IMG/VR virus record: IMGVR_UViG_3300008262_000022 | Source: a virus | Taxonomy: Duplodnaviria > Heunggongvirae > Uroviricota > Caudoviricetes | Reading direction: 5' to 3' (one strand) | Length of the DNA: 64,000 nucleotides | In this document: positions 1 through 64,000 of the stretch, piece by piece | How positions within the stretch are numbered: the first letter of the stretch is position 1 | Layout: every line of letters starts with the position of its first letter | The notes under the pieces: model-generated | The model's database searches: none | Told to the model about the DNA's origin: nothing | The model's input: only the letters and a program-made list of their open reading frames with translations | Position numbers and translations under genes: made by a program

Positions 1-49
1 ATTTAAGCGTTTAGACAAGCAGTATCCTTGCTTTACTGAAGGTGATAAA

Positions 50-274
50 ATGAAATATGTAACTTTAAAACCTAATCCATTTGAGATAGATGTAATAGGA
101 TTTAATGGTAATGACCCTCAATTTATTACTGATTTTATTGACAAATATGTTGACAGAGAAGACGCATTTAACTCAGTACTGTTAAATAAACTACAAGGTG
201 TGTACGATGATATAGGGTGGGGTGATGATTTTCCTGTATTAGATCCTAAAATATCTCGCTTTTTTAAATTTTAG
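50..274 (+). CDS. hypothetical protein
   Basis: ORF track; same strand as neighbours, tight spacing. Confidence 0.45.
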   Translation: MKYVTLKPNPFEIDVIGFNGNDPQFITDFIDKYVDREDAFNSVLLNKLQGVYDDIGWGDDFPVLDPKISRFFKF

Positions 275-309
275 TTGGATAGTCAAAATAAAAATTATAT
301 ATTTAAGTT
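274..309 (+). promoter_or_regulatory. candidate promoter (TTG..TAtATATTTAAG upstream of ATG)
   Basis: TTGGATAGTCAAAATAAAAATTATATATTTAAGTTATG matches the recurring TTG/TAnnTTTA motif seen before many genes. Confidence 0.35.
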
Positions 310-1035
310 ATGAAAAAATTATATCTTTTGGATGTTATTGAAAAATATCATTTAGGTGGATTAGTAGAACGTGTTAAAATCTCTGTAAATAATAAGACAT
401 TAACATCAAAATTCATTGCTACTAACAAAAATTTAATAGGAGAAATAACAGCCCCTAATATTGAATTAGAAGATTGTGAGTTTGGAGTTTATGATACTTC
501 ACAATTATTAAAATTATTAGGAATTACAGATAAATTACTTACCTTAAATATTGAAAAGAAAGGTAAAATAGCTAATAAATTATTAATAGCAGATGCTGAT
601 TATAACTTAGAATATACGTTAGCTGATACTATGCTTACTCCTAGTATTCCATCGTTTGATGAACCATCATATGATATGGAAGCTAATATCGATAAAGAAT
701 TTATTGATAAATTTGTTAAAGCTAAAAAAGCTCTAACAACAGACATATTTACTATATCTTCAGGAGCAGATTCATTAAATAATAATGTACTATTCTTTAA
801 TTTAGGTGGTTCTGAAGGATATACTAATAAAGTTAATTTTTATATACCTGCTATTAAAACAGTAGTATTAGGTGAGCCGGTAAAATTTCCTATAGAGGAA
901 TTTAATGAAATACTATTAGCTAATAAAGAATCAAAATCAAGTACATTATTTGTAAGTAATGAAGGTTTATTAAAAATAAACTTTGAAAACGAAGATGGAG
1001 TAAACGTGTCATACGTTTTGGTAGGAAAAGAATAA
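310..1035 (+). CDS. putative sliding clamp (T4 gp45-like)
   Basis: 241 aa; segment FGVYDTSQLLKLLGI resembles gp45 VAIYDLNGFLGILSL; lies upstream of an RFC-like clamp loader. Confidence 0.45.
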   Translation: MKKLYLLDVIEKYHLGGLVERVKISVNNKTLTSKFIATNKNLIGEITAPNIELEDCEFGVYDTSQLLKLLGITDKLLTLNIEKKGKIANKLLIADADYNLEYTLADTMLTPSIPSFDEPSYDMEANIDKEFIDKFVKAKKALTTDIFTISSGADSLNNNVLFFNLGGSEGYTNKVNFYIPAIKTVVLGEPVKFPIEEFNEILLANKESKSSTLFVSNEGLLKINFENEDGVNVSYVLVGKE

Positions 1036-1064
1036 GTTATATATTTATATACAAACATAAAGTT

Positions 1065-1355
1065 ATGAAAATAAAACCGTTACACAACCATGTTGTTATT
1101 AAACAACAAGATGAAACAGAAATGATGTATGGAAACATCATTATACCAGATGCTGGTAAAGAAAAACCACTAATGGGTGAAGTTATTGCTACTGGACCTG
1201 GATTAATTAATATCAATGGAACTTTAATTCCTAACACAATACCAGTAGGTGCTGTAGTAACATTCCCTGCCTTTGGGGGACAACGCATTACTATTAAAGG
1301 AGAAGATTTTATTGTAATGAAAGAACAAGATATATTAGCAATAATTGAAGAATAA
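1065..1355 (+). CDS. groES: co-chaperonin GroES
   Basis: 96 aa; KPLHNHVVIK..IIPDAGKEKP..GEVIATGPG typical Cpn10. Confidence 0.85.
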   Translation: MKIKPLHNHVVIKQQDETEMMYGNIIIPDAGKEKPLMGEVIATGPGLININGTLIPNTIPVGAVVTFPAFGGQRITIKGEDFIVMKEQDILAIIEE

Positions 1356-1356
1356 T

Positions 1357-2976
1357 ATGAGTAAAATAATCAGTTTTGATCGAGAAGCAAAAGAAAAATT
1401 AAAAAACGGTATTGATAAAGTCAATAAAGCCGTTTCGGTTACAATGGGACCTTTTGGTCGTAACGTGTTAATTGAAAAAGAATATGGCCAAGTATCATCA
1501 ACTAAAGATGGTGTGTCCGTTGCTAAAACAATCGTACTAGAAGATCCAATTGAAAACATGGCTGCGACCGTTATTAAACAAGCCGCCCAAAAAACAGTTG
1601 ATGTTGCTGGTGATGGTACTACGACTTCTACCGTTTTAGCACATAGTATTGCGACTCAAGCCTTAGAAGCAACAGCCTATTCATCTACTAATGCTACGCA
1701 AGTTAAACGCGGAATAGAGCAAGCTGTAAAAGAAGTAACATTAAAACTAAAAGAAACATCAGTAGACATTACTGATGAAAATCAAATTAAACAAATTGCT
1801 ACTTTATCAGCCAATGGTGATGAAGAAATAGGTAATTTAGTAGCTACAGCTTTAGAAAAAGTAGGTAGAGATGGTGTTGTAACAGTAGAAGAATCACGTT
1901 CAGGTGAAACATCACTTGAAGTAGTAGAAGGATTACAATTTGACCGTGGTTATAAATCACCATTCTTTGTTACTGATAATAATACAATGAATGCTGTTTT
2001 AACTGATGCTCTATTATTGATTGTAGACGGAAGATTAAATCAAGCAAAAGACATATTACCTATTTTAGAATCAGTATCACAACAACAAAAATCACTTTTA
2101 ATCATTGCAGAAGATTTTGGAGATGAAGTATTATCAGTGTTAGTAGTAAATAAAATGAGAGGTATTCTAAAAACAGTAGCAGTTAAAGCACCTGATTTTG
2201 GAGAACGTAGAACATTAATTTTAGAAGATATAGCTACATTAACAGGAGGTACTGTTGTTTCTCACATTAAAGGTATGAGATTAGATAAATTCAACAAAGA
2301 TTGGTTTGGTAATGCTCGTACGGTTACTGTAGGTAAAGATACAACTACTATCGTTGATGGTAAAGGTGATACAACAGAAATTGAAAATCGTATTTTAGAA
2401 TTAAAAGCTCAAATTGATAAATCAAATTCACCATACGAAATTGAAAAACTACAAGAACGTTTATCTAAAATGGTAGGTGGAGTAGCTATTATTAATGTAG
2501 GTGGTGGAACTGAAATCGAAATGAAAGAAAAGAAGGATCGTTTAGATGATGCTTTACAAGCTACTAAAGCTGCTATTGAAGAAGGTATTTTACCTGGAGC
2601 AGGTGTAGCATTGTTACATGCTAGAAATGCTATTTCTGATAGAGGTAATACCGATTTTGGAAAAGGTGGCAAAATTGTATTTGATGCTTGTATAAAACCA
2701 TTCGAACAAATCCTCAGCAACGCAGGAGAAAAAGCAAGTCATTGGGAAATGAGTTTATACTCAGACGATAATAAAAATGCTGTTCCTCATATTTCAGCAA
2801 ATCAACTAGTAGATGCTTACGAATCAGGCATTATTGATCCAACTAAAGTAGTACGCTCAGCTATTCAAAATGCTGCAGCAGCCGCTATTACTTTACTAAT
2901 GACTGAGTGTGTTATTCATGAAAAACCATCTGACAAGAAAAAAGACGATAATCCAATGATGGATTTCGGAATGTAA
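1357..2976 (+). CDS. groEL: chaperonin GroEL
   Basis: AKEKLKNGIDKVNKAVSVTMGPFGRNVLIEK..AGDGTTTSTVLA; ATG at 1357 directly after the GroES stop (track start 1345 is TTG). Confidence 0.93.
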   Translation: MSKIISFDREAKEKLKNGIDKVNKAVSVTMGPFGRNVLIEKEYGQVSSTKDGVSVAKTIVLEDPIENMAATVIKQAAQKTVDVAGDGTTTSTVLAHSIATQALEATAYSSTNATQVKRGIEQAVKEVTLKLKETSVDITDENQIKQIATLSANGDEEIGNLVATALEKVGRDGVVTVEESRSGETSLEVVEGLQFDRGYKSPFFVTDNNTMNAVLTDALLLIVDGRLNQAKDILPILESVSQQQKSLLIIAEDFGDEVLSVLVVNKMRGILKTVAVKAPDFGERRTLILEDIATLTGGTVVSHIKGMRLDKFNKDWFGNARTVTVGKDTTTIVDGKGDTTEIENRILELKAQIDKSNSPYEIEKLQERLSKMVGGVAIINVGGGTEIEMKEKKDRLDDALQATKAAIEEGILPGAGVALLHARNAISDRGNTDFGKGGKIVFDACIKPFEQILSNAGEKASHWEMSLYSDDNKNAVPHISANQLVDAYESGIIDPTKVVRSAIQNAAAAAITLLMTECVIHEKPSDKKKDDNPMMDFGM

Positions 2977-2977
2977 T

Positions 2978-3586
2978 ATGGAAGTACATTATATATGGAT
3001 AGGGAATAGTGATATACCTAAAAAATATGTATTAAATTATCAAAAATGTGTTGGATTAAATAAAAATTTTAAATTCAACATATGGCAAACAGAAGAATGC
3101 TTAGAATTGGTAAATTATTATGGTTTAGAAAGTATATTCGGTTCCCTATCTTTTATAAGTAAATGTAACTTATTAAAATATCTTATTCTCCAAAAACATG
3201 GAGGTATCTATACTGATTTTGACATAACATGGAAACAACCATTTGTCAAAATAATGAATGATTTTAATTTTTCTAAAGTTGATGTAGTATTAACAGCAAC
3301 AAATGGAGGTACTTTAATAGATGATCCATTTATAATTAGTAAACCTAATATTTTTGGTGATTGTGTTTCATATTGCAAAAATAGAACTAATCTAAAGTAT
3401 GATGGTGAGTTATATAAAAAAACAGGTGAATTAAAAACCCATCCATTAGAACCATTTGGTCCTTTTGGATTAACAGAGTGGTTAAATAATAAAAAAATTA
3501 ATTATAGTTATTTTCCTCAAGATACACTGTTAGATAATAATGGTTTTTTAGGTATTCATGAGCAGAAAAGTATTTGGAAATTTTGA
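2978..3586 (+). CDS. glycosyltransferase, GT32-like (DXD sugar-binding region)
   Basis: HYIWIG N-terminal motif and YTDFDI (DXD) typical of Gly_transf_sug/OCH1-like enzymes. Confidence 0.55.
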   Translation: MEVHYIWIGNSDIPKKYVLNYQKCVGLNKNFKFNIWQTEECLELVNYYGLESIFGSLSFISKCNLLKYLILQKHGGIYTDFDITWKQPFVKIMNDFNFSKVDVVLTATNGGTLIDDPFIISKPNIFGDCVSYCKNRTNLKYDGELYKKTGELKTHPLEPFGPFGLTEWLNNKKINYSYFPQDTLLDNNGFLGIHEQKSIWKF

Positions 3587-3616
3587 AAGTCAAAATAAAA
3601 ATCGTATATTTAAAAC
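3583..3616 (+). promoter_or_regulatory. candidate promoter
   Basis: TTGAAAGTCAAAATAAAAATCGTATATTTAAAACATG, same motif family. Confidence 0.35.
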
Positions 3617-4531
3617 ATGAGAAAACAACATACTTTATGGATCGAACAATATAGATCAAAAACATTAGATCAATATATTGGAAATGAAGAGGTTAAAAAC
3701 CGTATTTCTGATTGTATTACCAATAATGATATTCCCCATTTTATATTTGCTGGTACTGCTGGTACTGGTAAAACAACATTAGCTAAATTAATAGTTAATA
3801 ATCTTAAATGTGATTATCTATACTTAAATGCTAGTGATGAAAATGGTATAGATATGATTCGTGAAAAAGTAAAAGGATTTGCATCATCAGCATCTTTTAA
3901 CCCTATTAAAATAGTAATATTAGATGAAGCTGATTTTTTAACCCAACCAGCACAAGCTGCCTTACGTAATATAATTGAAGAATACGCTTTAAATACTCGT
4001 TTTGTATTAACATGTAATTATATTGAGCGTTTAATTGAACCTCTTCAATCACGTTGTGAAATACATAAATTAGTTCCTCCATCTAAAGGTGAGGTAGCAA
4101 AACATGTTTGTACTAATGTATTAGATAACGAAGGAGTTAGTTACGATATAAAAGATGTAGCTCAGGTAATTAAACAGCATTACCCAGATATTCGTTCTAT
4201 CATTAAAAATCTACAAGCAGGTACTAAAGATAATAAATTTACCTTCACTGAAGCTAATATTAATTGGTGTAATCACATTATTACTATATTACAAAAGCCA
4301 GATAAAAATAGCTGGGTAAATATGAGACAAGTAGTATTAGATGCTCAGGTAGATGATTATCAACCATTAATTGAGCATTTATTTGAAAATATAAGTGTAT
4401 ATGGTAAAGGATATGAAGCTGAAATCACAGTAGAGTTAGATGAAGCACAATGGAGATCAAGAGCAGTACCTGATAAAGAAATTAATATAGCTGCTCTATT
4501 AAGTAAAATACTAACAATATTAAAAAAATAA
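3617..4531 (+). CDS. clamp loader ATPase (RFC/gp44-like AAA+)
   Basis: Walker A GTAGTGKTT, Walker B ILDEADFL, RFC box SRC. Confidence 0.75.
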   Translation: MRKQHTLWIEQYRSKTLDQYIGNEEVKNRISDCITNNDIPHFIFAGTAGTGKTTLAKLIVNNLKCDYLYLNASDENGIDMIREKVKGFASSASFNPIKIVILDEADFLTQPAQAALRNIIEEYALNTRFVLTCNYIERLIEPLQSRCEIHKLVPPSKGEVAKHVCTNVLDNEGVSYDIKDVAQVIKQHYPDIRSIIKNLQAGTKDNKFTFTEANINWCNHIITILQKPDKNSWVNMRQVVLDAQVDDYQPLIEHLFENISVYGKGYEAEITVELDEAQWRSRAVPDKEINIAALLSKILTILKK

Positions 4532-4534
4532 AAC

Positions 4535-4759
4535 ATGGAACAAAATATTAACATTAGTTTAGATAAGACAACAGCTGTTGTTTGCGAAAAATGCGAAAAC
4601 GAAACATTTGCTGAAGGTACATTATTAAGAAAAGCATCTCGATTTTTAACAGGAACATCAACAGATGCCTTAATTCCTATCCCATTATTTTACTGTACTA
4701 AATGTGGACACACAAATGAAGAGTTCTTACCTATCCAACTTAAAACAAAAACTGAGTAA
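4535..4759 (+). CDS. zinc-ribbon protein
   Basis: CEKCEN..CTKCGH paired CxxC. Confidence 0.45.
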   Translation: MEQNINISLDKTTAVVCEKCENETFAEGTLLRKASRFLTGTSTDALIPIPLFYCTKCGHTNEEFLPIQLKTKTE

Positions 4760-5012
4760 TTGGTTTGATCCGTTAGGAATAAAAAGATTAAAAATGACAA
4801 AAGCTGAATTAGAACAAGAAATAAAGACTTTAAGACAATACGTAGTTAATCTTAAAGCAGATAAAGATAATCTTTTCAATCAACTTCAACAGGCAGAGGG
4901 CCAACTTAAAATGATGTCATTATCTTTAGAATCGCTTAATGAGGAATTACGAATACGTAGATCTCAGGATGAAGCAACTAAAAAATTTAATGACGATTCA
5001 AAATACTACTAA
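4704..5012 (+). CDS. coiled-coil protein (start may be 4794 MTKAELEQ)
   Basis: ORF track; heptad-like LKxxKDNLFNQLQQAEGQL. Confidence 0.4.
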   Translation: MDTQMKSSYLSNLKQKLSNWFDPLGIKRLKMTKAELEQEIKTLRQYVVNLKADKDNLFNQLQQAEGQLKMMSLSLESLNEELRIRRSQDEATKKFNDDSKYY

Positions 5013-5401
5013 TGGAAGATAAAAAACAAACTATTTGGGACCATTTAAAAAACATTACAACTACTAAGGGTGAATACTTAGGAGATGAAGGATGGAATAA
5101 TTGGATGGTTAATAGATTTATTAGCATGAATAGAGATTATTGTGAATTAGTAAACTATATTCAAAAGAATACATGGCAAATAAAAGGAGAGTATCTGTAT
5201 AATCTATACAGAGATGTCATCCCTAAACAATATGTGTACTTAAACTATATTAAATCTAAAAACAAAAAGGAATACAAAGAAGATGTATTAGAAGCAGTAC
5301 AGTCGTATTTTGAAATTAGTAAAAAAGAAGCTAAGGAGTATATTGATATGCTTCCTAAAGATGAATTAAATAGTATTGTATCACAAGTAAAAGGAAAATA
5401 A
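5012..5401 (+). CDS. hypothetical protein
   Basis: ORF track; ATGA-type junction with the preceding gene. Confidence 0.45.
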   Translation: MEDKKQTIWDHLKNITTTKGEYLGDEGWNNWMVNRFISMNRDYCELVNYIQKNTWQIKGEYLYNLYRDVIPKQYVYLNYIKSKNKKEYKEDVLEAVQSYFEISKKEAKEYIDMLPKDELNSIVSQVKGK

Positions 5402-5680
5402 ATGGAAGGATATATTGAAAAACCAAAAGATGCTATTACTACGCAAGTAATGGAAGATTTAAAACTACGAGCAGATCGTGGTTTAAAAAAATATAATACT
5501 ACACTACAAGGCAACAATAAAGATGATTTTATGAATCATCTATATGAAGAATTACTTGACGCTGCTCAGTATTGTAAAAAAGAAATGTCAATCATACCTT
5601 CAATCCAGGATTTGATTAAAAGATATCCAAATGATCAAGAATTAGGAGCCATTGTAAGAGAATTCTTTAGTGAAAAATAA
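5402..5680 (+). CDS. hypothetical protein
   Basis: ORF track. Confidence 0.45.
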   Translation: MEGYIEKPKDAITTQVMEDLKLRADRGLKKYNTTLQGNNKDDFMNHLYEELLDAAQYCKKEMSIIPSIQDLIKRYPNDQELGAIVREFFSEK

Positions 5681-6581
5681 AACACCAGTATTTAAAATAT
5701 TTAGACAGAAGGAAATAGATTATTCATATCAGAAAAATATTTCCTTCTCTCAATTTCAGTTATATAGCCAATGTCCTCATAGGTGGTATACACAATATGT
5801 TGAGAAAGCAGTCTCTACTCCACCCAATATCAATATGGTGTTTGGCACTGCTATACATCATGTGTTCCAACATTATTTAACAGTAGGTTATAATACATCA
5901 TTCGCAGCTGCTGATAGAGAAGATATAGCTGGTATGTTTCAAAATAAAATGATAGAAGAATATCAAGAACAATATAAAAAACATGGTTCACATTTTTCAG
6001 ATGCGGCTGAAATGAGAGAATTTTATGAAGATGGGGTTGCTATTCTGAATTGGTTTAAGAAAAAACGAAAACTATATTTTGCCGGTAGAGGAATGAAACT
6101 AATTGGAGTTGAAATGCCATTACAAAAAGAAATAAGTAAAAACGTTATATACCAGGGTTTTATTGATTTGGTAATGTATGATGAATATGATGAAACTGTT
6201 ACAATATACGATTTAAAAACATCAACTAAAGGATGGAATGATTATAATAAGAAAGATGAAACCAAAATATCACAAGTATTATTATATAAACAATTCTTTT
6301 CAGAATTATACGATTATCCTATAGATAAAATAAATGTTGAGTTCATGATACTAAAACGTAAAGCAGAACCAACAGAATATCAAGAATTCCCTAAACGTAT
6401 ACAGGAATTTAAACCAGCTAGCGGTAAAATTAAACTTAAACAAAGTCAAGAAAAATTAAATGAGTTTGTTAAAGCATGTTTTGATGAAAATGGTAAGTAT
6501 CTAATTAAAGAACATCCTAAAAACGTGACGAAATTATGTGATTGGTGTCCTCTTAATAATACTTCTCTTTGTGTAAAATAA
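5670..6581 (+). CDS. PD-(D/E)XK nuclease, Cas4/RecB-like with Fe-S cysteines
   Basis: GFIDLVMYD..IYDLKTS (D..EXK) plus one N-terminal Cys (CPHRWY) and C-terminal CDWCP..LC cluster as in Cas4. Confidence 0.6.
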   Translation: MKNKTPVFKIFRQKEIDYSYQKNISFSQFQLYSQCPHRWYTQYVEKAVSTPPNINMVFGTAIHHVFQHYLTVGYNTSFAAADREDIAGMFQNKMIEEYQEQYKKHGSHFSDAAEMREFYEDGVAILNWFKKKRKLYFAGRGMKLIGVEMPLQKEISKNVIYQGFIDLVMYDEYDETVTIYDLKTSTKGWNDYNKKDETKISQVLLYKQFFSELYDYPIDKINVEFMILKRKAEPTEYQEFPKRIQEFKPASGKIKLKQSQEKLNEFVKACFDENGKYLIKEHPKNVTKLCDWCPLNNTSLCVK

Positions 6582-6624
6582 CGTTTTCTGTTTTTTATAT
6601 ATATTTATATCCAAATATATTATT

Positions 6625-6831
6625 ATGAGTAAAAATAAAGACATGGTATTAACTTCAGTAAAACTTCCAGAGAAGTTATTTGAAGATTTTAAAGTAGACT
6701 GCATTAAAAGTAAATTCAGTATCCAAAAACTAACAGAAAGATCAATGTATCTATACATGACTAATCCCGAATTTAAAAAAGAAATACATAATGTTTTAGA
6801 TACATTTTTCACAGGCAGTTCAGAAAATTAA
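6625..6831 (+). CDS. hypothetical protein
   Basis: ORF track. Confidence 0.4.
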   Translation: MSKNKDMVLTSVKLPEKLFEDFKVDCIKSKFSIQKLTERSMYLYMTNPEFKKEIHNVLDTFFTGSSEN

Positions 6832-6844
6832 TTAAAAATAAGTT

Positions 6845-8305
6845 ATGATAAAAGAAGGTTACATTCCTAAGGATCAACGTAAAAAAATCCTTTTATTATG
6901 CGACGATATTAGAATGCATTCAGGCATTTCTACTATGGCTCGCGAATTGGTAGTAGGTACCGCTCATGTATTTAATTGGGTTAATATCGGAGGAGCAATT
7001 CAACATCCTGAGGCAGGTAAACGATTAGATTTAAGTGCTGACAGCAGTAAAGTAGCAGGAATTGAAGATGCTAGTGTTTTCTTATACCCAACAAACGGGT
7101 ATGGAGATCAAACATTAGTAACACAAATAATGAATATTGAAAAACCTGATGTTTTGATGATATTTACTGATCCTAGATATTGGGTTTGGTTATTTCAAAT
7201 GGAACATGAGATTCGTGTTAAAACTCCTATAGTTTATTTAAATATATGGGATGATCTACCTTACCCAATGTACAATAAGTCATTCTATGAATCTTGTGAT
7301 GCTTTATTGGCCATCAGTAAACAAACTGAAAATATTAATAAAGTAGTACTAGGTGAATTAAGTAAGGATAAAGTAATTAAATATGTTCCTCATGGTATAA
7401 ATGAGAACCATTTCTTCCCTATTACCTCAGATAAGCCAGAATACCTAGCATTACAAGAATTTAAAAAGCATTTATTTAAAAACAAAGAGTATGATTTTAC
7501 CTTGTTATACAATGCTAGAAATATTAGACGCAAATCAGTTCCTGATTTAATGTTAGCTTGGAAAATGTTTATTGATGAATTACCTGAGGAAAAAGCTAAA
7601 AAAACAGCATTTGTACTACATACTCAACCAATAGATGAAAATGGTACTGATTTATATGCTGTTAAAGAAATGCTATTTGGAAATCATGACAAATATAACA
7701 TTATATTCTCAGAACAAAAGTTAGATGTTAATGGTATGAATTTACTATATAATTCAGCAGATGCTGTGGCATTAATAAGTTCAAATGAAGGTTGGGGATT
7801 ATCATTAACAGAAGCTATGATGTGTGGTAAACCAATTATAGCAACTGTTACGGGTGGTATGCAAGACCAAATGCGTTTTGAGGATGAAAAAGGAAAATGG
7901 ATTAAATTCACTGAAGAATTTGGCTCTAACCATAAAGGTAAATACAAAAAGCATGGTAAATGGGCGTTCCCTGTATTTCCTAGTAATGTAAGTTTAATTG
8001 GCTCAGTACCAACACCTTACATATATGATGATAGAGCACAGCCAGAAGATATAGCTACACAAATACAAAAAGTATATGCTACTAAAACCGATTCTCCTGC
8101 GATATACAACGAGATATCTCAAGAAGCGCGTAAGTGGGTGACTTCAGATGAATCGATGATGTCTTCGCGCTTAATGTGCAAAAATTTCATTGAAGGAATT
8201 GAAGATACATTTAAAAAATGGAAACCAAGAGAATTATTTTCATTCACTAAAGTAGAACAATTAGACCAACCGAAACATTACGTTAAACATCCAATCGCAA
8301 AATAA
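6845..8305 (+). CDS. glycosyltransferase family 1/4
   Basis: SSNEGWGLSLTEAMMCGKPIIAT = GT-B EX7E region. Confidence 0.7.
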   Translation: MIKEGYIPKDQRKKILLLCDDIRMHSGISTMARELVVGTAHVFNWVNIGGAIQHPEAGKRLDLSADSSKVAGIEDASVFLYPTNGYGDQTLVTQIMNIEKPDVLMIFTDPRYWVWLFQMEHEIRVKTPIVYLNIWDDLPYPMYNKSFYESCDALLAISKQTENINKVVLGELSKDKVIKYVPHGINENHFFPITSDKPEYLALQEFKKHLFKNKEYDFTLLYNARNIRRKSVPDLMLAWKMFIDELPEEKAKKTAFVLHTQPIDENGTDLYAVKEMLFGNHDKYNIIFSEQKLDVNGMNLLYNSADAVALISSNEGWGLSLTEAMMCGKPIIATVTGGMQDQMRFEDEKGKWIKFTEEFGSNHKGKYKKHGKWAFPVFPSNVSLIGSVPTPYIYDDRAQPEDIATQIQKVYATKTDSPAIYNEISQEARKWVTSDESMMSSRLMCKNFIEGIEDTFKKWKPRELFSFTKVEQLDQPKHYVKHPIAK

Positions 8306-8308
8306 GTT

Positions 8309-9625
8309 ATGAAACCACTATTCATTATAAGTTGCCCAATAGACACCTTTTCAGGTTATGGAGCACGTAGTAGAGATATTGTTAAGGCTCTACTAAAAAC
8401 AAATAAATACAACGTTAAAATATTACCTCAAAGATGGGGTTCGACATCATTTGGATTCTTAAAAGCAGATAATCCTGAACATAAAGAAATACTTGATTGT
8501 ATTTTACCTCAACCCCAGTTACCTAGACAACCTGATGTTTGGATGCAAATTACTGTACCTAATGAATTTCAACCTGTAGGAAAATTTAATATAGGTGTAA
8601 CAGCGGGTATTGAAACTACTATTTGTGATCCTAGCTGGATTGAAGGACTAAACAGAATGAATCTTAATTTAGTATCATCAGAACATGCTAAACAAGTATT
8701 TGAAAATTCTAAATTCGAGGCTCGTAACCAACAAACAGGTCAAGTTGAAAAAGTAATTGAGTTAACTTCACCTATAGAAGTATTATTTGAAGGAGCAGAT
8801 GTAAATGTTTACAAGAAATTAGATATTTTATCCGAGAATGATTTAACAAAAACATTAGATGCTATTCCTGAAAAATTTGCTTTTTTGTTCGTAGGTCATT
8901 GGTTGCAAGGTGCGTTAGGTGAAGATAGAAAGAATGTAGGGATGATGATTAAAACATTTTTAGAAACATTTAAGAATACTAAAGACAAACCAGCATTAAT
9001 CTTAAAAACACAAGGTGCTACTGCCTCTATTATTGATAAAAATGATATATTAGATAAAATCAGACAAATACAAGCATTAGTAGATAGTAAAGATTTACCT
9101 AATATCTACTTATTACATGGTATGTTTGATGATGAGGAAATAAATATGTTATATAATCATCCTAAAGTAAAAGCACACGTTACATTTACCAAAGGTGAAG
9201 GATTTGGTCGCCCATTATTAGAAGCATCTATCTCAGCTAAACCTGTTATAGCACCTAATTGGAGTGGTCATATAGATTTTCTACATAAGGATTTTTCTAT
9301 ATTGTTACCAGGTAAAATTACTCAATTACATCCTTCAGCCGTTGTTCAAAATATGTTATTAGCAGAATCAGGATGGTTTACAGTAGATTATAAAGCAGCT
9401 TCTGATAAAATGAGAGATGTCTATAAAAACTATAAAAATTATGTTGAAGGAGCTAAAAGACAAGCGTATCATTCAAGAACATATTTTACATTAGAAAGAA
9501 TGGGAAATAAATTAGATTCAATTATAGATTCTAAAATACCTAAGATCGTTGAATTAAAACTACCTCAACTTAAAAAAATAGAATTACCTAAACTAAATAA
9601 AACAAATGAAGGAACAACTAATTAA
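8309..9625 (+). CDS. glycosyltransferase family 1/4
   Basis: KGEGFGRPLLEASISAKPVIAPNWSGH GT-B motif. Confidence 0.7.
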   Translation: MKPLFIISCPIDTFSGYGARSRDIVKALLKTNKYNVKILPQRWGSTSFGFLKADNPEHKEILDCILPQPQLPRQPDVWMQITVPNEFQPVGKFNIGVTAGIETTICDPSWIEGLNRMNLNLVSSEHAKQVFENSKFEARNQQTGQVEKVIELTSPIEVLFEGADVNVYKKLDILSENDLTKTLDAIPEKFAFLFVGHWLQGALGEDRKNVGMMIKTFLETFKNTKDKPALILKTQGATASIIDKNDILDKIRQIQALVDSKDLPNIYLLHGMFDDEEINMLYNHPKVKAHVTFTKGEGFGRPLLEASISAKPVIAPNWSGHIDFLHKDFSILLPGKITQLHPSAVVQNMLLAESGWFTVDYKAASDKMRDVYKNYKNYVEGAKRQAYHSRTYFTLERMGNKLDSIIDSKIPKIVELKLPQLKKIELPKLNKTNEGTTN

Positions 9626-9998
9626 TTGCCCTCGTTGTAATTCAAACGCATGTTCTGAAATGTCAGATGGTACTATAACCATCTGGCAGTGCATGGGTTG
9701 TGGATTTACATCTAACACATTTCTAACAGAAGAAAATTCAGCTAAATATAAAGAAGTATTACCTGAACTATACAAAGATCTTGAATTTATAGATGAAAAA
9801 GGATTACGTTGGTATCCAACGTCAGTAGTTATGGAAGATAAATCTATGATATTTGCTGAAGGTATATCAACTGAAAATTGGAAATGGTCAGCTGTGCAAG
9901 CTAAAGACGGTAAGCCAGATATGACTACTAAAAAAGAGTTTAATGATAACGACTTTATAGAAGCTTTAGATTATGTAGGATATTTTAATAAAAAATAA
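9606..9998 (+). CDS. zinc-ribbon protein
   Basis: CPRCNSNAC..CMGCGF. Confidence 0.45.
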   Translation: MKEQLINCPRCNSNACSEMSDGTITIWQCMGCGFTSNTFLTEENSAKYKEVLPELYKDLEFIDEKGLRWYPTSVVMEDKSMIFAEGISTENWKWSAVQAKDGKPDMTTKKEFNDNDFIEALDYVGYFNKK

Positions 9999-9999
9999 T

Positions 10000-10635
10000 A
10001 TGAAAATAACATATGGTATTACAGTCTGCGATGAAGTAGAAGAAATCTATGATTTGTTAGATTATCTCTACTCAAATATAGATGATAATGATGAAGTTAT
10101 CATTTTACGTGATATGGATAAAACAACAGATGCTGTAACTAAAGTTATAAATCAACAAATTAGCCTGTATAAACCCAATCAAGTTAAAGTAGTAGAGTCA
10201 TCACTAAATGGTGACTTTGCTACATTTAAAAATAATTTAATTGAGCATGCTACCGGCGATTATTTATTTCAAATTGACGCAGATGAAATACCAAATCAGT
10301 TTTTGATTGATAATATTAAACCAATACTTAAAATTAATCCTGGTATAGATTGTCTATATGTGCCTCGAGTTAATAAAGTAAATGGTTTAACCCCACAGCA
10401 TATTCTGAAATGGAAATGGAGAGTTGATTCCGAAAAACGTGTCAACTTTCCTGATCCTCAGATGAGAATATTTAAATTAAACCAAGGTATAAAATGGAAA
10501 AATAAAGTACATGAGGTGTTAGATGGATATAAATCTATCACCACATTACCTTATGATGACGAGAGTTTTTGTTTAATACATATTAAATCAATCGAGAAAC
10601 AAGAAAAACAAAATAATTTTTACGAAACAATATGA
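10000..10635 (+). CDS. glycosyltransferase family 2-like
   Basis: GITVCDEVEEI N-terminus and QIDADE (DXD). Confidence 0.5.
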   Translation: MKITYGITVCDEVEEIYDLLDYLYSNIDDNDEVIILRDMDKTTDAVTKVINQQISLYKPNQVKVVESSLNGDFATFKNNLIEHATGDYLFQIDADEIPNQFLIDNIKPILKINPGIDCLYVPRVNKVNGLTPQHILKWKWRVDSEKRVNFPDPQMRIFKLNQGIKWKNKVHEVLDGYKSITTLPYDDESFCLIHIKSIEKQEKQNNFYETI

Positions 10636-11036
10636 CCAATAGAAAATATTTACCTACATTAAGTGAACTAATAGATAGATTAAGTATCACACAATTAAAA
10701 GAAGTATTTATTACTGAACACAAATCAGAATATGCTGCAGAAATAGCAGATATAGTTCATGATATTCAATTACATTTAAACGAAAGTAAAGAACCAATTA
10801 CTGCTGAAACAATTAGAGCTATTGTTGTATTATCACAAATGAATTTGCATATATGGCACAATGAATCAAATGTTAGAAGTGGTAAATCAGGCCCAAATGC
10901 TCTAGCATTAACTCATGGATTAAACGGTATTCGTAATACTGCTAAAAACCAAATTCAAGAGGTAATGGGCGGTCGTAAAGATTATAAAATTGATTGTTTA
11001 GCAGCAGATTTTAAAGACTGGGAAATTAGTTGGTAA
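10632..11036 (+). CDS. hypothetical protein
   Basis: ORF track. Confidence 0.4.
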   Translation: MTNRKYLPTLSELIDRLSITQLKEVFITEHKSEYAAEIADIVHDIQLHLNESKEPITAETIRAIVVLSQMNLHIWHNESNVRSGKSGPNALALTHGLNGIRNTAKNQIQEVMGGRKDYKIDCLAADFKDWEISW

Positions 11037-12274
11037 CACAAAATAAAATTACAACACAGATGAATAAACCTATATTTTCATTAGCAGAAAATCAACTTAC
11101 AACAGACTATGAATTGATATTGGATTTAGGGAATCAACCTTGGGGAAATAACTTCATAACTGAAGACCAAGTAGGTAAAGAACCCTTCTATCCATTACAG
11201 TTAGTATATTGTAACCAATCAGAATTATTACAATTAAGTTATTTCGTTCCTAAAGAAGTTATGTTTAAAAAACACTCTTACTTATCAGGAACTACTCGAA
11301 CATTATTAGACCACTTCTATAACTTAGCCAAGGAAAATATAGAACAGTACCAATTAACTCCAGAAGATATTATTTTAGATATAGGAGGAAATGATGGTTC
11401 ACAACTACAACAATATAAGAAATTAGGAATAACAAATACTATTAACTTTGAATCAGCTGATAATATTGTCGATATATCTAGAGAAGGTGGGATTTCTACA
11501 ATAAATGACTTCTTTAATGAGGAAAATGTTAAAAAACATTTAGAACCTAATAGCATCAAACTAATAAACGCATCTGGTGTATTCTTTCATTTAGAGGAAC
11601 TAGATAGTGTTATAAAAGGAATTAATTATTCTTTAAAAGAAGATGGTGTGTTCGTTGTACAATGCATGTACGTTGGAGCTATGGTTGATAATTTAAACTT
11701 CGACACTATATACCATGAGCATCTATGTTATTATACTTTAAATAGTCTAACAAAACTATTGTTAAAATACAATCTACATTTAGAAGATGCATACTTTAGT
11801 GAAATACATAGTGGAAGTATAATATGTAAGTTTAGAAAATACGAAACAACGCATACAGAAAGAACAAAGGTATTAGTAGAAAGAGATAGTAAATATACAT
11901 TAGAATCATTTAGAGAATTTAGTAGTAAAGTTCAAGATAAAAGGTGGAAATTAAGAGAACTATTATTATCTTTAAAAGAAAAAGGAAATAAAATATATGC
12001 TTACGGAGCTCCTGTTAAAGGAAATACTTTATTGAATTATATGAATATCGATAATACATTAATAGATAAAGTAGTAGAAATAAACCCATATAAAATAGGA
12101 ACATATACTCCCGGATCACATATTTTAGTTGAAAGTGAGAATGAGAATGATTTTCCTGATTATTATTTAATGTTATCTCATAATTTTGAAAAGGAATTAA
12201 TTGAGAAAAATAAAAACTTAATAAAAAAAGGAGTAAAATTCATCATCCCATTCCCAGAAATAAAAATTATTTAA
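11030..12274 (+). CDS. sugar C-methyltransferase-like (SAM MTase with NDP-hexose C-methyltransferase-type domains)
   Basis: LDLGNQPWGNNF (Methyltransf_13-like), DIGGNDGSQL SAM glycine-rich motif; possible start at 11060. Confidence 0.55.
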   Translation: MVTQNKITTQMNKPIFSLAENQLTTDYELILDLGNQPWGNNFITEDQVGKEPFYPLQLVYCNQSELLQLSYFVPKEVMFKKHSYLSGTTRTLLDHFYNLAKENIEQYQLTPEDIILDIGGNDGSQLQQYKKLGITNTINFESADNIVDISREGGISTINDFFNEENVKKHLEPNSIKLINASGVFFHLEELDSVIKGINYSLKEDGVFVVQCMYVGAMVDNLNFDTIYHEHLCYYTLNSLTKLLLKYNLHLEDAYFSEIHSGSIICKFRKYETTHTERTKVLVERDSKYTLESFREFSSKVQDKRWKLRELLLSLKEKGNKIYAYGAPVKGNTLLNYMNIDNTLIDKVVEINPYKIGTYTPGSHILVESENENDFPDYYLMLSHNFEKELIEKNKNLIKKGVKFIIPFPEIKII

Positions 12275-12278
12275 TATT

Positions 12279-13169
12279 ATGAAGATATTTTCTAAAAATT
12301 CAATAGCTCAAGAACGATTTGATTTTCATATAGATGTCAATTGTGAAAAATATAAGAATAAACCTATCTCTATCTTCTGTGATTGGCCAGCTTCATTAGC
12401 AGAATTAAGTGAAAATCCAATTAATATTATTATACTAAACGAACCCAATGAACTCTTTGGATTAGTTGATTGGACTATATTTAATCAAAATCATTTTGCT
12501 GTTATATTGTCTCAATGGGATAAAATTCATCAAAATTGTCCAAATTCATTAGTATTTGTTCATGGTGAAACTAATCTAGATAGAGAATATATCGAGAGTT
12601 ATAAGATTAATCCTGAACGAAAATATGAGGTAACTTTTTTAAGTGGGGTGTTAGAGATACTTCCTGGTCATAAATTAAGGCAAAGAGTATTATATAATGA
12701 ACCTAACATTAAAATTCCTCATAAATTTTGGAAAGTTCTAGATGATTTTGATCCTAGAGGACAACGCCCTGGATATTTTGAAGTAAAAATGACTAAATGG
12801 GGTAATCCTATTGAAGGTGAAGGAAAGAAACAAGTTTGGGATAGACATGCTATGTTTCATGTAGCTATAGAAAGTAAAAAAGAAATTAATTATTTCGCTG
12901 ATAAAATACTAGATTGTTTTGCAACTAAAACATTACCTATATATTTTGGAGCACCTAATATTTCTGATTTTGGGTATGATGAAAACGGGATTATTAGGTT
13001 TAGTGATGAAAATGAATTAGTAAATATACTAAATAACTTAACTCCGGATGATTATTATAGTCGATTAGAAGCAATAAATAATAACTATGAAGCTGTCCAA
13101 AAATATGGTTTCTTTTTTTCTAGAGTAGAAGCATTTTTAGATGAACTAATTAAAATAAATAATCTATGA
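12279..13169 (+). CDS. putative alpha-1,3-fucosyltransferase-like (GT10) protein
   Basis: FHVAIESKKEINYFADKILDCFATKTLPIYFG resembles FucT motif FxxAFENS..Y.TEK..PVV.G. Confidence 0.35.
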   Translation: MKIFSKNSIAQERFDFHIDVNCEKYKNKPISIFCDWPASLAELSENPINIIILNEPNELFGLVDWTIFNQNHFAVILSQWDKIHQNCPNSLVFVHGETNLDREYIESYKINPERKYEVTFLSGVLEILPGHKLRQRVLYNEPNIKIPHKFWKVLDDFDPRGQRPGYFEVKMTKWGNPIEGEGKKQVWDRHAMFHVAIESKKEINYFADKILDCFATKTLPIYFGAPNISDFGYDENGIIRFSDENELVNILNNLTPDDYYSRLEAINNNYEAVQKYGFFFSRVEAFLDELIKINNL

Positions 13170-13927
13170 AAATATTAGTTATAGGCGATAGTTGTGAAGA
13201 CCACTATATCTACTGTTCATCAGATAGATTTTGCCCAGATGCTCCAGTTCCTGTTTTAAACCCGATTAAAACTATTAAATCATTAGGAATGGCAGGAAAT
13301 GTATCGGATAATCTTAGATCATTAGGTGCTGAAGTAGATATATTATCTAACACAGAAAAAATTAAAAAGATAAGATATGTTCATGAAAGAACAAATCATA
13401 TGTTTATCAGAATAGATGAGGGTGAAAATAATATAAAACGAGTTAAACCTAATCTTTTAGAGATTATAGACTGGGGCTCATATGATGCTGTTGTGATTAG
13501 TGATTATTGTAAAGGATTCTTAACAGAAGAAGATATAGAATATATTACTAAACAGCATCCTCTAACGTTTTTAGATACTAAAAAAACATTAGGTAAATTC
13601 GCTGATAATACTGCGTTTATAAAAATAAATGATGTTGAATATAATAAAACTAAGTCAACAATAACACCTGTATTAAAAGAGAAACTTATAATAACTTTAG
13701 GTTCTAAAGGGGCCATTTACAAAGAAAATTCGTATCATGTAGACGAAGTAGATGTAAGAGATACTAGTGGTGCAGGGGACACATTCTTAGCTGGGTTAGT
13801 ATATTATTATCTCACTTATAACACCATAAATCAAGCCATCAATATGGCAAATAACTGTGCTAGTCAAGTAGTACAGAAAAAAGGAACAGCAAAAGTAAAT
13901 AAAAACGAATTAAAATATGAAATATAA
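13166..13927 (+). CDS. PfkB-family sugar kinase (RfaE domain I/heptose kinase-like)
   Basis: KILVIGDSCEDHYIY N-terminus and DTSGAGDTFLAG signature. Confidence 0.65.
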   Translation: MKILVIGDSCEDHYIYCSSDRFCPDAPVPVLNPIKTIKSLGMAGNVSDNLRSLGAEVDILSNTEKIKKIRYVHERTNHMFIRIDEGENNIKRVKPNLLEIIDWGSYDAVVISDYCKGFLTEEDIEYITKQHPLTFLDTKKTLGKFADNTAFIKINDVEYNKTKSTITPVLKEKLIITLGSKGAIYKENSYHVDEVDVRDTSGAGDTFLAGLVYYYLTYNTINQAINMANNCASQVVQKKGTAKVNKNELKYEI

Positions 13928-14441
13928 ATTTAGTGAAAAATTACCTGACGTAGCTATTATCCAACCTAGTATATTTTATGACTTTAGAGGAGAATACGTT
14001 GAAACCTGGAATTCTGAATATTATAAAGTATTTGGTAATGGTGGAATTGAGTTTAAACAAGATGACGTTAGTGTATCATGTAAACATACTTTAAGAGGAC
14101 TACATGGTGATTTTGAAACGTGGAAATTAGTACAATGTATCTATGGTTCATTACTACAAGTAGTAGTGGATATGAGAACTGATAGTAAAACCTACCTTCA
14201 ATACGATATGTTTTCTATAACTGACAAAAACAGAACACAAATTCTTGTACCTCCTGGATTTGCTAATGGGCATTTAGTAATGAGTGAAATGGGAATTTTC
14301 TCTTATAAACAATCTACATTATATAAAGGAGTAGGAGCTCAATTTACAGTAAGATGGGATGATCCTAAAATCAATATTTTTTGGCCAGTCAAAGAACCTT
14401 TATTATCTTCAAGGGATAAAAATGCAAAATATATAAATTAA
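13917..14441 (+). CDS. NDP-sugar 3,5-epimerase (RmlC-like cupin)
   Basis: IIQPSIFYDFRGEYVETW..RGLHGD pattern as in RmlC. Confidence 0.6.
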   Translation: MKYKFSEKLPDVAIIQPSIFYDFRGEYVETWNSEYYKVFGNGGIEFKQDDVSVSCKHTLRGLHGDFETWKLVQCIYGSLLQVVVDMRTDSKTYLQYDMFSITDKNRTQILVPPGFANGHLVMSEMGIFSYKQSTLYKGVGAQFTVRWDDPKINIFWPVKEPLLSSRDKNAKYIN

Positions 14442-14442
14442 C

Positions 14443-15390
14443 ATGAAAATACTAATTACAGGAGCAGCAGGATATATAGGCTCAGTTTTAATTGAACACC
14501 TATATCAAAGATCAGATGTTGAAAAAATAATAGCTGTAGATAGCTTACTTTATAATCAGACATCACTCATGCAATATTGCCATAAATCTAATTTTGATTT
14601 TCATAAATTAGATGTTCGTAACTTTGATAAAATGCTTCCTTTAGTTCAAGAAGCAGATGTGATTATACCGTTGGCTTGTATAGTAGGAATGCCAGCTTGC
14701 AAAAAATACCCTGAGCTAACAATTGCCACCAACCAAGAAGCTATTCAGTGGTTAACTAAAGTAACAAGACCTGATCAAAAAATTATTTTTCCTACTACAA
14801 ATAGCGGTTACGGAATTGGACAAGAAGGTATATATTGTACTGAGGAAACCCCGTTAACACCAATTTCTCTTTATGGTGTAACTAAAGTTGAAGCAGAAAA
14901 AGCATTATTAGAAAGTGGGAATGCCGTTACATTAAGATTAGCCACAGTATTTGGTTTATCTCCTCGTATGCGATTAGATCTACTAGTAAATGATTTTACT
15001 TACAAAGCATATAAAGACAAATACATTGTTTTGTTTGAATCTTATTTTAAACGTAATTACATTCACATAAGAGACGTTGTAAGAACATTTATGTTTGCTA
15101 TTGATAATTTCGATAAAATGAAAGGACAGGCATATAATGTTGGACTAAGCTCAGCTAATTTAAGCAAAATGGAATTATGCCAAATAATAAAACAATTTAT
15201 CCCTGATTTTTATATAGCAGAAAGCGAAATAAACAAAGACCCAGATCAACGTAACTACATTGTATCTAATAATAAATTAGAATCATTAGGATGGTCTCCT
15301 AATTATAACTTAGAATTTGGAATAGCAGAATTACTTAAAGCATATCCAATTATTGATAATATAAATAATAAAAATTTTACAAACTTATAA
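14443..15390 (+). CDS. NAD-dependent epimerase/dehydratase (SDR)
   Basis: ILITGAAGYIGS Rossmann motif; YxxxK region present. Confidence 0.65.
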   Translation: MKILITGAAGYIGSVLIEHLYQRSDVEKIIAVDSLLYNQTSLMQYCHKSNFDFHKLDVRNFDKMLPLVQEADVIIPLACIVGMPACKKYPELTIATNQEAIQWLTKVTRPDQKIIFPTTNSGYGIGQEGIYCTEETPLTPISLYGVTKVEAEKALLESGNAVTLRLATVFGLSPRMRLDLLVNDFTYKAYKDKYIVLFESYFKRNYIHIRDVVRTFMFAIDNFDKMKGQAYNVGLSSANLSKMELCQIIKQFIPDFYIAESEINKDPDQRNYIVSNNKLESLGWSPNYNLEFGIAELLKAYPIIDNINNKNFTNL

Positions 15391-16055
15391 TGGAAAACAT
15401 AAAATTACAAACCGATTTCCCAATAGCGTATGAATCACCAGATCATTTAATGCCTTGGGGTACTATGAGAGACAATTCAACTAATCCTTATTTTATTGAA
15501 GAAGTCCAAGAATTTTTTAAATTAAACTATAACCTAGATAAAATTAAATTTATGGATTTAGGTTGCTCTGGAGGACAATTAGCCGTAGATTTCTATAAAA
15601 AAGGAAATATTGCTGTTGGATTAGAAGGAAGTGACTATAGTGTTAAACACCAAAGAGCCAATTGGCCAGAATATCATAACAAAATGCTATTTACTTGCGA
15701 TGTATCTAAACCATATACAGTATCCGTAAATGATGAACAGTATAAATGCAATGTGGTAACAGCATGGGAAGTTATTGAGCATATCCATCCTGATAGTTTA
15801 AATATGTTTTTTACTAATATTTCAAATCATTTAGAAAACAACGGTATTTTTGTAGGTTCTATTTCAACTAATGTAGAAATTATAGAAGGACACGTATTAC
15901 ACCAGTCAGTATTTTCTAAAGAAGAATGGTATGAAAAGTTTTCTGAATTTTTAGCAGGAACTAATCTTGTTTTATACCATTATCCTTTCCAAAATGTTGT
16001 AAGAGGTGATTGGGGATCCTTTCATGTGTTGCTTAAAAAAGAAGTAGATGAGTAA
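15390..16055 (+). CDS. class I SAM-dependent methyltransferase
   Basis: FMDLGCSGGQLAVDF motif I. Confidence 0.55.
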   Translation: MENIKLQTDFPIAYESPDHLMPWGTMRDNSTNPYFIEEVQEFFKLNYNLDKIKFMDLGCSGGQLAVDFYKKGNIAVGLEGSDYSVKHQRANWPEYHNKMLFTCDVSKPYTVSVNDEQYKCNVVTAWEVIEHIHPDSLNMFFTNISNHLENNGIFVGSISTNVEIIEGHVLHQSVFSKEEWYEKFSEFLAGTNLVLYHYPFQNVVRGDWGSFHVLLKKEVDE

Positions 16056-16935
16056 TATATTAGTAACAGGCGCAACTGGTTTTGTAGGAAGACATTTAGT
16101 ACCAACTTTAAAAGAATTAGGTCATTGTGTTACTACTACTAATAGCAATAATTATCTATATATTCTAAATATCCACCAAAACACAAAATTTGATTATATT
16201 ATCCACCTAGCAGTTAAAACAGCTGCTGGTGGGTATTGTCAAACACATCCTGGTGAGCAATTTTTAGAAAATCAAAATATAAATACCATAATGTTTAATT
16301 ATTGGAATTCATATCAACGACAGGCTAAAATGATCACATTTGGATCATCTTGTGGATATGATAAAAACAGTATTAAAACTGAAGATAATTATTTAAAAGG
16401 TGAAACAGAGCCAGGCTATGAAGCGTACGGAGCAATAAAGCGTAATTTGTTAATAGGATTACAATCATTAAAAAAAGAATATAATATGGAATATTCTTAT
16501 TTGATTCCGTCTGTATTTTATGGTCCTGAATATGATCTAAACGATAAACACTTTATATTTGACTTAATTAGAAAGATACATACTGCTAAGCATACTGGAA
16601 GTGAAGTAGTGTTATGGGGAACTGGGGAACAAAAACGTGAATTGATATATATTAAAGATGCTGTTGATATAATTATTAAAGCTATGACTTGGAATAAAGA
16701 AATAGTTAATTTATCATCTGGTAAAGAATATTCAATTAAAGAATATGCTCAAACAATATGTGATATAATTGGATATAATTTTAATTTAATAACATGGGAT
16801 CTAAATGCTTTCGTAGGAGCTCCAAATAAAAAACTAATTAATACTCATTTACAAGATTATCAATTTACTTCATTAAAAGAAGGATTAACCGAAACAATTA
16901 AATATTATGAAAATAGGAGCAGTATGTGTTGGTAG
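16048..16935 (+). CDS. NAD-dependent sugar epimerase/reductase (SDR)
   Basis: ILVTGATGFVGRHL. Confidence 0.6.
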   Translation: MSNILVTGATGFVGRHLVPTLKELGHCVTTTNSNNYLYILNIHQNTKFDYIIHLAVKTAAGGYCQTHPGEQFLENQNINTIMFNYWNSYQRQAKMITFGSSCGYDKNSIKTEDNYLKGETEPGYEAYGAIKRNLLIGLQSLKKEYNMEYSYLIPSVFYGPEYDLNDKHFIFDLIRKIHTAKHTGSEVVLWGTGEQKRELIYIKDAVDIIIKAMTWNKEIVNLSSGKEYSIKEYAQTICDIIGYNFNLITWDLNAFVGAPNKKLINTHLQDYQFTSLKEGLTETIKYYENRSSMCW

Positions 16936-17791
16936 GAATGACGGATATAAAGACTTTGAGCGTGGTATAATTCATTTTAAATCAATGTTAGATACATTTG
17001 ATGAAGTAACTTACATTGATTGGAATTCACCTAGTGGCTCATTTTTATGGGAAATACAAGATAAATTGCCTAAAACAGGCAAATTAAAACATTTTGTTAT
17101 CCCACCAGAAGTAGTATCTCAAATAGTACAAGATCCTAAAGCACAACAATGTAATGAGGGATTAAGTAGAAACATAGGTATAAAAAGAAGTAATTGTGAT
17201 TGGGTTGTATCAACTAATCTTGATATAATTCCACCCAAACGTGAAGATTTAGTAAAACTAATTGAAACATTAGATCCTAATGCTTTTTATACTATTTCTC
17301 GTCGTGAAGCACCTAAAGATATTATATACACAAATGGGCATGAAAATTGGGAAAAGACAAGAGATATTTTATATCAATCAATTCCTGAGCGTCATTTTCC
17401 TGCTATGGTAACACCAAATGACCACTACAGTTTAATCAATTGTTGTGGTGACTTTCAGATGGCTCCTAAAAAAGTTTGGGATAAAATTAAAGGATTTGAA
17501 GAACAGATGATATATGCTTGTTTTATTGACACAAACATTCAAAAGAAAGCAACATTAAATGGGTTTAAATTAAAAGATTTATATTATCCTCCTTTATTTC
17601 ATATGGAACATGGAGCATATTACACTAAAGAAGACGGGACACGTGTCTTAGATGCTGAAAATAAAGGAGCATTTAAAGGTGATAACAAGGCATATAACGA
17701 CGCGTGGTATTGGGTAGAATATTTTAAAGAATCAGAAAACACAGATGATTGGGGATTAGGAAATATAGAAATAGAATATGAAATAATCTAA
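16907..17791 (+). CDS. hypothetical protein, possibly GT-A-like
   Basis: ORF track; last gene of the sugar cluster. Confidence 0.35.
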   Translation: MKIGAVCVGRNDGYKDFERGIIHFKSMLDTFDEVTYIDWNSPSGSFLWEIQDKLPKTGKLKHFVIPPEVVSQIVQDPKAQQCNEGLSRNIGIKRSNCDWVVSTNLDIIPPKREDLVKLIETLDPNAFYTISRREAPKDIIYTNGHENWEKTRDILYQSIPERHFPAMVTPNDHYSLINCCGDFQMAPKKVWDKIKGFEEQMIYACFIDTNIQKKATLNGFKLKDLYYPPLFHMEHGAYYTKEDGTRVLDAENKGAFKGDNKAYNDAWYWVEYFKESENTDDWGLGNIEIEYEII

Positions 17792-17813
17792 TATTTATTA
17801 AAAAATGTAGATT

Positions 17814-18404
17814 ATGAACACCGAGCAATTTATTAAACATGTTAAATCAGAATGCAAAAAATATAACATTAAGTGTGTTTTAAAAAATACTAAAACAGTT
17901 AAATTAGCAAAAGATGATGATAAATGCTCAGGTTATTTCGATGAAGAACATTTAGTTGTAGCTATGAAACACCCCGACGCACTTCAAATATTAGTCCATG
18001 AATATGGTCATTTAACCCAATGGGCAGACCAATGTGATATATGGGTAACCAGCTCTAAAAGTAAAAGCCATGATAAACTATATAGATGGCTGGCCGGTGA
18101 AGATGTTAAGGGTATTGAAGAAGCCATTAATATATGTCGTGATTTAGAATTAGATAATGAAAAACGAAGTGTTAAATTAATTAAAAAATTTAATTTACCT
18201 ATTGATGTTGACATGTATATTAAAAAAGCTAACGCTTATGTTCAATTTTACAATTATCTTTTAATTTCTCGTAAATGGTGTACTCCTAAAAATTCACCAT
18301 ATAAAAATGATCGTTTATTAGAAGCTATGCCTACTAAATTTAACATGAATTATAATAAATTAACTAAAAAATTATTAAAAATATTCATAGAAGAAAAAAT
18401 TTAA
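17814..18404 (+). CDS. hypothetical protein with HExxH motif
   Basis: ILVHEYGHLTQW suggests a zinc metallopeptidase-like fold. Confidence 0.35.
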   Translation: MNTEQFIKHVKSECKKYNIKCVLKNTKTVKLAKDDDKCSGYFDEEHLVVAMKHPDALQILVHEYGHLTQWADQCDIWVTSSKSKSHDKLYRWLAGEDVKGIEEAINICRDLELDNEKRSVKLIKKFNLPIDVDMYIKKANAYVQFYNYLLISRKWCTPKNSPYKNDRLLEAMPTKFNMNYNKLTKKLLKIFIEEKI

Positions 18405-18427
18405 TATTTATACATAAACATATAACA

Positions 18428-18715
18428 ATGGCAAACCCAAAATTATCAGTATCAGTAAATAAAAATCCAACTAAACAGGGGATAAAGATTCAATTTTCAT
18501 TTCCTAATCAAGTACAAGGGGATCAAAAAGCAGAATTAACTCAAAAATTACAACAAAAATTAACGCAAGGTTTATCACAATATAAACTAACAGTAAGTCA
18601 AGATACTGATGTGCCATATAGTAATGTTATAGGGTTTTTAATTCCTATCTCTGATATTAAATTATTGATTAAAAATGCTATAACTAGTAATAACGAATTA
18701 CCTAATAATATGTAA
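18428..18715 (+). CDS. hypothetical protein
   Basis: ORF track. Confidence 0.4.
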   Translation: MANPKLSVSVNKNPTKQGIKIQFSFPNQVQGDQKAELTQKLQQKLTQGLSQYKLTVSQDTDVPYSNVIGFLIPISDIKLLIKNAITSNNELPNNM

Positions 18716-18717
18716 TT

Positions 18718-19059
18718 ATGAAGAAACGAAAAATACCGACTCTTAAATTATCTGTATCTCCAGATGTAGACTACTCTGAAATAATAGATATACCAGGTGT
18801 AAAAGACACTGTGATGGAAGAATTGGTATTAGCTATAAAGGAAGGAGTTTCAAATAAAAAAAAGAGTATATCTCTATTTGCTTTGGCAGATACAGATTAT
18901 TATATTAACGTAGAAAAAGAACAATGGAATGCTTCTCTACATAAGGCATTAGATTATTATATTGGGATAGAAGACTATAATATGTGTGTTGAGTGTAGAG
19001 ATATTTTAAATAAACTAAGTTATGAGCAACCACTCGGAGAACCACGCAAAGAAAATTAA
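18718..19059 (+). CDS. hypothetical protein
   Basis: ORF track. Confidence 0.4.
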   Translation: MKKRKIPTLKLSVSPDVDYSEIIDIPGVKDTVMEELVLAIKEGVSNKKKSISLFALADTDYYINVEKEQWNASLHKALDYYIGIEDYNMCVECRDILNKLSYEQPLGEPRKEN

Positions 19060-19447
19060 AAGTACTATAGAAAACATTATAGGGGCGAATGCTACTCTTA
19101 AACGTAGAAGAAAAACAGAAGAAGATTTCAATAGAGAACAATTTGAAAAACTAATAAGAACTTTAGAAGAAATAGAAGTACGTTCTACTTTATTGGAAGA
19201 AGAGTTTGAATTAGGATTTTTTAAATATGAAGAAAAATTCTACTCAGCTATAGATAGTTTATTATTTTTATATCTAGGAAAAGACGCACTAGAAGTAGTA
19301 GATTTTTATCTGTTTGGTAGATTCAACCCGGATGGTTCTGAAAATCATATCACAGATGAATCAGGAAATATAATTCCTTTACGAAATCCAACAGATTTAT
19401 GGAATGTAATTCAGTATATGAAATCAAATTTACCTAAAAATGAGTAA
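19022..19447 (+). CDS. hypothetical protein
   Basis: ORF track. Confidence 0.4.
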   Translation: MSNHSENHAKKIKSTIENIIGANATLKRRRKTEEDFNREQFEKLIRTLEEIEVRSTLLEEEFELGFFKYEEKFYSAIDSLLFLYLGKDALEVVDFYLFGRFNPDGSENHITDESGNIIPLRNPTDLWNVIQYMKSNLPKNE

Positions 19448-20093
19448 ACCCAAAGGATCTAAAGGAGCACCATCTAAAACTTATTCTAAAGCAGACTTAT
19501 TAAGGGCAATGCGTTTTACCAAATCAGTAAAAGCAGCAGCTCGCTATTTAGGTTGTAGTTATCAGCATATTAAACCTTACTTTAAAATGTATAGGTTAGA
19601 TGACAATGATATAAATTCCCCTACTTTATTTGAGGTACATAAGAATCAACAAGGTAAAGGTATTCCTAAATATCTTCCTAATAGACGTAAAGAACCAAAT
19701 GTTAAAAATATCGTAGAGACAGGTACTGGTTGGGAATCATTTACTGTTAATAAAATAAAAGCTAGATTAATTGCTGAAGGTTATATTAAAGATGAGTGTT
19801 ACAAATGTGGATTTTGTGAAAAACGAATAACCGATTATAAAACACCGTTGTTATTAAACTTCAAAGATGGTAATAAAATAAATTATTTATTACATAATTT
19901 AGAGTTAGTTTGTTATAATTGTTATTTTTTATATGTAGCAGACCCTATGAGTTCAGAACAAGTTCGCGAAATAGAAAGTAATCAACAAGTAAAAACTGTA
20001 TCTTTTGATTGGGAAACAGAAGAACATATCTCATCAGCTATAACAGATGATGAACATTTAGAAAACATGCGTGCTTTAGGACTTATCGAATAA
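19440..20093 (+). CDS. HNH endonuclease with N-terminal HTH
   Basis: CYKCGFC..HNLELVCYNC HNH core; N-terminal KADLLRAMRF..AARYLGCSYQHIK HTH-like. Confidence 0.5.
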   Translation: MSKPKGSKGAPSKTYSKADLLRAMRFTKSVKAAARYLGCSYQHIKPYFKMYRLDDNDINSPTLFEVHKNQQGKGIPKYLPNRRKEPNVKNIVETGTGWESFTVNKIKARLIAEGYIKDECYKCGFCEKRITDYKTPLLLNFKDGNKINYLLHNLELVCYNCYFLYVADPMSSEQVREIESNQQVKTVSFDWETEEHISSAITDDEHLENMRALGLIE

Positions 20094-20095
20094 GA

Positions 20096-20143
20096 GTTGG
20101 AAAGGCAAAAAGAGAATCTTACATTTATATAAATAAAAAAAAT
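20096..20143 (+). promoter_or_regulatory. candidate promoter
   Basis: TTGGAAAGGCAAAAAGAGAATCTTACATTTATAT upstream of ATG. Confidence 0.4.
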
Positions 20144-20434
20144 ATGAGTTACGAATTATCAGAAAAATTTAACGATTTTAAAATACCTGAAGAGGTACTT
20201 GAGCAAGTTAAAATGGGCTTAATTACAATGCCTAAAAATATGCTTAAAATGGTATTATTTGCCGGTGAAAACAAATTAACTAATCAAGACATTGATTATT
20301 GGATGGCAATTAAACCTGAGCGTCAACCAGATGAAAGTATGTCAGTTTACAAAGCAAGACAGAAATTTCAGAGTGCTTTGGCAAAATATAGACCTTATCT
20401 TTATGATTATTCAGAAAACGTAGAAATATTATAG
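20144..20434 (+). CDS. hypothetical protein
   Basis: ORF track. Confidence 0.45.
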   Translation: MSYELSEKFNDFKIPEEVLEQVKMGLITMPKNMLKMVLFAGENKLTNQDIDYWMAIKPERQPDESMSVYKARQKFQSALAKYRPYLYDYSENVEIL

Positions 20435-20436
20435 TT

Positions 20437-20664
20437 ATGAAATATTATCAAGTACAAGTACAATTTACCTTAGATGAAGGTAAGAAACAAAAATTAGCGT
20501 ATTTAGTAGACGCTGAAAGTTGCATCGAAGCAGAAACAAATACTGTAAAACACTTAATGGATGCTGGTGAGCATAATTTTGAGGTTAAATCAGTAGTAGA
20601 ATCAAAGATCGTAGATGTAATATATGTATCAACTGTAACAGAAACAAATAAAGAAGAAGAATAA
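20437..20664 (+). CDS. hypothetical protein
   Basis: ORF track. Confidence 0.4.
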   Translation: MKYYQVQVQFTLDEGKKQKLAYLVDAESCIEAETNTVKHLMDAGEHNFEVKSVVESKIVDVIYVSTVTETNKEEE

Positions 20665-20666
20665 AA

Positions 20667-20852
20667 ATGAAAAAAGTAGCATTATTAATGGCTGTAGCAG
20701 CCTTATTCGCGTCATGCGCATCAGACAACAACACAAATTCAGGTTTATTAGGTGGTGATTCAACTACTATCTCAGCTGATACAACAGCTATTGACTCAGT
20801 AGTATACGAATCAATGGTATTAGATACTACTGTTACAGATTCAGTAAACTAG
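20667..20852 (+). CDS. putative lipoprotein
   Basis: MKKVALLMAVAALFASC signal peptide with lipobox. Confidence 0.45.
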   Translation: MKKVALLMAVAALFASCASDNNTNSGLLGGDSTTISADTTAIDSVVYESMVLDTTVTDSVN

Positions 20853-20946
20853 TAAAGTACCACGAGGCTTACCATCAGAACAGCCCAAACGCTGTGGTCA
20901 TTTAGTGACATAAACGAATAACCCAAGGTATAAGTTACAGTCACAC

Positions 20947-20999
20947 CCCTCAGAAAGACTAATAGACGTATTAGACACTGCTGAGGGTTTTATTTTTTT
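20947..20999 (+). terminator. rho-independent terminator-like hairpin
   Basis: CCCTCAG..27 nt..CTGAGGG followed by TTTTATTTTTT. Confidence 0.4.
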
Positions 21000-21004
21000 A
21001 TAAT

Positions 21005-21292
21005 ATGCAAGTAGGAAGTTTAGTTGAATGTATTAATGATTCATTTATACCAAAACAAATTGAATTAATACCTAATAGACCAAAACGAGGTAAAATATAC
21101 ACTATTAGACAAATAAAACAATATCCAAATAAATCAGTTGGTTTGTTATTAGAAGAAATAATAAATGAGCCTTTAATGTTACCTAATTTAGACGGATTAT
21201 TTGAACCTACATTTAATATTGAGAGATTCAGAGAATTACCTGAAGCTAATATAGAAGAATTAATTGAAGAATTAGAGTTAACTAATGACTAG
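21005..21292 (+). CDS. hypothetical protein
   Basis: ORF track. Confidence 0.45.
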   Translation: MQVGSLVECINDSFIPKQIELIPNRPKRGKIYTIRQIKQYPNKSVGLLLEEIINEPLMLPNLDGLFEPTFNIERFRELPEANIEELIEELELTND

Positions 21293-21953
21293 AATAGTTT
21301 TCATAAGCGATACACATAACCACCATAATGAAATTAAATTACCCGAAGGTGATATATTAGTTCATGCAGGGGACTTCAGTGGTAGAGGACTACCTGAAGA
21401 AGTGGGTCCATTTTTTGATTGGTTAGAAGAACAAGCTCAGGTATTCAAACATGTTATCTTTATAGCAGGTAATCATGATATGTCGTTTGAGTACAAACAT
21501 CCATGGATTGTAAATTGGTTAAGTAAATTACCAACTAATATTCATTACTTGGAAGATAGTGAGGCAATTATTGATAGTATAAAATTTTATGGTTCACCAT
21601 GGCAACCTGAATTTCATAATTGGGGATTTAACTTACCTAGAGGTAAAGCATTGGCTAAAAAATGGGAAATGATACCTATAGATACTGATGTATTAATTAC
21701 TCATACTCCTCCTCAAAACATATTAGACTATACAATTAGGGATATGATTAATGTGGGATGTGCTGATCTATATTTAAAAGTAAATCAAATTAAACCAAAA
21801 ATCCATGTATTTGGTCATATTCATGAAGGATACGGATATAAGGATATAAATGATACTCTATATCTCAATGCTAGTACGTGTAATTTAAGATACCAACCTG
21901 TTAATTCTCCAATAGTTGTTGATTTTTCTAAAGAAAATGTAGAATTTGTGTAG
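21285..21953 (+). CDS. metallophosphoesterase (calcineurin-like)
   Basis: ISDTHNHH, GDFSGRG, GNHD motifs. Confidence 0.7.
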   Translation: MTRIVFISDTHNHHNEIKLPEGDILVHAGDFSGRGLPEEVGPFFDWLEEQAQVFKHVIFIAGNHDMSFEYKHPWIVNWLSKLPTNIHYLEDSEAIIDSIKFYGSPWQPEFHNWGFNLPRGKALAKKWEMIPIDTDVLITHTPPQNILDYTIRDMINVGCADLYLKVNQIKPKIHVFGHIHEGYGYKDINDTLYLNASTCNLRYQPVNSPIVVDFSKENVEFV

Positions 21954-22026
21954 GGGCCTTAACAACCATTATATTTATCGGTAATCAAGTTTATGTGCGA
22001 TTAAAAACAAATATAACATATAAACT

Positions 22027-22308
22027 ATGATTAAATTTATCAAACAGTTATTCGATGACAATAATACCATCAATGAAAAGGCAGTTGTTGGTTTTATTGC
22101 TTTTTTTATGCTTGTAATAGCATTATGTGTAGATTTAATAACTGGCTACTTAGGCTCTCCATTAGTGTTAAATGAATTTATATTTGATGGATTTATGGTT
22201 ATAGTGTTAGGGGCATTTGGTATAGCATCAATTGATAAATGGTTAAATAAAAAGAATAAAAATAATGGCGAAGAAAACAACATCAACAATAACGAAGGAG
22301 GCGAGTAA
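22027..22308 (+). CDS. membrane protein
   Basis: two hydrophobic segments. Confidence 0.4.
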   Translation: MIKFIKQLFDDNNTINEKAVVGFIAFFMLVIALCVDLITGYLGSPLVLNEFIFDGFMVIVLGAFGIASIDKWLNKKNKNNGEENNINNNEGGE

Positions 22309-22309
22309 C

Positions 22310-22567
22310 ATGGTTAAAATGCCTATCTCATTTGAACAGTTTTCAAAAGATCCAGTTAAAGGATTATTATTTATAGTGTTAATTGCTATTGGTTATTTAT
22401 ATATTGATGGTAAAATGAATTACCAATCACAAATAACCAAACATGAAGAAAAAATTGTAGTATTAGAAAATAAAATAGATTTATTATCCACTGCTCTTAA
22501 GCGTAGTGATAGCGCTTTAGCTGTTACTGTGACTAAATTAGAGATCCTAACCCAAATGAAAAAATAA
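22310..22567 (+). CDS. membrane protein
   Basis: ATG directly after the preceding stop; TM segment LLFIVLIAIGYLYI. Confidence 0.4.
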   Translation: MVKMPISFEQFSKDPVKGLLFIVLIAIGYLYIDGKMNYQSQITKHEEKIVVLENKIDLLSTALKRSDSALAVTVTKLEILTQMKK

Positions 22568-22902
22568 TGAAGACAGTACTAGTATCAATTGTATTAGCAT
22601 TATTAGTCGTAACGACCTCTATTCCTAAAAAACCAAAAAAAGAAGAAATTGATGTGGATGTTATTTTATCTAAATGTGATAAAAATTTATCTAAAGCATC
22701 TACAGTTGCTAAAGTAGCAGATCAGCAACAAAAAGAAAAAATGAGTGAACTGCATCAGACTGTTCAAAAATTAGAAAAAGAGAAAAAACAACTAGAAACA
22801 GTATTAACAGAAACTAAATATGAATTACAAGTTGTTAAAGACATTGTTAATAACAATGTTGTTGATACTGGTGAGCAATATAATTTACTCCCAGAGAATT
22901 AG
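22567..22902 (+). CDS. membrane/coiled-coil protein
   Basis: N-terminal TM, then KEKMSELHQTVQKLEKEKKQLE. Confidence 0.4.
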   Translation: MKTVLVSIVLALLVVTTSIPKKPKKEEIDVDVILSKCDKNLSKASTVAKVADQQQKEKMSELHQTVQKLEKEKKQLETVLTETKYELQVVKDIVNNNVVDTGEQYNLLPEN

Positions 22903-23146
22903 GGTTATAGGTAAAGATACTTTTGTAACACTAACTGTACCTCAAGCTAAAGCGGTTAATGATACATTTATATCTCAAAGAAAAACTATTAGTGAATTAA
23001 AAAATCAAAACGAATACTATAAAGATAGTCTACAACGATTTCAATCCAAACCCCATTCAGTTGATAATAGTGTAGGTTGGGAGGGTTGGTTATTTATAAC
23101 AATAGAAGGAATTATTTTTATTGCTCTTTCAATGTATTATAAATAA
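22820..23146 (+). CDS. membrane protein (overlaps the previous gene in the +1 frame)
   Basis: ORF track; 83-nt out-of-frame overlap; C-terminal TM. Confidence 0.3.
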   Translation: MNYKLLKTLLITMLLILVSNIIYSQRIRVIGKDTFVTLTVPQAKAVNDTFISQRKTISELKNQNEYYKDSLQRFQSKPHSVDNSVGWEGWLFITIEGIIFIALSMYYK

Positions 23147-23168
23147 GCTTCTTCGGAAGCTTTTATTT
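23145..23168 (+). terminator. rho-independent terminator
   Basis: AGCTTC-TTCG-GAAGCT then TTTATTT. Confidence 0.55.
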
Positions 23169-23210
23169 GCCTGTCAAAATAATTTTCATATATTTACAGA
23201 AATAAAAGTT

Positions 23211-23411
23211 ATGAAATATTTTGAAATATTTGGTCTAGGAGAATTTACAGGCCATGATCTAAAAAAAGCAAGTGAGATTTTAAAGAAAGAATTCCCAAAC
23301 GGCCCACGTATTCAACATACAGAAAGGTTACCGGGTAAATTTTCATTTAATGAAATTGCTAATCACATTCGTAATTCACATCAAGAAGTAAGTAAATCGC
23401 TACATGCATGA
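23211..23411 (+). CDS. hypothetical protein
   Basis: ATG after terminator and AAAGTTATG context; the track ORF begins at 23121. Confidence 0.4.
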   Translation: MKYFEIFGLGEFTGHDLKKASEILKKEFPNGPRIQHTERLPGKFSFNEIANHIRNSHQEVSKSLHA

Positions 23412-23869
23412 AAGTATTATTCTTAGATAATGATGGTGTAATCTGTTTATCTCATAATTGGGGTACACGTCATAAAAAGTTACAAAAATGGATGGCTAAA
23501 AATGGTAAGAAAGCATCTTACGATATGGACCATCGTTTTGATAACTTTGACACTAAAGCCATCCAAGTGCTTAATGAAATATTAACCGAAACCGGTGCGG
23601 ATTATGTTATTAGTTCGGATTGGAAACTACATGCCACACTTGAAGAGTTACAAGGATATTATTTACTTAAAGGTGTTATTAAAGCTCCTATAGCATTAAC
23701 TCCCAACCTAAAAGACTTTGATAAAGATGCGGCTGCGATGTATAGGCACAGATGGGAATTTGAACGTATGCGCTGTTTGGAAATCAAAGAATGGCTAAGA
23801 CAAAACCCAGATGTTACTCATTGGGTAGCAGTAGATGATTTGAATATGTCTAACGGTAGCAGTAGATGA
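23408..23869 (+). pseudogene. HAD-like hydrolase gene disrupted by a 31-bp tandem duplication
   Basis: FLDNDGVI (DxDG) HAD-like N-terminus; the duplication at 23825-23886 is not a multiple of three and gives a stop at 23869; removing one copy extends the frame to a TGA that overlaps the ATG at 23987. Confidence 0.5.
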
Positions 23870-23886
23870 TTTGAATATGTCTAACG
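23825..23886 (+). repeat. perfect 31-bp tandem duplication (GTAGCAGTAGATGATTTGAATATGTCTAACG x2)
   Basis: two identical adjacent copies, 23825-23855 and 23856-23886. Confidence 0.9.
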
Positions 23887-23986
23887 AGCATCTACATCCA
23901 GGATTAGATAATTTTGTATTAACTCCTCGTTCGAACGAAGGAATAAAACAAACAGGTATTAAAGAAAAAATATTAAAACATTTATT

Positions 23987-24307
23987 ATGAGAAAACAACT
24001 TTTCATTTTTATCACTCTTCTTATTGTAGCTATAGGTTGGGCTGCTATCGTCATCAATTATAAACCTGCCCCAACCAAATCTGAACAACCTAAAGAAGTT
24101 GTTGAACAGCATACAGATGAACCAAGACGATGGAAGTCATCAGAAACCGGATTGCCTATGGGTATAGTGTTAGAGGGAGCGTATATTGAAGGTTTACCAT
24201 CATCAAATTGGTTATCAATAAAAACTATAGATGGTACTACTACAATTGTAAAGAATATAGACTGGCAGTTACACGATGCTATAAATAATGGAGATATTAT
24301 AGAATAA
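23987..24307 (+). CDS. membrane protein
   Basis: N-terminal TM LFIFITLLIVAIGWAAIVI. Confidence 0.45.
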   Translation: MRKQLFIFITLLIVAIGWAAIVINYKPAPTKSEQPKEVVEQHTDEPRRWKSSETGLPMGIVLEGAYIEGLPSSNWLSIKTIDGTTTIVKNIDWQLHDAINNGDIIE

Positions 24308-24735
24308 TGAAACCACAACGAATAAGAGCACAAGTACAAATTAATCGCGATGAGTGGCTCGAGCATAAACTTCCACCTAACGAGATTGAAGTCATACTTA
24401 AACATCAATTGATAGAAAAATTATCTAAAGAATTAATTGACCAAATTGATATTACTAAAGAATCAAATGGTTGGGTAGGTGAGGAATGGAGAGTAGATAT
24501 CACAGTAATGTCAACTTATGAGTATAGAAAGTTGATAGATGAGTTAATTAGATTACAAGGAGGTGTTACTGAGACATCTGGTTACCATTGTTCAACTTGC
24601 GGTAAGTATAATCGTACTTCAGTTATATGTAACCATAATAATGATTTTAATAAGTTGATAAATAAATTATCAAGCCAAAACTTACCACCTGAATATGGTC
24701 AAATGATAACTGATAACTTTAATGATTTGGTATGA
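24307..24735 (+). CDS. zinc-ribbon protein (paralog of 28031..28252 C-terminus)
   Basis: CSTCGKYNRTSVICNHNNDFNKLINK. Confidence 0.45.
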   Translation: MKPQRIRAQVQINRDEWLEHKLPPNEIEVILKHQLIEKLSKELIDQIDITKESNGWVGEEWRVDITVMSTYEYRKLIDELIRLQGGVTETSGYHCSTCGKYNRTSVICNHNNDFNKLINKLSSQNLPPEYGQMITDNFNDLV

Positions 24736-25205
24736 GTAAAGAGTATACAATGGGAGAATTAGTGGGTGAAATAATATTGTTAAAATATTTACCTACACTT
24801 GAAACAGATTTAATTCAAACCAATAAACGAGTTAAAATAACTGATCCAAATGATTTAAAAGAAAATCAACGTTTAGATGAAATAATGGATTCTAAAATGG
24901 GGTATGCTTATATGGAGAAGGAGTATTCAGAGGCACATGGGTTATGGTTAGCACATACTAAATTTTTAGCTAAAAAATACCTACCAGAAAAACTTGAATG
25001 TAGAGTAACTCAGTTTGAAATTGATGATATAGAATCATTTAAAGAAGGTATAAACGATTATTTATGGAATTGTGATGTGAGTTGGTATGTAGCGGAAGAT
25101 GATTTCTTAGATCGTAATTCAGATGATGAATTGTCTGCAATAGATGAATTTGATAACGAAAACGAACTCCGTGAATACTTACAACAGTTTTTTGAGCGTA
25201 CTTAA
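24732..25205 (+). CDS. acidic hypothetical protein
   Basis: ORF track. Confidence 0.45.
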   Translation: MSKEYTMGELVGEIILLKYLPTLETDLIQTNKRVKITDPNDLKENQRLDEIMDSKMGYAYMEKEYSEAHGLWLAHTKFLAKKYLPEKLECRVTQFEIDDIESFKEGINDYLWNCDVSWYVAEDDFLDRNSDDELSAIDEFDNENELREYLQQFFERT

Positions 25206-25210
25206 AATTG

Positions 25211-25245
25211 CGCCCAACGTTTTGTGGCTTTGCTTAGTGCGGGAT
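25211..25245 (+). repeat. intergenic AACGTTTTG-family motif R1
   Basis: GCGCCCAACGTTTTGTGGCTTTGC. Confidence 0.5.
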
Positions 25246-25278
25246 TGATAAGATAAATTTACTTTAAAACCGAAAATT

Positions 25279-25512
25279 ATGAATACAGAAAAAACAAACT
25301 TAGAAAACGAGAAACCTGCATTGAGCAAAGGTGCTGTTAGCGGTAGTTTACGTGCGGATGCTTTGGAGTGGTTCTTTGCGAAAAGTGAAATTGAAAAAGA
25401 AGAACTAAAAGATAAACACTTTGCACATGAATATATTGCACATGATAGCCATTGGGGATTTCATTTCACTTTTGGTCAAATAGAGAAAATGTATGTTAGT
25501 GAGCTTGGGTAA
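25279..25512 (+). CDS. hypothetical protein
   Basis: ORF track. Confidence 0.4.
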   Translation: MNTEKTNLENEKPALSKGAVSGSLRADALEWFFAKSEIEKEELKDKHFAHEYIAHDSHWGFHFTFGQIEKMYVSELG

Positions 25513-25516
25513 ATTA

Positions 25517-25592
25517 CCGCTAACGTTTTGCAGATTGCCGAAGGTGGGGCGTTGTACCACTAAACTTTAATTGAAATACAAAACTTGATAAT
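25517..25592 (+). repeat. intergenic motif R2 (TAACGTTTTG .. CCACTAAA .. TTGAAA .. AACTTGATAATATG)
   Basis: shares its core and leader with R6. Confidence 0.5.
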
Positions 25593-25991
25593 ATGGAAAA
25601 TGTTGATTTGAAAGACGAAACCCCCACTTTTGGCAATGTGCTGTTACCTGCTGTTAAATTGTGCGTAGGGCAGAAACTTTGGCTTGTTCGTTCACATCAT
25701 TACAGAAACGATGATAGAACTCCAAAAGAAGTTACAATAAGTAAGGTAGGTAAAAAATATTTTGAACTTGAAGATTATCCAAGAGCAAAATTTGAAATTG
25801 AAACATTAAAGCAAGTAACAGAAACTAACTACATTGATAGATGCCATTTAACATTACAAGAGATACTTGATGAAAGGGAATTTGATAAACTTGTAGGAGA
25901 AATTAAAAATATTTTTGGTGGATATGGAAAGCCAAAGTTGACATTAGAACAACTGCGTAAGATTAGGGATGTGGTGGGTGGCAAAATTTAA
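25593..25991 (+). CDS. hypothetical protein (MENxDLK family)
   Basis: N-terminus MENVDLKDETP paralogous to 27704 and 26068. Confidence 0.45.
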   Translation: MENVDLKDETPTFGNVLLPAVKLCVGQKLWLVRSHHYRNDDRTPKEVTISKVGKKYFELEDYPRAKFEIETLKQVTETNYIDRCHLTLQEILDEREFDKLVGEIKNIFGGYGKPKLTLEQLRKIRDVVGGKI

Positions 25992-25994
25992 TTG

Positions 25995-26036
25995 CAGGTA
26001 ACGGTAAGGTGGTTGGCGTTCGTTGCCGACCTTGGA
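25995..26036 (+). repeat. intergenic motif R3
   Basis: GGTAACGGTAAGGTGGTTGGCGTTCGTTGCCGACC. Confidence 0.4.
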
Positions 26037-26067
26037 AACAAAACATTAACTTAAAAATAAATTTGAT

Positions 26068-26322
26068 ATGGAAAACAACACTTCAATAAACCACGAAAAC
26101 GGCAATGACGCTAACCGCTTGTTAGCACCCGTTTTTGATTCTTTCCCTTTGTTCTACTGTCAACACAAGGATGAACAATGGGTTTGTAAGCATTACAAGG
26201 TTGTAGATAATGATTTTTACAGCATTGAAACTAAATGTAGATTTCTTGGAATTGATAATGAAACTTGCAATAGTAAACCTTGTAATGCTGATGCGTGTCG
26301 TCAGTTTTTAAATGGGTGCTAA
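26068..26322 (+). CDS. cysteine-rich small protein
   Basis: 10 Cys in 84 aa; MENN N-terminus. Confidence 0.45.
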   Translation: MENNTSINHENGNDANRLLAPVFDSFPLFYCQHKDEQWVCKHYKVVDNDFYSIETKCRFLGIDNETCNSKPCNADACRQFLNGC

Positions 26323-26360
26323 CGTTCCCACGCCTTGCGCTGTTGCTGATTGCGTGAGGT
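26321..26360 (+). repeat. intergenic motif R4
   Basis: TAACGTTCCCACGCCTTGCGCTGTTGC. Confidence 0.4.
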
Positions 26361-26863
26361 AAATTTGTCAACCAAAAATAAAATAATATATGCGTAGTAA
26401 AAACATAAAATTAAGTAGTTACCGGCAATGGCGCAAGACGTGTGTTACCACCTGTTGTTCTTCTTGCGTTTATTTGTCTGCAAGTAAAATGTGTTTTATA
26501 ATAAATTCATAAACAGCCATGATAAATAATATAATAGCAGTCACCCAAGTAACTTTTTCAAGCCACGATGTTTTGGCTGGTTTGGTTTCCTTAGTCGGAT
26601 TATTTGTTTGTATTGTTGGGTTTTCTCGTGCATTGTCAGACCGAGATTGATTAACATTATTACAGTCACTGTTGTCATGTTGTCTACAATAGGTGGTAAC
26701 GTGATGCGGCTTGTAGCTGAAAGGGATTTAGAAGCACAATGTTTCAACCTTGCACTACTGCCGATTAGAACCACAAATGATGAATGTAGCACATCAGCCC
26801 TTTTTGCCACAAACCGCTGTTATGTGCTGGGCGGATTATCAGCACTGAATAAAATTTGAAACG

Positions 26864-27106
26864 ATGTTACAAAAGAAAAAAAGAAGGCTCAAAACCATAG
26901 AAAGCAAAATAGAGAAATTAAAAACAGATTTTCCATTAGTTGATTTTAAGAATATGGAAATTAAAAGAGCCTATGAAAAATACCACGAATTGACAAAAGA
27001 ATTGATTTACTTAACTGTTGATGTGAAATTTTGTCAAACCGAAAATAGAAATGAAATGTGTAGTGATTGTAATTGTTGGAAGGCTGTCGCTAATCGATGC
27101 AGTTAG
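26864..27106 (+). CDS. small protein with C-terminal Cys cluster
   Basis: CSDCNCWKAVANRCS. Confidence 0.4.
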   Translation: MLQKKKRRLKTIESKIEKLKTDFPLVDFKNMEIKRAYEKYHELTKELIYLTVDVKFCQTENRNEMCSDCNCWKAVANRCS

Positions 27107-27155
27107 CATTGCACATAACGTTTTGCAGCTAACCGAAGTTGGCGATTACGAAGGA
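27107..27155 (+). repeat. intergenic motif R5
   Basis: GCACATAACGTTTTGCAGCTAACCGAAGTTGGCG. Confidence 0.5.
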
Positions 27156-27273
27156 CAAATTTTCAAACTTAAACAAATGTATAATCGAAGCATAAACGCC
27201 CATATAACCACTAAACCGCCAATTTTGGTTAGGTGCTGTTATGTGCCGTTTTTCTTCACAAATCTTAATTAAA

Positions 27274-27621
27274 ATGATAACAGAAAACGAATACCTTAAA
27301 GCAAAGGAAATTATTGCTCAATACGAAAAGGAGCAATCAGAAATGAAAGAACTACTTGCAAAAGAAACGCTAATAATTAGAATTGGTGGATGTTTACACG
27401 AAAACGGCAGGATAAGTTTAATACCATATCCAAAAGACCGTAGATTAAAGATTAGAAAGCAAGGTGAAAGATTTTACACTATTACTGACCTTAAAAAGTA
27501 TTATGGTATTAAAAAAACTACCAAAACAGGAGAAAAGGAATGGGCAATAAGTCCGAGAGGAAAAAGGTATGAGTGGGATATTCTTGAAGCAGAAATTTCT
27601 ATGGAGTATGTCGCTCTTTAA
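27274..27621 (+). CDS. hypothetical protein
   Basis: ATG at 27274 after motif R5; the track ORF from 27241 includes non-coding leader. Confidence 0.45.
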   Translation: MITENEYLKAKEIIAQYEKEQSEMKELLAKETLIIRIGGCLHENGRISLIPYPKDRRLKIRKQGERFYTITDLKKYYGIKKTTKTGEKEWAISPRGKRYEWDILEAEISMEYVAL

Positions 27622-27623
27622 AA

Positions 27624-27703
27624 TGGCACATAACGTTTTCGGGCTTTGCGTTCGTTGGGGATTTCCAGCACTAAAGCTTATTTGAAAAACTAAACTTAAT
27701 TAT
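27624..27703 (+). repeat. intergenic motif R6
   Basis: GCACATAACGTTTTCGGGCTTTGCGTTCGTTGGGG..CACTAAAGCTTATTTGAAAAACTAAACTTAATTATATG. Confidence 0.5.
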
Positions 27704-27868
27704 ATGACAGAACTTGATTTGAAAACGAAAGCCCCCAATGACGCAAAACCAGTGTTGGGCGCAGTTTTTTCTCCTTGGGATTATGCCGAAGAAGCATTTT
27801 CTGAAACACTTAATTATATGTCAGATGATGAATGGGATAATATAATAACACTAACAAGAACAATATGA
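27704..27868 (+). CDS. small protein (MTELDLK; paralogous N-terminus)
   Basis: 54 aa, below the track cutoff; nt-level similarity of the first 30 nt to the 25593 gene. Confidence 0.4.
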   Translation: MTELDLKTKAPNDAKPVLGAVFSPWDYAEEAFSETLNYMSDDEWDNIITLTRTI

Positions 27869-28043
27869 TAAACACAGAACCAACAATAATAACAATAACA
27901 TCACACGGTAAAAAATTCACAGCAGAATTACCATGGGATGTATCAATGCCTGAACTTGCTGATGCAATAAGAGGCTTAGTAAAAGCATCTGGATACCCAG
28001 ATGAATTAGTTAACGAATATATTAAGACGGATGGCGACGCTTG
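27865..28043 (+). CDS. small hypothetical protein
   Basis: 59 aa; ATGA overlap with the previous stop. Confidence 0.35.
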
Positions 28044-28252
28044 AAACACAATATAAAGACTACTTAATTGAACATCCCAACTCAACATTTAGTTTTGAGG
28101 AATGGAAGGAACATGTATTAGGTAGAAAGTTAGATACAGTACTTAATATCAAATTAGGTGGAGGATACGATTGTCCACAATGTGGTAAATATAATCGTAC
28201 ATCGGTTATTTGTAACCATGATAATGATTTCGATAAATTTATTAATAAATGA
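28031..28252 (+). CDS. zinc-ribbon protein (paralog of 24307..24735 C-terminus)
   Basis: CPQCGKYNRTSVICNHDNDFDKFINK. Confidence 0.45.
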   Translation: MATLETQYKDYLIEHPNSTFSFEEWKEHVLGRKLDTVLNIKLGGGYDCPQCGKYNRTSVICNHDNDFDKFINK

Positions 28253-28530
28253 AAACAATTAGAATAGGTTTACAAACCCAAGTTAATGTGGAAGTATCTC
28301 AAATTCCTCTTAGTTTAGAGGAAATTGTAGAGATGGCTGATAATCCACCAATTCCTAATTACCAACAACAAGCTAATGATTTCATTGATACTTTGGATGG
28401 TTATCACAATGTTGCTTTTTTGGAAGCACTACATATAGTAGCAGCTAAACGAATAGTTGAACATTGGAGAAAATTCTCTCCGAAACGATTAGAGGAAGAA
28501 CGATATAAACAATATTTGAAATATGAATAA
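28249..28530 (+). CDS. hypothetical protein
   Basis: ORF track. Confidence 0.45.
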   Translation: MKTIRIGLQTQVNVEVSQIPLSLEEIVEMADNPPIPNYQQQANDFIDTLDGYHNVAFLEALHIVAAKRIVEHWRKFSPKRLEEERYKQYLKYE

Positions 28531-29524
28531 ATTAGACTTAGCTTACCAAGCACTCCTACAAGACATACTTGATAATGGAGTTGAAAAGAAAGATAGAACT
28601 ACAACTGGTACAATATCAGTATTCGGTAGACAAATCCGTCATAAAATGAGTGAGGGGTTTCCATTACTCACAACAAAGAAAATGTACTTTAAAGGTATAG
28701 TAACTGAACTACTTTGGTTTTTAAGAGGTGATACTAATATCAAGTATTTAGTTGATAATGATTGTCATATTTGGGTAGGAGATTCCTTTTCTAACTATGA
28801 GAAAAATGCCGTTGTAGGTGATGTGATTGATAGTCACTATGAGCCAGCAACAGATAAATGGCATTTGTACAACAAAGAAGAGTTTATCAATATGATCAAG
28901 AAGGATGAAAGATTTGCTAAAAAGTGGGGTGAATTAGGACCTATATATGGTAAGCAATGGAGAAGTTGGAGACGATATAGAAAATTACCAAAAGATGATT
29001 ACACTACAGATTACAGAGAAAATGAACCAATAGATCAAATCGCAAACCTAATCAACGACCTTAAAACAAACCCAGACTCAAGACGATTAATGGTTAATGC
29101 TTGGAATGTAGGTGAGTTACATGAAATGGTTCTTCCTCCTTGTCACTTCTCGTTCCAATGCTATTCACATGAAAAAGAAGGTAAACGTTATTTAAGTTTA
29201 GCTTGGAATCAAAGGTCCTGTGATGTGGGGCTCGGTATCCCTTTTAATATTGCTTCTTATGGTCTATTATTAGAGATTATAGCTAAAGAGGTGGGAATGA
29301 TTCCGTATGAGTTAATTGGTAATTTAGGAGATTGCCACATCTATAATAATCATATAGATGGTCTTAAAGAACAGTTAACAAGAGAACCATATCCACTACC
29401 TAAAATATGTCTAGATTATAGAGAAGGGGAATACAATAAAGACCTCACTGATTTAACTCCTGATGATTTTGTATTATTCGATTATCAATCTCACCCATCA
29501 ATAAAACTTCCTTTATCAAACTAG
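28523..29524 (+). CDS. thyA: thymidylate synthase family protein (ThyA-like; a pyrimidine hydroxymethylase cannot be excluded)
   Basis: RRLMVNAWNVGELHEMVLPPCH and QRSCDVGLGIPFNIASY motifs; about 60-aa insertion relative to canonical ThyA. Confidence 0.8.
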   Translation: MNKLDLAYQALLQDILDNGVEKKDRTTTGTISVFGRQIRHKMSEGFPLLTTKKMYFKGIVTELLWFLRGDTNIKYLVDNDCHIWVGDSFSNYEKNAVVGDVIDSHYEPATDKWHLYNKEEFINMIKKDERFAKKWGELGPIYGKQWRSWRRYRKLPKDDYTTDYRENEPIDQIANLINDLKTNPDSRRLMVNAWNVGELHEMVLPPCHFSFQCYSHEKEGKRYLSLAWNQRSCDVGLGIPFNIASYGLLLEIIAKEVGMIPYELIGNLGDCHIYNNHIDGLKEQLTREPYPLPKICLDYREGEYNKDLTDLTPDDFVLFDYQSHPSIKLPLSN

Positions 29525-29568
29525 TGTAAGAAACATAATGGCGCAATATTTATAATAAACACGCCATT

Positions 29569-30081
29569 ATGATTTCAATTTATATATTATTAGAAAATGA
29601 AACACCTGTTTATTTAGGTAAAACCAATGAACCAAACAGACGATTAAGAGAGCATCGAATGAATTTTAGTAAAGATATTTGTCTTGAAGTTATAGATGAA
29701 GTAGAAGAAAATGAATGGATGTTTTGGGAACAATGGTGGATTGGATTATTTCATAATTGGGGAATAAAATTATTAAATGGAAATAAAGGTGGAGGGGGTC
29801 CTGAGTATCAAAAAGAGTCATCTAAAAAACTAATAGGGGATAAACAGAGAGGAATCAAAAAACCAACAGTTAGTAATAAACTTAAAGGGCAAAAAATAAC
29901 TTGGGATTTAGGAACTAGTACCGCTGTTTTACAATTTGATAAACAAGGAAATTTTATAGCAGAATACAAATCAATGGGTGAAGCATATTCTAAAACAGGA
30001 GTCCCAAGCTCAGCTATATGTGAGGTGTGTAAAGGAAGAAGAAAATCAGCTCATAAATTTATTTGGAAATACAAAGAATAA
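29569..30081 (+). CDS. GIY-YIG homing endonuclease-like
   Basis: SIYILLE..VYLGKT..RRLREH N-terminal GIY-YIG pattern. Confidence 0.5.
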   Translation: MISIYILLENETPVYLGKTNEPNRRLREHRMNFSKDICLEVIDEVEENEWMFWEQWWIGLFHNWGIKLLNGNKGGGGPEYQKESSKKLIGDKQRGIKKPTVSNKLKGQKITWDLGTSTAVLQFDKQGNFIAEYKSMGEAYSKTGVPSSAICEVCKGRRKSAHKFIWKYKE

Positions 30082-30124
30082 TTATTATATTAACAACAAT
30101 TAAAGCACCTTTATCTAATTAGTT

Positions 30125-30370
30125 ATGTTAAAAATAGAACAAAAAGATAACATCTACGAAGTTAAAGTAGAATCGAATAATAAAATAATAGGTCATTTTA
30201 TATTAGGTGTTGATGGGTATTATTATTTTGCTCCTAACGGACTTAATGAAGGTGGCATCTGGTCAGACTATATTTTACTTGAGATTGGTACTAAACTTAA
30301 AGCAATCAATAAACCTTGGAATGATAAGATAAACGAGTACTTCCAAGATCATATTGACCACACACTCTAA
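30125..30370 (+). CDS. hypothetical protein
   Basis: ORF track. Confidence 0.45.
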   Translation: MLKIEQKDNIYEVKVESNNKIIGHFILGVDGYYYFAPNGLNEGGIWSDYILLEIGTKLKAINKPWNDKINEYFQDHIDHTL

Positions 30371-30376
30371 ATTAAT

Positions 30377-30403
30377 AAGCTTTGCTCGGCAAAGCTTTTT
30401 TTA
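30377..30403 (+). terminator. rho-independent terminator
   Basis: AAGCTTTGC-TCG-GCAAAGCTT then TTTTTT. Confidence 0.6.
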
Positions 30404-30415
30404 TATTATTACATC

Positions 30416-30982
30416 ATGAGTTGGTTTTATGAAAATATAGGTTATAGATTTAAATACGTTTATAACAGCATTAAAAATATTATACGTTGGTTTCCGATAA
30501 TATGGAAGGATAGAGATTACGATGATTGGTACATATACACCATTTTAGAAACCAAACTCAAACATCAAGCCAAATATATTGGTGATAGAGATAGACACAC
30601 TCGAGCTAAGCGAGATGCTGAAATAATGATGACTTGTGTTAGGTTAATTCAAAAAATAAAAGAAGAGGAATATGATAGTGAATGGATGGATTATCACAAT
30701 TCAGAATATAATTGGCTAGATATACCAGAAAGACCCGACCGTAAACTTTTGGATATACAATTAGTAGATGAACGATTTGATGAATATTTTTTAACATATC
30801 CTTCCGATTATAGACGCGTTATAAACAACTCAAACAACCAAATATTCAAGTTTGGCGACGATTTAAATGACCGTGAAAATAAACAACGTATTGCGATGAA
30901 TATGGGTATAGTAAGACAAGAACGTGCTCGCAAGTTGTTATTTAAGTTATTAGAACGTAATATTAACTGTTGGTGGGAATAG
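30416..30982 (+). CDS. hypothetical protein
   Basis: ORF track. Confidence 0.45.
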   Translation: MSWFYENIGYRFKYVYNSIKNIIRWFPIIWKDRDYDDWYIYTILETKLKHQAKYIGDRDRHTRAKRDAEIMMTCVRLIQKIKEEEYDSEWMDYHNSEYNWLDIPERPDRKLLDIQLVDERFDEYFLTYPSDYRRVINNSNNQIFKFGDDLNDRENKQRIAMNMGIVRQERARKLLFKLLERNINCWWE

Positions 30983-31027
30983 TTTGGAGGGCAAGACAAA
31001 AATTATATCTTTAAATAAATAAAAAAT
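30983..31027 (+). promoter_or_regulatory. candidate promoter
   Basis: TTGGAGGGCAAGACAAAAATTATATCTTTAAAT; near-identical to 45306. Confidence 0.4.
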
Positions 31028-31189
31028 ATGAGTATAGCATTTATTATCGGTTGGGTATTTATGATAATTTCATGGCTCCCAAAACCGTTCATTAAGGATG
31101 AACGTAAACGTTTAGCAACAAACTTAGCAATTGCTGGAGTTGCTTTAGGTATTTTTATTGCGGACTTTATATATAGATTTATAAAATAA
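31028..31189 (+). CDS. small membrane protein
   Basis: 53 aa, two hydrophobic segments. Confidence 0.3.
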   Translation: MSIAFIIGWVFMIISWLPKPFIKDERKRLATNLAIAGVALGIFIADFIYRFIK

Positions 31190-31191
31190 AC

Positions 31192-31422
31192 ATGAGAATA
31201 ATAGCAATATTAATACTATTAGCCGTTGTAGTATTAGTTGTAGTAGGTTACGACTTACTAATGAAAGCGGCAATCAAAAAACAAAAAAATAGTATCAAAC
31301 AACTTAAGGATACTATTGATCGTTACCAAGAAGAAATAGAGGAAGTATCTAAATTAAAAGCAAAAATCAATGAAACAGAGCCAACAAATTCTAAACAAAC
31401 TAAAAAATCAAAATCAAAATAA
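31192..31422 (+). CDS. membrane/coiled-coil protein
   Basis: ORF track; N-terminal TM. Confidence 0.4.
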   Translation: MRIIAILILLAVVVLVVVGYDLLMKAAIKKQKNSIKQLKDTIDRYQEEIEEVSKLKAKINETEPTNSKQTKKSKSK

Positions 31423-31423
31423 A

Positions 31424-32647
31424 ATGGAAAACAAAAGCACAATTATTAAGGTGGTACTAGGTATCATAGCCTTTATTGTATTATTATTCTTCAATCCGTT
31501 ATCATATAATGATGCAGGTGAAAGAACAGTAGTAGAACAGTATGATGGTAAACAATTTGTACAATATTCTCCCGGTATTTATTGGGCAGGTTTATTTGCA
31601 AAAGAAAGAAGTTGGCCAAATCAGATTTCAGTATCATATCAGGCAGATGCAGCTGATATGGATCTGAAAGATGGAACAATTGAAATAGGTAAACAAACAA
31701 TTCGATTTGGTGGTGATGCTACCTCAGCTAATGTAAGTGGTATTGTACAGTATATTTTACCAATGGATGAAAAGGAAATGATTGAAATGCATAATACTCA
31801 TCGCACACCACAATCACTAGTACAAAAACGTTTAGCACCTTATACTAAAGAATGTTTACAATCATCAGCCCAATTAATGTCAAGTGAAGCACATTACTCA
31901 GGTGGTAGAGCTCAAATGGCTCAAGACTTCCAGGATCAATTAAAGAATGGTGTGTTTATTTTGAAAACTGTTGATAAGGTAGTATATGATTCATTAGAGA
32001 AAGAAAACAAACGTATATATGAAACTAATCCTCTAATTGATAAAAATGGTAATCCTAAACGTAAAGTATCATCAATTAAAGAATATGGTATAACAGTTGC
32101 AGATGCTGCTATCACAGATGTGGATTATGAAGAACGAGTTGATGCTATGTTAGCTAAAAAGATTGATGCTTCAACTAAAGCGTCAGTTGCTAAACAAGAA
32201 TTGTTAACTGCACAACAACAACAATTAACAGCAAAAGCTAAAGGTGAACAAAAGTTAGTTGAGATCGAATATCAACAAAAACAAGAACAAACTAAACAAG
32301 TAGTTGCCGCTCAAACACAAGTAGAGTTAGCACGTCAGGATTTAGCTAAACAAGAAATTGCACGTCAAGCTGCTGAGAAAGAAGCTGCTAAGATTAAGGT
32401 GTTAGCGGATGCTGAAGCATATGCTAAACAAAGAGTAATGGCAGCCGATGGCGCCTTAGATAAGAAGTTAAAAGCATATGTTGAGATTGAAAAGGCTAAG
32501 TGGGAAGCATTTAGTAAGTATCAAGGTAACATGGTTCCAATGTATCAAGGTGGTGCTGGAGGTAATGGTAATAATGCAATTGGTTTCATGGAATTATGGA
32601 ATGCCAAAGTAATGAGAGATTTATCATTAGACATGAAGAATAAGTAA
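31424..32647 (+). CDS. SPFH/band-7 (HflK/C-like) membrane protein
   Basis: N-terminal TM, long coiled coil, AEAYAK region typical of stomatin/HflK; ATG at 31424 follows the previous stop. Confidence 0.5.
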   Translation: MENKSTIIKVVLGIIAFIVLLFFNPLSYNDAGERTVVEQYDGKQFVQYSPGIYWAGLFAKERSWPNQISVSYQADAADMDLKDGTIEIGKQTIRFGGDATSANVSGIVQYILPMDEKEMIEMHNTHRTPQSLVQKRLAPYTKECLQSSAQLMSSEAHYSGGRAQMAQDFQDQLKNGVFILKTVDKVVYDSLEKENKRIYETNPLIDKNGNPKRKVSSIKEYGITVADAAITDVDYEERVDAMLAKKIDASTKASVAKQELLTAQQQQLTAKAKGEQKLVEIEYQQKQEQTKQVVAAQTQVELARQDLAKQEIARQAAEKEAAKIKVLADAEAYAKQRVMAADGALDKKLKAYVEIEKAKWEAFSKYQGNMVPMYQGGAGGNGNNAIGFMELWNAKVMRDLSLDMKNK

Positions 32648-32709
32648 TAATCAATAAGGGTATAGGTTAATAGCCTATACCCATTTAAGAAATTTAACGA
32701 GGAGTAGTT

Positions 32710-33105
32710 ATGAAAGAACAATATTTACCAGGTGGCTCAGTAATGGCATATAATGCCGATTGTACAACTACCTATACAAGTAATCCATTTATACATACTG
32801 GAAATGCTGTTGGAATGTCAGGAACAAGTGCAGGAACGCATATTACAAATACAATAATATCAGATACATTATCATTAACAAACAATATAAACAATATGAA
32901 TAGAGTACAAAATCATTTCGTTGCGATTTTCAAAATCGAGCGCAACGACAAAAACGAAATCACATCAGCTAAATTTATTAAAGAGATGTGGATTGAAACA
33001 AAGAACGGTTCATCAGTAGACTTTGAAGTAGCTAAAGATTCAGAAATTAGCAGATATAAAGCAGATGAAATTTCAATTAGAACAATTTATACAGTAATAT
33101 TTTAA
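32710..33105 (+). CDS. hypothetical protein
   Basis: ORF track. Confidence 0.4.
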   Translation: MKEQYLPGGSVMAYNADCTTTYTSNPFIHTGNAVGMSGTSAGTHITNTIISDTLSLTNNINNMNRVQNHFVAIFKIERNDKNEITSAKFIKEMWIETKNGSSVDFEVAKDSEISRYKADEISIRTIYTVIF

Positions 33106-33232
33106 TTATGAAAACACTATTTGACATTTACAGAAAACAAGCGGCTAAAGCTTTTAATATGCCTACAGTTAGATTATGTTCTGATGGTGATGTATTAACT
33201 TATTTAAAATCAATTAAGTTGTAAAACAGTTT

Positions 33233-33405
33233 AGTCAGGTGGCGGAAAGATATTAGTAGTGGCGAGCGAACATATCGTGGTAGACGCATGTTTGTAGGTT
33301 ACGTGTCATGAGTTGAAAGCAACCTTAAGGTGGAGTTAATAACCACATACCTGAATTGACAGGAAATTAAATAATGACATACAGGTTCGAATCCTGTCCT
33401 GACTA
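33233..33405 (+). tRNA. tRNA-like element A (shared acceptor/T arm; D-loop and core carry insertions; non-canonical)
   Basis: 5' AGTCAGGTGGCGG.. and 3' ..ACAGGTTCGAATCCTGTCCTGACTA give a 7-bp acceptor and T arm; 173 nt, no canonical anticodon arm. Confidence 0.4.
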
Positions 33406-33644
33406 CGAGTCGACGATGTAAACTACGTATAGTATCTATACGTGCTATGAACAAACATAGAAACTCATAAAGAGTATAAGTGGCAAATGAGTTACAGTTC
33501 GGATTCGAACCTTAAAAAAGCTATAGCTTCAATGTTATGTAGATTCAGAATAGTTAATCTATTTAGGTACCTGAACCATACAAAGAGGTGTTAGTGTGTG
33601 ATGATAGTTTTTAGCTGCGGCGGAAATTTTTTGATTCACAATAC

Positions 33645-33744
33645 AGTCAGGTGGCGGAATGGTAGACGCTAGCTTAGATGGAAAGAAAGGTGAAAATGTA
33701 ATCTTAAAGCAACCATCATACAGGTTCGAATCCTGTCCTGACTA
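33645..33744 (+). tRNA. tRNA-like element B
   Basis: AGTCAGG-TG-GCG-GAATGGTAGA-CGC .. ACAGG-TTCGAAT-CCTGT-CCTGACT-A; D arm resembles type-II tRNA-Leu; internal 50 nt forms a GATGG/CCATC long hairpin rather than a 5-7-5 anticodon arm. Confidence 0.45.
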
Positions 33745-33759
33745 CAAATTTAAATAAGT

Positions 33760-34011
33760 ATGATTATAGCAATAACAATTTTATCAACATTATTAATAGT
33801 AGCATTAGGTTTTATAGCATATTGTTTCATACACATAAACAAAATACAAAAAGAACTAAATTCAATAAGTGAAGAACAATCACGTCAAAATGAGGATATT
33901 CGAAACTTAATGATAGCTCATATGACATTAGTTCAAGCACTAAAAGAAGCAGCTGAAGTAGAACAAATTAATAAATTATATAATTACAATAACGTAAAAG
34001 GAGAAGCATAA
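33760..34011 (+). CDS. membrane protein
   Basis: ORF track. Confidence 0.4.
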   Translation: MIIAITILSTLLIVALGFIAYCFIHINKIQKELNSISEEQSRQNEDIRNLMIAHMTLVQALKEAAEVEQINKLYNYNNVKGEA

Positions 34012-34012
34012 T

Positions 34013-34315
34013 ATGGCAAGAATAGATGTAGAAATTGATGTAGACGATATGTTATGGGATATGGATCGTCACGAAAAACAAGAGATGGCTGATAAGTTAT
34101 ATGAGCAAGGATATGTACCAGCTGATTTGCAAGACGAATTAGATGATGTAGTTGACCGTCAACCAAGTGGATATAACGAAATGGAGTTACATCAGCTATT
34201 AAACAAAGTTTGGGATAACAGAATGTTCCTTAACTCAAATGATTTAGAAGTTTTAAATATCTATCTGAAAAAGGATTATATTAGGCAAGATCCTTTTATT
34301 ACATTTATAAAATAA
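34013..34315 (+). CDS. acidic hypothetical protein
   Basis: ORF track. Confidence 0.45.
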   Translation: MARIDVEIDVDDMLWDMDRHEKQEMADKLYEQGYVPADLQDELDDVVDRQPSGYNEMELHQLLNKVWDNRMFLNSNDLEVLNIYLKKDYIRQDPFITFIK

Positions 34316-34320
34316 AAGTT

Positions 34321-35022
34321 ATGGCAGTACAAATTTATCAAAACGAAGAATTAAACGATGTAATGTTTCAAATTGAAGCATTAGATGAATGGAAACAACT
34401 AGCAGATGAGTTAGGAATGGAATCTCAACTTGAATTTGTTAGAAAAGCAGAATCACCTATTCCGTATCCACATATAAATAAGTCTATGGAGCTTATTTTT
34501 AGAACCTTATGTCCTACAACTACTGATTTTAAAACATATAGTAAAACAACAATACCTTTGGAGGTAATGAAGCAAATAGGATATTCTGTTAGGGAAAAAC
34601 ATTTTACCAAGATAGAAATATGGTATGATGATAAATCACCTGACCCGTTTGCGATAGGATATGTCCAAAAATGGACACCATATAATAAATCATATAATCG
34701 CCTTAAAGATTCTAATAATAAAGACATGTTATTTGATTCAAGCGAACAAGCTAAGAATTATGCTGAAACTGTAGGTTTTGATTGTTATGGTACTACTGAG
34801 TCGGTTTGTGATAGATATTTAATTGCTCGTTGGGCAGATGAAATAAGACCTATTCCTGAATTAAAAGAAATGGCTAAAGAACGTTTATTAGAAAAATATG
34901 GTGCTGAGTTAAGAATTGAAATTGAAGAAAAAACACAAGCTCTTAAAAAATTAACAGACAATGTTATATTATATCTAAATGCTGAAATATCAGAAGGTCA
35001 GTTAAAAGGTAGTAGATGGTAA
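34321..35022 (+). CDS. hypothetical protein
   Basis: ORF track. Confidence 0.45.
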   Translation: MAVQIYQNEELNDVMFQIEALDEWKQLADELGMESQLEFVRKAESPIPYPHINKSMELIFRTLCPTTTDFKTYSKTTIPLEVMKQIGYSVREKHFTKIEIWYDDKSPDPFAIGYVQKWTPYNKSYNRLKDSNNKDMLFDSSEQAKNYAETVGFDCYGTTESVCDRYLIARWADEIRPIPELKEMAKERLLEKYGAELRIEIEEKTQALKKLTDNVILYLNAEISEGQLKGSRW

Positions 35023-35222
35023 AAAAACGTAAAAAGTGGATTCCACCTAAAGAATTTGTAGTAATAAGTGACTATGGTTATTTTGCTGGGTTACATAAAG
35101 GAGGTAAATTTAGGTGGTCATTTAATTTAGACGATGCTAAACCACTTACAAATGTAGAGCAATATGAAACCATCAAAAGAGGTTGTTTTGGCACAGAAGT
35201 TATCTTAGATTTCATTAATTGA
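35016..35222 (+). CDS. hypothetical protein
   Basis: ORF track. Confidence 0.4.
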   Translation: MVKKRKKWIPPKEFVVISDYGYFAGLHKGGKFRWSFNLDDAKPLTNVEQYETIKRGCFGTEVILDFIN

Positions 35223-35235
35223 TAAAATAAAGGTT

Positions 35236-36321
35236 ATGCAGTTAAATACATTATATAAAAGAGCAGTAAACGGTAAAATTAATGAGTGGACCGTTGAAGT
35301 AAATGGTGCTTGTTTTAGAACAATATCAGGTTATACTGATGGTATTAAAACAACAAGCGAATGGACATGTTGTGAACCTAAAAATCAAGGTAAGAAAAAC
35401 GCTACAACAGCCGAAGAACAAGCATTAGCAGAGGCTACAGCTATGCATCGCAAACGTATTGAGTTAGGATCATTTGAAAACATTAATGATATAGACACAC
35501 CAGTTTATTTCAAACCAATGTTAGCTCATGACTATAATGATTACAAAGATAAAATCAAATTACCTGTAGCAATACAACCTAAATTAGATGGTGTACGTTG
35601 TATTGTTAGAGCAGACGGAATGTGGTCACGTAATGGTAAACCCATCATTTCAGCACCTCACATATTCGAAGCATTAACTCCATTATTTGAAACTAATCCT
35701 GATTTGATATTGGATGGTGAGTTATATTGTGATAAAACAACAGCTGGATTTAATACAATTATATCTTGTGTTCGTAAAACAAAACCAACTGAAGCTGATT
35801 TATCATTAAGTAAACAATTCATTCAATACCATATCTACGATGTTCCTAGTGTTGAGGATAATTTCATGGAACGAATAGCTAGTATTAATGGATTAGCATT
35901 ACCTGAATGCTGTAAAGTAGTACATACACATTGGGTTAGAGAACAATCACATGTCGATTATTTATATGGTTTATTTACAGAACAAGGCTATGAGGGACAA
36001 ATGATTAGATTAAATGCTCCATACGAAAATAAGCGCTCTAAATCGCTTTTAAAACGTAAAGAATTCGTTGATGCTGAGTTTACTATATTGGGTGTTGAGG
36101 AAGGTATTGGTAATTTATCAGGTAAAGTTGGTCGTCTTAATTTTGAAATAAACGGTAAACCATTTAATGCTGCTGTAAACGGAGATTGGGAATATATTGA
36201 ACGTCTATGGAAGAGTAGAGAAGGATTAGTAGGTAAAACAGCTACAGTCAAGTACTTCGAATTAACAGAGGATCAAATTCCCCGCTTTCCTAAAGTAATA
36301 GCAATTCGTGATTTTGAATAA
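35236..36321 (+). CDS. ATP-dependent DNA ligase
   Basis: motif I QPKLDGVRC (KxDG) and OB-domain-like C-terminus. Confidence 0.75.
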   Translation: MQLNTLYKRAVNGKINEWTVEVNGACFRTISGYTDGIKTTSEWTCCEPKNQGKKNATTAEEQALAEATAMHRKRIELGSFENINDIDTPVYFKPMLAHDYNDYKDKIKLPVAIQPKLDGVRCIVRADGMWSRNGKPIISAPHIFEALTPLFETNPDLILDGELYCDKTTAGFNTIISCVRKTKPTEADLSLSKQFIQYHIYDVPSVEDNFMERIASINGLALPECCKVVHTHWVREQSHVDYLYGLFTEQGYEGQMIRLNAPYENKRSKSLLKRKEFVDAEFTILGVEEGIGNLSGKVGRLNFEINGKPFNAAVNGDWEYIERLWKSREGLVGKTATVKYFELTEDQIPRFPKVIAIRDFE

Positions 36322-36322
36322 C

Positions 36323-36359
36323 AAGATTAGGATCGTCAAGATCCTTTTCTTATCTTTAC
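36323..36359 (+). repeat. 37-bp perfect direct repeat copy 1 (hairpin AGGATCGTCAAGATCCTTTTC plus TATCTTTAC -7-like box)
   Basis: identical to 46558-46594. Confidence 0.9.
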
Positions 36360-36365
36360 TATGTT

Positions 36366-37178
36366 ATGAAAATAAAGTTAGATAAACATAAAATATTCTT
36401 TACATCAGATACTCACTATGGACATACAAATATTTGTCGTGGTATAAGTAATTGGAGAGATGAAAGTGGTAATGTACCTGTAAATCAAACTCGTGATTTT
36501 GATACACTAGAACAGATGAATGATAAGATTGTTGAGTCGATCAACAGTGTTGTAGGTGAGGATGATATCTTATTTCACTTAGGTGATTGGTCATTTGGTG
36601 GGATGGATAATATAGTCAAATTTAGGCGTAAGATTAAATGTAAAAACATCCACTTAATATTGGGTAATCACGACCATCATATTGAACGTAATAAACAACT
36701 AACCAATTACTATAAAAACCCAGATACATTAGAAATAATGGAAGGTAATATAGATGATAATTTTTATGATGAATATAAATTTGGAGAATATTGGGATAAT
36801 AGGGTATATATTCAAGACCTATTCAGTTCGGTAAATCAATACCTAAGATTATCAGTATCGTTTTACCCAGGTACTACCTTATATCAAGGCGAACATGAGT
36901 TTGTACTAATGCATTACCCAATTGCAAGTTGGCATAATATGAATGATGGTGTTATACATTTGCATGGACACGTTCACTTACCTCCAGATAAAAAACTATC
37001 ACAAGGTAAAGCAATGGATGTGGGTGTAGATGGAAACAACTTAATGCCTTATACACTTGGCCAAATTGTAAACATAATGCATAAACAACCTATCGCTAAA
37101 TTATCTTTACCTCAAGACCACCACGAGGAAAAGTTAAGTGGTAATGGTGGTAATAAAAAGGGTGGTTCAAAATTTTAA
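36366..37178 (+). CDS. metallophosphoesterase (calcineurin-like)
   Basis: SDTHYGH, GDWSFGG, GNHDHH, GH.H motifs. Confidence 0.7.
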   Translation: MKIKLDKHKIFFTSDTHYGHTNICRGISNWRDESGNVPVNQTRDFDTLEQMNDKIVESINSVVGEDDILFHLGDWSFGGMDNIVKFRRKIKCKNIHLILGNHDHHIERNKQLTNYYKNPDTLEIMEGNIDDNFYDEYKFGEYWDNRVYIQDLFSSVNQYLRLSVSFYPGTTLYQGEHEFVLMHYPIASWHNMNDGVIHLHGHVHLPPDKKLSQGKAMDVGVDGNNLMPYTLGQIVNIMHKQPIAKLSLPQDHHEEKLSGNGGNKKGGSKF

Positions 37179-37180
37179 TT

Positions 37181-37552
37181 ATGAAACACGCTCGTATAAT
37201 AAATCTACCTAAAAACCCAAAACACATCTTCGAAGAAGCTATAATGTTAGGCTCAGAGAATTGGGTTGATGAAAAGGGTACTGAAGATCATCCTAGTGTT
37301 TGGCAGCGTGAACCTAGTAAGTTAAGCTTTGAGGAGGCGTTTAATTTAATTCAACCTTTTAAACCACATTGGGTATGTATTTTTAGAAATGAAAGTTATT
37401 TAACAGGTAGAGAGGAAGATGATTATTGGGATTTTGGTGGATGTAATATAGCATCAAACGATTATGGAGAAGTTTTTATTTGGATAAAAGTTAAACCTAA
37501 TATAGCTAGACAACTTTTTGAAAAATATAATTTAACAGTAGAAGAATATTAG
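37181..37552 (+). CDS. hypothetical protein
   Basis: ORF track. Confidence 0.45.
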   Translation: MKHARIINLPKNPKHIFEEAIMLGSENWVDEKGTEDHPSVWQREPSKLSFEEAFNLIQPFKPHWVCIFRNESYLTGREEDDYWDFGGCNIASNDYGEVFIWIKVKPNIARQLFEKYNLTVEEY

Positions 37553-37553
37553 T

Positions 37554-37805
37554 ATGGCTAAGTTCACAGACGAAAACGGCAGATTCAAGTCCAACTACGA
37601 GCCCGGACAGGTCGGATACCTGGTTGAGATCATGGAGTGGGTTTACCTGCACAATAACATGACCTATGACGAGAAGTTGGATTACCTGCTAAAGCTTGAA
37701 GAGGCACATGAGAACCATTTAAAAGAAGTATTTCCAGCTGGAAATTATCGTTGGGATAATAGGTGGAGTGATAAATTAATTAAATCAAAAGATAAAGATG
37801 AATAA
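37554..37805 (+). CDS. hypothetical protein (5' two-thirds much GC-richer than the genome)
   Basis: ORF track; compositional outlier. Confidence 0.45.
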   Translation: MAKFTDENGRFKSNYEPGQVGYLVEIMEWVYLHNNMTYDEKLDYLLKLEEAHENHLKEVFPAGNYRWDNRWSDKLIKSKDKDE

Positions 37806-38193
37806 AGAATTTATATCATACGAACAAGCATTAGCTTTAAAAGAATTAGGATTTGATGAACCTTGTTTGGCGCATTGGTATAATGAAACACCAACAAACC
37901 CAGAAGGTCAGTGTCTTGTTTATTATAAAAAGCCTTGGGATAATCAAAAGATTATAAACGGAGTTATCAGAGATTATTATTTTGCACCAACCTACTCCCA
38001 AGCATTTAGATGGTTTAGAGAGAAACATAATATGTTTGTTGAAATAACATATGAAAACAATTTACATGATTATATGATAATATCTGATATTTTTACTGAA
38101 GAGGTGGATTTTGGTGATGGTCCATTTGAAACATATGAAGAAATGGAGCTATGGTGTCTTAAAAAATTAATTGAAATAGTAAAAAATAAATAA
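37798..38193 (+). CDS. hypothetical protein (paralog of 39274)
   Basis: YEQALALKELGFDEPCLAHWY vs FEQAKWLKEKGFDEICLGHY. Confidence 0.45.
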   Translation: MNKEFISYEQALALKELGFDEPCLAHWYNETPTNPEGQCLVYYKKPWDNQKIINGVIRDYYFAPTYSQAFRWFREKHNMFVEITYENNLHDYMIISDIFTEEVDFGDGPFETYEEMELWCLKKLIEIVKNK

Positions 38194-38265
38194 TATGAAA
38201 AAATATAGATTTACAATATTAAAACATAATTTAGTTAAAGCTCACACTCAACTAGAATTAATAAA

Positions 38266-38559
38266 ATGAAAACAATAACATTTCAAATTTCAGACGAAGC
38301 ATTTGAACTATTACAAAAAATAGGTAATGGTGCTGCTGAATATCGTGATACCGAATATGACACATTAGAAGATTTTAAAAATTCTGATGAATATAAAACA
38401 GGGTTAAGAACTGAAGAATGGTTTTTAAATAGAAATTTTAATGGAACTTATCATTTGATTCATGAGTTATCAAGATATGGGTTAGTAGATTCAGATGGAA
38501 TGAGTTGGCATCTTACTTATATATTAACGGATTTAGGAAAACAAATATTAAAACAATGA
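38266..38559 (+). CDS. hypothetical protein
   Basis: ORF track. Confidence 0.45.
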   Translation: MKTITFQISDEAFELLQKIGNGAAEYRDTEYDTLEDFKNSDEYKTGLRTEEWFLNRNFNGTYHLIHELSRYGLVDSDGMSWHLTYILTDLGKQILKQ

Positions 38560-38834
38560 AAGAATTAATATTATATATATCTTTATTACTACTAATTGTA
38601 AGTTGTAATAATGATCCTGTTAGTTATTCATGTACTCAAGGTACAATTAGAATATTAAATAAGGAAAAACACCCATGTGCAAGAGGTGGAGGTGATTGTT
38701 CGTTTAAGTTTTATTTATACGATGGTCAAAGGGCTTATTGGTGTGGTACAGATAGAGACACTTGGAATAAATACAATATTCAAGATACTTTACCCACATT
38801 AATAATAACTAAAACAATAATTGAGGAAAAATAA
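38556..38834 (+). CDS. putative lipoprotein
   Basis: ATGA overlap; MKELILYISLLLLIVSC lipobox. Confidence 0.4.
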   Translation: MKELILYISLLLLIVSCNNDPVSYSCTQGTIRILNKEKHPCARGGGDCSFKFYLYDGQRAYWCGTDRDTWNKYNIQDTLPTLIITKTIIEEK

Positions 38835-38836
38835 AT

Positions 38837-39217
38837 ATGAAAGAACTCATAATTCTTCGTGGCCTCCCAGGCAGCGGAAAGTCAACATTCGCAAAACTAA
38901 TCTGTAACCAACATGTTGAAGCAGATATGTACTTCATGCAAGATGGAGAATATAAATTTGATGCTACTAAATTAAAACAAGCTCATGAATGGTGTAGAAA
39001 CAAAACTGAGGCTTGGATGCAAAAACGATATAATGTAGTTGTATCAAACACCTTCACTATGGAGTGGGAAATGGATGCTTACTATGAGTTAGCCAAACAA
39101 TACGGTTATCGAGTACACTCCATTATAGTTGAGAATAGACATGGTGGAGTGAATGAACATGGTGTACCTAAAGATAAGTTAGAACAAATGAAAAATAGAT
39201 TTGAAATCAAACTTTAA
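38837..39217 (+). CDS. P-loop kinase (AAA_33/polynucleotide-kinase-like)
   Basis: ILRGLPGSGKSTFAKL Walker A in a 126-aa protein. Confidence 0.55.
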   Translation: MKELIILRGLPGSGKSTFAKLICNQHVEADMYFMQDGEYKFDATKLKQAHEWCRNKTEAWMQKRYNVVVSNTFTMEWEMDAYYELAKQYGYRVHSIIVENRHGGVNEHGVPKDKLEQMKNRFEIKL

Positions 39218-39220
39218 TGT

Positions 39221-39273
39221 TTGGCTTGTCAAAGTAAAGATATTATATTTACAATGTAATAATAATAAAGGTT
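39221..39273 (+). promoter_or_regulatory. candidate promoter
   Basis: TTGGCTTGTCAAAGTAAAGATATTATATTTACA..AAAGGTTATG; a 20-nt core recurs at 47158. Confidence 0.45.
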
Positions 39274-39735
39274 ATGCAAGAAATTAAACCAACATACGTA
39301 ACATTTGAGCAGGCTAAATGGCTTAAAGAGAAAGGATTTGATGAAATTTGTTTAGGACATTATTCGTCAGATGGAGAATTACAAACATTGCAAGATTATT
39401 TAAGTCTTGGAGCAGATGTAGAAGAAATGATTAACAAGCCATTTAATGGTATTTCTTATATGAAAACTATGTGTAAAGCACCTGAACAATGGCAAGTAAT
39501 TGAATGGTTAAGGGTTAATCATGGTATTTGGGTTTATCCTCTTCCAATAGATGATGAAATGAAATTATGGCAATGTAGAATTATTAAAGGTCAACCTTTT
39601 AGTAATTTAAAAAATACATTAAAAATAATTAGTCATGGTGAAATTTCTTATAGAGGATTATATTCACCACAAGAAGCTTACTCAGCAGCATTTGATTACG
39701 TTTTAAACAATAATTTAATATGCAAAAATTATTAA
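39274..39735 (+). CDS. hypothetical protein (paralog of 37798)
   Basis: shared N-terminal motif. Confidence 0.45.
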   Translation: MQEIKPTYVTFEQAKWLKEKGFDEICLGHYSSDGELQTLQDYLSLGADVEEMINKPFNGISYMKTMCKAPEQWQVIEWLRVNHGIWVYPLPIDDEMKLWQCRIIKGQPFSNLKNTLKIISHGEISYRGLYSPQEAYSAAFDYVLNNNLICKNY

Positions 39736-39856
39736 ATAGTATTATATTCATATGTGTTATTACATTAATAGCAAACGTAGTACCAGAATCATTTATATTA
39801 AGTATTGGATTCTGGGGAGGTTGGGCATATTGTAAATTACAAGAGAAAGGATATGT

Positions 39857-40438
39857 ATGGTAAATAATTTTAGACAAATAGTACAACTTTTAAAATTTGA
39901 TAATGAAGATGATTTCTACCACTTACAAATTCTAAAACGTAAAAAAGAAAATCCTGAGTTAGGTTCTAACTCCTATGTTATTAGGACTTATTGTATTCGT
40001 TCTAAAGAACATTTAGTAGAGAAAATGGATGAGATTATAAGTTTATGTATGCATCACAATGCAAGAGCATATATTAATCTTAACCGTAGGTCATTTGAAC
40101 GTGCCGCTTTCCACACTCTAAAAAAGATATCAGACATCATTATGAATCGAGACTATAAATCAGTTCGTAATGCGTTTGAATCAGTTTGTGGTGAGTATGG
40201 TTCTGGTAAAGACAAATATTGGATCATTGATATTGACCCAGAACATTTTGAATTGGCACCTACACTTAAAATACATTTAACTGACTTAGACCCAGTTGGA
40301 GCTAAAGTACATGCTGAGGTACCTACTAAAAATGGTTATCACATTATTACAACTCCATTTAACAAAGCTGAGTTTAAAAAGTTATATCCTGAAATAGATA
40401 TACATACTAATAACCCAACTATATTATTTTGTAATTAA
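39857..40438 (+). CDS. hypothetical protein
   Basis: ORF track. Confidence 0.45.
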   Translation: MVNNFRQIVQLLKFDNEDDFYHLQILKRKKENPELGSNSYVIRTYCIRSKEHLVEKMDEIISLCMHHNARAYINLNRRSFERAAFHTLKKISDIIMNRDYKSVRNAFESVCGEYGSGKDKYWIIDIDPEHFELAPTLKIHLTDLDPVGAKVHAEVPTKNGYHIITTPFNKAEFKKLYPEIDIHTNNPTILFCN

Positions 40439-40441
40439 GAT

Positions 40442-40729
40442 ATGTTTAGTATATTCAAATTCAATTTATTTAAACCCAACGATTGGAAATTAGTCTGGAA
40501 TGACTATGCAGTATGGAATATATGTGACTCACAAGGTGATTCAATATATGAACGTAAATGTTCCTATGAAATCTACTACTCTCAGTTTAGAGGGGAATTT
40601 AAATTAAAAGCTTCTGGTCACAGAGCAAAAGAACATAACTATTATTTCACAGTAGTTCTTCCAAAATTTATTGAATGCAATAAAATTATTTTAGCTCATC
40701 AAAATAAAGAGGCTACATTTATCGAGTAA
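40442..40729 (+). CDS. hypothetical protein
   Basis: ORF track. Confidence 0.4.
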   Translation: MFSIFKFNLFKPNDWKLVWNDYAVWNICDSQGDSIYERKCSYEIYYSQFRGEFKLKASGHRAKEHNYYFTVVLPKFIECNKIILAHQNKEATFIE

Positions 40730-40740
40730 AAATAAAAAAT

Positions 40741-40830
40741 ATGAAAACACTTAATTTAACACATCCCAATAAGTCGGATGTACAATTCAAAGTATCTCAG
40801 TTTCCGGATGGACAACATTATATTATTTGA
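40741..40830 (+). pseudogene. 29-codon ORF fragment, possibly the N-terminal remnant of a ribose-phosphate pyrophosphokinase-like gene
   Basis: MKTLNLTHPNKSDVQFKVSQFPDGQHYII weakly resembles the Prs N-terminus (..RFSDGE..); followed by about 400 bp without convincing coding. Confidence 0.2.
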
Positions 40831-41185
40831 CCATTTTGACCAAGCAATCCAGAAACTATTTGGGTTGTTGAAATAAAAAAATTGGCTAAACATTGAACCG
40901 TTGTGGAGGTTGAGCTGAAATTGCTTTTATGAAAACTAATAATTTCATTAACCACATAAAGATATTACCAGTAATGGTAAACGTATTGTTCCTAATTGAG
41001 CACGGGAAGACTGAACAGACGCTAAGAATGAATAAAACTTCCACTACAATAAAAGTAGAACGGAAAAGTTTAACAGTACAGACAATACGAATGAGCGCTC
41101 AGCTAGACCCTACTCTTATGAAAGACTGGCTTCAAGCGGTAAGTAGAAATACGTCCTGTGGAGTATAAGACAAGAGGGTGCTAAA

Positions 41186-41238
41186 TTGTTTGGTATCTCA
41201 AAATAAAGATGTTATATTTACTAAGTAAGAAATAAGAT
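41186..41238 (+). promoter_or_regulatory. candidate promoter
   Basis: TTGTTTGGTATCTCAAAATAAAGATGTTATATTTACT. Confidence 0.4.
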
Positions 41239-42369
41239 ATGGAAAATTTAAATAGCGTTTGCTACGTAGCAAAAATTGATGAAATTAAAGCAATTGAAGG
41301 AGCCGATAACATTGTACAAGGTGTTATCGGTGGGTGGAATTGCATTATTAAGAAAGGTGAACATACTGCAGGTGAATTAGTTGTAGTAGCAACTACTGAT
41401 GCTGTTATCCCTCAAGACTTATCAGATAAAATGGGAGTTACTAACTACCTAAGAAAAGGAGGTAGAGTAAGAACTGTTAAATTAAGAGGTGTATATTCAG
41501 AATGTTTAATCATCCCAACTAAATACATTCCAGGATATGGAGACATGTATAAAGAAGGAGATGACATGATGGAAAAATTTGGTATCTTCAAATATGAACC
41601 ACCAGCAGTACAAGTACAATTAGCTTCAGGTCGTAAAATTAAGTACCATCAAAATCCAAACTTTGGAGTGTACTATAAATTCCCTAACATTAAAAATGTT
41701 AAAGGTATATTTACTGAGGAGGATGAAGTTCAAATCACTCGTAAGTTACATGGTACAAATGCTCGTTACGGTATTGTAAAGAAAACTAAATTATCGTTTT
41801 GGGATAAGGTTAAGAAGTTCTTTGGTTTTGCGGATGAATGGATTGAGTATGAGTATGTTTATGGTTCACATAATGTAGAAAAAGGCAGTGACTCACAAGG
41901 TTTCTATGATACAGATGTTTGGAGAACAATAGCTGATAAATATTTTATTCAAGATAGATTATGGTCGTATGTTAAAACATATGGTCCAGAGATTATTGGA
42001 AATGGAGTTATATTGTATGGTGAGATTTATGGTCCTGGTATTCAAAAGAACTATGATTACGGTTTAAAAGAAATTGAATTTGCAGGATTTGATATTGTGG
42101 AAAACGGAAAGTACTTAAATACATATTTAGCTGGGTATATGATTGAAGATATGCTTAACTTACCTCACGCACCTGAATTATATAACGGTTTATGGTCTCA
42201 AGAAATTCAAGACCGTTATACATTCAATAATAATATTGAGGGAACTAAAGTACCACATGAAGGTATTGTTATTAAACATGTAAGTGGTGATCGTCATAAA
42301 GTGGCAAAGTGTATAAACCCGCAGTATTTAATCTATAGTGAACATAATGACGTTGGTGATAGCCATTAA
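41239..42369 (+). CDS. RNA ligase (Rnl2/Rnl5 DraRnl-like nucleotidyltransferase)
   Basis: KLHGTN (KxHGxN motif I); N-terminal VAKIDEIKAIEGADNIVQGVIGGWNCIIKKGE domain as in DraRnl-type ligases. Confidence 0.55.
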   Translation: MENLNSVCYVAKIDEIKAIEGADNIVQGVIGGWNCIIKKGEHTAGELVVVATTDAVIPQDLSDKMGVTNYLRKGGRVRTVKLRGVYSECLIIPTKYIPGYGDMYKEGDDMMEKFGIFKYEPPAVQVQLASGRKIKYHQNPNFGVYYKFPNIKNVKGIFTEEDEVQITRKLHGTNARYGIVKKTKLSFWDKVKKFFGFADEWIEYEYVYGSHNVEKGSDSQGFYDTDVWRTIADKYFIQDRLWSYVKTYGPEIIGNGVILYGEIYGPGIQKNYDYGLKEIEFAGFDIVENGKYLNTYLAGYMIEDMLNLPHAPELYNGLWSQEIQDRYTFNNNIEGTKVPHEGIVIKHVSGDRHKVAKCINPQYLIYSEHNDVGDSH

Positions 42370-42376
42370 ATAAGAT

Positions 42377-42405
42377 GGAGCCCTAAATGGGCTCCTTTTA
42401 TTTTG
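42377..42405 (+). terminator. rho-independent terminator
   Basis: GGAGCCC-TAAAT-GGGCTCC then TTTTATTTT. Confidence 0.65.
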
Positions 42406-42438
42406 TAATATTTATTATCGCCAAACAATAATATTACT

Positions 42439-43134
42439 ATGATAAATACTAAAAAGACTTGCAATCAATGTAATCTAGAACAATCTCTTGATAATTTTTA
42501 TAAGAAAAAAGGTGGTAAATACGGAGTAATGTCTGTATGTAAGTTATGTTTTAAAAATCGAGTTCAAGAATATCAAACAACAAATAAGGATATAGTTTCG
42601 GAAAGACGAAAACAACGTTACTTAGATAATAAAAGTGAATATTCTGAAAGGAATAAAACTAATTATTTGAAGAACCAAACTGTAAGAAAAGAAAAACAAA
42701 AACAATATAGTGCTCTTAATAAAGAAAAACGAAAAGAGTATAATCAACGTCCTGAAATTAAGAAACGAGATAATGAGTATAGTAAAGCACACTATAAAGC
42801 AACCCCAGAAAAACATTTAGCTAAAAACATAAGATGTTCTATATCTATGAGAATTAAAGAAATTGATTCTAAAAAAGACCAAAAAACATTAGATATAGTT
42901 GGATTAAACAGTTGGACTGAATTTAAAGAATACATTGAAAAACAATTTACTGAAGGGATGAGTTGGAATAATTATGGAAATAAAATTGAAACTGATTGGT
43001 CAATTGATCATATTATTCCTATATCATCTGCTACTACTTTAGATGAAGTGAAGAAATTGAATCACTACACCAATTTAAGACCGTTATGGCATCTTGAAAA
43101 TATTAAAAAGCGAGATAAAATAAAAAACAAATAG
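42439..43134 (+). CDS. HNH endonuclease with N-terminal zinc finger
   Basis: CNQCN..CKLCF and DWSIDHIIPIS..NLRPLWHLENIKK HNH core. Confidence 0.55.
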   Translation: MINTKKTCNQCNLEQSLDNFYKKKGGKYGVMSVCKLCFKNRVQEYQTTNKDIVSERRKQRYLDNKSEYSERNKTNYLKNQTVRKEKQKQYSALNKEKRKEYNQRPEIKKRDNEYSKAHYKATPEKHLAKNIRCSISMRIKEIDSKKDQKTLDIVGLNSWTEFKEYIEKQFTEGMSWNNYGNKIETDWSIDHIIPISSATTLDEVKKLNHYTNLRPLWHLENIKKRDKIKNK

Positions 43135-43156
43135 GGGCTGTCAAAGCCCCTTTTGT
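43134..43156 (+). terminator. rho-independent terminator
   Basis: GGGGCT-GTCAA-AGCCCC then TTTT. Confidence 0.6.
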
Positions 43157-43177
43157 ATCTTTACAAAAATAAAGGTT

Positions 43178-43567
43178 ATGGTATTAATAATAGTATTAAT
43201 AGGATTAGTTGTAGCAACAATCATTTTCGCAATTAACGAAATAATTGAATTGGAGAGTAAACCAATTAAAAAGAAAGAAAAACCATGGTGGGATAGACCT
43301 GATCCAAGAATTGATTCTTATACTCGATATGAAGGTATTTTAAGAAAATATAAAAATGATTTTTCTTCTTACTATATAGAGGTAGATAGAAATAAATTCC
43401 CTGATATGAAAGTAGATAAAATACCTTGTGTCCAATCATATAATGATGCTTTAGAATGGGACAAAAAAGGTATAGATGGTACTAAAGTTAGATTTTATTT
43501 GGATTGGGAATACAACGGATGTACAAGTTGGCAATACCCAGTAATAGAAATTTTTTATCAAAAATAA
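43178..43567 (+). CDS. membrane-anchored hypothetical protein
   Basis: N-terminal TM. Confidence 0.45.
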   Translation: MVLIIVLIGLVVATIIFAINEIIELESKPIKKKEKPWWDRPDPRIDSYTRYEGILRKYKNDFSSYYIEVDRNKFPDMKVDKIPCVQSYNDALEWDKKGIDGTKVRFYLDWEYNGCTSWQYPVIEIFYQK

Positions 43568-43572
43568 TAATT

Positions 43573-44160
43573 ATGAAAAACATTTTTAAGATTAATCCAA
43601 CAACACTTGAACCTCAACCGTTCAATGTACTTAAAAAAGTAATCATTACAACAGCAATCACCTCAACTATTTTAAGTTCAATATTTTTATATATTGGATA
43701 TAATTTAGGTAGTGATGTATTAACAGGTTTATCTGAAGAAGAAAAATTAGTTATTATTCAAGAACACAATCAATTTTCAGAAGAAAAATTAATTGAAAAA
43801 CTAATCGAGTTAAATGTTAAATTCCCTTATATAGTATTTGCTCAATCAAAACTTGAAACAGGTAATTTTACAAGTAAAATATTCAGGGAGAACTCTAATT
43901 TATTTGGGATGCGTGAAGCCAAACAACGAATAACAACAGCTAGAGGTACAGAAAATAATCATGCATATTATGCAAGTTGGGGTGAATCAGTTTATGATTA
44001 TGCTTTTTATCAATGTCGTTATTTATCTAATATTCAAACTGAAGAACAATATTTTCAATATTTGGGGCAAAGTTATGCTGAGAATCCAAATTATGTTTCA
44101 ATATTAAAAGATATGATTGTTAAGGAAAATCTTAAAGCACGATTTGGGTTGTCAAAGTAA
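43573..44160 (+). CDS. endolysin, glucosaminidase (FlgJ/LytD-like) with N-terminal signal-anchor
   Basis: VFAQSKLETGNF and NLFGMRE motifs; N-terminal TM; ATG at 43573 after the previous stop (track ORF from 43504). Confidence 0.55.
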   Translation: MKNIFKINPTTLEPQPFNVLKKVIITTAITSTILSSIFLYIGYNLGSDVLTGLSEEEKLVIIQEHNQFSEEKLIEKLIELNVKFPYIVFAQSKLETGNFTSKIFRENSNLFGMREAKQRITTARGTENNHAYYASWGESVYDYAFYQCRYLSNIQTEEQYFQYLGQSYAENPNYVSILKDMIVKENLKARFGLSK

Positions 44161-44164
44161 AAAT

Positions 44165-44196
44165 TTTACATTTACATCATAATTAAAATAAATACC
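44165..44196 (+). promoter_or_regulatory. candidate promoter
   Basis: TTTACATTTACATCATAATTAAAATAAATACCATG. Confidence 0.4.
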
Positions 44197-44406
44197 ATGG
44201 ATATAATAAGTGTATTATGTATAACTTACTTAATATTATCAAGTACAATAGGGGCTTGGTGGATGGCTAGTATGGATGTAAGTGAAGAAAAAGATCATAT
44301 AACTTTATTTGTTATATTATGTAATATCTTACCAGCAGTTCTATTTAGTTGGATATTATTTCCTCTTGTATTAGCTAATAAAATTAAAATTAAAAAATTT
44401 AAGTAA
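44197..44406 (+). CDS. holin-like small membrane protein
   Basis: 69 aa, two TM segments, immediately after the endolysin. Confidence 0.4.
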   Translation: MDIISVLCITYLILSSTIGAWWMASMDVSEEKDHITLFVILCNILPAVLFSWILFPLVLANKIKIKKFK

Positions 44407-44591
44407 TGAGATTATTTGCAGTATTCAGTATGATGCTTTGGTTATGGAAACTTATATACCATACTATGTTTTATGATGTTAGTATATGGTTATTATTTTT
44501 CTACTTAGTTATGCTTGCATTAAGTATAGCTTTATATGAATCAACTACAAAAGAAATTAAAAATGAAAAGGACATTGAAGAAAAAAATTAA
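44406..44591 (+). CDS. small membrane protein
   Basis: 61 aa, two TM segments. Confidence 0.4.
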   Translation: MRLFAVFSMMLWLWKLIYHTMFYDVSIWLLFFYLVMLALSIALYESTTKEIKNEKDIEEKN

Positions 44592-44871
44592 AATATTAGA
44601 TGCTAAAACAACTCCACTTGAAATAATGTTGGAGTCATTAGTCAACTTTAGTTGGGGATTTTTAGGTAATAGTATAGTATTATTTATATCTAAACAAATA
44701 GATTTAGCTGTATTTATAAATTTTATTTTATATTACACTCTAATATCATTTATTTTAAATAGAGAAAAATATGAAACTAAATTAGGTAAGTTTATTGTAT
44801 TACCATTTGCTGCAGCATTAGGTGCTTATAGTGGTTATTTATTTTCAAAATGGTTATCAACAATTATATGA
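44536..44871 (+). CDS. membrane protein
   Basis: ORF track; start uncertain. Confidence 0.35.
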   Translation: MNQLQKKLKMKRTLKKKIKILDAKTTPLEIMLESLVNFSWGFLGNSIVLFISKQIDLAVFINFILYYTLISFILNREKYETKLGKFIVLPFAAALGAYSGYLFSKWLSTII

Positions 44872-45200
44872 GAACAATATTATTTATTTTACTAACATTA
44901 GTTAGTTTGCAATCAATAGCATTACCGCCTGATATATTATCAGGTAAACAGGATTATTACATTGCTCCAATTAAATTAAAGATGAATCATGAAGACAAAA
45001 ACACAGGAGCACTATATGTGGTTGCTGGGGTGATGTTAACAGGGATTGGGATAATAAAAGAATACACCCGTGAACCATACCCAAACCATTCAACAAGTAT
45101 AAACTATAATCCTGAGGCTCCACAAGTATTAAATTATCTACTTATAGGCTCAGGTTTAGGGTTTACAGGTTATGGAATTAAATTATTAATCAAATTTTAA
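44850..45200 (+). CDS. membrane protein
   Basis: ORF track; N- and C-terminal TM segments. Confidence 0.4.
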   Translation: MVINNYMRTILFILLTLVSLQSIALPPDILSGKQDYYIAPIKLKMNHEDKNTGALYVVAGVMLTGIGIIKEYTREPYPNHSTSINYNPEAPQVLNYLLIGSGLGFTGYGIKLLIKF

Positions 45201-45305
45201 ACATGGTTGAGAGTGTCTTACATTTATTAGGTATATGTCCAGATTCGTTTACTCATTATGATGCTATTGATTTTATAGTCTGTAATTTTAATGAGTTAAA
45301 AAACT

Positions 45306-45359
45306 TATTTTGGAGGGCAAGATAAAAATCGTATATTTACATCGTTAAATTTAAAAAAT
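45306..45359 (+). promoter_or_regulatory. candidate promoter
   Basis: TTGGAGGGCAAGATAAAAATCGTATATTTACATCGTTAAAT. Confidence 0.45.
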
Positions 45360-45542
45360 ATGAAATATATTATTATCTGGGTGTTATTAACCGCATTATT
45401 AGTTGTAGGTGAGATTCGTTGTATTTACAAAGCAATAACATGTAACTGGGAACCTATTGGTAAAGCAGAAATTATTTATTCAGGCGCAGCTGTAACGGGA
45501 TTAGGTTGTATTATTGGTTGGATAAATATTGAGGATAAATAA
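45360..45542 (+). CDS. small membrane protein
   Basis: ORF track. Confidence 0.4.
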   Translation: MKYIIIWVLLTALLVVGEIRCIYKAITCNWEPIGKAEIIYSGAAVTGLGCIIGWINIEDK

Positions 45543-45544
45543 AT

Positions 45545-45904
45545 ATGAATTGGTTAAAAAAATTATTTAGAAAAAAGCAAAAAGAAGAACAACCTCTACC
45601 TGCTAAAAAGGATAAAACTACATCTAAATATTATAAGTATTCAACACCTCCTGCCTCTGATTCTATCAATATAGGTTCATCAAACGATATATTGGATCCA
45701 TCAAATTTATTGAATCCATTAAATCCTGTAAGTCCTATATCTATTTGGAATAATGATAATGATTCACATAGTAATGAACAGACAAATGATTATTCATCAC
45801 ATAGTGACTCTAATTCATATGGTAGCTCGGATTCATATAGTAACTCAGATTCGACAAGTTACGATAGCAGTTATGATAGTAATTCATCTAGTAGCGACTG
45901 GTAA
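45545..45904 (+). CDS. Ser/Asp-rich low-complexity protein
   Basis: [34 protein letters not shown]. Confidence 0.4.
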   Translation: MNWLKKLFRKKQKEEQPLPAKKDKTTSKYYKYSTPPASDSINIGSSNDILDPSNLLNPLNPVSPISIWNNDNDSHSNEQTNDYSSHSDSNSYGSSDSYSNSDSTSYDSSYDSNSSSSDW

Positions 45905-45906
45905 TT

Positions 45907-46152
45907 ATGCCTACATTTGAAGGAGTTGAAATAACTACTATCATAGATGTTGATTTTGAAGTATTCTGTGGTACATGTGGTGAAGGATTATGTTATGAAT
46001 CAAATACTAGACGTAGTCGAAATAGAGGGTATGCTCAAGTAGAGGTAAATGTTTGTCCATCATGTATTAAGGAGAAAAACAATGAAATAGAAGATCTCAA
46101 ACTAGAAATATCCAGGTTAGAAGAACAAATAAGTAAACTTACTGATGAATGA
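45907..46152 (+). CDS. zinc-ribbon/coiled-coil protein
   Basis: CGTCGEGLC..CPSC. Confidence 0.4.
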   Translation: MPTFEGVEITTIIDVDFEVFCGTCGEGLCYESNTRRSRNRGYAQVEVNVCPSCIKEKNNEIEDLKLEISRLEEQISKLTDE

Positions 46153-46336
46153 TCCTAATGAAGATATACCTTACGAAATACGTAAGCAATGGTTTAATGA
46201 AAATCCATCATCTAAATGGCCTAAATTAGATCAAGAAGAAATAGATAAACCTCGCTCAAAACGAGGCCGTAAGCCTAAACCATCAAAACGTATAGTTCAA
46301 GATAAACAAGAACATTATAAATGGTGGAGAACATAA
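46145..46336 (+). CDS. basic small protein
   Basis: ORF track. Confidence 0.4.
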   Translation: MNDPNEDIPYEIRKQWFNENPSSKWPKLDQEEIDKPRSKRGRKPKPSKRIVQDKQEHYKWWRT

Positions 46337-46337
46337 T

Positions 46338-46508
46338 ATGACAACAGATAATAAAATACAAGATGCCATACATGAGTTTGGCGCAAACGTAGTTCACGAA
46401 GTAATTGAAGTTGTATCTGTATCAGATGCAGATGGTGCTTATACCCTGTTCGAAGATATGGGTATGTTTGATCACCAGGCGTGTGTTGAAATGTTATATT
46501 TCGAATAA
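46338..46508 (+). CDS. small hypothetical protein
   Basis: 56 aa, below the track cutoff; ATG follows the previous stop. Confidence 0.3.
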   Translation: MTTDNKIQDAIHEFGANVVHEVIEVVSVSDADGAYTLFEDMGMFDHQACVEMLYFE

Positions 46509-46514
46509 AGAAAC

Positions 46515-46545
46515 TGTGCTTTGTTTGTAGCACATGTGTTTTAGT
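46515..46545 (+). terminator. terminator-like hairpin
   Basis: TGTGCT-TTGTTTGT-AGCACA then TGTGTTTTAGTTTTT. Confidence 0.4.
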
Positions 46546-46557
46546 TTTTAATTGTGT

Positions 46558-46594
46558 AAGATTAGGATCGTCAAGATCCTTTTCTTATCTTTAC
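46558..46594 (+). repeat. 37-bp perfect direct repeat copy 2
   Basis: identical to 36323-36359. Confidence 0.9.
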
Positions 46595-46597
46595 AAT

Positions 46598-47158
46598 ATG
46601 AAAAAGATTTTAGTAATACATCCTGATGATAGGTCAACTGATTTTTTAAAACCAATATACGAAAAACTACCTAACATAACTGTTATTACAGGTGGTGTGT
46701 CTTATATGGATATTAAACATCTAATAAAAGAACATGATCAAGTAATGATGATGGGTCATGGTTCACCTTATGGTTTATTTTCAATGGGTAAATTCCCTAA
46801 GTCAGGTGGTTATGTTATTGACTCAATGATGGTTGATTTATTAAGTGAGAAAAATGATAATGTCTATATTTGGTGTAATGCTGATCAATTTGTAGATAAA
46901 TACAAATTAAACGGAATATACTCAGGTATGTTTATATCTGAAGTAGCGGAAGCAGAATATTGTGGTTTACCAGGTACAGAACAAACTGTAGTAGATGAAT
47001 CAAATAATACGTTTGCTGAGATATTAGGTAAACAACTACTAATGGAAACATCACTCGAGCGGGTATATGATAATACTAATCAAGCGTATCGTGAATTAGC
47101 TCAATCAAATAAAGTTGCTAAGTATAATCAAAATAGATTTTATTACGCGTTAGATTAG
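46598..47158 (+). CDS. hypothetical protein
   Basis: ORF track. Confidence 0.45.
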   Translation: MKKILVIHPDDRSTDFLKPIYEKLPNITVITGGVSYMDIKHLIKEHDQVMMMGHGSPYGLFSMGKFPKSGGYVIDSMMVDLLSEKNDNVYIWCNADQFVDKYKLNGIYSGMFISEVAEAEYCGLPGTEQTVVDESNNTFAEILGKQLLMETSLERVYDNTNQAYRELAQSNKVAKYNQNRFYYALD

Positions 47159-47206
47159 GCAAAGTAAAGATATTATATTCACATTAATAAATAAATAAAG
47201 TTATGT
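47155..47206 (+). promoter_or_regulatory. candidate promoter
   Basis: TAGGCAAAGTAAAGATATTATATTCACATTAATAAATAAATAAAGTTATG. Confidence 0.4.
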
Positions 47207-47478
47207 ATAAATGGCTAGTATCATTCAATACACCTTCATCAGGTGCTATTGCACTTAAAGAAACAGTAGAAGCAACACAATGGCAGCATGCCAAAATGAT
47301 GTTGGAATCTAAGTACCCAGGAATCAGAATACTAAATTACACACCAGTCAAATAATATGAGTAAGTCAAGTCACAAACTACGCTTTGAAGCTCTACAAGG
47401 ATGGTTAGAGCAAACTAAAAAGAACGCTAAATATGGTAAACCAAAACGCGTTATTATTGATGAGGATGTTGATATTCA

Positions 47479-47691
47479 ATGGAAACCAAAAAAGAAATAT
47501 TAACATCTTTTAGAATCAGATATACTCCAGATAATCTGTTAAAATGTCAACTTAGTTACTCACTCAAATCAGTAATAGTTGAAAATAAACATATTGTCTG
47601 TGAGTTAACTGATATGCAAGCTGATTTTGTGCGAACTAATCAACTTAAACTAAACTACATTAAAAAATATATACTAAACACCCAATTATGA
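47479..47691 (+). CDS. hypothetical protein
   Basis: ORF track. Confidence 0.4.
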   Translation: METKKEILTSFRIRYTPDNLLKCQLSYSLKSVIVENKHIVCELTDMQADFVRTNQLKLNYIKKYILNTQL

Positions 47692-48650
47692 GTAAAGCTA
47701 AAGAAGCCAAAAAACAAAATCTATTTTTAAATACTACATTAATGGATTTGATAACATTATTAGACCCATCAGGTAAGTCTAAATATATTAATTTATTTGT
47801 TGGTTCTATTAAGGAAAAGATGGAACATGACATAGATAAATTAATTGTAGAACATTTTAAAAAAACAGGATTTGAGTGTCCTCAAGCATTACTCGAATAC
47901 GACAATATTACTAAACGAATATGGGTGGAGGTGTTATATAATATATTAAATGTGAGTGATATTAGTATATTATATAAATTTCATGATTTGAATGAAAGAC
48001 AATTAATTAAAAATAATGATATATCCCAATATAAAACATTAGGTGATTTAACTAATGTAGTTAATATAGCTGAGTTAAAGTTGCAAGATGTATCATTAGA
48101 TAAACAGATTACTATTTTAAATTCGGATGATGAATGGTTAATAATTAGACCACTAACACACCAGGCTTCTATTAAATATGGTTATGGAACTAAATGGTGT
48201 ACATCTATGAAAAATGAGTATGATTATTTCAGACGATATTCAACACGAGGTATATTAATATATTGCTTAAATAGAAATACAGGCGATAAAGTAGCATTCT
48301 TTAATAATTTAGACCCTGATTATGATAGAGAAGCTAGTTTTTGGAGTGCTAAGGATGAACGTATCGACTCAATGGAAACGGGATTACCATCGTATGTAAT
48401 AGATATAATCAAAACACAAATGGCAGAGCGAAAAACAAACGTTGAACTTCAGAGTGATGAAATAAGAAGATTTGAAGATGAGTATATACAGTCAATATAT
48501 AAAGAAAGAGAAATGCTTGAACCAACAGAGGAAAGAGCAACACGTGTAGAAAATCCAGTTGAGGTAGCACGAGAACATCTCCAACAAGCAATAAGTCAAT
48601 GGGCTAATCAACCTAACAACGATACTGACGATATTATTGCAGAAATTTAG
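47688..48650 (+). CDS. hypothetical protein
   Basis: ORF track. Confidence 0.5.
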   Translation: MSKAKEAKKQNLFLNTTLMDLITLLDPSGKSKYINLFVGSIKEKMEHDIDKLIVEHFKKTGFECPQALLEYDNITKRIWVEVLYNILNVSDISILYKFHDLNERQLIKNNDISQYKTLGDLTNVVNIAELKLQDVSLDKQITILNSDDEWLIIRPLTHQASIKYGYGTKWCTSMKNEYDYFRRYSTRGILIYCLNRNTGDKVAFFNNLDPDYDREASFWSAKDERIDSMETGLPSYVIDIIKTQMAERKTNVELQSDEIRRFEDEYIQSIYKEREMLEPTEERATRVENPVEVAREHLQQAISQWANQPNNDTDDIIAEI

Positions 48651-48654
48651 ATAA

Positions 48655-48708
48655 TTGGTTAGGCAAAATAAAGTTCGTACATTTACATCACAATTAAAAT
48701 AAAGGTTA
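48655..48708 (+). promoter_or_regulatory. candidate promoter
   Basis: TTAGGCAAAATAAAGTTCGTACATTTACATCACAATTAAAATAAAGGTTATG. Confidence 0.45.
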
Positions 48709-48878
48709 TGCAAACAATAGAAATAATAGCAATGATATGGGCTGTAATAATATCATTTTATGCCTTAATAGCTAAAGTGAATGGTGTAAATGTATTAAGT
48801 TTATATCTTATTAAGTTCATATCGTTTATAACTTTTATATGGTTTGGTTATAAACTAATATTATTAATACCTTAAAAT

Positions 48879-49361
48879 ATGAAAAACATACACTTATTAC
48901 CAACAGAAAAACCAAGTAGGTTGGTTAAAATTTATAGTGATATTGAAAGAAATAACTTCACTATAAAATTAGATGCAGAGGTAAATGATTCTTTCAAGGA
49001 ATATGTGAATATATACATCACTTCTGATGAAGAAATTAAAGAAGGAGATTGGTGTTATCAAGTAGAATTGAATGATAATAAAGTTGATAAATGTTATGAT
49101 ATTACATTGTATCATACTTGGACAAACAATGGAGTTGATAAAACCAGAAAATTTAAAAAAATAATCCTAACAACAGACCAAGACTTAATCAAAGATGGTG
49201 TACAAGCTATTGATGATGAGTTCTTAGAATGGTTTGTTAAGAATCCGAGTTGTGAGTATGTTCCAATTATTACAACAATAGTTTTAAATGAGTCTACCTA
49301 TAAGACAAACATTGGCTTTGAAAGTTGGAGAAAAGAAGAACCTAAAAAAGAAACACTTTAA
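48879..49361 (+). CDS. hypothetical protein
   Basis: ORF track. Confidence 0.45.
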   Translation: MKNIHLLPTEKPSRLVKIYSDIERNNFTIKLDAEVNDSFKEYVNIYITSDEEIKEGDWCYQVELNDNKVDKCYDITLYHTWTNNGVDKTRKFKKIILTTDQDLIKDGVQAIDDEFLEWFVKNPSCEYVPIITTIVLNESTYKTNIGFESWRKEEPKKETL

Positions 49362-50486
49362 ATTTTAAATAAAATGGTAGTATATGTTAATGGAATTAAA
49401 TGTTATACTTTAGAACAAATAAAGTTAGCATTAAAAAGAAAATAGGTTTGATATTTACCTTTGTGATTAAAAGAAGACTAGGACTACGAGTGTGTAAAGT
49501 CTTATTAATACTGCTAGTAGTAGTGTACGCAGCTTCACACATAATTCACATAAAAAGTTGTAGTAATATAAATCCAAAATAGACATTGTTATTCAATGTT
49601 GATAGTTTGGTTCTCTTGTCTGTTTACATAAAAACATATTGAGAATAGTATTACTACAAATTGTGTTGTTTCTCTGATTTGAGATAAGAGAAAGTTGCAG
49701 TAAGCCTAGTGAATGTGCGGACTAGTTCAACACAAAAATATCAAAATCTCTATCTAATTGTTTTGTAAAAGTTCACGTCAAGTCGTGGTTGTTGGTTATA
49801 AAGTAATCAGTGATGGTGTAGGTAGCACGTTACAAAACATTAGATGATATTCTATACCAATAATAGCATATAGCTTGAAAGAACATTACATTGGTAGAAG
49901 GTATTAAGTCATTGTGAAAATACTATCCCACTAATGTATGTTATACTTGATATAACTGTTAGGATTGTAGATGAATGGAGTATATAACCTAAGTAACAAT
50001 GTACTGTGGCAGCATATAAGACTAGCAAGAGTTCCAGTAGTTGAAATACTACAACGGTGTACAGCAAAGTGTCCTCTATATGCCTCAAACATAGTAATAT
50101 GTTTGTAGTAGTTTTGTTGGTAAAACTTTAAGTGTAACAAAACATTGTGCAAAATCCTTGTGGTGAAGATTTAATAAGAAAAAACTGTAGAATAAAATCT
50201 ACTAATGTATGAAGTTCAAAACTATACCAATTAATAAAATATTGAATGTATAGAAGTTTGTTTTGTAATACATTATATTTAATTATTAACAATTTAAACT
50301 AAAACAATATGATAACATTTTTATGGATGCTATATTTAGCATTGACTTTACTTTTTACTATAAGTATTACATATCAAGTACTAATAAATTTAGTTCATAA
50401 ACAAAAAGATGATACTTATAGTTTTATAATGCGTTTAATAACTTGTTTATTATGGTCTATTTGGTATTTTTATTATTTAAATTGAT

Positions 50487-50936
50487 ATGAAAAAGATAAC
50501 AGAAAAAACAATCCTTAAGCAAGGAGACAAGGAATTTCAACCAGTAGAAGCTGATGGAATTATTTACTGGGTTGGAAAAGAAGGTTTTGCTATAGCATCT
50601 TCAAAATTAATGACAGATGATATACCTGTTATTAGTTTGGATAGTTATGTTAAAAGATTAGCTGAAAGTAAGTATGAACTACAATCAAAAGCATTTGAAA
50701 ACTCAACTGAAATGTTTCCATTTAATGATTCAGAATTATTAAAAGCTGGATTTATTGATGGTTACAAATCAAACCCTAATCAATACACTCAAAAAGATAT
50801 TGAGAAAGCTATTGATTTGGCAAGAGAGGAAGATGGTTTTGAGTTTACATTAACTAAAGAAAAAATTTTACAACAAATCAACTCCATTTCAGTAATTGAA
50901 GTAGACGAACAATTTAACATTATAAGCTATGAGTAA
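50487..50936 (+). CDS. hypothetical protein
   Basis: ORF track. Confidence 0.45.
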   Translation: MKKITEKTILKQGDKEFQPVEADGIIYWVGKEGFAIASSKLMTDDIPVISLDSYVKRLAESKYELQSKAFENSTEMFPFNDSELLKAGFIDGYKSNPNQYTQKDIEKAIDLAREEDGFEFTLTKEKILQQINSISVIEVDEQFNIISYE

Positions 50937-51180
50937 CACAAAACAAACAGCCGTAGATTTTCTAATTGAATATTTTGATGCAATATTAGGAGTATACATA
51001 CCTAATGAAAAAATTCCGCAAAATATTATTCAACAAGCCAAAGAAATTGAAGAACAGCAACACAAAGAAACATTTAAACAATCAAGACAGGCTAAAATAT
51101 TTGAAAAAGATATGCCACCTGTTTGGGAATCATTTGAACAATATTACAAAAAAACTTACAAACTCGGAGGTAACAAATGA
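50929..51180 (+). CDS. hypothetical protein
   Basis: ORF track. Confidence 0.45.
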   Translation: MSNTKQTAVDFLIEYFDAILGVYIPNEKIPQNIIQQAKEIEEQQHKETFKQSRQAKIFEKDMPPVWESFEQYYKKTYKLGGNK

Positions 51181-51220
51181 AAAAAATGAAACGTGACAAA
51201 GTAGACGGAGGTAAATAAGT

Positions 51221-51273
51221 TGGTTGGCAAAACTATCGTTCGTACATTTATATCACAATTAAAAATAAAGGTT
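51221..51273 (+). promoter_or_regulatory. candidate promoter
   Basis: TTGGTTGGCAAAACTATCGTTCGTACATTTATATCACAATTAAAAATAAAGGTTATG. Confidence 0.45.
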
Positions 51274-51642
51274 ATGAATAAACGCGAATTTATATTAAAT
51301 ACCTTAATTGGGTATAAAAATAACCCAGAAACATGCGCATATGAAAATGATAGATGTTTATATTTAACATCTGACGGGCGAAAATGTGCTGTTGGTAAAC
51401 ATTTAAAAGAAGGTGAACATCAATATTGTCATGGGGATGTAGATATTTTATTATATGACTATAATAGTGATGATATATTCACTGATGAAGCCAAGCAATA
51501 TGATTTATCAATAAGAGAGTGGGATCTAATGCAGAAATACCACGATTATATTGCTCAAGATAAAAATATAAGTAGGTTGAATAATATTGTTACATCTTTA
51601 GAAGAGATAACTAAATTATCGTTCCCCGAACTAAAATATTAG
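51274..51642 (+). CDS. hypothetical protein
   Basis: ATG after the promoter motif; the track ORF from 51220 reads through the promoter. Confidence 0.45.
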   Translation: MNKREFILNTLIGYKNNPETCAYENDRCLYLTSDGRKCAVGKHLKEGEHQYCHGDVDILLYDYNSDDIFTDEAKQYDLSIREWDLMQKYHDYIAQDKNISRLNNIVTSLEEITKLSFPELKY

Positions 51643-51651
51643 AAATCATAT

Positions 51652-51773
51652 AGTCAGGTGGTGGAATTGGTAGACACACCCTTAGTAATGGGGATTCAAC
51701 TCAATGTACAAATGTATGAGAGAAACTATTACCGTAGATATATTGAACACAGGTTCGAATCCTGTCCTGACTA
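51652..51773 (+). tRNA. tRNA-like element C
   Basis: AGTCAGG-TG-GTG-GAATTGGTAGA-CAC .. ACAGG-TTCGAAT-CCTGT-CCTGACT-A; internal CCC/GGG stem with TAGTAAT loop (GUA-like) but position 33 is not U; 122 nt. Confidence 0.4.
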
Positions 51774-51799
51774 CAAAATGATTTATTAATTAAAATAAA

Positions 51800-52189
51800 A
51801 TGAACGCTTTAAAAATTGAAACAAGAAAACAAATTGATCTAGGAGATTGGGATAATCTAGTATCTGAGCATTATGGTAAAATTTATAGTTTTCAACAACA
51901 AGATGATTGTAAAGAAAGAGGTATTGAAACTATAACAGTACCATGTGAACCAGAAGATTATGAAAACGATTCAATTCCATTTGTAATTAACGGAGATGAA
52001 ATGGGTGTTAGTTTTAAAACTTGGTTAGAAACATCACCTGAAGACACTAAAAAAGAATTTACTGATTCTTGGGGGAATAATTTATTTTGGGATAGAAATT
52101 TTTATCCTCACGTGAGTATGATTATAAATGATCTACACGCAAAAGGAATTCTACCTGAAGGTGAATATGATATTAAAATAAATTGGTAA
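51800..52189 (+). CDS. hypothetical protein
   Basis: ORF track; between two tRNA-like elements. Confidence 0.45.
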   Translation: MNALKIETRKQIDLGDWDNLVSEHYGKIYSFQQQDDCKERGIETITVPCEPEDYENDSIPFVINGDEMGVSFKTWLETSPEDTKKEFTDSWGNNLFWDRNFYPHVSMIINDLHAKGILPEGEYDIKINW

Positions 52190-52198
52190 TCAAATTAC

Positions 52199-52296
52199 AG
52201 TCAGGTGGCGTAGATGGTGAAACGCAGAGCGGATGTGGATATCGCTTACTTTGAGACCACATAAAAAGGATACAGGTTCGAATCCTGTCCTGACTA
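52199..52296 (+). tRNA. tRNA-like element E
   Basis: same acceptor and T arm; 98 nt; internal ATGTGG/CCACAT pairing instead of a canonical anticodon arm. Confidence 0.4.
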
Positions 52297-52409
52297 CAAA
52301 ATTGAAAAGAATATGAAAAACGATAACTTAAAAACAACAATCGGGTTAGTATTGGCATTGGCATTAGTATATGTTATAGGTCAGATATTACTTAGAATGA
52401 ATTTAATTT

Positions 52410-52600
52410 AGTCAGGTGGCGAAATTGGTAGACGCTACGAGTGGGTGTTACACTAATACATCCGTAACTAAGGTATGACTCTATGTGGGTGGCTGAACGT
52501 ACTGCAAACGGTGTGATAATTCTGGGCTTGAATCCAGTGTATCCTACTACAAGCCTTTGATTAATGACCACATTTACAGGTTCGAGTCCTGTCCTGACTA
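52410..52600 (+). tRNA. tRNA-like element D (composite, contains an internal degenerate T-arm/3' end)
   Basis: same 5' and 3' ends; internal CTGGGCTTGAATCCAG..TCCTACTACAAG looks like a decayed second 3' half; 191 nt. Confidence 0.35.
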
Positions 52601-52610
52601 CAAAACAAAT

Positions 52611-52663
52611 TTGATTGGCAAAATAAAATTATTACCTTTACACCACAATTAATAATTAAGGTT
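52611..52663 (+). promoter_or_regulatory. candidate promoter
   Basis: TTGATTGGCAAAATAAAATTATTACCTTTACACCACAATTAATAATTAAGGTTATG. Confidence 0.45.
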
Positions 52664-52864
52664 ATGAATAAATCAGAACAAAACAAGGCAAAGGTACAAA
52701 ACATCATCAAGATGTTAAACGAAATAAACGTTGATGGTGAAACAATGGAATATATCCTCAACCAAGTGGGTATGGAACAACAAATGTTGAAACAATTAAT
52801 AATGAGTTCACCAATTGAATGGTCGATTAGATTATTAAACGAGAAAGTAAATTTACCTAAATAA
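52664..52864 (+). CDS. hypothetical protein
   Basis: ORF track. Confidence 0.4.
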   Translation: MNKSEQNKAKVQNIIKMLNEINVDGETMEYILNQVGMEQQMLKQLIMSSPIEWSIRLLNEKVNLPK

Positions 52865-53580
52865 TGCGAGGCGGAGTAAAGAGATAGATATAAGAATAAA
52901 TAGACGAATAATATCCAGTAATAAACAAGATATGAAAATCAAAGAAACATATATTGTGTGGAGTGAGAGATTTAATCAATTGGTTAAACTCCATTATACC
53001 ACATACCGAGATGGTAGCGGGGCTAGATACTTCATCGAAGTGAACCTAAATATAGTTGCAATAACCATAGATGAAGCCCACGAATTATTAGACCAATATA
53101 ATTAATAATCAATAATATGGAAATTCATAGCGATTATAAAGTAATTCGAACAACATTATTATCCGAGCTGGAGAAGGATGTTAATACATATCTCAATAAG
53201 GGATGGCAACTACAAGGAGGAATATCAACCGTAATGGGTCATGGCGACACCCAACATTATTTACAAGCCGTTTGTATTAAACGAGAAGTATAATTACTCA
53301 CAAAAATAAATGCAAAATATCGCGTAAAGATGCGCAAAAAACGCAAGTAAATGATATGATGTGAAAATTTGTTAAGTGTGAACTAAGTGATGGATGTGTG
53401 GAAACCGAAACGAGAGTTTCGGGCGCCCGAAAAGTGAGTTTAGGGTGATAGGTGGAATGAGTTTAGGGAATGGTTGGGGCGAGGCGTGGCGTGGGTCAGA
53501 AAATTGTGCACACCACACACCTATTTCACAACGACTCATATATCCAGATATACTTTCTCGCGTGTCTTGGCACAATTTTT

Positions 53581-53610
53581 GCTTAAATTTACACCACAAT
53601 TAAAAAAACA
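53581..53610 (+). promoter_or_regulatory. candidate promoter
   Basis: AAATTTACACCACAATTAAAAAAACAATG. Confidence 0.4.
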
Positions 53611-53889
53611 ATGAAACCAACTAAAGAACAACGTAAGCACGTGTATAATTGGATGTTAAAACAATTAAATGATGGTTGTGTCAGTCCTTTTTTGTGTAAT
53701 CTTTTAGATGATTATAACGAAACTTTTATCAAAAATTTTGTACTAATTGATTTTCCTGAATTGGTTAGACAGCGACAAGGAGATCGTTGTGCTTGGTTTT
53801 TTGAAATAGACGGTATTGTGGATTACCACGAAATACGCATCCGCGTATTAAATAACGCATTGATTTATTTAAACACTGAAATAGTATAA
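53611..53889 (+). CDS. hypothetical protein (tandem paralog 1)
   Basis: QRKHVYNWMLKQ..FLCNLLDDYNE..DFPELVRQRQ. Confidence 0.45.
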   Translation: MKPTKEQRKHVYNWMLKQLNDGCVSPFLCNLLDDYNETFIKNFVLIDFPELVRQRQGDRCAWFFEIDGIVDYHEIRIRVLNNALIYLNTEIV

Positions 53890-53891
53890 TT

Positions 53892-54242
53892 ATGAATAAT
53901 ACATTAGGTTGGAAAACAGATCACTCAGCATGTATCCTTGAGGAACAACGCCTACACGTGTACAGATGGATGTTGAAGGAAATATTAAATGGTAATACTA
54001 CCGGCGAGTTTTTGTGTCATTTGTTGGACAAATACAACGAACAACACGACACCAATTACAAATTGGATCAATTCCCCGAATTGGTTATGCAGCGACAATC
54101 AACTTATAGTTGGTGGGGTGGAATAGGGGATAAAAACAAATACAAATACCTCAACAAAAAACATGGGATGGATAGTTTTAAAGACCGAATGAAATTCCGT
54201 TCATATGTTCTGTCGGATGCAATAGAATTTTTAATGGATTAG
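53892..54242 (+). CDS. hypothetical protein (tandem paralog 2)
   Basis: QRLHVYRWMLKE..FLCHLLDKYNE..QFPELVMQRQ. Confidence 0.45.
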   Translation: MNNTLGWKTDHSACILEEQRLHVYRWMLKEILNGNTTGEFLCHLLDKYNEQHDTNYKLDQFPELVMQRQSTYSWWGGIGDKNKYKYLNKKHGMDSFKDRMKFRSYVLSDAIEFLMD

Positions 54243-54254
54243 TTAGGAAGGCAA

Positions 54255-54295
54255 GGCTTTTTACGTACCTTTACACCATAATTAATAACAAACAT
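54255..54295 (+). promoter_or_regulatory. candidate promoter
   Basis: TTTTACGTACCTTTACACCATAATTAATAACAAACATATG. Confidence 0.4.
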
Positions 54296-54559
54296 ATGTC
54301 TAAAGTACAAATCAGATCAATTTTTGAACAGATTTCAGAAATTGTTTTCAACACAGCCGATTTAGCTATTGCTAAACAAAGCACTATTGAATTTGTTTCA
54401 TCAAAAACTATCAACGACAAAGACAAACAAGCTATTTTATCCAGTATCAATGGTTGTACTACAATCACTAAATTTCAGATGTATGTAGCTAACGCGTTAC
54501 TTAAGTATGAAGGATTAGGGGCGGATAGGATGGCGAAGGAATATAAGCCTCGCGTATAA
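54296..54559 (+). CDS. hypothetical protein
   Basis: ORF track. Confidence 0.4.
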   Translation: MSKVQIRSIFEQISEIVFNTADLAIAKQSTIEFVSSKTINDKDKQAILSSINGCTTITKFQMYVANALLKYEGLGADRMAKEYKPRV

Positions 54560-54594
54560 CGCAAAGCAAATACGTAAAAAACACTATTGAATAA

Positions 54595-54620
54595 GACAAC
54601 CACTCCGGTTGTCTTTTTTT
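54595..54620 (+). terminator. rho-independent terminator
   Basis: GACAACC-ACTCC-GGTTGTC then TTTTTTT. Confidence 0.65.
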
Positions 54621-54788
54621 GTCTGCACATATGTATTGTCGTTCAAGCAGCAAATTCGATTGGTAGCCCGTGAGTTACCCAACTTAGTAGCACAGCCCTT
54701 TGTAGCACCGCAAACAGTTATAGCTAGAGAGCAAATAAATATACAAACACTTCTTTAAAAGACCTAGCATTTTTGTGCAGGCTATCTT

Positions 54789-54810
54789 TGTGCTCGGCAC
54801 AGCTTTTTTC
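54789..54810 (+). terminator. terminator-like hairpin
   Basis: TGTGC-TCG-GCACA..GCTTTTTT. Confidence 0.35.
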
Positions 54811-54869
54811 GTATCTTGTAGCCAATGCTTTTTTATCACAAATTTTTTTGCAACAGCACTTGTTGAGAG

Positions 54870-54921
54870 GCAAAGTCCAAAGCATATATTTACATCATAA
54901 TAAAATTAAATAATAAAGGTT
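54870..54921 (+). promoter_or_regulatory. candidate promoter
   Basis: CAAAGCATATATTTACATCATAATAAAATTAAATAATAAAGGTTATG. Confidence 0.45.
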
Positions 54922-55176
54922 ATGTCAACAGAAAACACAGCAGTTGCTACTGCAACTAAAAAAGTAGGTCGTCCGGTAGTAGAAGGTTCAAAGCGTCAAG
55001 CACAAATGGCTGCTCGAGCAGAACGAATCGCAAACGGAGTAGAAATTAAACGTGGTCGCCCAGCATCAACCACTTCAAAACGTGCAATTAAAATGCAAGA
55101 ACGTGCAGAACGAATCGCTCGTGGTGAGAAGGTAGGGCCGGGTCGCCCAAAAGTAAAAGTTGAGGCTGCCGCTTAA
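54922..55176 (+). CDS. basic AT-hook-like DNA-binding protein (paralog A)
   Basis: VGRPV, KRGRPA, GPGRPK (RGRP cores) with a repeated ..R.A.M.ARAERIA.G.. unit. Confidence 0.45.
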   Translation: MSTENTAVATATKKVGRPVVEGSKRQAQMAARAERIANGVEIKRGRPASTTSKRAIKMQERAERIARGEKVGPGRPKVKVEAAA

Positions 55177-55192
55177 GGTAGCTTTTTACTAG

Positions 55193-55231
55193 ATCGCCTG
55201 CGGACTTTTTGTTCGGCAGGCGATTTTTTTG
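55193..55231 (+). terminator. rho-independent terminator
   Basis: ATCGCCTGC..14 nt..GCAGGCGAT then TTTTTTT. Confidence 0.6.
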
Positions 55232-55254
55232 TATATTTATCTAAAATTTTTACC

Positions 55255-55491
55255 ATGAAAGATAAAATAATAAAACACCTAGCAAAGGCTAAAGAGGAAA
55301 TCGATAATATCCTAGATGAAGCCATGTTAAATGCAACCAACATCGAAAATATCGATCTAGAGTATATGGGTCAGCAAGTTGATGATCTGATAGTTCAGCT
55401 AGAGGAAATAGACGATATTGAATTTACCCCAGAAGAGGAAGATTTATCGTGGATGGATGACGATGATGAAGATTACGATGATAACTACTAA
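55255..55491 (+). CDS. acidic hypothetical protein
   Basis: ORF track; C-terminal DDDDEDYDDNY. Confidence 0.4.
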   Translation: MKDKIIKHLAKAKEEIDNILDEAMLNATNIENIDLEYMGQQVDDLIVQLEEIDDIEFTPEEEDLSWMDDDDEDYDDNY

Positions 55492-55496
55492 TACAG

Positions 55497-55523
55497 AGCG
55501 CTCGCATAATGAGCGCTATTTTT
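55497..55523 (+). terminator. rho-independent terminator
   Basis: AGCGCTC-GCATAAT-GAGCGCT then ATTTTT. Confidence 0.55.
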
Positions 55524-55533
55524 GTCTAACGAT

Positions 55534-55725
55534 ATGACTAGAACCAAGTGTAATAAATGCTCAAAGAATTTTTTGTCGTATGATCCTGGGGATCTTTGTC
55601 CGGCGTGTGGGGAGGGATGGCTGCTTTCCTCTAGATGGTCCGGAGGGTCTAGCACCCCTAAAAAGGCCCCTTTAGCCGATAGTAAATTTTTTAAACAGCG
55701 AAGCACAAAATTTAGTGTTAGATAG
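55534..55725 (+). CDS. zinc-ribbon protein
   Basis: CNKCSK..CPACGEG; ATG at 55534 (track start 55522 is TTG). Confidence 0.4.
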   Translation: MTRTKCNKCSKNFLSYDPGDLCPACGEGWLLSSRWSGGSSTPKKAPLADSKFFKQRSTKFSVR

Positions 55726-55775
55726 GCACAATTCTTTTTGTATATTTACACCACAATTAAAAAAAAATAAAGGTT
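55725..55775 (+). promoter_or_regulatory. candidate promoter
   Basis: TTCTTTTTGTATATTTACACCACAATTAAAAAAAAATAAAGGTTATG. Confidence 0.45.
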
Positions 55776-56201
55776 ATGAAAAACGGATTAGAATTATTCA
55801 ATGCAATGAAAGCAGAAGCTAAAGCATTAGGAATCGACATCAAAGGTATGAAAAAAGCAGAAATCGAAGCAGCAATTGTTGCGGCTCAAGAGAAATTTGC
55901 TGAACAAAACAGTGATGATGTTGAATCACAAACAGAAGTGGTTATTAGTATCACAAATGAAGGTGTTACTAAATCAACAAGACCTGGTCGCCCAGTAAAT
56001 CCTGACAGTGTTAGACAAAAAGTACTTGCTGAGAAACAGAAATTACGTGAAGCAGGTTTGTTGAGAAGGGGACGTCCGGCAGTAGAAGGATCAGCTCGAC
56101 AAGCTCGAATGCAAGCTAGGGCAGAAAAATTAGCTGCAGGTATTCCAATTAAACCGGGCAGACCGAAAATGGTTAAACCTGAAGAAGTTAAGGCAGAATA
56201 A
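55776..56201 (+). CDS. AT-hook-like DNA-binding protein (paralog B)
   Basis: RPGRPV, RRGRPAVEGSARQARMQARAEKLAAG, KPGRPK; shares its repeat unit with 54922. Confidence 0.45.
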   Translation: MKNGLELFNAMKAEAKALGIDIKGMKKAEIEAAIVAAQEKFAEQNSDDVESQTEVVISITNEGVTKSTRPGRPVNPDSVRQKVLAEKQKLREAGLLRRGRPAVEGSARQARMQARAEKLAAGIPIKPGRPKMVKPEEVKAE

Positions 56202-56230
56202 GTTGTTATTAATTGTTGTTTGTTATACAA

Positions 56231-56258
56231 GAGCGCTTCGTAATGAAGCGCTTTTTGT
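56231..56258 (+). terminator. rho-independent terminator
   Basis: AGCGCTTC-GTAAT-GAAGCGCT then TTTTG. Confidence 0.6.
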
Positions 56259-56260
56259 TT

Positions 56261-56288
56261 GTCAAGATTTTTGTATTATATTTACATC
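56261..56288 (+). promoter_or_regulatory. candidate promoter
   Basis: TTGTCAAGATTTTTGTATTATATTTACATCATG. Confidence 0.45.
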
Positions 56289-56465
56289 ATGAAAACGATT
56301 ATAATAAAGCTATTCATAATAGTGTGTTGTGGTGAATACAGTAATGGAAATTACCACTACGAAGCTAAATCAACAAGTGACACTTCAACATATAGTGTTT
56401 ACAGCACAACTAAATACAATGTTGGAGATACGATTCAATATAAATTTGTTGGTTTGTCAAAGTAA
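56289..56465 (+). CDS. small secreted/lipoprotein-like protein
   Basis: MKTIIIKLFIIVCCGE; ATG at 56289 (track start 56259 lies within the promoter). Confidence 0.35.
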   Translation: MKTIIIKLFIIVCCGEYSNGNYHYEAKSTSDTSTYSVYSTTKYNVGDTIQYKFVGLSK

Positions 56466-56502
56466 TTGTGTTATATTTACATCACAATTAATAAATAAAA
56501 CA
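56466..56502 (+). promoter_or_regulatory. candidate promoter
   Basis: TGTGTTATATTTACATCACAATTAATAAATAAAACAATG. Confidence 0.45.
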
Positions 56503-56697
56503 ATGAAAGCTTCAGAATTAATTAGTCAATTACAAGAATTGATTGACAAAAACGGTGACAAAGAATTAGTATTGAGAGTAACTGATCATACTGATTGGGA
56601 TTATCATTTCGAATTTCCTGACTTCGAATTAGACGAAGTGTATGATGAAGATGATGATTTTGAAGGTGAATATTTTGTTTGTCATCAGAGTATTTAA
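56503..56697 (+). CDS. acidic small protein
   Basis: MKASELISQLQELIDKNGDKE; the track ORF 56329.. overlaps the upstream gene and promoter, so the start was trimmed. Confidence 0.4.
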   Translation: MKASELISQLQELIDKNGDKELVLRVTDHTDWDYHFEFPDFELDEVYDEDDDFEGEYFVCHQSI

Positions 56698-56707
56698 AAT
56701 AATATTT

Positions 56708-56735
56708 GGGTAGTCAAGACTACCCATTTATTTTT
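56708..56735 (+). terminator. rho-independent terminator
   Basis: GGGTAGTC/GACTACCC palindrome then ATTTATTTTT. Confidence 0.55.
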
Positions 56736-56758
56736 ACATCACAATTAATAACAAATGA
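56736..56758 (+). promoter_or_regulatory. candidate promoter
   Basis: TTTTTACATCACAATTAATAACAAATGATATG. Confidence 0.4.
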
Positions 56759-56939
56759 TATGAAAAATAATTATCTAATTTTTCCAAATCCAAATGACGT
56801 GTATTCTAATTTAACTACTACATGTACTAGAGAAGAGTTAAATAATGTTCTAATTGAACTAGAATTGATAGAACCTAATGATCATTATTCAAATTGTGCT
56901 TGGGTAATATTTGAAAACGGAATAATGGTTCAAGGTTAA
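56759..56939 (+). CDS. hypothetical protein
   Basis: MKNNYLIFPNPNDV; start trimmed relative to track 56706. Confidence 0.4.
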
Positions 56940-56946
56940 TTAAATT

Positions 56947-56968
56947 AAGGCTCGTCAGAGCCTTTTTT
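56947..56968 (+). terminator. rho-independent terminator
   Basis: AAGGCTC-GTCA-GAGCCTT then TTTT. Confidence 0.6.
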
Positions 56969-57000
56969 ATATATTCACATCACAATTAATAATTAATCAT
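56968..57000 (+). promoter_or_regulatory. candidate promoter
   Basis: TATATATTCACATCACAATTAATAATTAATCATATG. Confidence 0.4.
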
Positions 57001-57192
57001 ATGTCAGATTTTAACGTAACAAAATTAGAAAATGGTGATTTCGAAGTAACAAAATCACATCAAAAACAAGCAAACTTATTATATGTAGTTTGGGTATTGT
57101 TTGTTGTATCAGTAGTGTTAATGTCGATGTCTTGTTCAACAAATAAATCGACCTTCAAGACAGCTCGTTATTGTAAACATCAAATGTATTAA
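57001..57192 (+). CDS. small membrane protein
   Basis: ORF track; TM segment LLYVVWVLFVVSVVLM. Confidence 0.4.
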   Translation: MSDFNVTKLENGDFEVTKSHQKQANLLYVVWVLFVVSVVLMSMSCSTNKSTFKTARYCKHQMY

Positions 57193-57314
57193 CGTTATGA
57201 GTAACTATAATAAATTTAATCAGCAAGTAGAAGATTTTATAGGTTATTTGTTAATAGCACTATTTATTTTTGCTATAATAATATCTATATAAACGTGGTT
57301 AGTCACAATTCATA

Positions 57315-57345
57315 TATTATATTTACATCGTAATAAATAAATGAT
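57315..57345 (+). promoter_or_regulatory. candidate promoter
   Basis: TATATTATATTTACATCGTAATAAATAAATGATATG. Confidence 0.4.
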
Positions 57346-57495
57346 ATGAACGATATTAAAAATGTAGATGATTTAATTAAAGTCTTATTAGAAAATCTAG
57401 AGTTAGCTTACAAATTAAAGTTTGAAGGTGAAAATGAAACACAAGACTTAGGTAGTTTAATAGATAGTTTAAATGATCAGTTTAGGTAAGTAGGG

Positions 57496-57522
57496 GTGGT
57501 GGGTCAAAACCCACCACTTATC
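57496..57522 (+). terminator. terminator-like hairpin
   Basis: GTGGTGGG-TCAAAA-CCCACCAC then TTATCTTT. Confidence 0.4.
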
Positions 57523-57691
57523 TTTATCTCATAATAAACAAAGCAATGAAAATAATAATTCAAACTATAATAATGATAGGATATGTAGGAATATATCCAC
57601 GAGAACTACAAATACTAGCACCATCTGTATTTATGATAATAGGGGTATTAATTTATATCTTAACTGAAGTAGTATATAATAAATTAAAGTA

Positions 57692-58087
57692 ATGAAAATA
57701 ATACTAACAAACGAAGAATCGGAAAAAATATTCCACAATGCATTATGTAATGGATTACCTTACATCCACGGGTATGGTCTAACTTTAGAGGCAGACAAGC
57801 AAGATTATAAAGCCGCTAGTCAAAAGCTCAAATCAGAAAAACCGAATGAATTGATCTGCTATGAGGATATTTTATTAAAAATGCTTCAAATGGGCTATAA
57901 ATTAACTCTAGTGGATGAAGAAGGAGATGGTGCTTACACTAGCGAAATAGGAATAAATGAGGTACACGAGCGAGTTCAACTAGCACCAGCAAGGAATTTA
58001 ATTAATACATTAGATGAGACGGACGATGCTGAGGATGCAGATATAATAATTCAAACCGTATTCTTTAATGAAGTAATATTTGGATAA
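57692..58087 (+). CDS. hypothetical protein
   Basis: ORF track. Confidence 0.45.
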   Translation: MKIILTNEESEKIFHNALCNGLPYIHGYGLTLEADKQDYKAASQKLKSEKPNELICYEDILLKMLQMGYKLTLVDEEGDGAYTSEIGINEVHERVQLAPARNLINTLDETDDAEDADIIIQTVFFNEVIFG

Positions 58088-58500
58088 GTAAAATCTGCGA
58101 TTTAAACGTCTTGGCGCATGCAAATATATAAGCATGCGCTCTTTATTTTCGAGCGCTAAAGATCGCGCGTATGCGAGTTTAAACAATAGAATATATGCTA
58201 GCCGGCGGTCTGAAAAAAGGGACTAGCTTTTGCAGGCGCTAGCGGCCCGCCGGCGGAATGACAGCGGAATGGCCCCATGCTAGCCGCGGTCCATGCGCGG
58301 GATGCGTTTGGTACAAAAGCCAATGTTACGTATTCACAGTTCGCACACACCTCTCGCCCATCGACAATATATACGTATATCCCCCAACTCTTGTGGTCGC
58401 ATTTTCGGTTTAACCCCTTTTGGGATAAATTGCAAGATGTCAAAGAACTCTTTTAAACAGATCTTTTATGTCGACAAAAGTATATACTTATATCTGTGTG

Positions 58501-58591
58501 AGGCTGGTATGGGTCTCGAACCCATTTAAGAGATATTTCTAATCTATCCCTACGTACCGTCCCACTGTGAAGCCGTTTACAGTGACCAGCC
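58501..58591 (-). tRNA. tRNA-like element H (distinct acceptor GGCTGGT/ACCAGCC; 91 nt, type-II length)
   Basis: minus strand: GGCTGGT-CA-CTG-TAAACGGCTTCA-CAG-T..38 nt..ATGGG-TTCGAGA-CCCAT-ACCAGCC-T; a 5-7-5 anticodon arm could not be placed. Confidence 0.35.
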
Positions 58592-58596
58592 ATTCG

Positions 58597-58705
58597 TAGT
58601 CAGGACAGGATTCGAACCTGCAAACACTCCATCGGGTATTTTAAGACTAAGCCAGAGATAAACTCCTATGCTGGTCTGATTTGGCTACCATTCCGCCACC
58701 TGACT
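58597..58705 (-). tRNA. tRNA-like element F
   Basis: minus strand: AGTCAGGTGGCGGAATGGTAGCC .. GCAGGTTCGAATCCTGTCCTGACTA. Confidence 0.4.
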
Positions 58706-58710
58706 ATTTC

Positions 58711-58845
58711 TTATTTTACTTCTCTTATACGAGAAATATCAGTTTTTAATTTTTTAGCTGCTTTTGTTTTATTCCAAGCTTTAATTGTTTTAGTTGGGTT
58801 ATCTATAGAACGATATTCAATTTTACTTTTTATTAATCTTTTCAT
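58711..58845 (-). CDS. small basic protein (44 aa) between minus-strand tRNA-like elements
   Basis: MKRLIKSKIEYRSIDNPTKTIKAWNKTKAAKKLKTDISRIREVK; the only minus-strand ORF with a plausible context. Confidence 0.3.
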   Translation of the reverse strand: MKRLIKSKIEYRSIDNPTKTIKAWNKTKAAKKLKTDISRIREVK

Positions 58846-58860
58846 AACTTTAAATCTTAG

Positions 58861-58962
58861 TAGTCAGGACAGGACTCGAACCTGTATGAAGAGATTAATT
58901 TTTGTGGTATAAGTTTCTCTTCTAACCAACAATTAGCGTCTAACCAATTCCGCCACCTGACT
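58861..58962 (-). tRNA. tRNA-like element G
   Basis: minus strand: AGTCAGGTGGCGGAATTGGTTAGACGC .. ACAGGTTCGAGTCCTGTCCTGACTA. Confidence 0.4.
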
Positions 58963-59026
58963 ATATATTTGTATATACTTATTATCTTATTTAACGTAGG
59001 TGTAAATGTAAGAAGGTTTCCTTGCC

Positions 59027-60346
59027 TTGCCAATATTTATTAGTATGAAAATAAAAGAAATACGTCAAATAATTCGTGAAGAATTAGAATATGTTCTTAG
59101 AGAACAAATCGAAGAAGATGATATTATGGATCAATTAAAATACCAATTGGCAAAAGTTGGCATTAATAAAACTAATCCTGGTGTTTTTCAGTTAGTAGAT
59201 AAACGTAAATCTGTTAAACCTAATACCATCACGTATATGTCTGTTGATAAAACAGGTGAAATTAAACCTGGAGATAAAGTAGATGAGGGTTTGAAAGACA
59301 AAATTATGGCTGGTGTAGTGTGTACTATATTAGCAACAGGTATGGTTTCATGTACTAAAGAAGACACCGCAGGTTTTGGTTATAATGTAGCTTCAAGATC
59401 AACTGAGTATACCTTAGGTAAAGGTACTCCAAATAAAAAAATTACTATTAATACACCAACAGGAGATGAAGAGCATGAAGTTGACTCAACAATGGGTGAT
59501 ACTAAATTTTACGGTGGTAGTCAACCGTTAAAATTTGGTAGACCAATGACTCCTACTGAAGCCTTAATTATAAAAATAGGTCATGCTTATCAATCAGAAA
59601 AAAGCATGAATAATAAAAAGGGTACACCTTCTAATAAAAGATGGGATTATGATCCTGAAAATGCTGAGATAACTGGTGGTGGTAGAATGTACCAAGACAA
59701 TAAAACACCTTTTGATAATGCTCGTCAACATCCATTATGGAAATTAGGTTTAGAAGCTGCTCAAAAGGCAGGTAAAGATGTTCAAGCTTTATTACAAAAA
59801 GCTGATCAAGAAGTACAAGATCAAAATTGGATACAAGAAAATACTAATTCTTCAGTTAATATTAATGGTAAAACAATTAAAAATGCTATCCAAAACGGTG
59901 ATAAATCTTATACTGTTACATATAATGATGGTAGTAAAGATACAATAGCTGTTAGTAATGATGATTGGGATGTAGTTAACGCTTCATATAAACAAAGCAT
60001 GAATGAAGAATTTAGTAGAATGAAAAAATTAGCGGGTATTATTAAAGAGAATTACGAATACGGCCCAGCATGGGTTAATTTAAACTCTCCTAAAGCTAAG
60101 ATTTTAACAAATGTTTACTATATTGGAGATAATGCTTATGGAGATTTAGCCCAATATAAAGGGGAAGCTGTTCCTTCATATGAATTACCTGGATATACTT
60201 TATCTCAAATAAAAAAAGAGGGAGATGGTTTCTTATATATCAAAAAAGGAGAAATAGGATGGTACGAAGAAGAAGAAGAAGAATTTGAATCATATGATGA
60301 AAATAGTACAACACGTATAAAAAAAGAATATATTGAACTTATATAA
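59027..60346 (+). CDS. hypothetical protein (start may be 59045)
   Basis: ORF track; 439 aa with a hydrophobic segment near residue 95. Confidence 0.5.
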
Positions 60347-60394
60347 AATAACATTTATAGACAGATTCATAGCCTGTCGCTCGTAAGATCAAAA

Positions 60395-61114
60395 TTGGAT
60401 ACAATAATGAAAAAAAAGTTTAAAATTAAATTAGAAGATAAAGCTGCTTTTATTAATCGCCTTGAAAAATTCGGAGTAAATGTTGATACATTTAATATTC
60501 AAGATAATAAATTAGATGGTACATTTACTATTGAGTTAGATGTTCCTGAAGAAATAACATTAGCTAAAAAGGTTATAAGTAAATCTAAAGGTATAGATCA
60601 AGTTAAATCAAATATAAAAGAGGTGGAAAATCCTAGGGATGTTATAAAAATGGATGTACCTTTATTTATTCGCTTGCTTGAGTATGCTCGTGAAGATGCT
60701 AAAACAGATATGGACTTACATGATGTTTCAGAAAATATTATATCATTATCAACTGAAGGTCGTGTGTTAAGTATGGCCGATTATAATAAAATTATGATTA
60801 AAAAGATGCAAGAAAATTTTAATCCTGATGATTATGAGTGGGAAGAAGAATATGATCCCAAAATTTTAAGAGTTAAGGGTAAAATGGATCAGAATAGTTA
60901 TATTGATTGTGATATTTTAACTATTAATGGGGAAGAAACAGAGCTAAGATTTCACGTAGTTCCAGATTCTGTAGAAGAGGGATATGCTGTTTGCGAGGCT
61001 GACGATGGAGATATAATTTATACTATGGATTGTAATGTATCTTATTGGGGTATGGATGGATATAGAATATACGATATTGATGAAGAATCATTAGACTATC
61101 ATGTTAATAACTGA
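60395..61114 (+). CDS. hypothetical protein (start may be 60407)
   Basis: ORF track. Confidence 0.5.
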   Translation: MDTIMKKKFKIKLEDKAAFINRLEKFGVNVDTFNIQDNKLDGTFTIELDVPEEITLAKKVISKSKGIDQVKSNIKEVENPRDVIKMDVPLFIRLLEYAREDAKTDMDLHDVSENIISLSTEGRVLSMADYNKIMIKKMQENFNPDDYEWEEEYDPKILRVKGKMDQNSYIDCDILTINGEETELRFHVVPDSVEEGYAVCEADDGDIIYTMDCNVSYWGMDGYRIYDIDEESLDYHVNN

Positions 61115-61289
61115 GGTAAAAAATAATTTAATTAAAATATTTCCTAATCATGAACTACAAATTACCGAATATATAGACGGGATTGCTGATTATGACTGTG
61201 AAAAAGCATATGATAATATTACCATTAGTGAATTAGAGGATGATTTTAAAATTTTTCTTAGTTTTTACAGAGAAGATTTGGATATCTGA
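61101..61289 (+). CDS. hypothetical protein
   Basis: ORF track. Confidence 0.35.
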   Translation: MLITEVKNNLIKIFPNHELQITEYIDGIADYDCEKAYDNITISELEDDFKIFLSFYREDLDI

Positions 61290-61312
61290 AAAAATTTTGG
61301 TAACTTTATACC

Positions 61313-61400
61313 TACGGGGTTAGGGAGAAAAGGGTAGGGGATGAGAGAACGGGTGCAAACGTTTGTACAAACGGTGGGAATGGGAAAACCCGTATATTTA
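61313..61400 (+). promoter_or_regulatory. G-tract (G4-like) block plus 12-bp perfect palindrome ACAAACGTTTGT
   Basis: GGGGTTAGGGAGAAAAGGGTAGGGG followed by GCAAACGTTTGTACAAACGG. Confidence 0.35.
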
Positions 61401-61419
61401 TATATAAACATATACAATT

Positions 61420-61629
61420 ATGAGATTTAAAAATCAAGTTATAGACGGCTTAGTACAAGCCCAAAACATTGGACAAAAATTACAACTTCAAATCAACCGC
61501 GGTATGTCTCAAGAAGAAGTATTAGATACTGTTGAGCAATTAAAAAATCAATTAGAAAAAATTAAAGAACTAGTTAGCGTTGAGGCTGACGATTTTGATT
61601 TTAATTTTAATCAATCATATAACGGGTAA
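61420..61629 (+). CDS. hypothetical protein
   Basis: ORF track. Confidence 0.45.
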   Translation: MRFKNQVIDGLVQAQNIGQKLQLQINRGMSQEEVLDTVEQLKNQLEKIKELVSVEADDFDFNFNQSYNG

Positions 61630-61631
61630 TT

Positions 61632-61904
61632 ATGGAAATATTTTTATGGGTATTAGGAATACACCTAGTTGAATTACTAGGTGTAGGTGTTTATCTTTTA
61701 ATTAAAAAGAATTCAACCCTTGAAAAAGTTATCACTCAACAACAACAATATATAGAAAATATAGATTTTGTTACCTCTCAGTTAATATCCAGTTTATCCA
61801 AAATAGATCAACGTATGTATGTTGATGGCGATGTAGAATTGGAGGAAATATTTACTAATGTAAATGAACTAAAAGAACTTCTAGAAAACATTTCTGGAAA
61901 ATAA
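61632..61904 (+). CDS. membrane protein
   Basis: N-terminal TM. Confidence 0.45.
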   Translation: MEIFLWVLGIHLVELLGVGVYLLIKKNSTLEKVITQQQQYIENIDFVTSQLISSLSKIDQRMYVDGDVELEEIFTNVNELKELLENISGK

Positions 61905-61942
61905 TTTGGCTTCCCTATTTTTCCTTATTACAATTGTAATTA

Positions 61943-62644
61943 ATGGAAACTAACAAAAACAATACACCCAGCGTATATTTTAATCAAGAAACTGAGGATG
62001 CTATTCTTGAATTTTTATCTACTTCAGACGAAATAGAGAGAAATAGAATTTATAATGATAAAATTAGGTATGCATTTTATAAATTAGCTGAAAATATTAT
62101 ACATACATTTAAATTTTATTATACAGATATAAATACTATTGAGGAACTAAAACATGAAGTAGTTACATTCTTATTAGAAAAACTTCATTTATATTCTCAG
62201 GGAAAAGGTAAAGCATATTCCTATTTTGGAACTATAGCAAAGCGTTACCTAATCATATATAATAACAACAACTACAAGAAACTTCAGAAACATGCCGAAA
62301 TGGATGAAATTGAGGAGGATAAATCTTATCTTGATAAAACGTTAAAAGAGGCCGAAGAAGATATTGGATTAGATACGTTTATAGATTTATATATTAAATA
62401 TATAGATAAACATTTGTATAAATTATTCCCTAAATCTCAAGATGCTAAAACAGCAGATGCTATTATGGAACTATTTCGTAAACGAGAATCATTAGAAATA
62501 TTTAATAAAAAAGCATTATACATTTATATCCGTGAAATAACAGATGCCTCTACTCCTCAGATTACAAAAGTAACCAAAAAACTAAATACTGTTCGTATTA
62601 AACTATATAACGAATACTACAGAAATGGTCATATAACTTTCTAA
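61943..62644 (+). CDS. putative phage sigma factor (sigma-70 region 2-like)
   Basis: EELKHEVVTFLLEKLHLYSQGKGKAYSYFGTIAKRYLI matches the region 2 pattern DDLIQEG.IGL..A...FD...G.KFSTYA.WWIR. Confidence 0.4.
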   Translation: METNKNNTPSVYFNQETEDAILEFLSTSDEIERNRIYNDKIRYAFYKLAENIIHTFKFYYTDINTIEELKHEVVTFLLEKLHLYSQGKGKAYSYFGTIAKRYLIIYNNNNYKKLQKHAEMDEIEEDKSYLDKTLKEAEEDIGLDTFIDLYIKYIDKHLYKLFPKSQDAKTADAIMELFRKRESLEIFNKKALYIYIREITDASTPQITKVTKKLNTVRIKLYNEYYRNGHITF

Positions 62645-62673
62645 TTGTATTATATTTATATTAAACAATAATT

Positions 62674-63063
62674 ATGGCTACATTCGATGACATAACATTA
62701 TTTGGTCAAACATCTTTATCAGATATATTTAAACAAATACATAAAAACAATAAAGCTGTTGATAATCAAATTAACGAACTTATAAATGCTCTAAAACCTT
62801 TAGCATCATCTAACGCAGGTTCTGCTGTAATGTTAATGCCTACTGTGAAAGATTTAATTGATGTTAACGTAAAGAATAATGATCAATTAATTAAAATGGC
62901 AGGTATTGCTCAAAGAGCATCTAATAATACAGGAAATACCAATGATAGTTTAATAGATATGAGTGAAATTCAATTATTATTGGAAGAGCAAAATGCTATA
63001 AAAGAAGAAGGTAATAAATTATTAGAAACAGCTAGTAAAGATTTACAAAAACGTTTAGAATAA
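62674..63063 (+). CDS. hypothetical protein
   Basis: ORF track. Confidence 0.45.
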   Translation: MATFDDITLFGQTSLSDIFKQIHKNNKAVDNQINELINALKPLASSNAGSAVMLMPTVKDLIDVNVKNNDQLIKMAGIAQRASNNTGNTNDSLIDMSEIQLLLEEQNAIKEEGNKLLETASKDLQKRLE

Positions 63064-63064
63064 A

Positions 63065-64000
63065 ATGGCTTTAAAATACGGTTTAAAAGGTAGTAACCAA
63101 ATTAGTAATCCTGTAAAAAATAAAACTACAGGGAAAAATAATGGTACTACTCCTATATATGGAAAAATATTTGGAGTAGTTAATGGTATAAATCTACCTA
63201 CAGTTAAAATGTACGAAAAAGCAAATAAACGAATAGGGGCTGTATTCTATAAAGATTATTATGCTAGTAGAATTGAAGATGGAAGTTTAACAGATGATTT
63301 TTTAGACACCTGTAATATAGCTTATCCATTTTATAGTAATATTCAAGATTATCCTTTATTAAATGAAATAGTTCTTATATTACAAGGAACATCTATAGGT
63401 TCACAAGTAAAAAGAGATATAAAATCTGATATACCTTATTGGTTATGTACAATTAATCTTTGGGGAAATAGTGAGCAAAACGCTCAATCTTCCAACGATG
63501 GTACTCCTTTAGGAAAAACATATAATGAAAACGGAAATATAAAAAATTTAATATCTTATGAAGGAGATTATATATTATCTGGTCGTACAGGCCAATCAAT
63601 TCGTTTCGGTAGTACCGTTGGATTATATAGTAATCCTGATAACCCAAATTTTAACGAATGGAGTAAAGTAGGAAATAATGGAAGTCCTATAGTAATTTTA
63701 TCTAATGGTTTAAATTTTAACAGCAAACCACAAAGTTTATACTCAGAACAAATAAACAGGGATGCTTCTTCAATTTATTTAACTTCTACTCAGGCTTTAC
63801 CTATAGAATTAGATTCTAGTGGTTTAAAGTCACCTTTAATAGGTGAACCAGTTTTACCTGATACTTATAATAATTCACAAGTAATATTAAATGGTGATAG
63901 AATATTAATTAATTCTAAAAAAGATGAGGTAATGTTGTTTTCTAAAACCAACACTATTTTGAAAGCGAATGGAATTAACTTAGTAGGAAATTCAATAGAA
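63065..64000 (+). CDS. hypothetical protein, partial (runs off the window end; possibly virion structural)
   Basis: open frame from ATG 63065 to the window end; follows the sigma-like gene. Confidence 0.4.
   Translation, partial: MALKYGLKGSNQISNPVKNKTTGKNNGTTPIYGKIFGVVNGINLPTVKMYEKANKRIGAVFYKDYYASRIEDGSLTDDFLDTCNIAYPFYSNIQDYPLLNEIVLILQGTSIGSQVKRDIKSDIPYWLCTINLWGNSEQNAQSSNDGTPLGKTYNENGNIKNLISYEGDYILSGRTGQSIRFGSTVGLYSNPDNPNFNEWSKVGNNGSPIVILSNGLNFNSKPQSLYSEQINRDASSIYLTSTQALPIELDSSGLKSPLIGEPVLPDTYNNSQVILNGDRILINSKKDEVMLFSKTNTILKANGINLVGNSIE

Follow-up and report, generated by a model that had tools for sequence, protein, structure and literature searches.

An apparently private 31-bp tandem duplication truncates a HAD_SAK_2 gene in one assembly of an uncultured phage

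The window analyzed here is a 64-kb stretch of DNA (64,000 nt, to which all coordinates refer unless a contig is named) belonging to a ~172-kb uncultured phage with 30.8% GC. It encodes a GroEL-like chaperonin (1345-2976; phrog_5725, E 1.6e-146), an ATP-dependent DNA ligase (35236-36321), an RNA ligase (41239-42369; PF09414 and a PHA02142 OB domain), two metallophosphoesterases (21285-21953 and 36366-37178) and two glycosyltransferases, together with a 333-aa thymidylate synthase that is followed by a GIY-YIG ORF at 29569-30081 (both within 28523-30081). A search of the 64 kb for tRNA genes found none. The locus of interest starts with a terminator-like hairpin, AAGCTTCTTCGGAAGCTT, with a T-rich tail (23145-23162), which lies directly before promoter-like hexamers (23167-23222; 23145-23222 for the whole element), and these features appear to mark the start of a tightly coupled gene string at 23211-25205 that includes a HAD-like gene. 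The first gene after the hairpin and the promoter-like sites encodes 66 aa (23211..23411, plus strand), and its TGA overlaps the ATG of the HAD gene within an ATGA at 23408-23411. The HAD_SAK_2 ORF itself (23408..23869, plus strand) is truncated at 153 aa, its orphaned 3′ end occupies 23877..23990 (plus strand), and a gene for a 106-aa protein with a hydrophobic N-terminus follows at 23987..24307 (plus strand), its ATG overlapping the native HAD stop.

Within the HAD gene, a 31-bp unit, GGTAGCAGTAGATGATTTGAATATGTCTAAC, is present as two perfect head-to-tail copies on the plus strand, at 23824..23854 and 23855..23885. Copy 1 in the native frame encodes ..(W)VAVDDLNMSN, and copy 2, taken here as the extra 31 bp, is read in a +1-shifted frame as GSSR*; which of the two is the new copy and which the old cannot be defined. 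Base 23886 (G) also matches, so the period-31 identity spans 63 nt, and the phasing of the original prediction (23825-23855 and 23856-23886) is equally valid for this reason, with the start at 23824 fitting as well. That the duplication is perfect and 31 bp long was confirmed by TRF (period 31, 2.0 copies, 100% matches, score 126, with the second-ranking array of the window at 63) and by an exhaustive scan for perfect tandem duplications with periods of 10-199, which returned only the 31-bp unit and one 10-mer at 23212, and thus no second duplication with a period of 11-199 elsewhere in the 64-kb window. The scan covered this window, and the other ~108 kb of the contig lie outside it. By our own estimate, a chance 31-nt match at 30.8% GC has a probability of about 1e-17 per position, and a chance origin of the duplication is excluded. 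The two copies meet at ...ATATGTCTAAC|GGTAGCAGTAG... (TCTAAC|GGTAGC), and the flanks of the unit share a microhomology of 1 nt only (G, where the unit start equals the base after it). A 7-bp stem (GTAGATG/CATCTAC) spans the 3′ edge of the unit, and the fold around the unit is no better than that of shuffled sequence (z = -0.56), which leaves a slippage-promoting structure without significance.

With a length of 31 bp, which is not divisible by 3, the duplication shifts the frame of the HAD gene. As had been proposed, the ORF from 23408 is halted at 23869, where it ends in ...VAVDDLNMSNGSSR* (VAVDDLNMSN(149)-GSSR, with the TGA at 23867-23869). The truncation stands as originally described with one correction, namely that the native sequence is kept through N149, so that 34 residues (150-183) are lost. 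The truncated ORF keeps the DxD (D7, D9), SSDW (S69-S70) and DD (D143-D144) motifs. When one copy is deleted, the frame continues to a 183-aa protein that ends in ...MSNEHLHPGLDNFVLTPRSNEGIKQTGIKEKILKHLL* (C-terminus ...KEKILKHLL), and its TGA at 23988-23990 overlaps the ATG of the next gene at 23987 (ATGA, 23987-23990), in agreement with the overlap foreseen from the sequence. In the window as it stands, this 3′ end is left as an orphan ORF with 37 codons from ATG 23877, equal to native residues 147-183. As listed, the ORF starts at TTG 23871 and has 39 aa, with ATG 23877 lying 7 nt past the premature stop; its end still shares the ATGA with the start of the next gene, and its 39-aa product was absent from the protein collection in an exact-sequence look-up.

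The HAD-like assignment of the gene holds for both forms, with matches to Pfam HAD_SAK_2 (PF18143) well above the curated gathering threshold of 27.5 bits: 68.6 bits over profile positions 1-112 of 139 as the gene stands, and 73.1 bits over positions 1-135 of 139 with one copy removed. The PHROGs match is phrog_1818, which has no assigned function. With the restored protein as query, 3,925 homologues were found in the database. Lengths among the best 120 of these range from 155 to 207 aa (median 189), query coverage is 95-100% for nearly all of them, and every one carries PF18143 among its precomputed domains. The C-terminal tail is spanned by all 120 of these closest homologues, each a single chain. 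The original prediction had allowed that homologues might also end at the break, which would make the short form the native gene; none of these 120 does so, all being full length through the tail.

The lost residues are better conserved than the rest of the protein (mean identity 0.69 versus 0.61). We used an alignment of the closest 118 homologues for the conservation columns, in which the numbering of the reference homologue P0001 is that of the window protein plus 1. The columns invariant among the 118 include the LD-D-GV nucleophile motif, the SSDW motif and, past the break, F160 and G169-I170-K171-Q172 in P0001, which correspond to F159, G168, I169, K170 and Q171 in the window protein. 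Motif I is the DxD of FLDNDGV (D7 and D9, invariant as D8/D10 in P0001, strand E2-7), motif II consists of the invariant S70, S71, D72 and W73 after strand E66-69, and motif IV comprises D145, which is invariant, and D144, shared by 90% or more of the sequences, where strand E137-144 ends (all P0001 numbering), with motifs II and IV both upstream of the frameshift. The invariant lysines K93 and K171 (P0001) are candidates for motif III, and K171 lies inside the lost tail. The AlphaFold model of P0001 (88% identical to the window protein, pLDDT 96.6) has a Rossmann-like HAD fold, in which strand 160-162 and helix 175-183 fall after the break. According to this model, the truncated product would lack the final beta-strand of the Rossmann-like core as well as the invariant EGIKQ loop and the helix at the C-terminus. 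With these elements gone, inactivation is a reasonable reading even though the acidic catalytic motifs stay in the N-terminal fragment, and the truncated protein is probably misfolded, unstable or inactive, which would make the gene a fresh pseudogene.

PF18143 is the HAD domain of 'Swiss Army Knife' RNA repair proteins, with PHROG 1818 as its counterpart. In contrast to those proteins, the phage protein is a stand-alone chain of 183 aa and not part of a multi-domain protein, and its gene is broken in the window. Its sequence identity to magnesium-dependent phosphatase 1 (MDP-1, PDB 1u7o) and to the T4 polynucleotide kinase/phosphatase (PDB 2ia5, phosphatase domain) is only 13%, and unlike the latter enzyme the HAD protein here has no kinase domain; Foldseek gave no match at E ≤ 0.001. 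Judging from the Pfam name and from an RNA ligase encoded 17 kb away, a putative role in RNA-end healing or repair is plausible.

Comparison with related phage genomes, which the original prediction had put forward as a check, gave a single copy of the unit in all relatives aligned and an intact gene in all the near-identical ones. Eleven contigs are 99.3-100% identical to the window at the DNA level on both sides of the unit, over 1.5-10.9 kb each and up to 13.6 kb (L005, NCBI GCA_031545585.1; L006, JGI 3300008107; L007, JGI 3300008108; L008, GCA_031546225.1; L009, JGI 3300042691; L010, GCA_031545195.1; L012, Logan SRR28428251; L014, JGI 3300008448; L015, JGI 3300008266; L016, GCA_031545355.1; L017, Logan SRR7182476). 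All 11 have one copy of the unit, and in all 11 the 183-aa product of the HAD_SAK_2 gene matches the restored protein at 100% identity, while the gene itself shares 4 nt with the one that follows. When aligned to the window by BLAST, each of the 11 contigs breaks into two segments at 23853/23855, and 30-32 nt of contig sequence belong to both segments; aligned to a single-copy model of the window, the same contigs match end to end and the break is gone. No other indels against the near-identical contigs were found over 13.6 kb. A twelfth near-identical contig (L032, ENA ERZ27248008), compared by gene call only, has an identical 183-aa gene call, and four further relatives with 87-99% identity (L001-L004) have one copy each. 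In these five contigs, too, the HAD gene ends in a 4-nt overlap with its downstream neighbor.

Database look-ups gave the same pattern. By exact sequence, the intact protein was found on 8 contigs, the longest of 171,732 bp (8-13 contigs overall), and the truncated 153-aa product on one only, a JGI contig of 172,418 bp that is presumably the source of the window. The neighboring proteins are unchanged on 13-19 public contigs, with the downstream 106-aa protein identical on 13. The junction TCTAAC|GGTAGC occurs in no other public contig among those searched. Exact scans with the single-copy context and a 29-mer returned 0 matches in IMG/VR viral contigs and GTDB genomes, and the exact scan of metagenomes returned three relatives, all single-copy. 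No isolated phage genome matched 23000-24800 by megablast, and tblastn of the restored protein matched nothing but two huge uncultured phages, at 26-31%, which suggests a phage without a close cultured relative; a literature search yielded nothing specific. On these sequence comparisons, the duplication is derived and private to one assembly, and it is the one structural feature that sets the window apart from its otherwise nearly clonal relatives. The single-copy relatives and the full-length homologues thus support the earlier reading of a private, derived and inactivating duplication.

A different change was observed in the closest divergent relative, L001 (ENA ERZ27247995 k141_196811; 651 nt, ~98.6% identical). 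In the upstream ATGA of this contig, a T>G at L001:98 (window 23409) converts the HAD ATG to AGG and the TGA of the upstream gene to GGA, and the HAD gene call starts at M29, past the DxD. Either the HAD gene has been hit independently a second time here, or the contig, which is short and of low coverage, contains a sequencing error.

To account for the extra copy, we lean towards a real and very recent tandem duplication in the phage population over an assembly artefact, two options between which the original prediction did not choose, and we infer that the duplication is present in the DNA and not just in the assembly. Replication slippage or template switching may have duplicated the 31 nt, and the resulting frameshift after codon 149 would knock out a conserved stand-alone HAD_SAK_2 gene. 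Ribosomes would then stop 118 nt short of the next gene rather than on its ATG, and the ATGA coupling to the 106-aa gene would presumably be lost or weakened unless the orphan ORF (TTG 23871 or ATG 23877 to 23990) is translated. Two 31-bp direct repeats could also be deleted by similar slippage, which would revert the allele. Because a perfect repeat is deletable in this way, the allele is expected to be short-lived, which fits its single sighting.

Several observations are consistent with this preference for a real mutation. The duplication is the sole perfect tandem duplication of more than 10 bp in the 64 kb, and a de Bruijn assembler outputs only k-mers that are present in the reads and cannot write an unsupported junction. 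A contig of 172 kb implies a near-clonal population, in which a private mutation of the founder would be the consensus; other samples yielded fragments of 1-17 kb only. Speaking against a real mutation are the 1-nt microhomology, which is weak for classical slipped-strand mispairing, and the fact that a frameshift in a conserved gene is a priori uncommon as the consensus of a natural population.

Two contigs of ~2 kb from other samples begin in or near the unit (in single-copy coordinates of the window): L024 (JGI 3300021599) starts at unit base 4, window 23827, and L025 (Logan SRR7182478) starts 10 nt before the unit, at window 23814. If one-copy and two-copy alleles coexisted, a de Bruijn graph would be expected to break near the unit, and the two starts miss the exact positions predicted for such branching by 3 and 10-12 nt. 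They could therefore reflect graph branching from coexisting alleles or chance low-coverage ends, and being only suggestive they are left unexplained. The assembly GCA_031545355.1 is also broken, ~110 nt downstream, where L016 ends and L022 starts.

The main competing explanation, which we consider possible but less likely, is that the genome is single-copy and that the second copy was produced in assembly, for example where a 31-nt overlap between contig ends was joined untrimmed at a merging, scaffolding or gap-closing step. The repeat is perfect, its length of exactly 31 nt is a very common k-mer size of de Bruijn assemblers, and an untrimmed overlap at a join would leave just such a repeat. 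Two copies are present in one assembly, with one copy in 12 other assemblies of a virtually identical genome, and the duplication destroys a conserved gene and has just 1 nt of flanking microhomology. However, the 153-aa product is recorded on the raw JGI contig, which makes a rotated circular contig with an untrimmed k-overlap unlikely. The usual JGI k lists, which we take to be 23-123 for MEGAHIT and 33-127 for metaSPAdes (as generally used, not specifically for this sample), do not contain 31, the 64-kb window holds no second duplication of this type, there is neither an N run nor another indel nearby, and graph assemblers emit only read-supported k-mers.

A real duplication could also have left the gene functional, a reading that we hold to be very improbable. 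The HAD enzyme might work in two pieces, as a 153-aa N-terminal and a 37-aa C-terminal fragment, or the repeat might act as a reversible on/off switch of the HAD gene and the coupled downstream genes. The break comes downstream of the DxD, SSDW and DD motifs, the in-frame ATG 23877 restarts the native frame at residue 147 with the ATGA coupling kept, and tandem repeats of such size readily gain and lose copies. If either form of this reading were true, the contig breaks of L024 and L025 at the unit would reflect coexisting alleles. However, no relative is organized in this way (120 of the 120 closest homologues are single-chain), the 39-aa ORF was not found in the protein collection, the break falls within the core fold ahead of the last beta-strand in the AlphaFold model, and the two-copy form is present in one assembly only, with three or other copy numbers in none. 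Finally, a programmed ribosomal frameshift or other recoding that restores the frame with an insertion of roughly 10 residues can be rejected as hardly credible: a -1 shift between 23855 and 23866 would regain the native frame, but there is no slippery heptamer in GGTAGCAGTAGATGA, local structure is not significant, and the relatives encode the HAD protein in one frame without the insert.

Returning to the favored reading of a real mutation, spontaneous frameshifts by short tandem duplication are classic in phage T4 rII and in E. coli lacI. As in those mutations, the lesion here is a perfect head-to-tail copy of tens of bp in a coding region, with a length that is not a multiple of 3, it is absent from near-clonal relatives, and easy reversion is expected. 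It differs from them in its 1-nt microhomology, in being a metagenome consensus and not a selected mutant, and in being known from assembly alone. With untrimmed de Bruijn k-overlaps it shares a perfect direct repeat at a typical k (31) in one assembly, whereas its repeat is internal to a raw contig and not at the ends, and there is no second instance in 64 kb.

For annotation, 23408-23869 should be described as a disrupted HAD_SAK_2 gene, or given in the 183-aa form if reads show one copy, and not as a short HAD variant with a separate 39-aa ORF. The value of the observation lies mainly in annotation and quality control, and it opens no larger question. The protein family concerned is a known one, and the lesion is of an ordinary type, if it is not perhaps an error of assembly. 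If real, the duplication would be a clean natural case of a gene freshly knocked out, and able to revert, in an environmental phage population that is near-clonal; this conserved putative phosphatase would then seem to be dispensable, at least transiently.

The aligned contigs also show strain variation at other places in the window. Four of them (L005, L006, L008 and L014) begin exactly at window 21118, and two (L010 and L016) read through this position with 17-19 clustered differences from the window at 20921-21117. The region 20921-21118 is a strain-variable patch that breaks assemblies; a link between the recurrent contig start at 21118 and the duplication was considered and rejected, as the start is the edge of this patch. 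The match of L008 to the window ends at 29145, within the gene for thymidylate synthase; after 10 clustered mismatches at 29099-29137 the contig diverges, with its thyA called at 252 aa (L008:7950-8639) versus 333 aa in the window; this looks like a homing-endonuclease-associated polymorphism. L010 (GCA_031545195.1) leaves the window at 26309, with a minus-strand gene of 118 aa (L010:5375-5545) that is absent from the window, and position 26309 is another strain-specific replacement point.

Follow-up and report, generated by a model that had tools for sequence, protein, structure and literature searches.

The CTX phage has its whole genome integrated at the host dif site by the host recombinases XerCD, and XerCD is said, in an account that goes back to Val et al. 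in 2005, to recombine a folded single-stranded hairpin of this phage. The pdif modules of Acinetobacter plasmids are built on XerC/XerD sites, which are double-stranded, conserved, 28 bp long and alternate in orientation. In the attC sites of integrons, cleavage falls in the bottom-strand AAC box, which in most sites is followed by G, the R box pairs over up to 9-11 nt, and the terminal structure is variable, from 3 nt up to a branched form (Bouvier 2009, PMC2727003). The insertion specific to IntI is held to enable single-strand recombination (PMC7790495). CALINs are known from virulent phages, and in a test in E. coli IntI1 did not recombine P12002L_attC1, an attC site predicted by HattCI in Polaribacter phage P12002L (Qi et al. 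2023, PMC9892861). In T4-type phages, promoter-early stem-loops (PeSLs) shuffle ORFs (PMC2839356, PMC4122927).

In this study, we examine an array of small genes in a phage of Bacteroidota, within a 64-kb window that is the whole stretch of DNA analysed. Positions 25204-27768 probably comprise six complete mobile gene cassettes and one split cassette, set apart by seven structured sites for recombination that are of the attC type known from integrons.

Results

Layout of the array

Between 25204 and 27768 of the window, seven hairpin leaders of about 118 nt alternate with six cassettes, each flanked by its own 15-nt inverted arms (AAAAT-N6-TAAC ... GTTA-N6-GTTTT). A covariance model of the unit scored 104-138 bits at seven sites, all in 25203-27769, and at zero sites elsewhere in the 64 kb. 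The genes of the window all lie on the + strand, as do the features described below, and in most of the window's units the A-rich leader and ATG sit in the hairpin loop.

The array opens with 5' arm 0 (AAAATTGCGCCCAAC, 25204..25218, inverted repeat I19), whose partner is the last 3' arm (GTTGGGCGCAGTTTT, 27754-27768); the pair has 14/16 matches in the cyclic-shift matrix described below. Leader U1 (117 nt, 25219..25335; in-loop ATG at 25279; folding z -3.6; 112.8 bits) precedes cassette 1 (25336..25524; arms GTTAGCGGTAGTTTA and TAAATTACCGCTAAC, inverted repeat I6, 14 Watson-Crick pairs and one G.T out of 15), the ORF of which (25279-25512) encodes a 77-aa orphan with zero matches in Pfam or PHROGs. 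U2 (118 nt, 25525..25642; ATG at 25593; z -5.0; 132.7 bits) leads into cassette 2 (25643..26002; arms GTTACCTGCTGTTAA and TTAATTGCAGGTAAC, inverted repeat I2), which carries an ORF at 25593-25991 for a 132-aa Phage_ProQ_C_like protein (PF24203, 1e-17). U3 (118 nt, 26003..26120; ATG at 26068; z -5.8; 120.1 bits) starts at its 5' end with GGTAAG in place of GTTTTG, and is followed by cassette 3 (26121..26323; arms GTTAGCACCCGTTTT and TAAATGGGTGCTAAC, 13 Watson-Crick pairs and one G.T) with its ORF at 26068-26322 for a Cys-rich orphan of 84 aa.

The coding content of cassette 4 (26444..26700; arms GTTACCACCTGTTGT and ACAATAGGTGGTAAC, inverted repeat I16, 14 Watson-Crick pairs and one G.T) is uncertain: with leader U4 (120 nt, 26324..26443; ATG at 26390; z -2.9; 103.8 bits) ahead of the cassette, there are two candidate ORFs, at 26390-26512 (40 aa) and 26519-26650 (43 aa), with no family matches in Pfam or PHROGs. 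U5 (118 nt, 26701..26818; z -2.2; 114 bits) is the most diverged of the seven leaders, and its short ORF stops at 26848, ahead of the cargo gene; cassette 5 (26819..27119; arms GTTATGTGCTGGGCG and AGCATTGCACATAAC) has an ORF of its own at 26864-27106 (80 aa, orphan). The leader ORF of U6 (118 nt, 27120..27237; z -3.9; 137.2 bits) ends at 27272, and cassette 6 (27238..27634; arms GTTATGTGCCGTTTT and AAAATGGCACATAAC, inverted repeat I24) holds an ORF at 27274-27621 for a 115-aa orphan. The last leader, U7 (119 nt, 27635..27753; ATG at 27704; z -2.5; 137.5 bits), is followed by the segment 27754..27868. This segment opens with 3' arm 0 and contains the N-terminal part of the split cassette, cassette 0, fused to the tail of a resident gene within ORF 27704-27868. 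The fusion point, at 27821-27833, is the second copy of a 13-nt microhomology (TCAGATGATGAAT) whose first copy lies at 25119..25131, within the gene at 24732-25205; 3' of that first copy, the gene encodes the C-terminal part of cassette 0.

The first-pass annotation of this region is partly confirmed in its observations and partly supported in its interpretation. The rise in GC that it reported is real (0.353 over 25205-27870 against 0.308 for the window) and is due to the stems and arms (0.484), loops standing at 0.257 and cargo at 0.327. A motif with a palindromic AACGTT core had been assigned to each gap; the AAC|G-containing repeat does recur (repeat family D1, 5 copies), but the units number seven rather than one to each obvious gap, and the one at 26701-26818 was overlooked in the count. 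Matches to AACGTTTTG with no more than one mismatch exceed chance (40 against 21.6 expected, a figure that 0/100 shuffles reach), with exact copies only at 25216, 25522 and 27117. By itself the hexamer shows no enrichment over the window (22 copies against 20.7 expected), and its palindrome is the junction between a cassette end (..TAAC) and the next hairpin start (G..), where crossover within a site for site-specific recombination would take place. The leader described as common to two gaps corresponds to U2 and U7, 73% identical over 82 nt (repeat D3). Several ORFs do begin alike, but the likeness is limited to some 17-19 N-terminal codons encoded by the leader, in differing frames. Nor are the ORFs paralogous, as the cargo proteins have no family in common in Pfam or PHROGs and only that of cassette 2 has a Pfam match. 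The "amplified cassette array" is a cassette array, but not an amplification of paralogous genes. An accessory or anti-defence role is plausible for the family, since the most frequent cargo bracketed by arms in relatives is orphan DNA methyltransferases.

A promoter class peculiar to the array did not emerge: the Bacteroidota -7 motif TAnnTTTG, chosen over sigma-70 because the hosts are Bacteroidota, occurs in 2/7 leaders, and some family members are just a bare hairpin of 40 nt that has an 11-nt loop and lacks a start codon. The motif TTTACAYCACAATTAA, to which promoters elsewhere had been attributed, is genuine, with about 13 + strand copies (0-2 mismatches) at 44-57 kb and none in the array. 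The key feature, overlooked in the first-pass annotation, is the set of nested, cassette-specific inverted repeats.

Arm pairing and covariation

Pairing of the outer arms follows a cyclic shift, in which each 3' arm finds its partner in the 5' arm of the next unit and the final 3' arm in the first 5' arm. This arrangement yields 95 matches in total, more than any other of the 5040 permutations, against 63 for the same-unit diagonal, and the two copies of arm 0, although about 2.5 kb apart, are complementary and enclose the whole array. The inner stems are complementary only within their own leader (diagonal -219 kcal/mol, likewise the unique best of 5040), so that the pairing register breaks at the leader/arm junctions. 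The seven leaders, about 64% identical column by column, adopt a common fold (z-scores -2.2 to -5.8), and junctions of reconstituted units surpass the as-found array junctions in stability in 7/7 cases. Across ten loci, at least 11/15 matches are present in 25/31 adjacent arm pairs, compared with 4.9% of 1609 non-adjacent pairs. The N6 arm cores match inside a cassette and differ between cassettes, and T.G occupies arm position 11 in 19/25 pairs.

The hairpin covaries strongly across the family. In 55 members, 88.2% of cells are paired, as opposed to 55.5% after shuffling, and 295 are compensatory, as opposed to 112; the covariation score is 0.744 against 0.183 (0/500 shuffles as high; slid controls 0.08-0.15). 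Double changes are found at 16/17 pairs, and one pair keeps G.U in 54/55 members. Folding is biased to the + strand, whose hairpin is the stabler in 33/41 units with RNA parameters (p=2e-4) and in 35/41 with DNA parameters (p=6e-6). The wobbles of G.U type and the sense-strand placement are equally compatible with an RNA structure.

Unit-wise mobility in relatives

As judged from comparison of related sequences, leader and cassette move as one unit, with unit-precise insertions and deletions. Homology blocks between otherwise unrelated phage contigs end at TAAC|G. For example, U2 with cassette 2 recurs in loci L083 and L084, which have no other DNA in common with the window; in L083 the unit is 95.7% identical and the homology is confined to window positions 25519-26003. 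L086, L087 and L088 carry U6 with cassette 6 at 82-87% identity, in contexts otherwise unrelated, and these blocks end at 27634-27639. Two loci that are 99-100% identical, L128 and L154, differ by a one-unit indel (383 nt) and a two-unit indel (744 nt), both bounded by TAAC|G, the latter 41 nt upstream of a recombinase ATG. The arm type of cassette 5 is found with different cargo in L003, L091 and L186, and arrays in relatives terminate in ..TAAC|T. Six population variants of the phage studied here displayed no cassette polymorphism.

In L002, cassette 0 is intact, the sequence of window 27754-27833 being joined to that of 25119-25218. The array seems to have reached its present site through the 13-nt microhomology inside cassette 0. 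The intact cassette in L002 is preceded by the stems of U7 with the loop replaced, and the homology block of L084 begins at 25617, inside the leader; such breakpoints within leaders imply that ordinary recombination acts too.

A recombinase gene beside the hairpins

A tyrosine recombinase of about 266 aa is encoded in 11/120 viral loci captured with the bare-hairpin pattern. In these 11 loci its gene is always 3' of the hairpins and on the hairpin strand, and in five a distance of 41-125 nt separates the last TAAC from its start codon. The protein matches Phage_integrase (1.6e-36) and Phage_int_SAM_4 in Pfam and, in NCBIfam, the XerA/integron integrase model at 185 bits. Its match to TIGR02249 reaches 155 bits, under the cut-off of 265, and falls in two stretches. 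Against VchIntIA (2a3v), 37 aa separate the matched blocks, as compared with 85 aa in IntI, whereas the enzyme aligns end to end with XerA (4a8e). By these matches and alignments it belongs to the Xer/IntI clade and is without the IntI-specific insertion. Adjacency and orientation suggest that it acts on the arrays. The 64-kb window yielded no tyrosine recombinase, either by Pfam search of 38 of its 39 ORFs of at least 150 aa (the 39th, outside that run, is a thymidylate synthase) or by tblastn with the relatives' recombinase.

Discussion

We propose that the mobile unit has the form G-[inner stem ~20 bp]-[loop 11 to ~75 nt]-[inner stem]-GTTA-N6-G..-cargo gene-..T-N6-TAAC. In a circular unit the ends would pair, and the coding (+) strand would form a single long, imperfect hairpin. 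Its outer stem, of 11-15 bp, would contain the conserved TAAC/GTTA and, at bp 11, a T.G wobble that is also conserved; next would come a spacer of 4-5 unpaired nucleotides (GTTTT), then an inner stem with a conserved mismatch and a conserved G.T, closed by a variable loop. A Xer/IntI-clade tyrosine recombinase would bind the folded + strand and exchange one strand at TAA(C)|G, whole units would be inserted or excised, preferentially at the recombinase-gene end of the array, and replication would resolve the product, as happens in integrons and when XerCD recombines CTX phage. We infer the identity of the enzyme, the single-stranded DNA substrate and the exact bond cleaved. Within the phage family considered here, the loop appears to have been co-opted as a translation start, comprising an A-rich unstructured leader, an ATG and the first ~17 codons; because it holds the translation start, the cargo genes would be read out of the site, on the hairpin-forming strand.

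An unlikely alternative is that the hairpins function chiefly in RNA, as parts of a polycistronic early transcript, serving as RNase III-type processing sites, as stabilisers that pair mRNA ends or in translation control at the start codon, with modular exchange as a by-product. The sense-strand structure with its conserved wobbles, the leader and ATG placed in the loop of most units and the uniform + orientation of the window's genes would all suit such roles, and the arms on either side of a gene would bring the 5' and 3' ends of its cistron together by pairing. An RNA function does not, however, predict pairing of the first and last arms across 2.5 kb, and it leaves unexplained the unit-precise TAAC|G indels between 99%-identical genomes, the occurrence of one unit in unrelated contexts and the TAAC array ends beside a tyrosine recombinase gene. 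The bare 40-nt hairpins lack a start codon, and the hairpin family has no Rfam match. An RNA role may nevertheless exist alongside recombination.

We regard as improbable that the units are PeSL-like cassettes, in which a promoter/terminator stem-loop is a patch of homology and exchange proceeds by homologous recombination and mini-circles with no dedicated recombinase. ORF shuffling by PeSLs is documented (PMC2839356, PMC4122927), the phage is large and of virulent type, with the array in a hyperplastic accessory region, the repeat takes in both stem-loop and gene start, and some breakpoints do fall inside leaders (L002, L084). Yet the leaders, at about 64% column-wise identity, are too diverged for efficient homologous exchange, and crossovers within them would scramble the stem complementarity that remains intact in each; moreover, boundaries fall at TAAC|G, a consistent promoter motif is missing from the leaders, and the cassette-specific arms have no PeSL counterpart.

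It is highly improbable that a gene and its inverted arms make up a small transposon- or MITE-like element, or that the leader is a MITE entering palindromic targets: 15-nt inverted repeats with conserved ends GTTA..TAAC do bracket the genes, but their N6 cores are cassette-specific and matched within the cassette, target-site duplications are absent, arm 0 encloses the whole array in the opposite sense, an inserted leader predicts the same-unit arm pairing that falls short of the cyclic shift, and no transposase or HUH protein is found among the window's ORFs. Equally improbable is the original reading of a tandemly amplified promoter, leader and N-terminus unit with paralogous early genes and a separate promoter class, for although nucleotide likeness covers the gap and first codons and TTTACAYCACAATTAA is absent from the array, the cargo proteins are unrelated, conservation is structural (compensatory) rather than sequence-based, the frame of the common codons varies by unit and TAnnTTTG is confined to two leaders.

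The attC-type reading invites comparison with several known systems. IS200/IS605 and REP/RAYT hairpin elements, characterised by a Y1 HUH transposase, a subterminal hairpin at either end and a tetranucleotide target, do not account for the array: no HUH/Y1 protein was found among the window's ORFs or the common neighbours at 129 loci, and each unit has one hairpin and long-range arms. The array resembles pdif modules in having discrete gene modules between inverted Xer-type sites, in many contexts, and differs in its hairpin leaders and cassette-specific arms, which pdif modules lack. It is not itself a PeSL, with TAnnTTTG in 2/7 leaders, ~64% identity and boundaries at the junction rather than within the repeat. 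Both consist of repeated intergenic stem-loop modules next to novel ORFs, and both occupy hyperplastic regions of phages that are large and virulent; modular shuffling via circles is implicated for PeSLs (PMC2839356, PMC4122927). PeSLs conserve sequence (promoter and terminator) and use homologous recombination, whereas the array conserves structure and, unlike PeSLs, has cassette-specific complementary arms, precise TAAC|G boundaries and some recombinase-linked members. With CTX/XerCD it would have in common a Xer-family recombinase, without the IntI insertion, acting on a folded single-stranded hairpin, and a one-strand exchange resolved by replication; in both, two stems would mimic two 11-bp binding arms round an imperfect central region. 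Unlike CTX, the units are single genes in arrays inside phage genomes, and in some the recombinase is phage-encoded.

The array departs from a canonical integron in several respects. An integron has an integrase of the IntI clade with the I2 helix domain; the window has none, and the relatives' enzyme of ~266 aa is XerA-like end to end, below the TIGR02249 cut-off and without the insertion. In an integron, new cassettes enter at an attI site beside intI, and a promoter, Pc, reads into ORFs that mostly lack promoters of their own and lie ahead of their attC. This attI/Pc arrangement does not fit genes that are coded on the hairpin-forming ("bottom") strand, opposite in strand relative to the site, and that mostly start within it, in the loop. 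The outer stem can be as long as 15 bp and keeps a T.G at bp 11, the unpaired spacer is asymmetric, with 5 nt on one side and 0-1 nt on the other, extrahelical G/T of the attC kind were not identified, and the hosts here are phages of Bacteroidota. P12002L_attC1 is a member of the hairpin family, and its bottom-strand orientation equals the + strand of the window; the sole member with an experimental test, it is, unlike attC sites, not a substrate of IntI1.

In other respects the array is integron-like. Tandem single-gene cassettes alternate with imperfect hairpins of low sequence conservation outside the AAC...GTT boxes, and the start of each cassette is complementary to the far box of its own site. 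The hairpins resemble attC, as judged from anatomy and, for P12002L_attC1, from HattCI only, in the AAC/GTT boxes, the G after AAC, R-box pairing of 10-11 bp, an unpaired spacer, an irregular, mismatched inner (L-like) stem, a variable terminal loop and a strand bias, with the putative crossover in the AAC box of the better-folding strand. Integron boundaries reflect crossover in the R' box and unit-wise gain and loss, and the TAAC|G blocks and indels and cyclic-shifted arms agree with this. In relatives, the array leads to an end site and then to the tyrosine recombinase gene; the array end, 41-125 nt from the recombinase start, occupies the position equivalent to attI, and new units adjoin the recombinase there, as in the two-unit insertion. 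Since the window has neither recombinase nor array end, its array is CALIN-like and possibly a currently inert copy: CALINs are defined by at least two attC sites called with an attC covariance model and the absence of an integrase nearby, and the window has seven sites, called with the unit's own model rather than the attC model, and no integrase in 64 kb. Such an integron-like build, found in a Bacteroidota phage, suggests that these phages trade accessory genes by a route that is largely undescribed, with a cargo that in relatives, as in integrons and CALINs, is rich in orphan DNA methyltransferases.

Results

The inverted repeats of the region bracket genes, not gaps. After coordinate refinement, the array (25204-27768, + strand) contains seven hairpin leaders of 117-120 nt each, U1 (25219-25335), U2 (25525-25642), U3 (26003-26120), U4 (26324-26443), U5 (26701-26818), U6 (27120-27237) and U7 (27635-27753), with ..AAAAT-N6-(T/C)AAC before and GTT(A/G)-N6-GTTTT after them. 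These flanks are the 15-nt 5' and 3' arms of the cassettes: the 5' arm ahead of leader i+1 is complementary to the 3' arm behind leader i, typically through 10 perfect bp, a T.G wobble and 4 A-T pairs, and the 5' arm before U1 (25204-25218) pairs with the 3' arm after U7 (27754-27768). This cyclically shifted assignment gives 95 matches, the single best among 5040 permutations, versus 63 for pairing within the same unit. The leader ends (first and last 30 nt) pair best within their own leader (diagonal -219 kcal/mol, single best of 5040). All seven leaders share a fold in which an unpaired stretch of 4-5 nt (GTTTT) leads into 3-4 bp, a single mismatch, a further stem of about 16 bp and an AT-rich loop of about 70 nt, with folding z-scores of -2.2 to -5.8, and in 7/7 a leader joined to the terminal 5' arm of its own cassette forms a longer hairpin, stabler than the in-array junction. 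A covariance model of the unit found these seven copies and none elsewhere in the 64 kb; an Rfam scan of 24500-28600 at E<=1 returned no family. The hairpin scanner was ad hoc, and weak spurious hits arose where there is no array (window 2459, 9648, 36203 and 45095). An ATG lies inside the loop in five of the seven units; U5 and U6 have a short leader ORF that terminates, with a separate ATG for the cargo. About 0.5 kb away on either side, the array is flanked by genes (24307-24735 and 28031-28252) whose paralogous CxxC..C..H zinc-ribbon-like C-termini are encoded by an 88-nt direct repeat, D2 (81%; 24580-24667 and 28163-28250).

The first-pass annotation had described a GC-richer array of small paralogous ORFs, punctuated by a repeat and driven by its own promoter class. 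The rise in G+C is borne out (0.353 vs 0.308 for the window) and its source is the stems and arms (0.484), with cargo at 0.327 and loops at 0.257. A repeat around AAC|G does recur, as a family of five copies (D1) in the repeat search, and the gaps at 25545 and 27656 are joined by an 82-nt repeat of 73% identity. The motif AACGTTTTG likewise exceeds chance, with 40 occurrences at <=1 mismatch against 21.6 expected and three exact copies, all inside the region, but the AACGTT core on which it was said to be built is not enriched by itself (22 seen vs 20.7 expected). The small ORFs are not paralogous: only cassette 2 belongs to a family (Phage_ProQ_C_like, 1e-17) and the others are orphans. The like N-termini are present, but consist of leader-encoded nucleotides in different reading frames. 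The promoter-class reading fails for want of a consistent promoter motif, and the bare hairpins of relatives contradict it. The promoter motif proposed for the rest of the window, TTTACAYCACAATTAA, is real (18 matches at <=3 mismatches vs 4.8 expected), with about 13 copies concentrated on the + strand at 44-57 kb (44171-57337) and none in the array; it is probably a phage promoter class.

Elsewhere in the window, local G+C peaks of 0.36-0.39 occur at 53000-56000 and 58001-59000, and GC and AT skews are negative at about 58-59 kb, unlike the remainder. The stretch 1345-17800 encodes a GroEL-like chaperonin (1345-2976), a clamp loader, a PD-(D/E)XK nuclease; it also holds a large cluster for sugar modification, with glycosyltransferases, a dTDP-sugar epimerase, NAD epimerases, C-methyltransferases and a PfkB kinase among its products. 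Directly after the thymidylate synthase gene (28523-29524) comes an ORF (29569-30081) for a GIY-YIG / I-HmuI-NUMOD-like homing endonuclease, and a population variant, L335, diverges from the window at 29145, within thyA, which suggests polymorphism there. No tRNA genes were found anywhere in the window.

To assess covariation, 55 family members were aligned to the model and their pairs counted. Because it was fitted to the model, this alignment leans towards structure, and within it 88.2% of cells were paired vs 55.5% when shuffled, 295 cells showed both-side changes vs 112, and the covariation score was 0.744 vs 0.183 (0/500 shuffles as high; slid controls 0.08-0.15), with double changes at 16/17 pairs and G.U at one pair in 54/55 sequences. 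A MAFFT-only alignment (A2) had already shown compensatory changes at 14/17 pairs. The + strand hairpin was stabler than its complement in 33/41 units with RNA parameters and in 35/41 with DNA parameters; the coding strand is therefore the strand selected to fold.

Searched against 50,697 phage records by megablast and blastn, the array gave no match beyond thyA and a 63-nt stretch of megaphage LR745206.1. No such units occur in Flavobacterium phage immuto, which is the closest isolate judged by thyA. Further arrays were reached via thyA relatives and cassette proteins in loci L003, L005, L023, L083-L088 and L091, the last being the uncultured phage LR745206.1 (634,780 bp). Across ten loci, arms matched at >=11/15 positions in 25/31 adjacent pairs vs 4.9% of 1609 non-adjacent pairs, and arm position 11 was T.G in 19/25. 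Leaders among relatives range from 37 to about 120 nt, and include bare hairpins that have the loop TCGTTTTAATG and lack a start codon. The covariance model (R1) matched L003 in one search and missed it in a later one. MW202573, taken as a control, is the phage of Qi et al. with a CALIN (an attC cluster without integrase); its arms match at 3-9/15 with no cyclic shift, placing it outside the family.

The units recur as discrete blocks. U2 with cassette 2 is found in L083 at 95.7% identity over exactly window 25519-26003, and U6 with cassette 6 in L086, L087 and L088 at 82-87% (27108/27115-27634/27639); these loci otherwise share nothing with the window or one another. Arrays end in ..TAAC|T with no leader behind. 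Thus, from the blocks and the array ends, the mobile unit is leader, 3' arm, gene and 5' arm, bounded by TAAC|G, the junction between a cassette end and the next hairpin. Sharpest of all is a natural experiment offered by L128 (IMGVR_UViG_3300033121_001355) and L154. These two, 99-100% identical over about 10 kb, recombinase included, differ by two precise indels, of one unit (383 nt) and two units (744 nt), both TAAC|G-bounded, and the two-unit indel falls exactly where the last cassette meets the sequence that lies 41 nt ahead of the recombinase ATG.

Several further features of the relatives were observed. A candidate attI-like end site, AT-rich and alike between loci, follows the last ..TAAC: TATCATATATCAAC, TATTATATATAAGT, TATATTATATATGT, TATAAAATATAGAT and TATTATATGTAATAC at the L104, L174, L195, L003 and L084 array ends, with GTGGGGTTAGACATCAC instead in L128 and L154. 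One arm type, GTTATGTGCTGGGC.. / AGCnTTGCACATAAC, is common, together with about 60 nt past the 3' arm, to cassettes with different cargo (window 26819-26876; L003 15412-; L091 12005-; L186, reverse complement, 5479-5747), which hints at cargo exchange in a constant frame. Behind bare hairpins of L023 (1895-1960, 2745-2810 and 3945-4010) stands a second repeat of about 65 nt, AAAAGGTTTGGCTCCCC..TTCGTTCGTATATTTACCATGTAATAAGAAATAAGAGTTATG, which looks like a separate promoter/leader module where the hairpin loop is minimal. Directly after that array (5000-5600), a non-coding stretch that is rich in G+C and seems structured may be an RNA gene or intron.

In IMG/VR, at least 120 contigs match the bare-hairpin pattern TAACGG-N13-16-GTTTTAATG-N12-16-GTTA; in GTDB genomes at least 120 contigs do, nearly all of them from Bacteroidota. 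Complete chromosomes of Bacteroidota carry arrays of the same family, which may be prophage-borne or chromosomal; within 8 kb, that of Aquimarina sp. LLG6339-5 (NZ_CP159328.1; L229) comprises 9 units and 5 own-arm cassettes. When neighbouring ORFs of 129 viral loci were clustered, the commonest were as follows: an N6/N4 DNA methylase (PF01555, 6e-36) appeared at 18 loci, a DnaB-like helicase, named by eye from its N-terminal sequence, at 12, a tyrosine recombinase of about 266 aa at 10 and a C5 DNA methylase (PF00145, 4e-36) at 8. By cluster, complementary arms bracket 17/32 N6/N4 methylases and 4/8 C5 methylases, but no recombinase, NinG-like or YqaJ-like gene. Orphan DNA methyltransferases dominate the family cargo. 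The last L003 cargo resembled an S24 peptidase weakly (E 9e-4, below cut-off), and this reading was rejected.

The recombinase contains Phage_integrase and Phage_int_SAM_4 domains. Its best NCBIfam matches are XerA/integron integrase, at 185 bits (cut-off 220), and the TIGR02249 integron integrase model, at 155 bits (cut-off 265) in two stretches. The alignment with P. abyssi XerA (4a8e, 6e-40) runs from end to end; that with VchIntIA (2a3v) is in two blocks, with 37 residues where IntI has 85, and the enzyme therefore does not have the IntI-specific insertion. Among the matches listed, all 11 viral loci carrying the gene have it beyond the downstream end of the array, on the same strand as the hairpins; in five loci a distance of 41-125 nt separates the last ..TAAC from the recombinase start codon, and arrays at recombinase-bearing loci reach 12 or more cassettes. 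A homologue (35-43% identity) occurs in 4/120 bacterial loci listed, on the opposite strand, and the link between recombinase and array is not general there.

In the IMG/VR contig L002, cassette 1 is followed by a U7-like leader (same stems, different loop) and an intact cassette 0, equivalent to window 27754-27833 joined to 25119-25218, and the array stops directly after ..CCCAAC. In the window, therefore, cassette 0 is split. The 13-nt microhomology TCAGATGATGAAT is present at 25119-25131 and 27821-27833, and the window arrangement would be the expected product of a multi-cassette circle integrating into a resident gene via TCAGATGATGAAT. Probing with the gene upstream of the array retrieved L002 alone, by its cassette-0 tail. 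Downstream of the L002 array end (2520-3400), an AP2/HNH-like endonuclease ORF was seen by eye in an apparent intron-like insert interrupting an ATPase gene. No tyrosine recombinase was found in the 64-kb window by Pfam (38/39 ORFs >=150 aa, the remaining ORF being thymidylate synthase), tblastn of the window with the relatives' recombinase at E<=10 gave noise only, and no array end lies within the window. The array is collinear in six metagenomic variants (L333-L338, 99.1-99.8% identity), with no cassette polymorphism among them; L337 diverges at 26309, away from a junction, and may be an assembly artefact. Given the missing recombinase and array end and the collinear variants, a CALIN-like array is thus the best description, and the array may be static at present.

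Discussion

We hold with about even confidence that Bacteroidota phages, from siphoviruses of about 50 kb to a 634-kb megaphage, possess their own integron-like gene capture, in which a short Xer-type recombinase without the IntI I2 helix recombines coding-strand folded hairpins at TAAC|G, the site doubling as translation-initiation leader and N-terminal codons. Such a system would either have arisen independently or be a sister or ancestor of the integron, and would be a major accessory and anti-restriction exchange route among virulent phages, with the window array as a recombinase-less deposit. Strand exchange would be site-specific, at or within TAAC|G(T/G), because the register breaks between inner stems and outer arms, boundaries are unit-precise, arrays have defined ends and insertion occurs beside the recombinase; finer mapping of the crossover is prevented because the bases at the junction are invariant. 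The site geometry is that of a tyrosine-recombinase substrate: an arm of about 11 bp (TAAC/GTTA, T.G at bp 11), an unpaired spacer and a second arm.

A role of the hairpins as RNA, with which the folding strand and the wobbles agree, may coexist with recombination, but an RNA-only role disagrees with unit-precise DNA turnover, the array ends and the adjacency of the recombinase. Homologous exchange of the kind associated with the promoter-early stem-loops (PeSL) of T4-type phages does not fit, since the leaders have diverged, their internal complementarity is intact and the boundaries fall at the junction. Nor does a TIR transposon or MITE, with which the cyclic shift and arm 0 disagree.

CALINs in virulent phages have been reported (Qi et al. 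2023, PMC9892861), and the bottom strand of P12002L_attC1 described there is TGCTAAC-GG-CTACGGCTAAACGG-TCGTTTTAATG-CCGTTTTAGCCATT-GTTAGGC. This site, a HattCI-only prediction, was the sole one of six not recombined by IntI1 (PMC9892861). By its sequence, it is a bare-hairpin member of the window's family, and the ad hoc scanner found family-type arms in Polaribacter phage P12002L. In the part of the literature covered, no description beyond Qi et al. 2023 was found of the nested arms, family extent, leader function or Xer-type recombinase, and an earlier one is possible.

The family is large, and combines unit-precise cassette turnover with a non-IntI, Xer-type recombinase in the integron position and a recombination site that supplies the gene start. 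If confirmed, it would offer a concrete mechanism for the assembly of accessory regions in virulent phages, make the origin of single-strand hairpin recombination from Xer-type enzymes testable, and provide a compact natural gene-capture system with built-in expression signals. The integron is generally viewed as a device of bacteria, with IntI and its I2 helix as the defining feature, and to our knowledge phage integron reports so far amount to a handful of attC predictions. The family site matches in geometry the bottom strand of attC, for which cleavage in the AAC box, a G after AAC in most sites, R pairing up to 9-11 nt and terminal structures from 3 nt to branched have been described (Bouvier et al. 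2009, PMC2727003). Viewed from that strand, the relatives also present the integron order of array, end site and recombinase gene. The family differs in that its genes are coded on the folding strand, an ATG lies in the hairpin loop in 5/7 window units, and the associated recombinase is Xer-like, a type of enzyme for whose action on a folded single strand CTX-phage integration is a precedent.

Follow-up and report, generated by a model that had tools for sequence, protein, structure and literature searches.

Bacteriophage T4 specifies two small stable RNAs, RNAC and RNAD (species 1 and 2), within its tRNA cluster, beside real tRNAs and a homing endonuclease gene, and their function is still unassigned (PMC3014915, PMC9697503). 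RNAC is the closest precedent for the elements described here, as both have a canonical T arm (CCGGG-UUCGAAU-CCCGG in RNAC) that leads into an acceptor-like 3′ strand; the intervening non-tRNA sequence of RNAC measures about 100 nt. However, there is no sequence similarity between them, only the generic T loop being common to both when placed side by side, and RNAC lacks a tRNA-Leu D arm and has a poor acceptor helix. The T4 RNAs are also single genes, whereas the phage family reported here is multi-copy, with one invariant handle and many different cores.

Class II bacterial tRNA-Leu shares with the family a D arm identical over 22 nt (to E. coli tRNA-Leu in 5426 of 5426 genomes), as well as A73, A15-U48, G18G19, U8-A14 and the T loop, but the family has no 5-7-5 anticodon arm, and its acceptor (AGUCAGG) and T stem (ACAGG) do not vary. 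In the tmRNA, as in the family, a tRNA-like acceptor/T domain accompanies a long insert of non-tRNA sequence at the position of the anticodon arm; tmRNA is charged without an anticodon, and is also carried by phages (including one of the loci collected here, L012). The family differs in lacking the G3:U70 alanine identity pair (its acceptor has U3-A70), in retaining a full D stem, which tmRNA does not, and in its far shorter cores, which are not conserved family-wide; neither ARAGORN nor Rfam gave a tmRNA call. A tRNA gene carrying a group I intron was rejected, as no intron family was detected at E-values up to 10 (nt 33000–59500), and most inserts fall below the length of even the smallest group I intron.

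In the engineered 'tRNA scaffold' of Ponchon and Dardel, a cargo RNA takes the place of the anticodon arm and is reportedly processed and stabilised by cellular enzymes. The architecture is the same, but that is a laboratory design while the present family is natural, phage-borne and multi-copy, and its cargo occupies the variable-arm position as well. In YrlA (a bacterial Y RNA) and the tRNA-miRNA transcripts of gammaherpesvirus MHV68, a tRNA-like module forms a handle on a ncRNA that has another functional part. YrlA ends in a Ro-binding stem and has its acceptor closed by a loop, giving a permuted topology, whereas the family ends at the acceptor stem. The eight tRNA-miRNA genes of MHV68, a eukaryotic system, carry their cargo after the tRNA-like part and not within it. 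Rfam gave no match to YrlA or the MHV68 transcripts.

Anatomy of the elements

The window, i.e., the whole stretch of 64,000 nt of viral DNA analysed, carries seven copies of one scaffold (elements A to G) and an eighth tRNA-like element (H). They lie exactly where the first-pass annotation had placed them:

Element A, 33233–33405, + strand, 173 nt: 93 nt core, exact 3′ half, scaffold-model match
Element B, 33645–33744, + strand, 100 nt: 'B-type' core, 3′-half and scaffold-model matches
Element C, 51652–51773, + strand, 122 nt: 3′-half and scaffold-model matches
Element E, 52199–52296, + strand, 98 nt: 3′-half and scaffold-model matches
Element D, 52410–52600, + strand, 191 nt: 3′-half match, two partial scaffold-model matches
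Element H, 58501–58591, − strand, 91 nt: tRNA-like, 5 nt downstream of G, outside the scaffold family
Element G, 58597–58705, − strand, 109 nt: 3′ half with one mismatch, scaffold-model match
Element F, 58861–58962, − strand, 102 nt: 3′-half and scaffold-model matches

The seven copies share a 7 bp acceptor stem (AGUCAGG/CCUGACU), A73, a canonical T arm and the D arm of bacterial tRNA-Leu. Their 24 nt 3′ half (ACAGGTTCGARTCCTGTCCTGACT) occurs seven times in the window at 0–1 mismatches and not at all in shuffled sequences, and a covariance model of the scaffold, run over the whole window with filters off, found only these seven copies. This agrees with the earlier statement that seven of the eight elements have near-identical halves. 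None encodes CCA, as had also been stated, all seven reading A73-C74-(A/G/T)-A. Element H has a different acceptor (GGCUGGU/ACCAGCC) and T arm (AUGGG-UUCGAGA-CCCAU), with U as the discriminator, and matches the scaffold model only at E = 5.6. Its fold has a z-score of −3.4; it received no ARAGORN call or Rfam match, and relatives were absent from all loci fetched.

The cores between the two halves showed no similarity among the seven copies, which bears out the claim that they differ from copy to copy, and their complementarity to the rest of the window, including antisense matches, was at chance level with none meaningful. Element A has a 31 nt hairpin (33248–33278), absent from the first-pass annotation, that lies inside the D loop between A15 and G18G19; similar D-loop insertions are found in L024, L072 and L108. 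The core of element B is closed by a GAUGG...CCAUC helix that contains an AAGA/UCUU hairpin with a GUGAAAA loop. The outer hairpin had been described correctly except for its loop, which is 31 nt and not 33 nt. Element C has a covarying variant of the D stem (GUG/CAC) and a CCCU/GGGG core hairpin with a 7 nt loop that has no U33; a pairing of loop and downstream stretch (GUAAUGG/CUAUUAC) is also possible. Element E forms a GAGCG/CGCUU stem with an 11 nt loop, in which AUGUGG is able to pair with CCACAU downstream, and the core of element F has a GAAGAGA/UCUCUUC helix ending 2 nt before the T stem. Element D contains a second, degraded T-arm/acceptor 3′ half at about 52522–52549, the decayed internal copy reported previously. 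Element G shows a variant D arm (GGC...GCC), and its first T-stem pair is G-U.

Small, co-oriented ORFs lie 5–26 nt from the elements, and the TAG stop of one of these (32 aa, 52313–52411) overlaps the first two bases of element D. Pfam gave no match for the ORFs next to the window elements, and none of the promoter- or terminator-like signals near the clusters stands out, including the Bacteroidota TAnnTTTG motif. Relatives of ORF 51800–52189, sought for rate tests, reached at most 64% aa identity and carried no elements. The window encodes an RNA ligase, and its scanned ORFs yielded no recognisable kinase or CCA-adding enzyme. A functional link between the elements and an RNA-ligase/kinase toolkit, as first suggested, was not found: in an all-against-all clustering of 2,525 ORFs, no candidate partner protein family accompanied the elements at more than 14 of the 119 loci.

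Resemblance to tRNA genes

In the first-pass annotation, none of the cores could be folded into a 5-7-5 anticodon arm, and the tRNA finders concur. Within the 64 kb window, ARAGORN made no tRNA or tmRNA call. Family-wide, it recognised 33 of 159 copies; the isotypes of these 33 were erratic, about 9 being Leu, and some calls had 'anticodons' of two or four bases or beginning with A34. The Rfam tRNA model (RF00005) matched four of the eight window elements at 36–44 bits, three of them above the gathering threshold, but aligned the acceptor, D and T arms alone and skipped 32–58 nt at the position of the anticodon arm. These were elements B (38.6 bits, 40 nt skipped), C (39 bits, 58 nt skipped), E (43.6 bits, 32 nt skipped) and F (35.9 bits, only in the run in E-value mode). 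A 7 bp acceptor, discriminator, UUCRANY T loop and D arm with G18G19 are present, but not the anticodon arm of 5 bp and 7 nt with U33 that tRNA finders recognise. One copy (L042) has a UUCAAUU loop that is plausible as an anticodon loop.

The leucyl-tRNA synthetase (LeuRS) of E. coli requires A73, A15-U48 and G18G19, while the anticodon and variable arms are dispensable (PMC9976931). This identity set, by the rules of E. coli and not of Bacteroidota, is kept in the family (A73, the A15-U48 Levitt pair, G18G19 and the D-loop context). Over 198 copies, the frequencies are U8 93%, A14 83%, A15 85%, G18 83%, U48 85% and A73 96%. The sequences flanking the copies agree with those around genuine tRNAs of the same loci. 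U-1 occurs in 77%, A-2 in 70% and C74 in 98% of copies, followed by A/U and then A; in 231 bona fide tRNAs, U-1 occurs in 71%, and the called 3′ end is usually N73-C, then A/U and A. The acceptor and T stems of tRNA-Leu(UAA) genes in these loci vary freely.

Distribution, covariation and exchange of cores

Among the matches listed, the exact 24 nt 3′ half was present in more than 119 IMG/VR contigs. It was also found in 20 of 185,579 species genomes, all MAGs, mostly of Bacteroidota, and in no isolate genome. The cultured phages searched did not carry the exact scaffold, their nearest sequences being ordinary tRNAs, such as an Enterococcus phage tRNA-Gln with the same minihelix, and INPHARED held no near-identical phage. 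The E-type and F-type cores had no exact match in IMG/VR. The collected family comprises 201 distinct copies from more than 140 loci, and their apparent conservation is inflated because they were gathered by the exact 3′ half. Across 1.23 Mb of loci, this half occurred with 0, 1 and 2 mismatches in 131, 55 and 13 copies, and beyond that only background was seen. The near-invariant scaffold holds 174 unrelated core types, which bears out the proposal of a tRNA scaffold with variable cargo that forms a new structured ncRNA family.

Selection operates at the RNA level. Within the scaffold, 99.4% of cells are paired, and compensatory changes, which the first-pass annotation had proposed looking for, are seen in the D stem (C11:G24 to U:A in 10 rows), the T stem (ACAAG/CUUGU) and the acceptor (GUCAAGG/CCUUGAC in L167). 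Together with the retention of unpaired tertiary bases, the changes in these three helices indicate, at the level of sequence comparison, that the RNA fold is selected.

The cores behave as units. Within one core type, they are 75–100% identical while the 400 nt flanks are at background, and the similarity between copies of the same type ends exactly at A1 and C74. The B-type core also occurs in L005 and L167–L170, in unrelated flanks that may be AT-rich or GC-rich, and with compensatory changes; other core types show them as well (e.g., GGUAU/AUACC to GAUGU/ACAUC). In the window and two related loci (L162 and L164), the flanking genes are shared at 88% and 70–74% nt identity and the scaffolds are identical, but unrelated cores occupy the same slot. 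The three hold two, two and three elements, respectively, and relatives differ in how many elements they have and in the ORFs between them, with blocks of similarity beginning exactly at the scaffold 3′ half (33719/33720 in the window).

The earlier description of the cores as long idiosyncratic hairpins was overstated, as they are just mildly stabler than shuffled sequences (mean z −0.62). A helix ending 2–3 nt upstream of the T stem, like a long variable arm, is present in 37% of cores compared to 20% of shuffles. The signal for a general pseudoknot architecture is weak: crossing helices have a family-wide mean z of 0.29 against 0.28 for nested helices, and only window elements C, E and F stand out (z 1.5–2.6). 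Apart from remnants of the D arm and T loop, no motif is common to all cores, and none of the cores matched an Rfam family.

More than 170 cores on one shell, in at least 119 uncultured phage contigs, point to a modular RNA family that is undescribed in Rfam 15 and in the full-text literature searched; a 2023 catalogue of viral structured RNAs, in its available portion, names a few tRNA-like candidates.

Possible functions of the elements

The reading we favour, and hold tentatively, is that each of the seven elements encodes a small RNA of a phage-specific family that descends from tRNA-Leu and has no anticodon arm. An element would be transcribed along with the surrounding small ORFs, and the RNA may then be processed like a tRNA, by an RNase P cut before A1, 3′ trimming near A73/C74 and completion of the CCA. 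In the predicted L-shaped fold, the acceptor/T minihelix, D arm and elbow would make up an invariant handle that is accepted by host tRNA enzymes and confers stability. Charging with leucine is possible, because the handle has every element that E. coli LeuRS needs. The core would be an exchangeable module at the anticodon- and variable-arm position and may act as the specific effector, expressed by the handle as a natural 'tRNA scaffold', its role probably being an accessory one in host takeover or counter-defence. This model leaves the letter-level invariance of the handle unexplained, because RNase P, CCA-adding enzyme and LeuRS need no fixed acceptor or T-stem sequence.

It is conceivable, if doubtful, that the handle universally feeds inserted RNA into host tRNA maturation, and perhaps charging. 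The >170 cores would then form a rapidly exchanged stock of RNA effectors, acting as decoys, aptamers or guides directed at host defences or competing phages, and recombination at the handle would pass them from phage to phage. In that case, the family would be the RNA equivalent of anti-defence gene islands and would represent in nature what the engineered tRNA scaffold is in the laboratory.

The family offers hundreds of natural variants on one handle, and would open the function of phage tRNA-like RNAs to experiment (on the part that is required, its binding partners and its possible charging), RNAs like T4 RNAC having gone decades without an assigned function. If the cores are effectors, they would represent an extensive class of small RNAs, as yet unexplored, in phages of freshwater and of Bacteroidota, with a ready natural scaffold for RNA expression.

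Alternatively, the scaffolds could merely be RNase P and 3′-end sites that split long early transcripts into mRNAs, or set their stability, with the cores as tolerated filler. The closely spaced, co-oriented ORFs, the stop codon overlapping A1, the lack of prominent promoter- or terminator-like signals, the tRNA-like flanks and the weakly structured cores, swapped between relatives, would all suit such punctuation. We consider it unlikely, since filler is not expected to keep 75–100% identity in unrelated surroundings, to end at sharp boundaries and to show compensatory changes. A minihelix would suffice for RNase P, whereas the elements keep both the complete D arm and the Levitt pair, and 30–230 nt of filler would be costly for a compact phage genome.

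The scaffold itself could be the effector, an uncleavable or undecodable mimic of tRNA-Leu that titrates LeuRS, an anticodon nuclease or a tRNA 3′-tail nuclease. It keeps the complete E. coli LeuRS identity set without the anticodon arm, several copies per genome would raise the dose, and the window encodes an RNA ligase. Defences that target tRNA are documented, such as the reported cleavage of tRNA tails by Cas12a3 (PMC12851939). Nevertheless, a decoy role is quite improbable, as one good sequence would do in place of 174 conserved core types, and conservation within core types is unexplained. We also know of no tRNA-Leu-specific defence system in these hosts.

There is little chance that the two 25 nt conserved halves are primarily recombination linkers, i.e., portable DNA homology for swapping cores and small gene cassettes, comparable to the promoter stem-loop repeats of T4-type phages. 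The similarity blocks that start at the 3′ half and the differing element numbers and ORFs among relatives are consistent with linkers, homing endonuclease genes lie close by, and a shared homology patch would need letter-level invariance; the compensatory changes in three helices and the unpaired tertiary bases, however, argue for selection on an RNA fold. Linkage of this kind is compatible with the small-RNA explanation, and may describe how cores are exchanged.

Working tRNAs (for Leu or for more than one isotype, their anticodon arms being unusual or interrupted by an intron) or decaying tRNA-Leu pseudogenes are scarcely credible: despite the three Rfam scores above threshold, the Leu calls and the loop of L042, ARAGORN was silent in the window, left 126 of 159 family copies uncalled and gave the others aberrant anticodons, Rfam detects no group I intron, and pseudogenes would not be expected to show an invariant scaffold and type-specific cores across phages.

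Such elements are mis-annotated, and the erratic ARAGORN isotypes distort tRNA gene counts of phages. Deposited phage records also contain other odd tRNA-like genes, labelled 'tRNA-Undet' or 'tRNA-OTHER', and these calls likewise distort the counts.

Scaffold elements of the window

The sequence ACAGGTTCGARTCCTGTCCTGACT occurs seven times in the window with at most one mismatch, in a scan that tolerated up to 3 mismatches, and was absent from shuffled sequences. AGTCAGG-TG and a D arm are found 98–191 nt upstream of every copy, and the element coordinates of the first-pass annotation proved exact. A covariance model (R1) built from the scaffold alignment (A2), and run with filters off over both strands of the whole window, matched these seven elements (A to G) only. 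Their cores, the variable inserts at the anticodon/variable-arm position, had been described as non-canonical. ARAGORN gives zero tRNA and zero tmRNA calls over 64 kb. The Rfam tRNA model gives 36–44 bits for four of the window elements, its alignments covering the acceptor, D and T arms while 32–58 nt at the anticodon position form an unaligned insert. CCA is encoded by none of the seven, as claimed, all of them reading A73-C74-(A/G/T)-A. The D loop of element A contains an extra 31-nt hairpin, and the decayed second 3′ half reported in element D is a degraded T-arm/acceptor stretch at about 52522–52549.

The family was originally given eight members. The seven scaffold copies stand, and the eighth is as follows:

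58501–58591, minus strand: element H, 5 nt after element G; acceptor GGCUGGU/ACCAGCC, its own T arm, discriminator U

Element H forms a good fold, with a z-score of −3.4. Its acceptor, T arm and discriminator differ, and no relative of it occurs in any fetched locus. It is a neighbour of the scaffold family, outside its membership. No tool calls it.

Conservation of the tRNA body

Across loci totalling 1.23 Mb, 131, 55 and 13 places match the 25-nt 3′ half with 0, 1 and 2 mismatches, respectively, and beyond 2 mismatches there is only the background of other tRNAs. Copies were gathered via an exact 3′ half, so the apparent conservation of that half is inflated. Unlike the scaffold, genuine tRNA-Leu(UAA) genes of the same loci vary freely in their acceptor and T stems. 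When 48 non-redundant scaffolds are aligned, 99.4% of the cells are paired, and the D stem shows a compensatory change (C11:G24 to U:A) in 10 rows. Pairing is kept in a T-stem variant (ACAAG/CUUGU) and in an acceptor variant (GUCAAGG/CCUUGAC). Judged from sequence, the scaffold is a tRNA body selected as RNA.

Conservation of unpaired tRNA-core bases and the discriminator in scaffold copies (n = 198)
U8: 93%
A14: 83%
A15: 85%
G18: 83%
U48: 85%
A73 (discriminator): 96%

The D arm has 22 nt that are the same as in tRNA-Leu of each of the 5,426 complete E. coli genomes. E. coli LeuRS has A73, G18G19 and the A15-U48 pair as its identity elements (PMC9976931), and the scaffold retains exactly the features this enzyme requires and lacks exactly those it can dispense with. 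No host enzyme that can be named accounts for acceptor and T stems that are invariant letter for letter.

At positions outside the search pattern, the upstream side of the scaffold is mostly U-1 (77%) and A-2 (70%), and the downstream side is C74 (98%), then A/U, then A. The 231 bona fide tRNAs called by ARAGORN in loci L001–L165 have U-1 in 71% and A-2 in 60% of cases, and their called 3′ ends are usually N73-C, then A/U, then A, not CCA; the flank pattern is common to the scaffold elements and the real tRNAs of the same loci. Bacterial RNase P prefers U at −1, and the scaffold flanks point to tRNA-like processing.

Core exchange and interpretation

The near-invariant scaffold carries 174 core types among 201 distinct copies, 154 types being seen once, which bears out the first-pass description of a tRNA scaffold with variable cargo. 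Recurring types show 75–100% identity, beginning at A1 and ending at C74, with the 400 nt on each side at background. The B core was found again in five IMG/VR contigs, some with G+C-rich flanks, and displays compensatory changes (AAGA/UCUU to AAGU/ACUU, and one A-U pair to G-C); another type changes from GGUAU/AUACC to GAUGU/ACAUC. The slot holding elements A (33233–33405) and B (33645–33744) is flanked on either side by ORFs that the window has in common with two related loci, L162 and L164 (88% and 70–74% nucleotide identity). At this slot the scaffolds are identical and the cores are unrelated and of different lengths, with two elements in the window and L162, and three in L164. Since relatives hold different cores in the same slot while core types recur elsewhere, the elements lie in plastic regions and behave as exchangeable units from a large pool. 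Among 78 loci, no elements were found beside relatives of the ORF intervening between C and E.

In the relatives compared, similarity blocks start exactly at the scaffold 3′ half, and recombination at scaffold homology may well be the route of core exchange. Taken as the entire explanation of the scaffold, DNA-level recombination homology accounts for both its letter-level invariance and the breakpoints, but leaves the covariation over.

Cores are mildly more stable than their shuffles (mean z −0.62, p ~1e-7, n = 74). Helices that resemble a long variable arm and stop 2–3 nt short of the T stem are enriched (37% vs 20% in shuffles), while crossing helices are enriched no more than nested helices; loop-to-downstream pairing is possible in each of the window C, E and F cores. 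No sequence motif is shared across core types, no meaningful complementarity was seen between the window cores and the rest of the window, no Rfam family besides tRNA was found in the window region or in 145 kb of related loci, and no protein family was found to accompany the elements. Several cores (in L024, L034, L042, L063, L089 and L095) contain a second T-arm-like hairpin (e.g., GGUGGUUCAAUUCCAC). That of L042 sits at the anticodon-arm position with the loop UUCAAUU, and this copy is possibly still a tRNA-Leu(CAA).

The best-supported reading is that the family consists of tRNA-Leu-derived small-RNA genes, for which we infer processing, charging and core function. The invariant tRNA body would be the handle by which the RNA is processed and kept stable, and could be leucylated, and the anticodon/variable region would be a type-specific, exchangeable module. 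The window elements lie 5–26 nt from co-oriented small ORFs, and no promoter-like or terminator-like signals stand out beside them. If the scaffolds were pure punctuation, the position and flanks of the elements would be explained, but not the conservation of cores within types. The retained identity set would be expected of decoys for tRNA-Leu-binding proteins, a proposal that leaves the 174 core types over. That the elements are working tRNAs or pseudogenes is unlikely.

Distribution, precedents and gene context

The 24-nt 3′ half is matched exactly in more than 119 IMG/VR contigs among those listed, with up to six copies in some stretches. Within 185,579 bacterial and archaeal species (one genome each), it was found in 20 contigs, all metagenome-assembled and mostly from freshwater Bacteroidota, and in no isolate genome; nor was it found in the cultured phages of INPHARED. 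The family is large, phage-specific and distinct from host tRNA. Loci carrying the scaffold range from 25 to 53% G+C. The window phage is large, T4-like and of about 30% G+C, and encodes GroEL, clamp loader, ThyA, DNA ligase and RNA ligase, its GroEL being nearest to that of Flavobacterium phage immuto (57.6%).

Rfam 15 has no model for the family. No description was found in the full-text literature searched. A few tRNA-like candidates are listed in a catalogue of structured RNAs from viruses, published in 2023. The closest precedent is T4 RNAC, a stable RNA of unknown function within the T4 tRNA cluster that, like the elements, ends with a canonical T arm followed by an acceptor-like strand. 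A tRNA-like handle is also a feature of tmRNA, YrlA, the tRNA-miRNA genes of MHV68 and the engineered tRNA scaffold, but these differ in topology, identity or origin. An ordinary 72-nt tRNA-Gln(UUG) of Enterococcus phage EFDG1 (L228, 356–427), from the Enterococcus Schiekvirus phages, matches the scaffold in the T stem (ACAGG/CCUGU) and acceptor pairs 2–7 (GUCAGG/CCUGAC) but differs in the D arm, a likeness that could reflect either shared ancestry or chance. Tenacibaculum phage pT24 has two near-identical 'tRNA-Undet' genes (L166, 5790–5868 and 6157–6235) with normal acceptor, D and T arms, an 8-bp anticodon stem and a UAUAUUA loop, which are odd phage tRNAs of another kind. The scaffold family is real and widespread, and it evolves in an unusual way.

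Genes near the elements or recurring with them include:

52313–52411, plus strand: 32-aa hydrophobic mini-ORF (MKNDNLKTTIGLVLALALVYVIGQILLRMNLI) whose TAG stop overlaps A1-G2 of element D
58711–58845, minus strand: 44-aa basic ORF between F and G
29569–30081, plus strand: GIY-YIG/NUMOD homing endonuclease gene, 3 kb upstream of element A
19440–20093, plus strand: ORF with Cys motifs, HNH-like by eye

Relatives of the last two recur in 9 and 6 scaffold-carrying loci, respectively. A weak match to RAGATH-33 of Rfam (57740–57853, plus strand; 23.8 bits, E = 0.57; gathering score 120), which lies a short way upstream of the element cluster on the minus strand, is probably due to chance. A sugar-nucleotide enzyme cluster (6845–17791, plus strand) comprises two NAD-dependent epimerase/dehydratases, a C-methyltransferase and at least four glycosyltransferases, which suggests modification of a glycan or of its own DNA by the phage.
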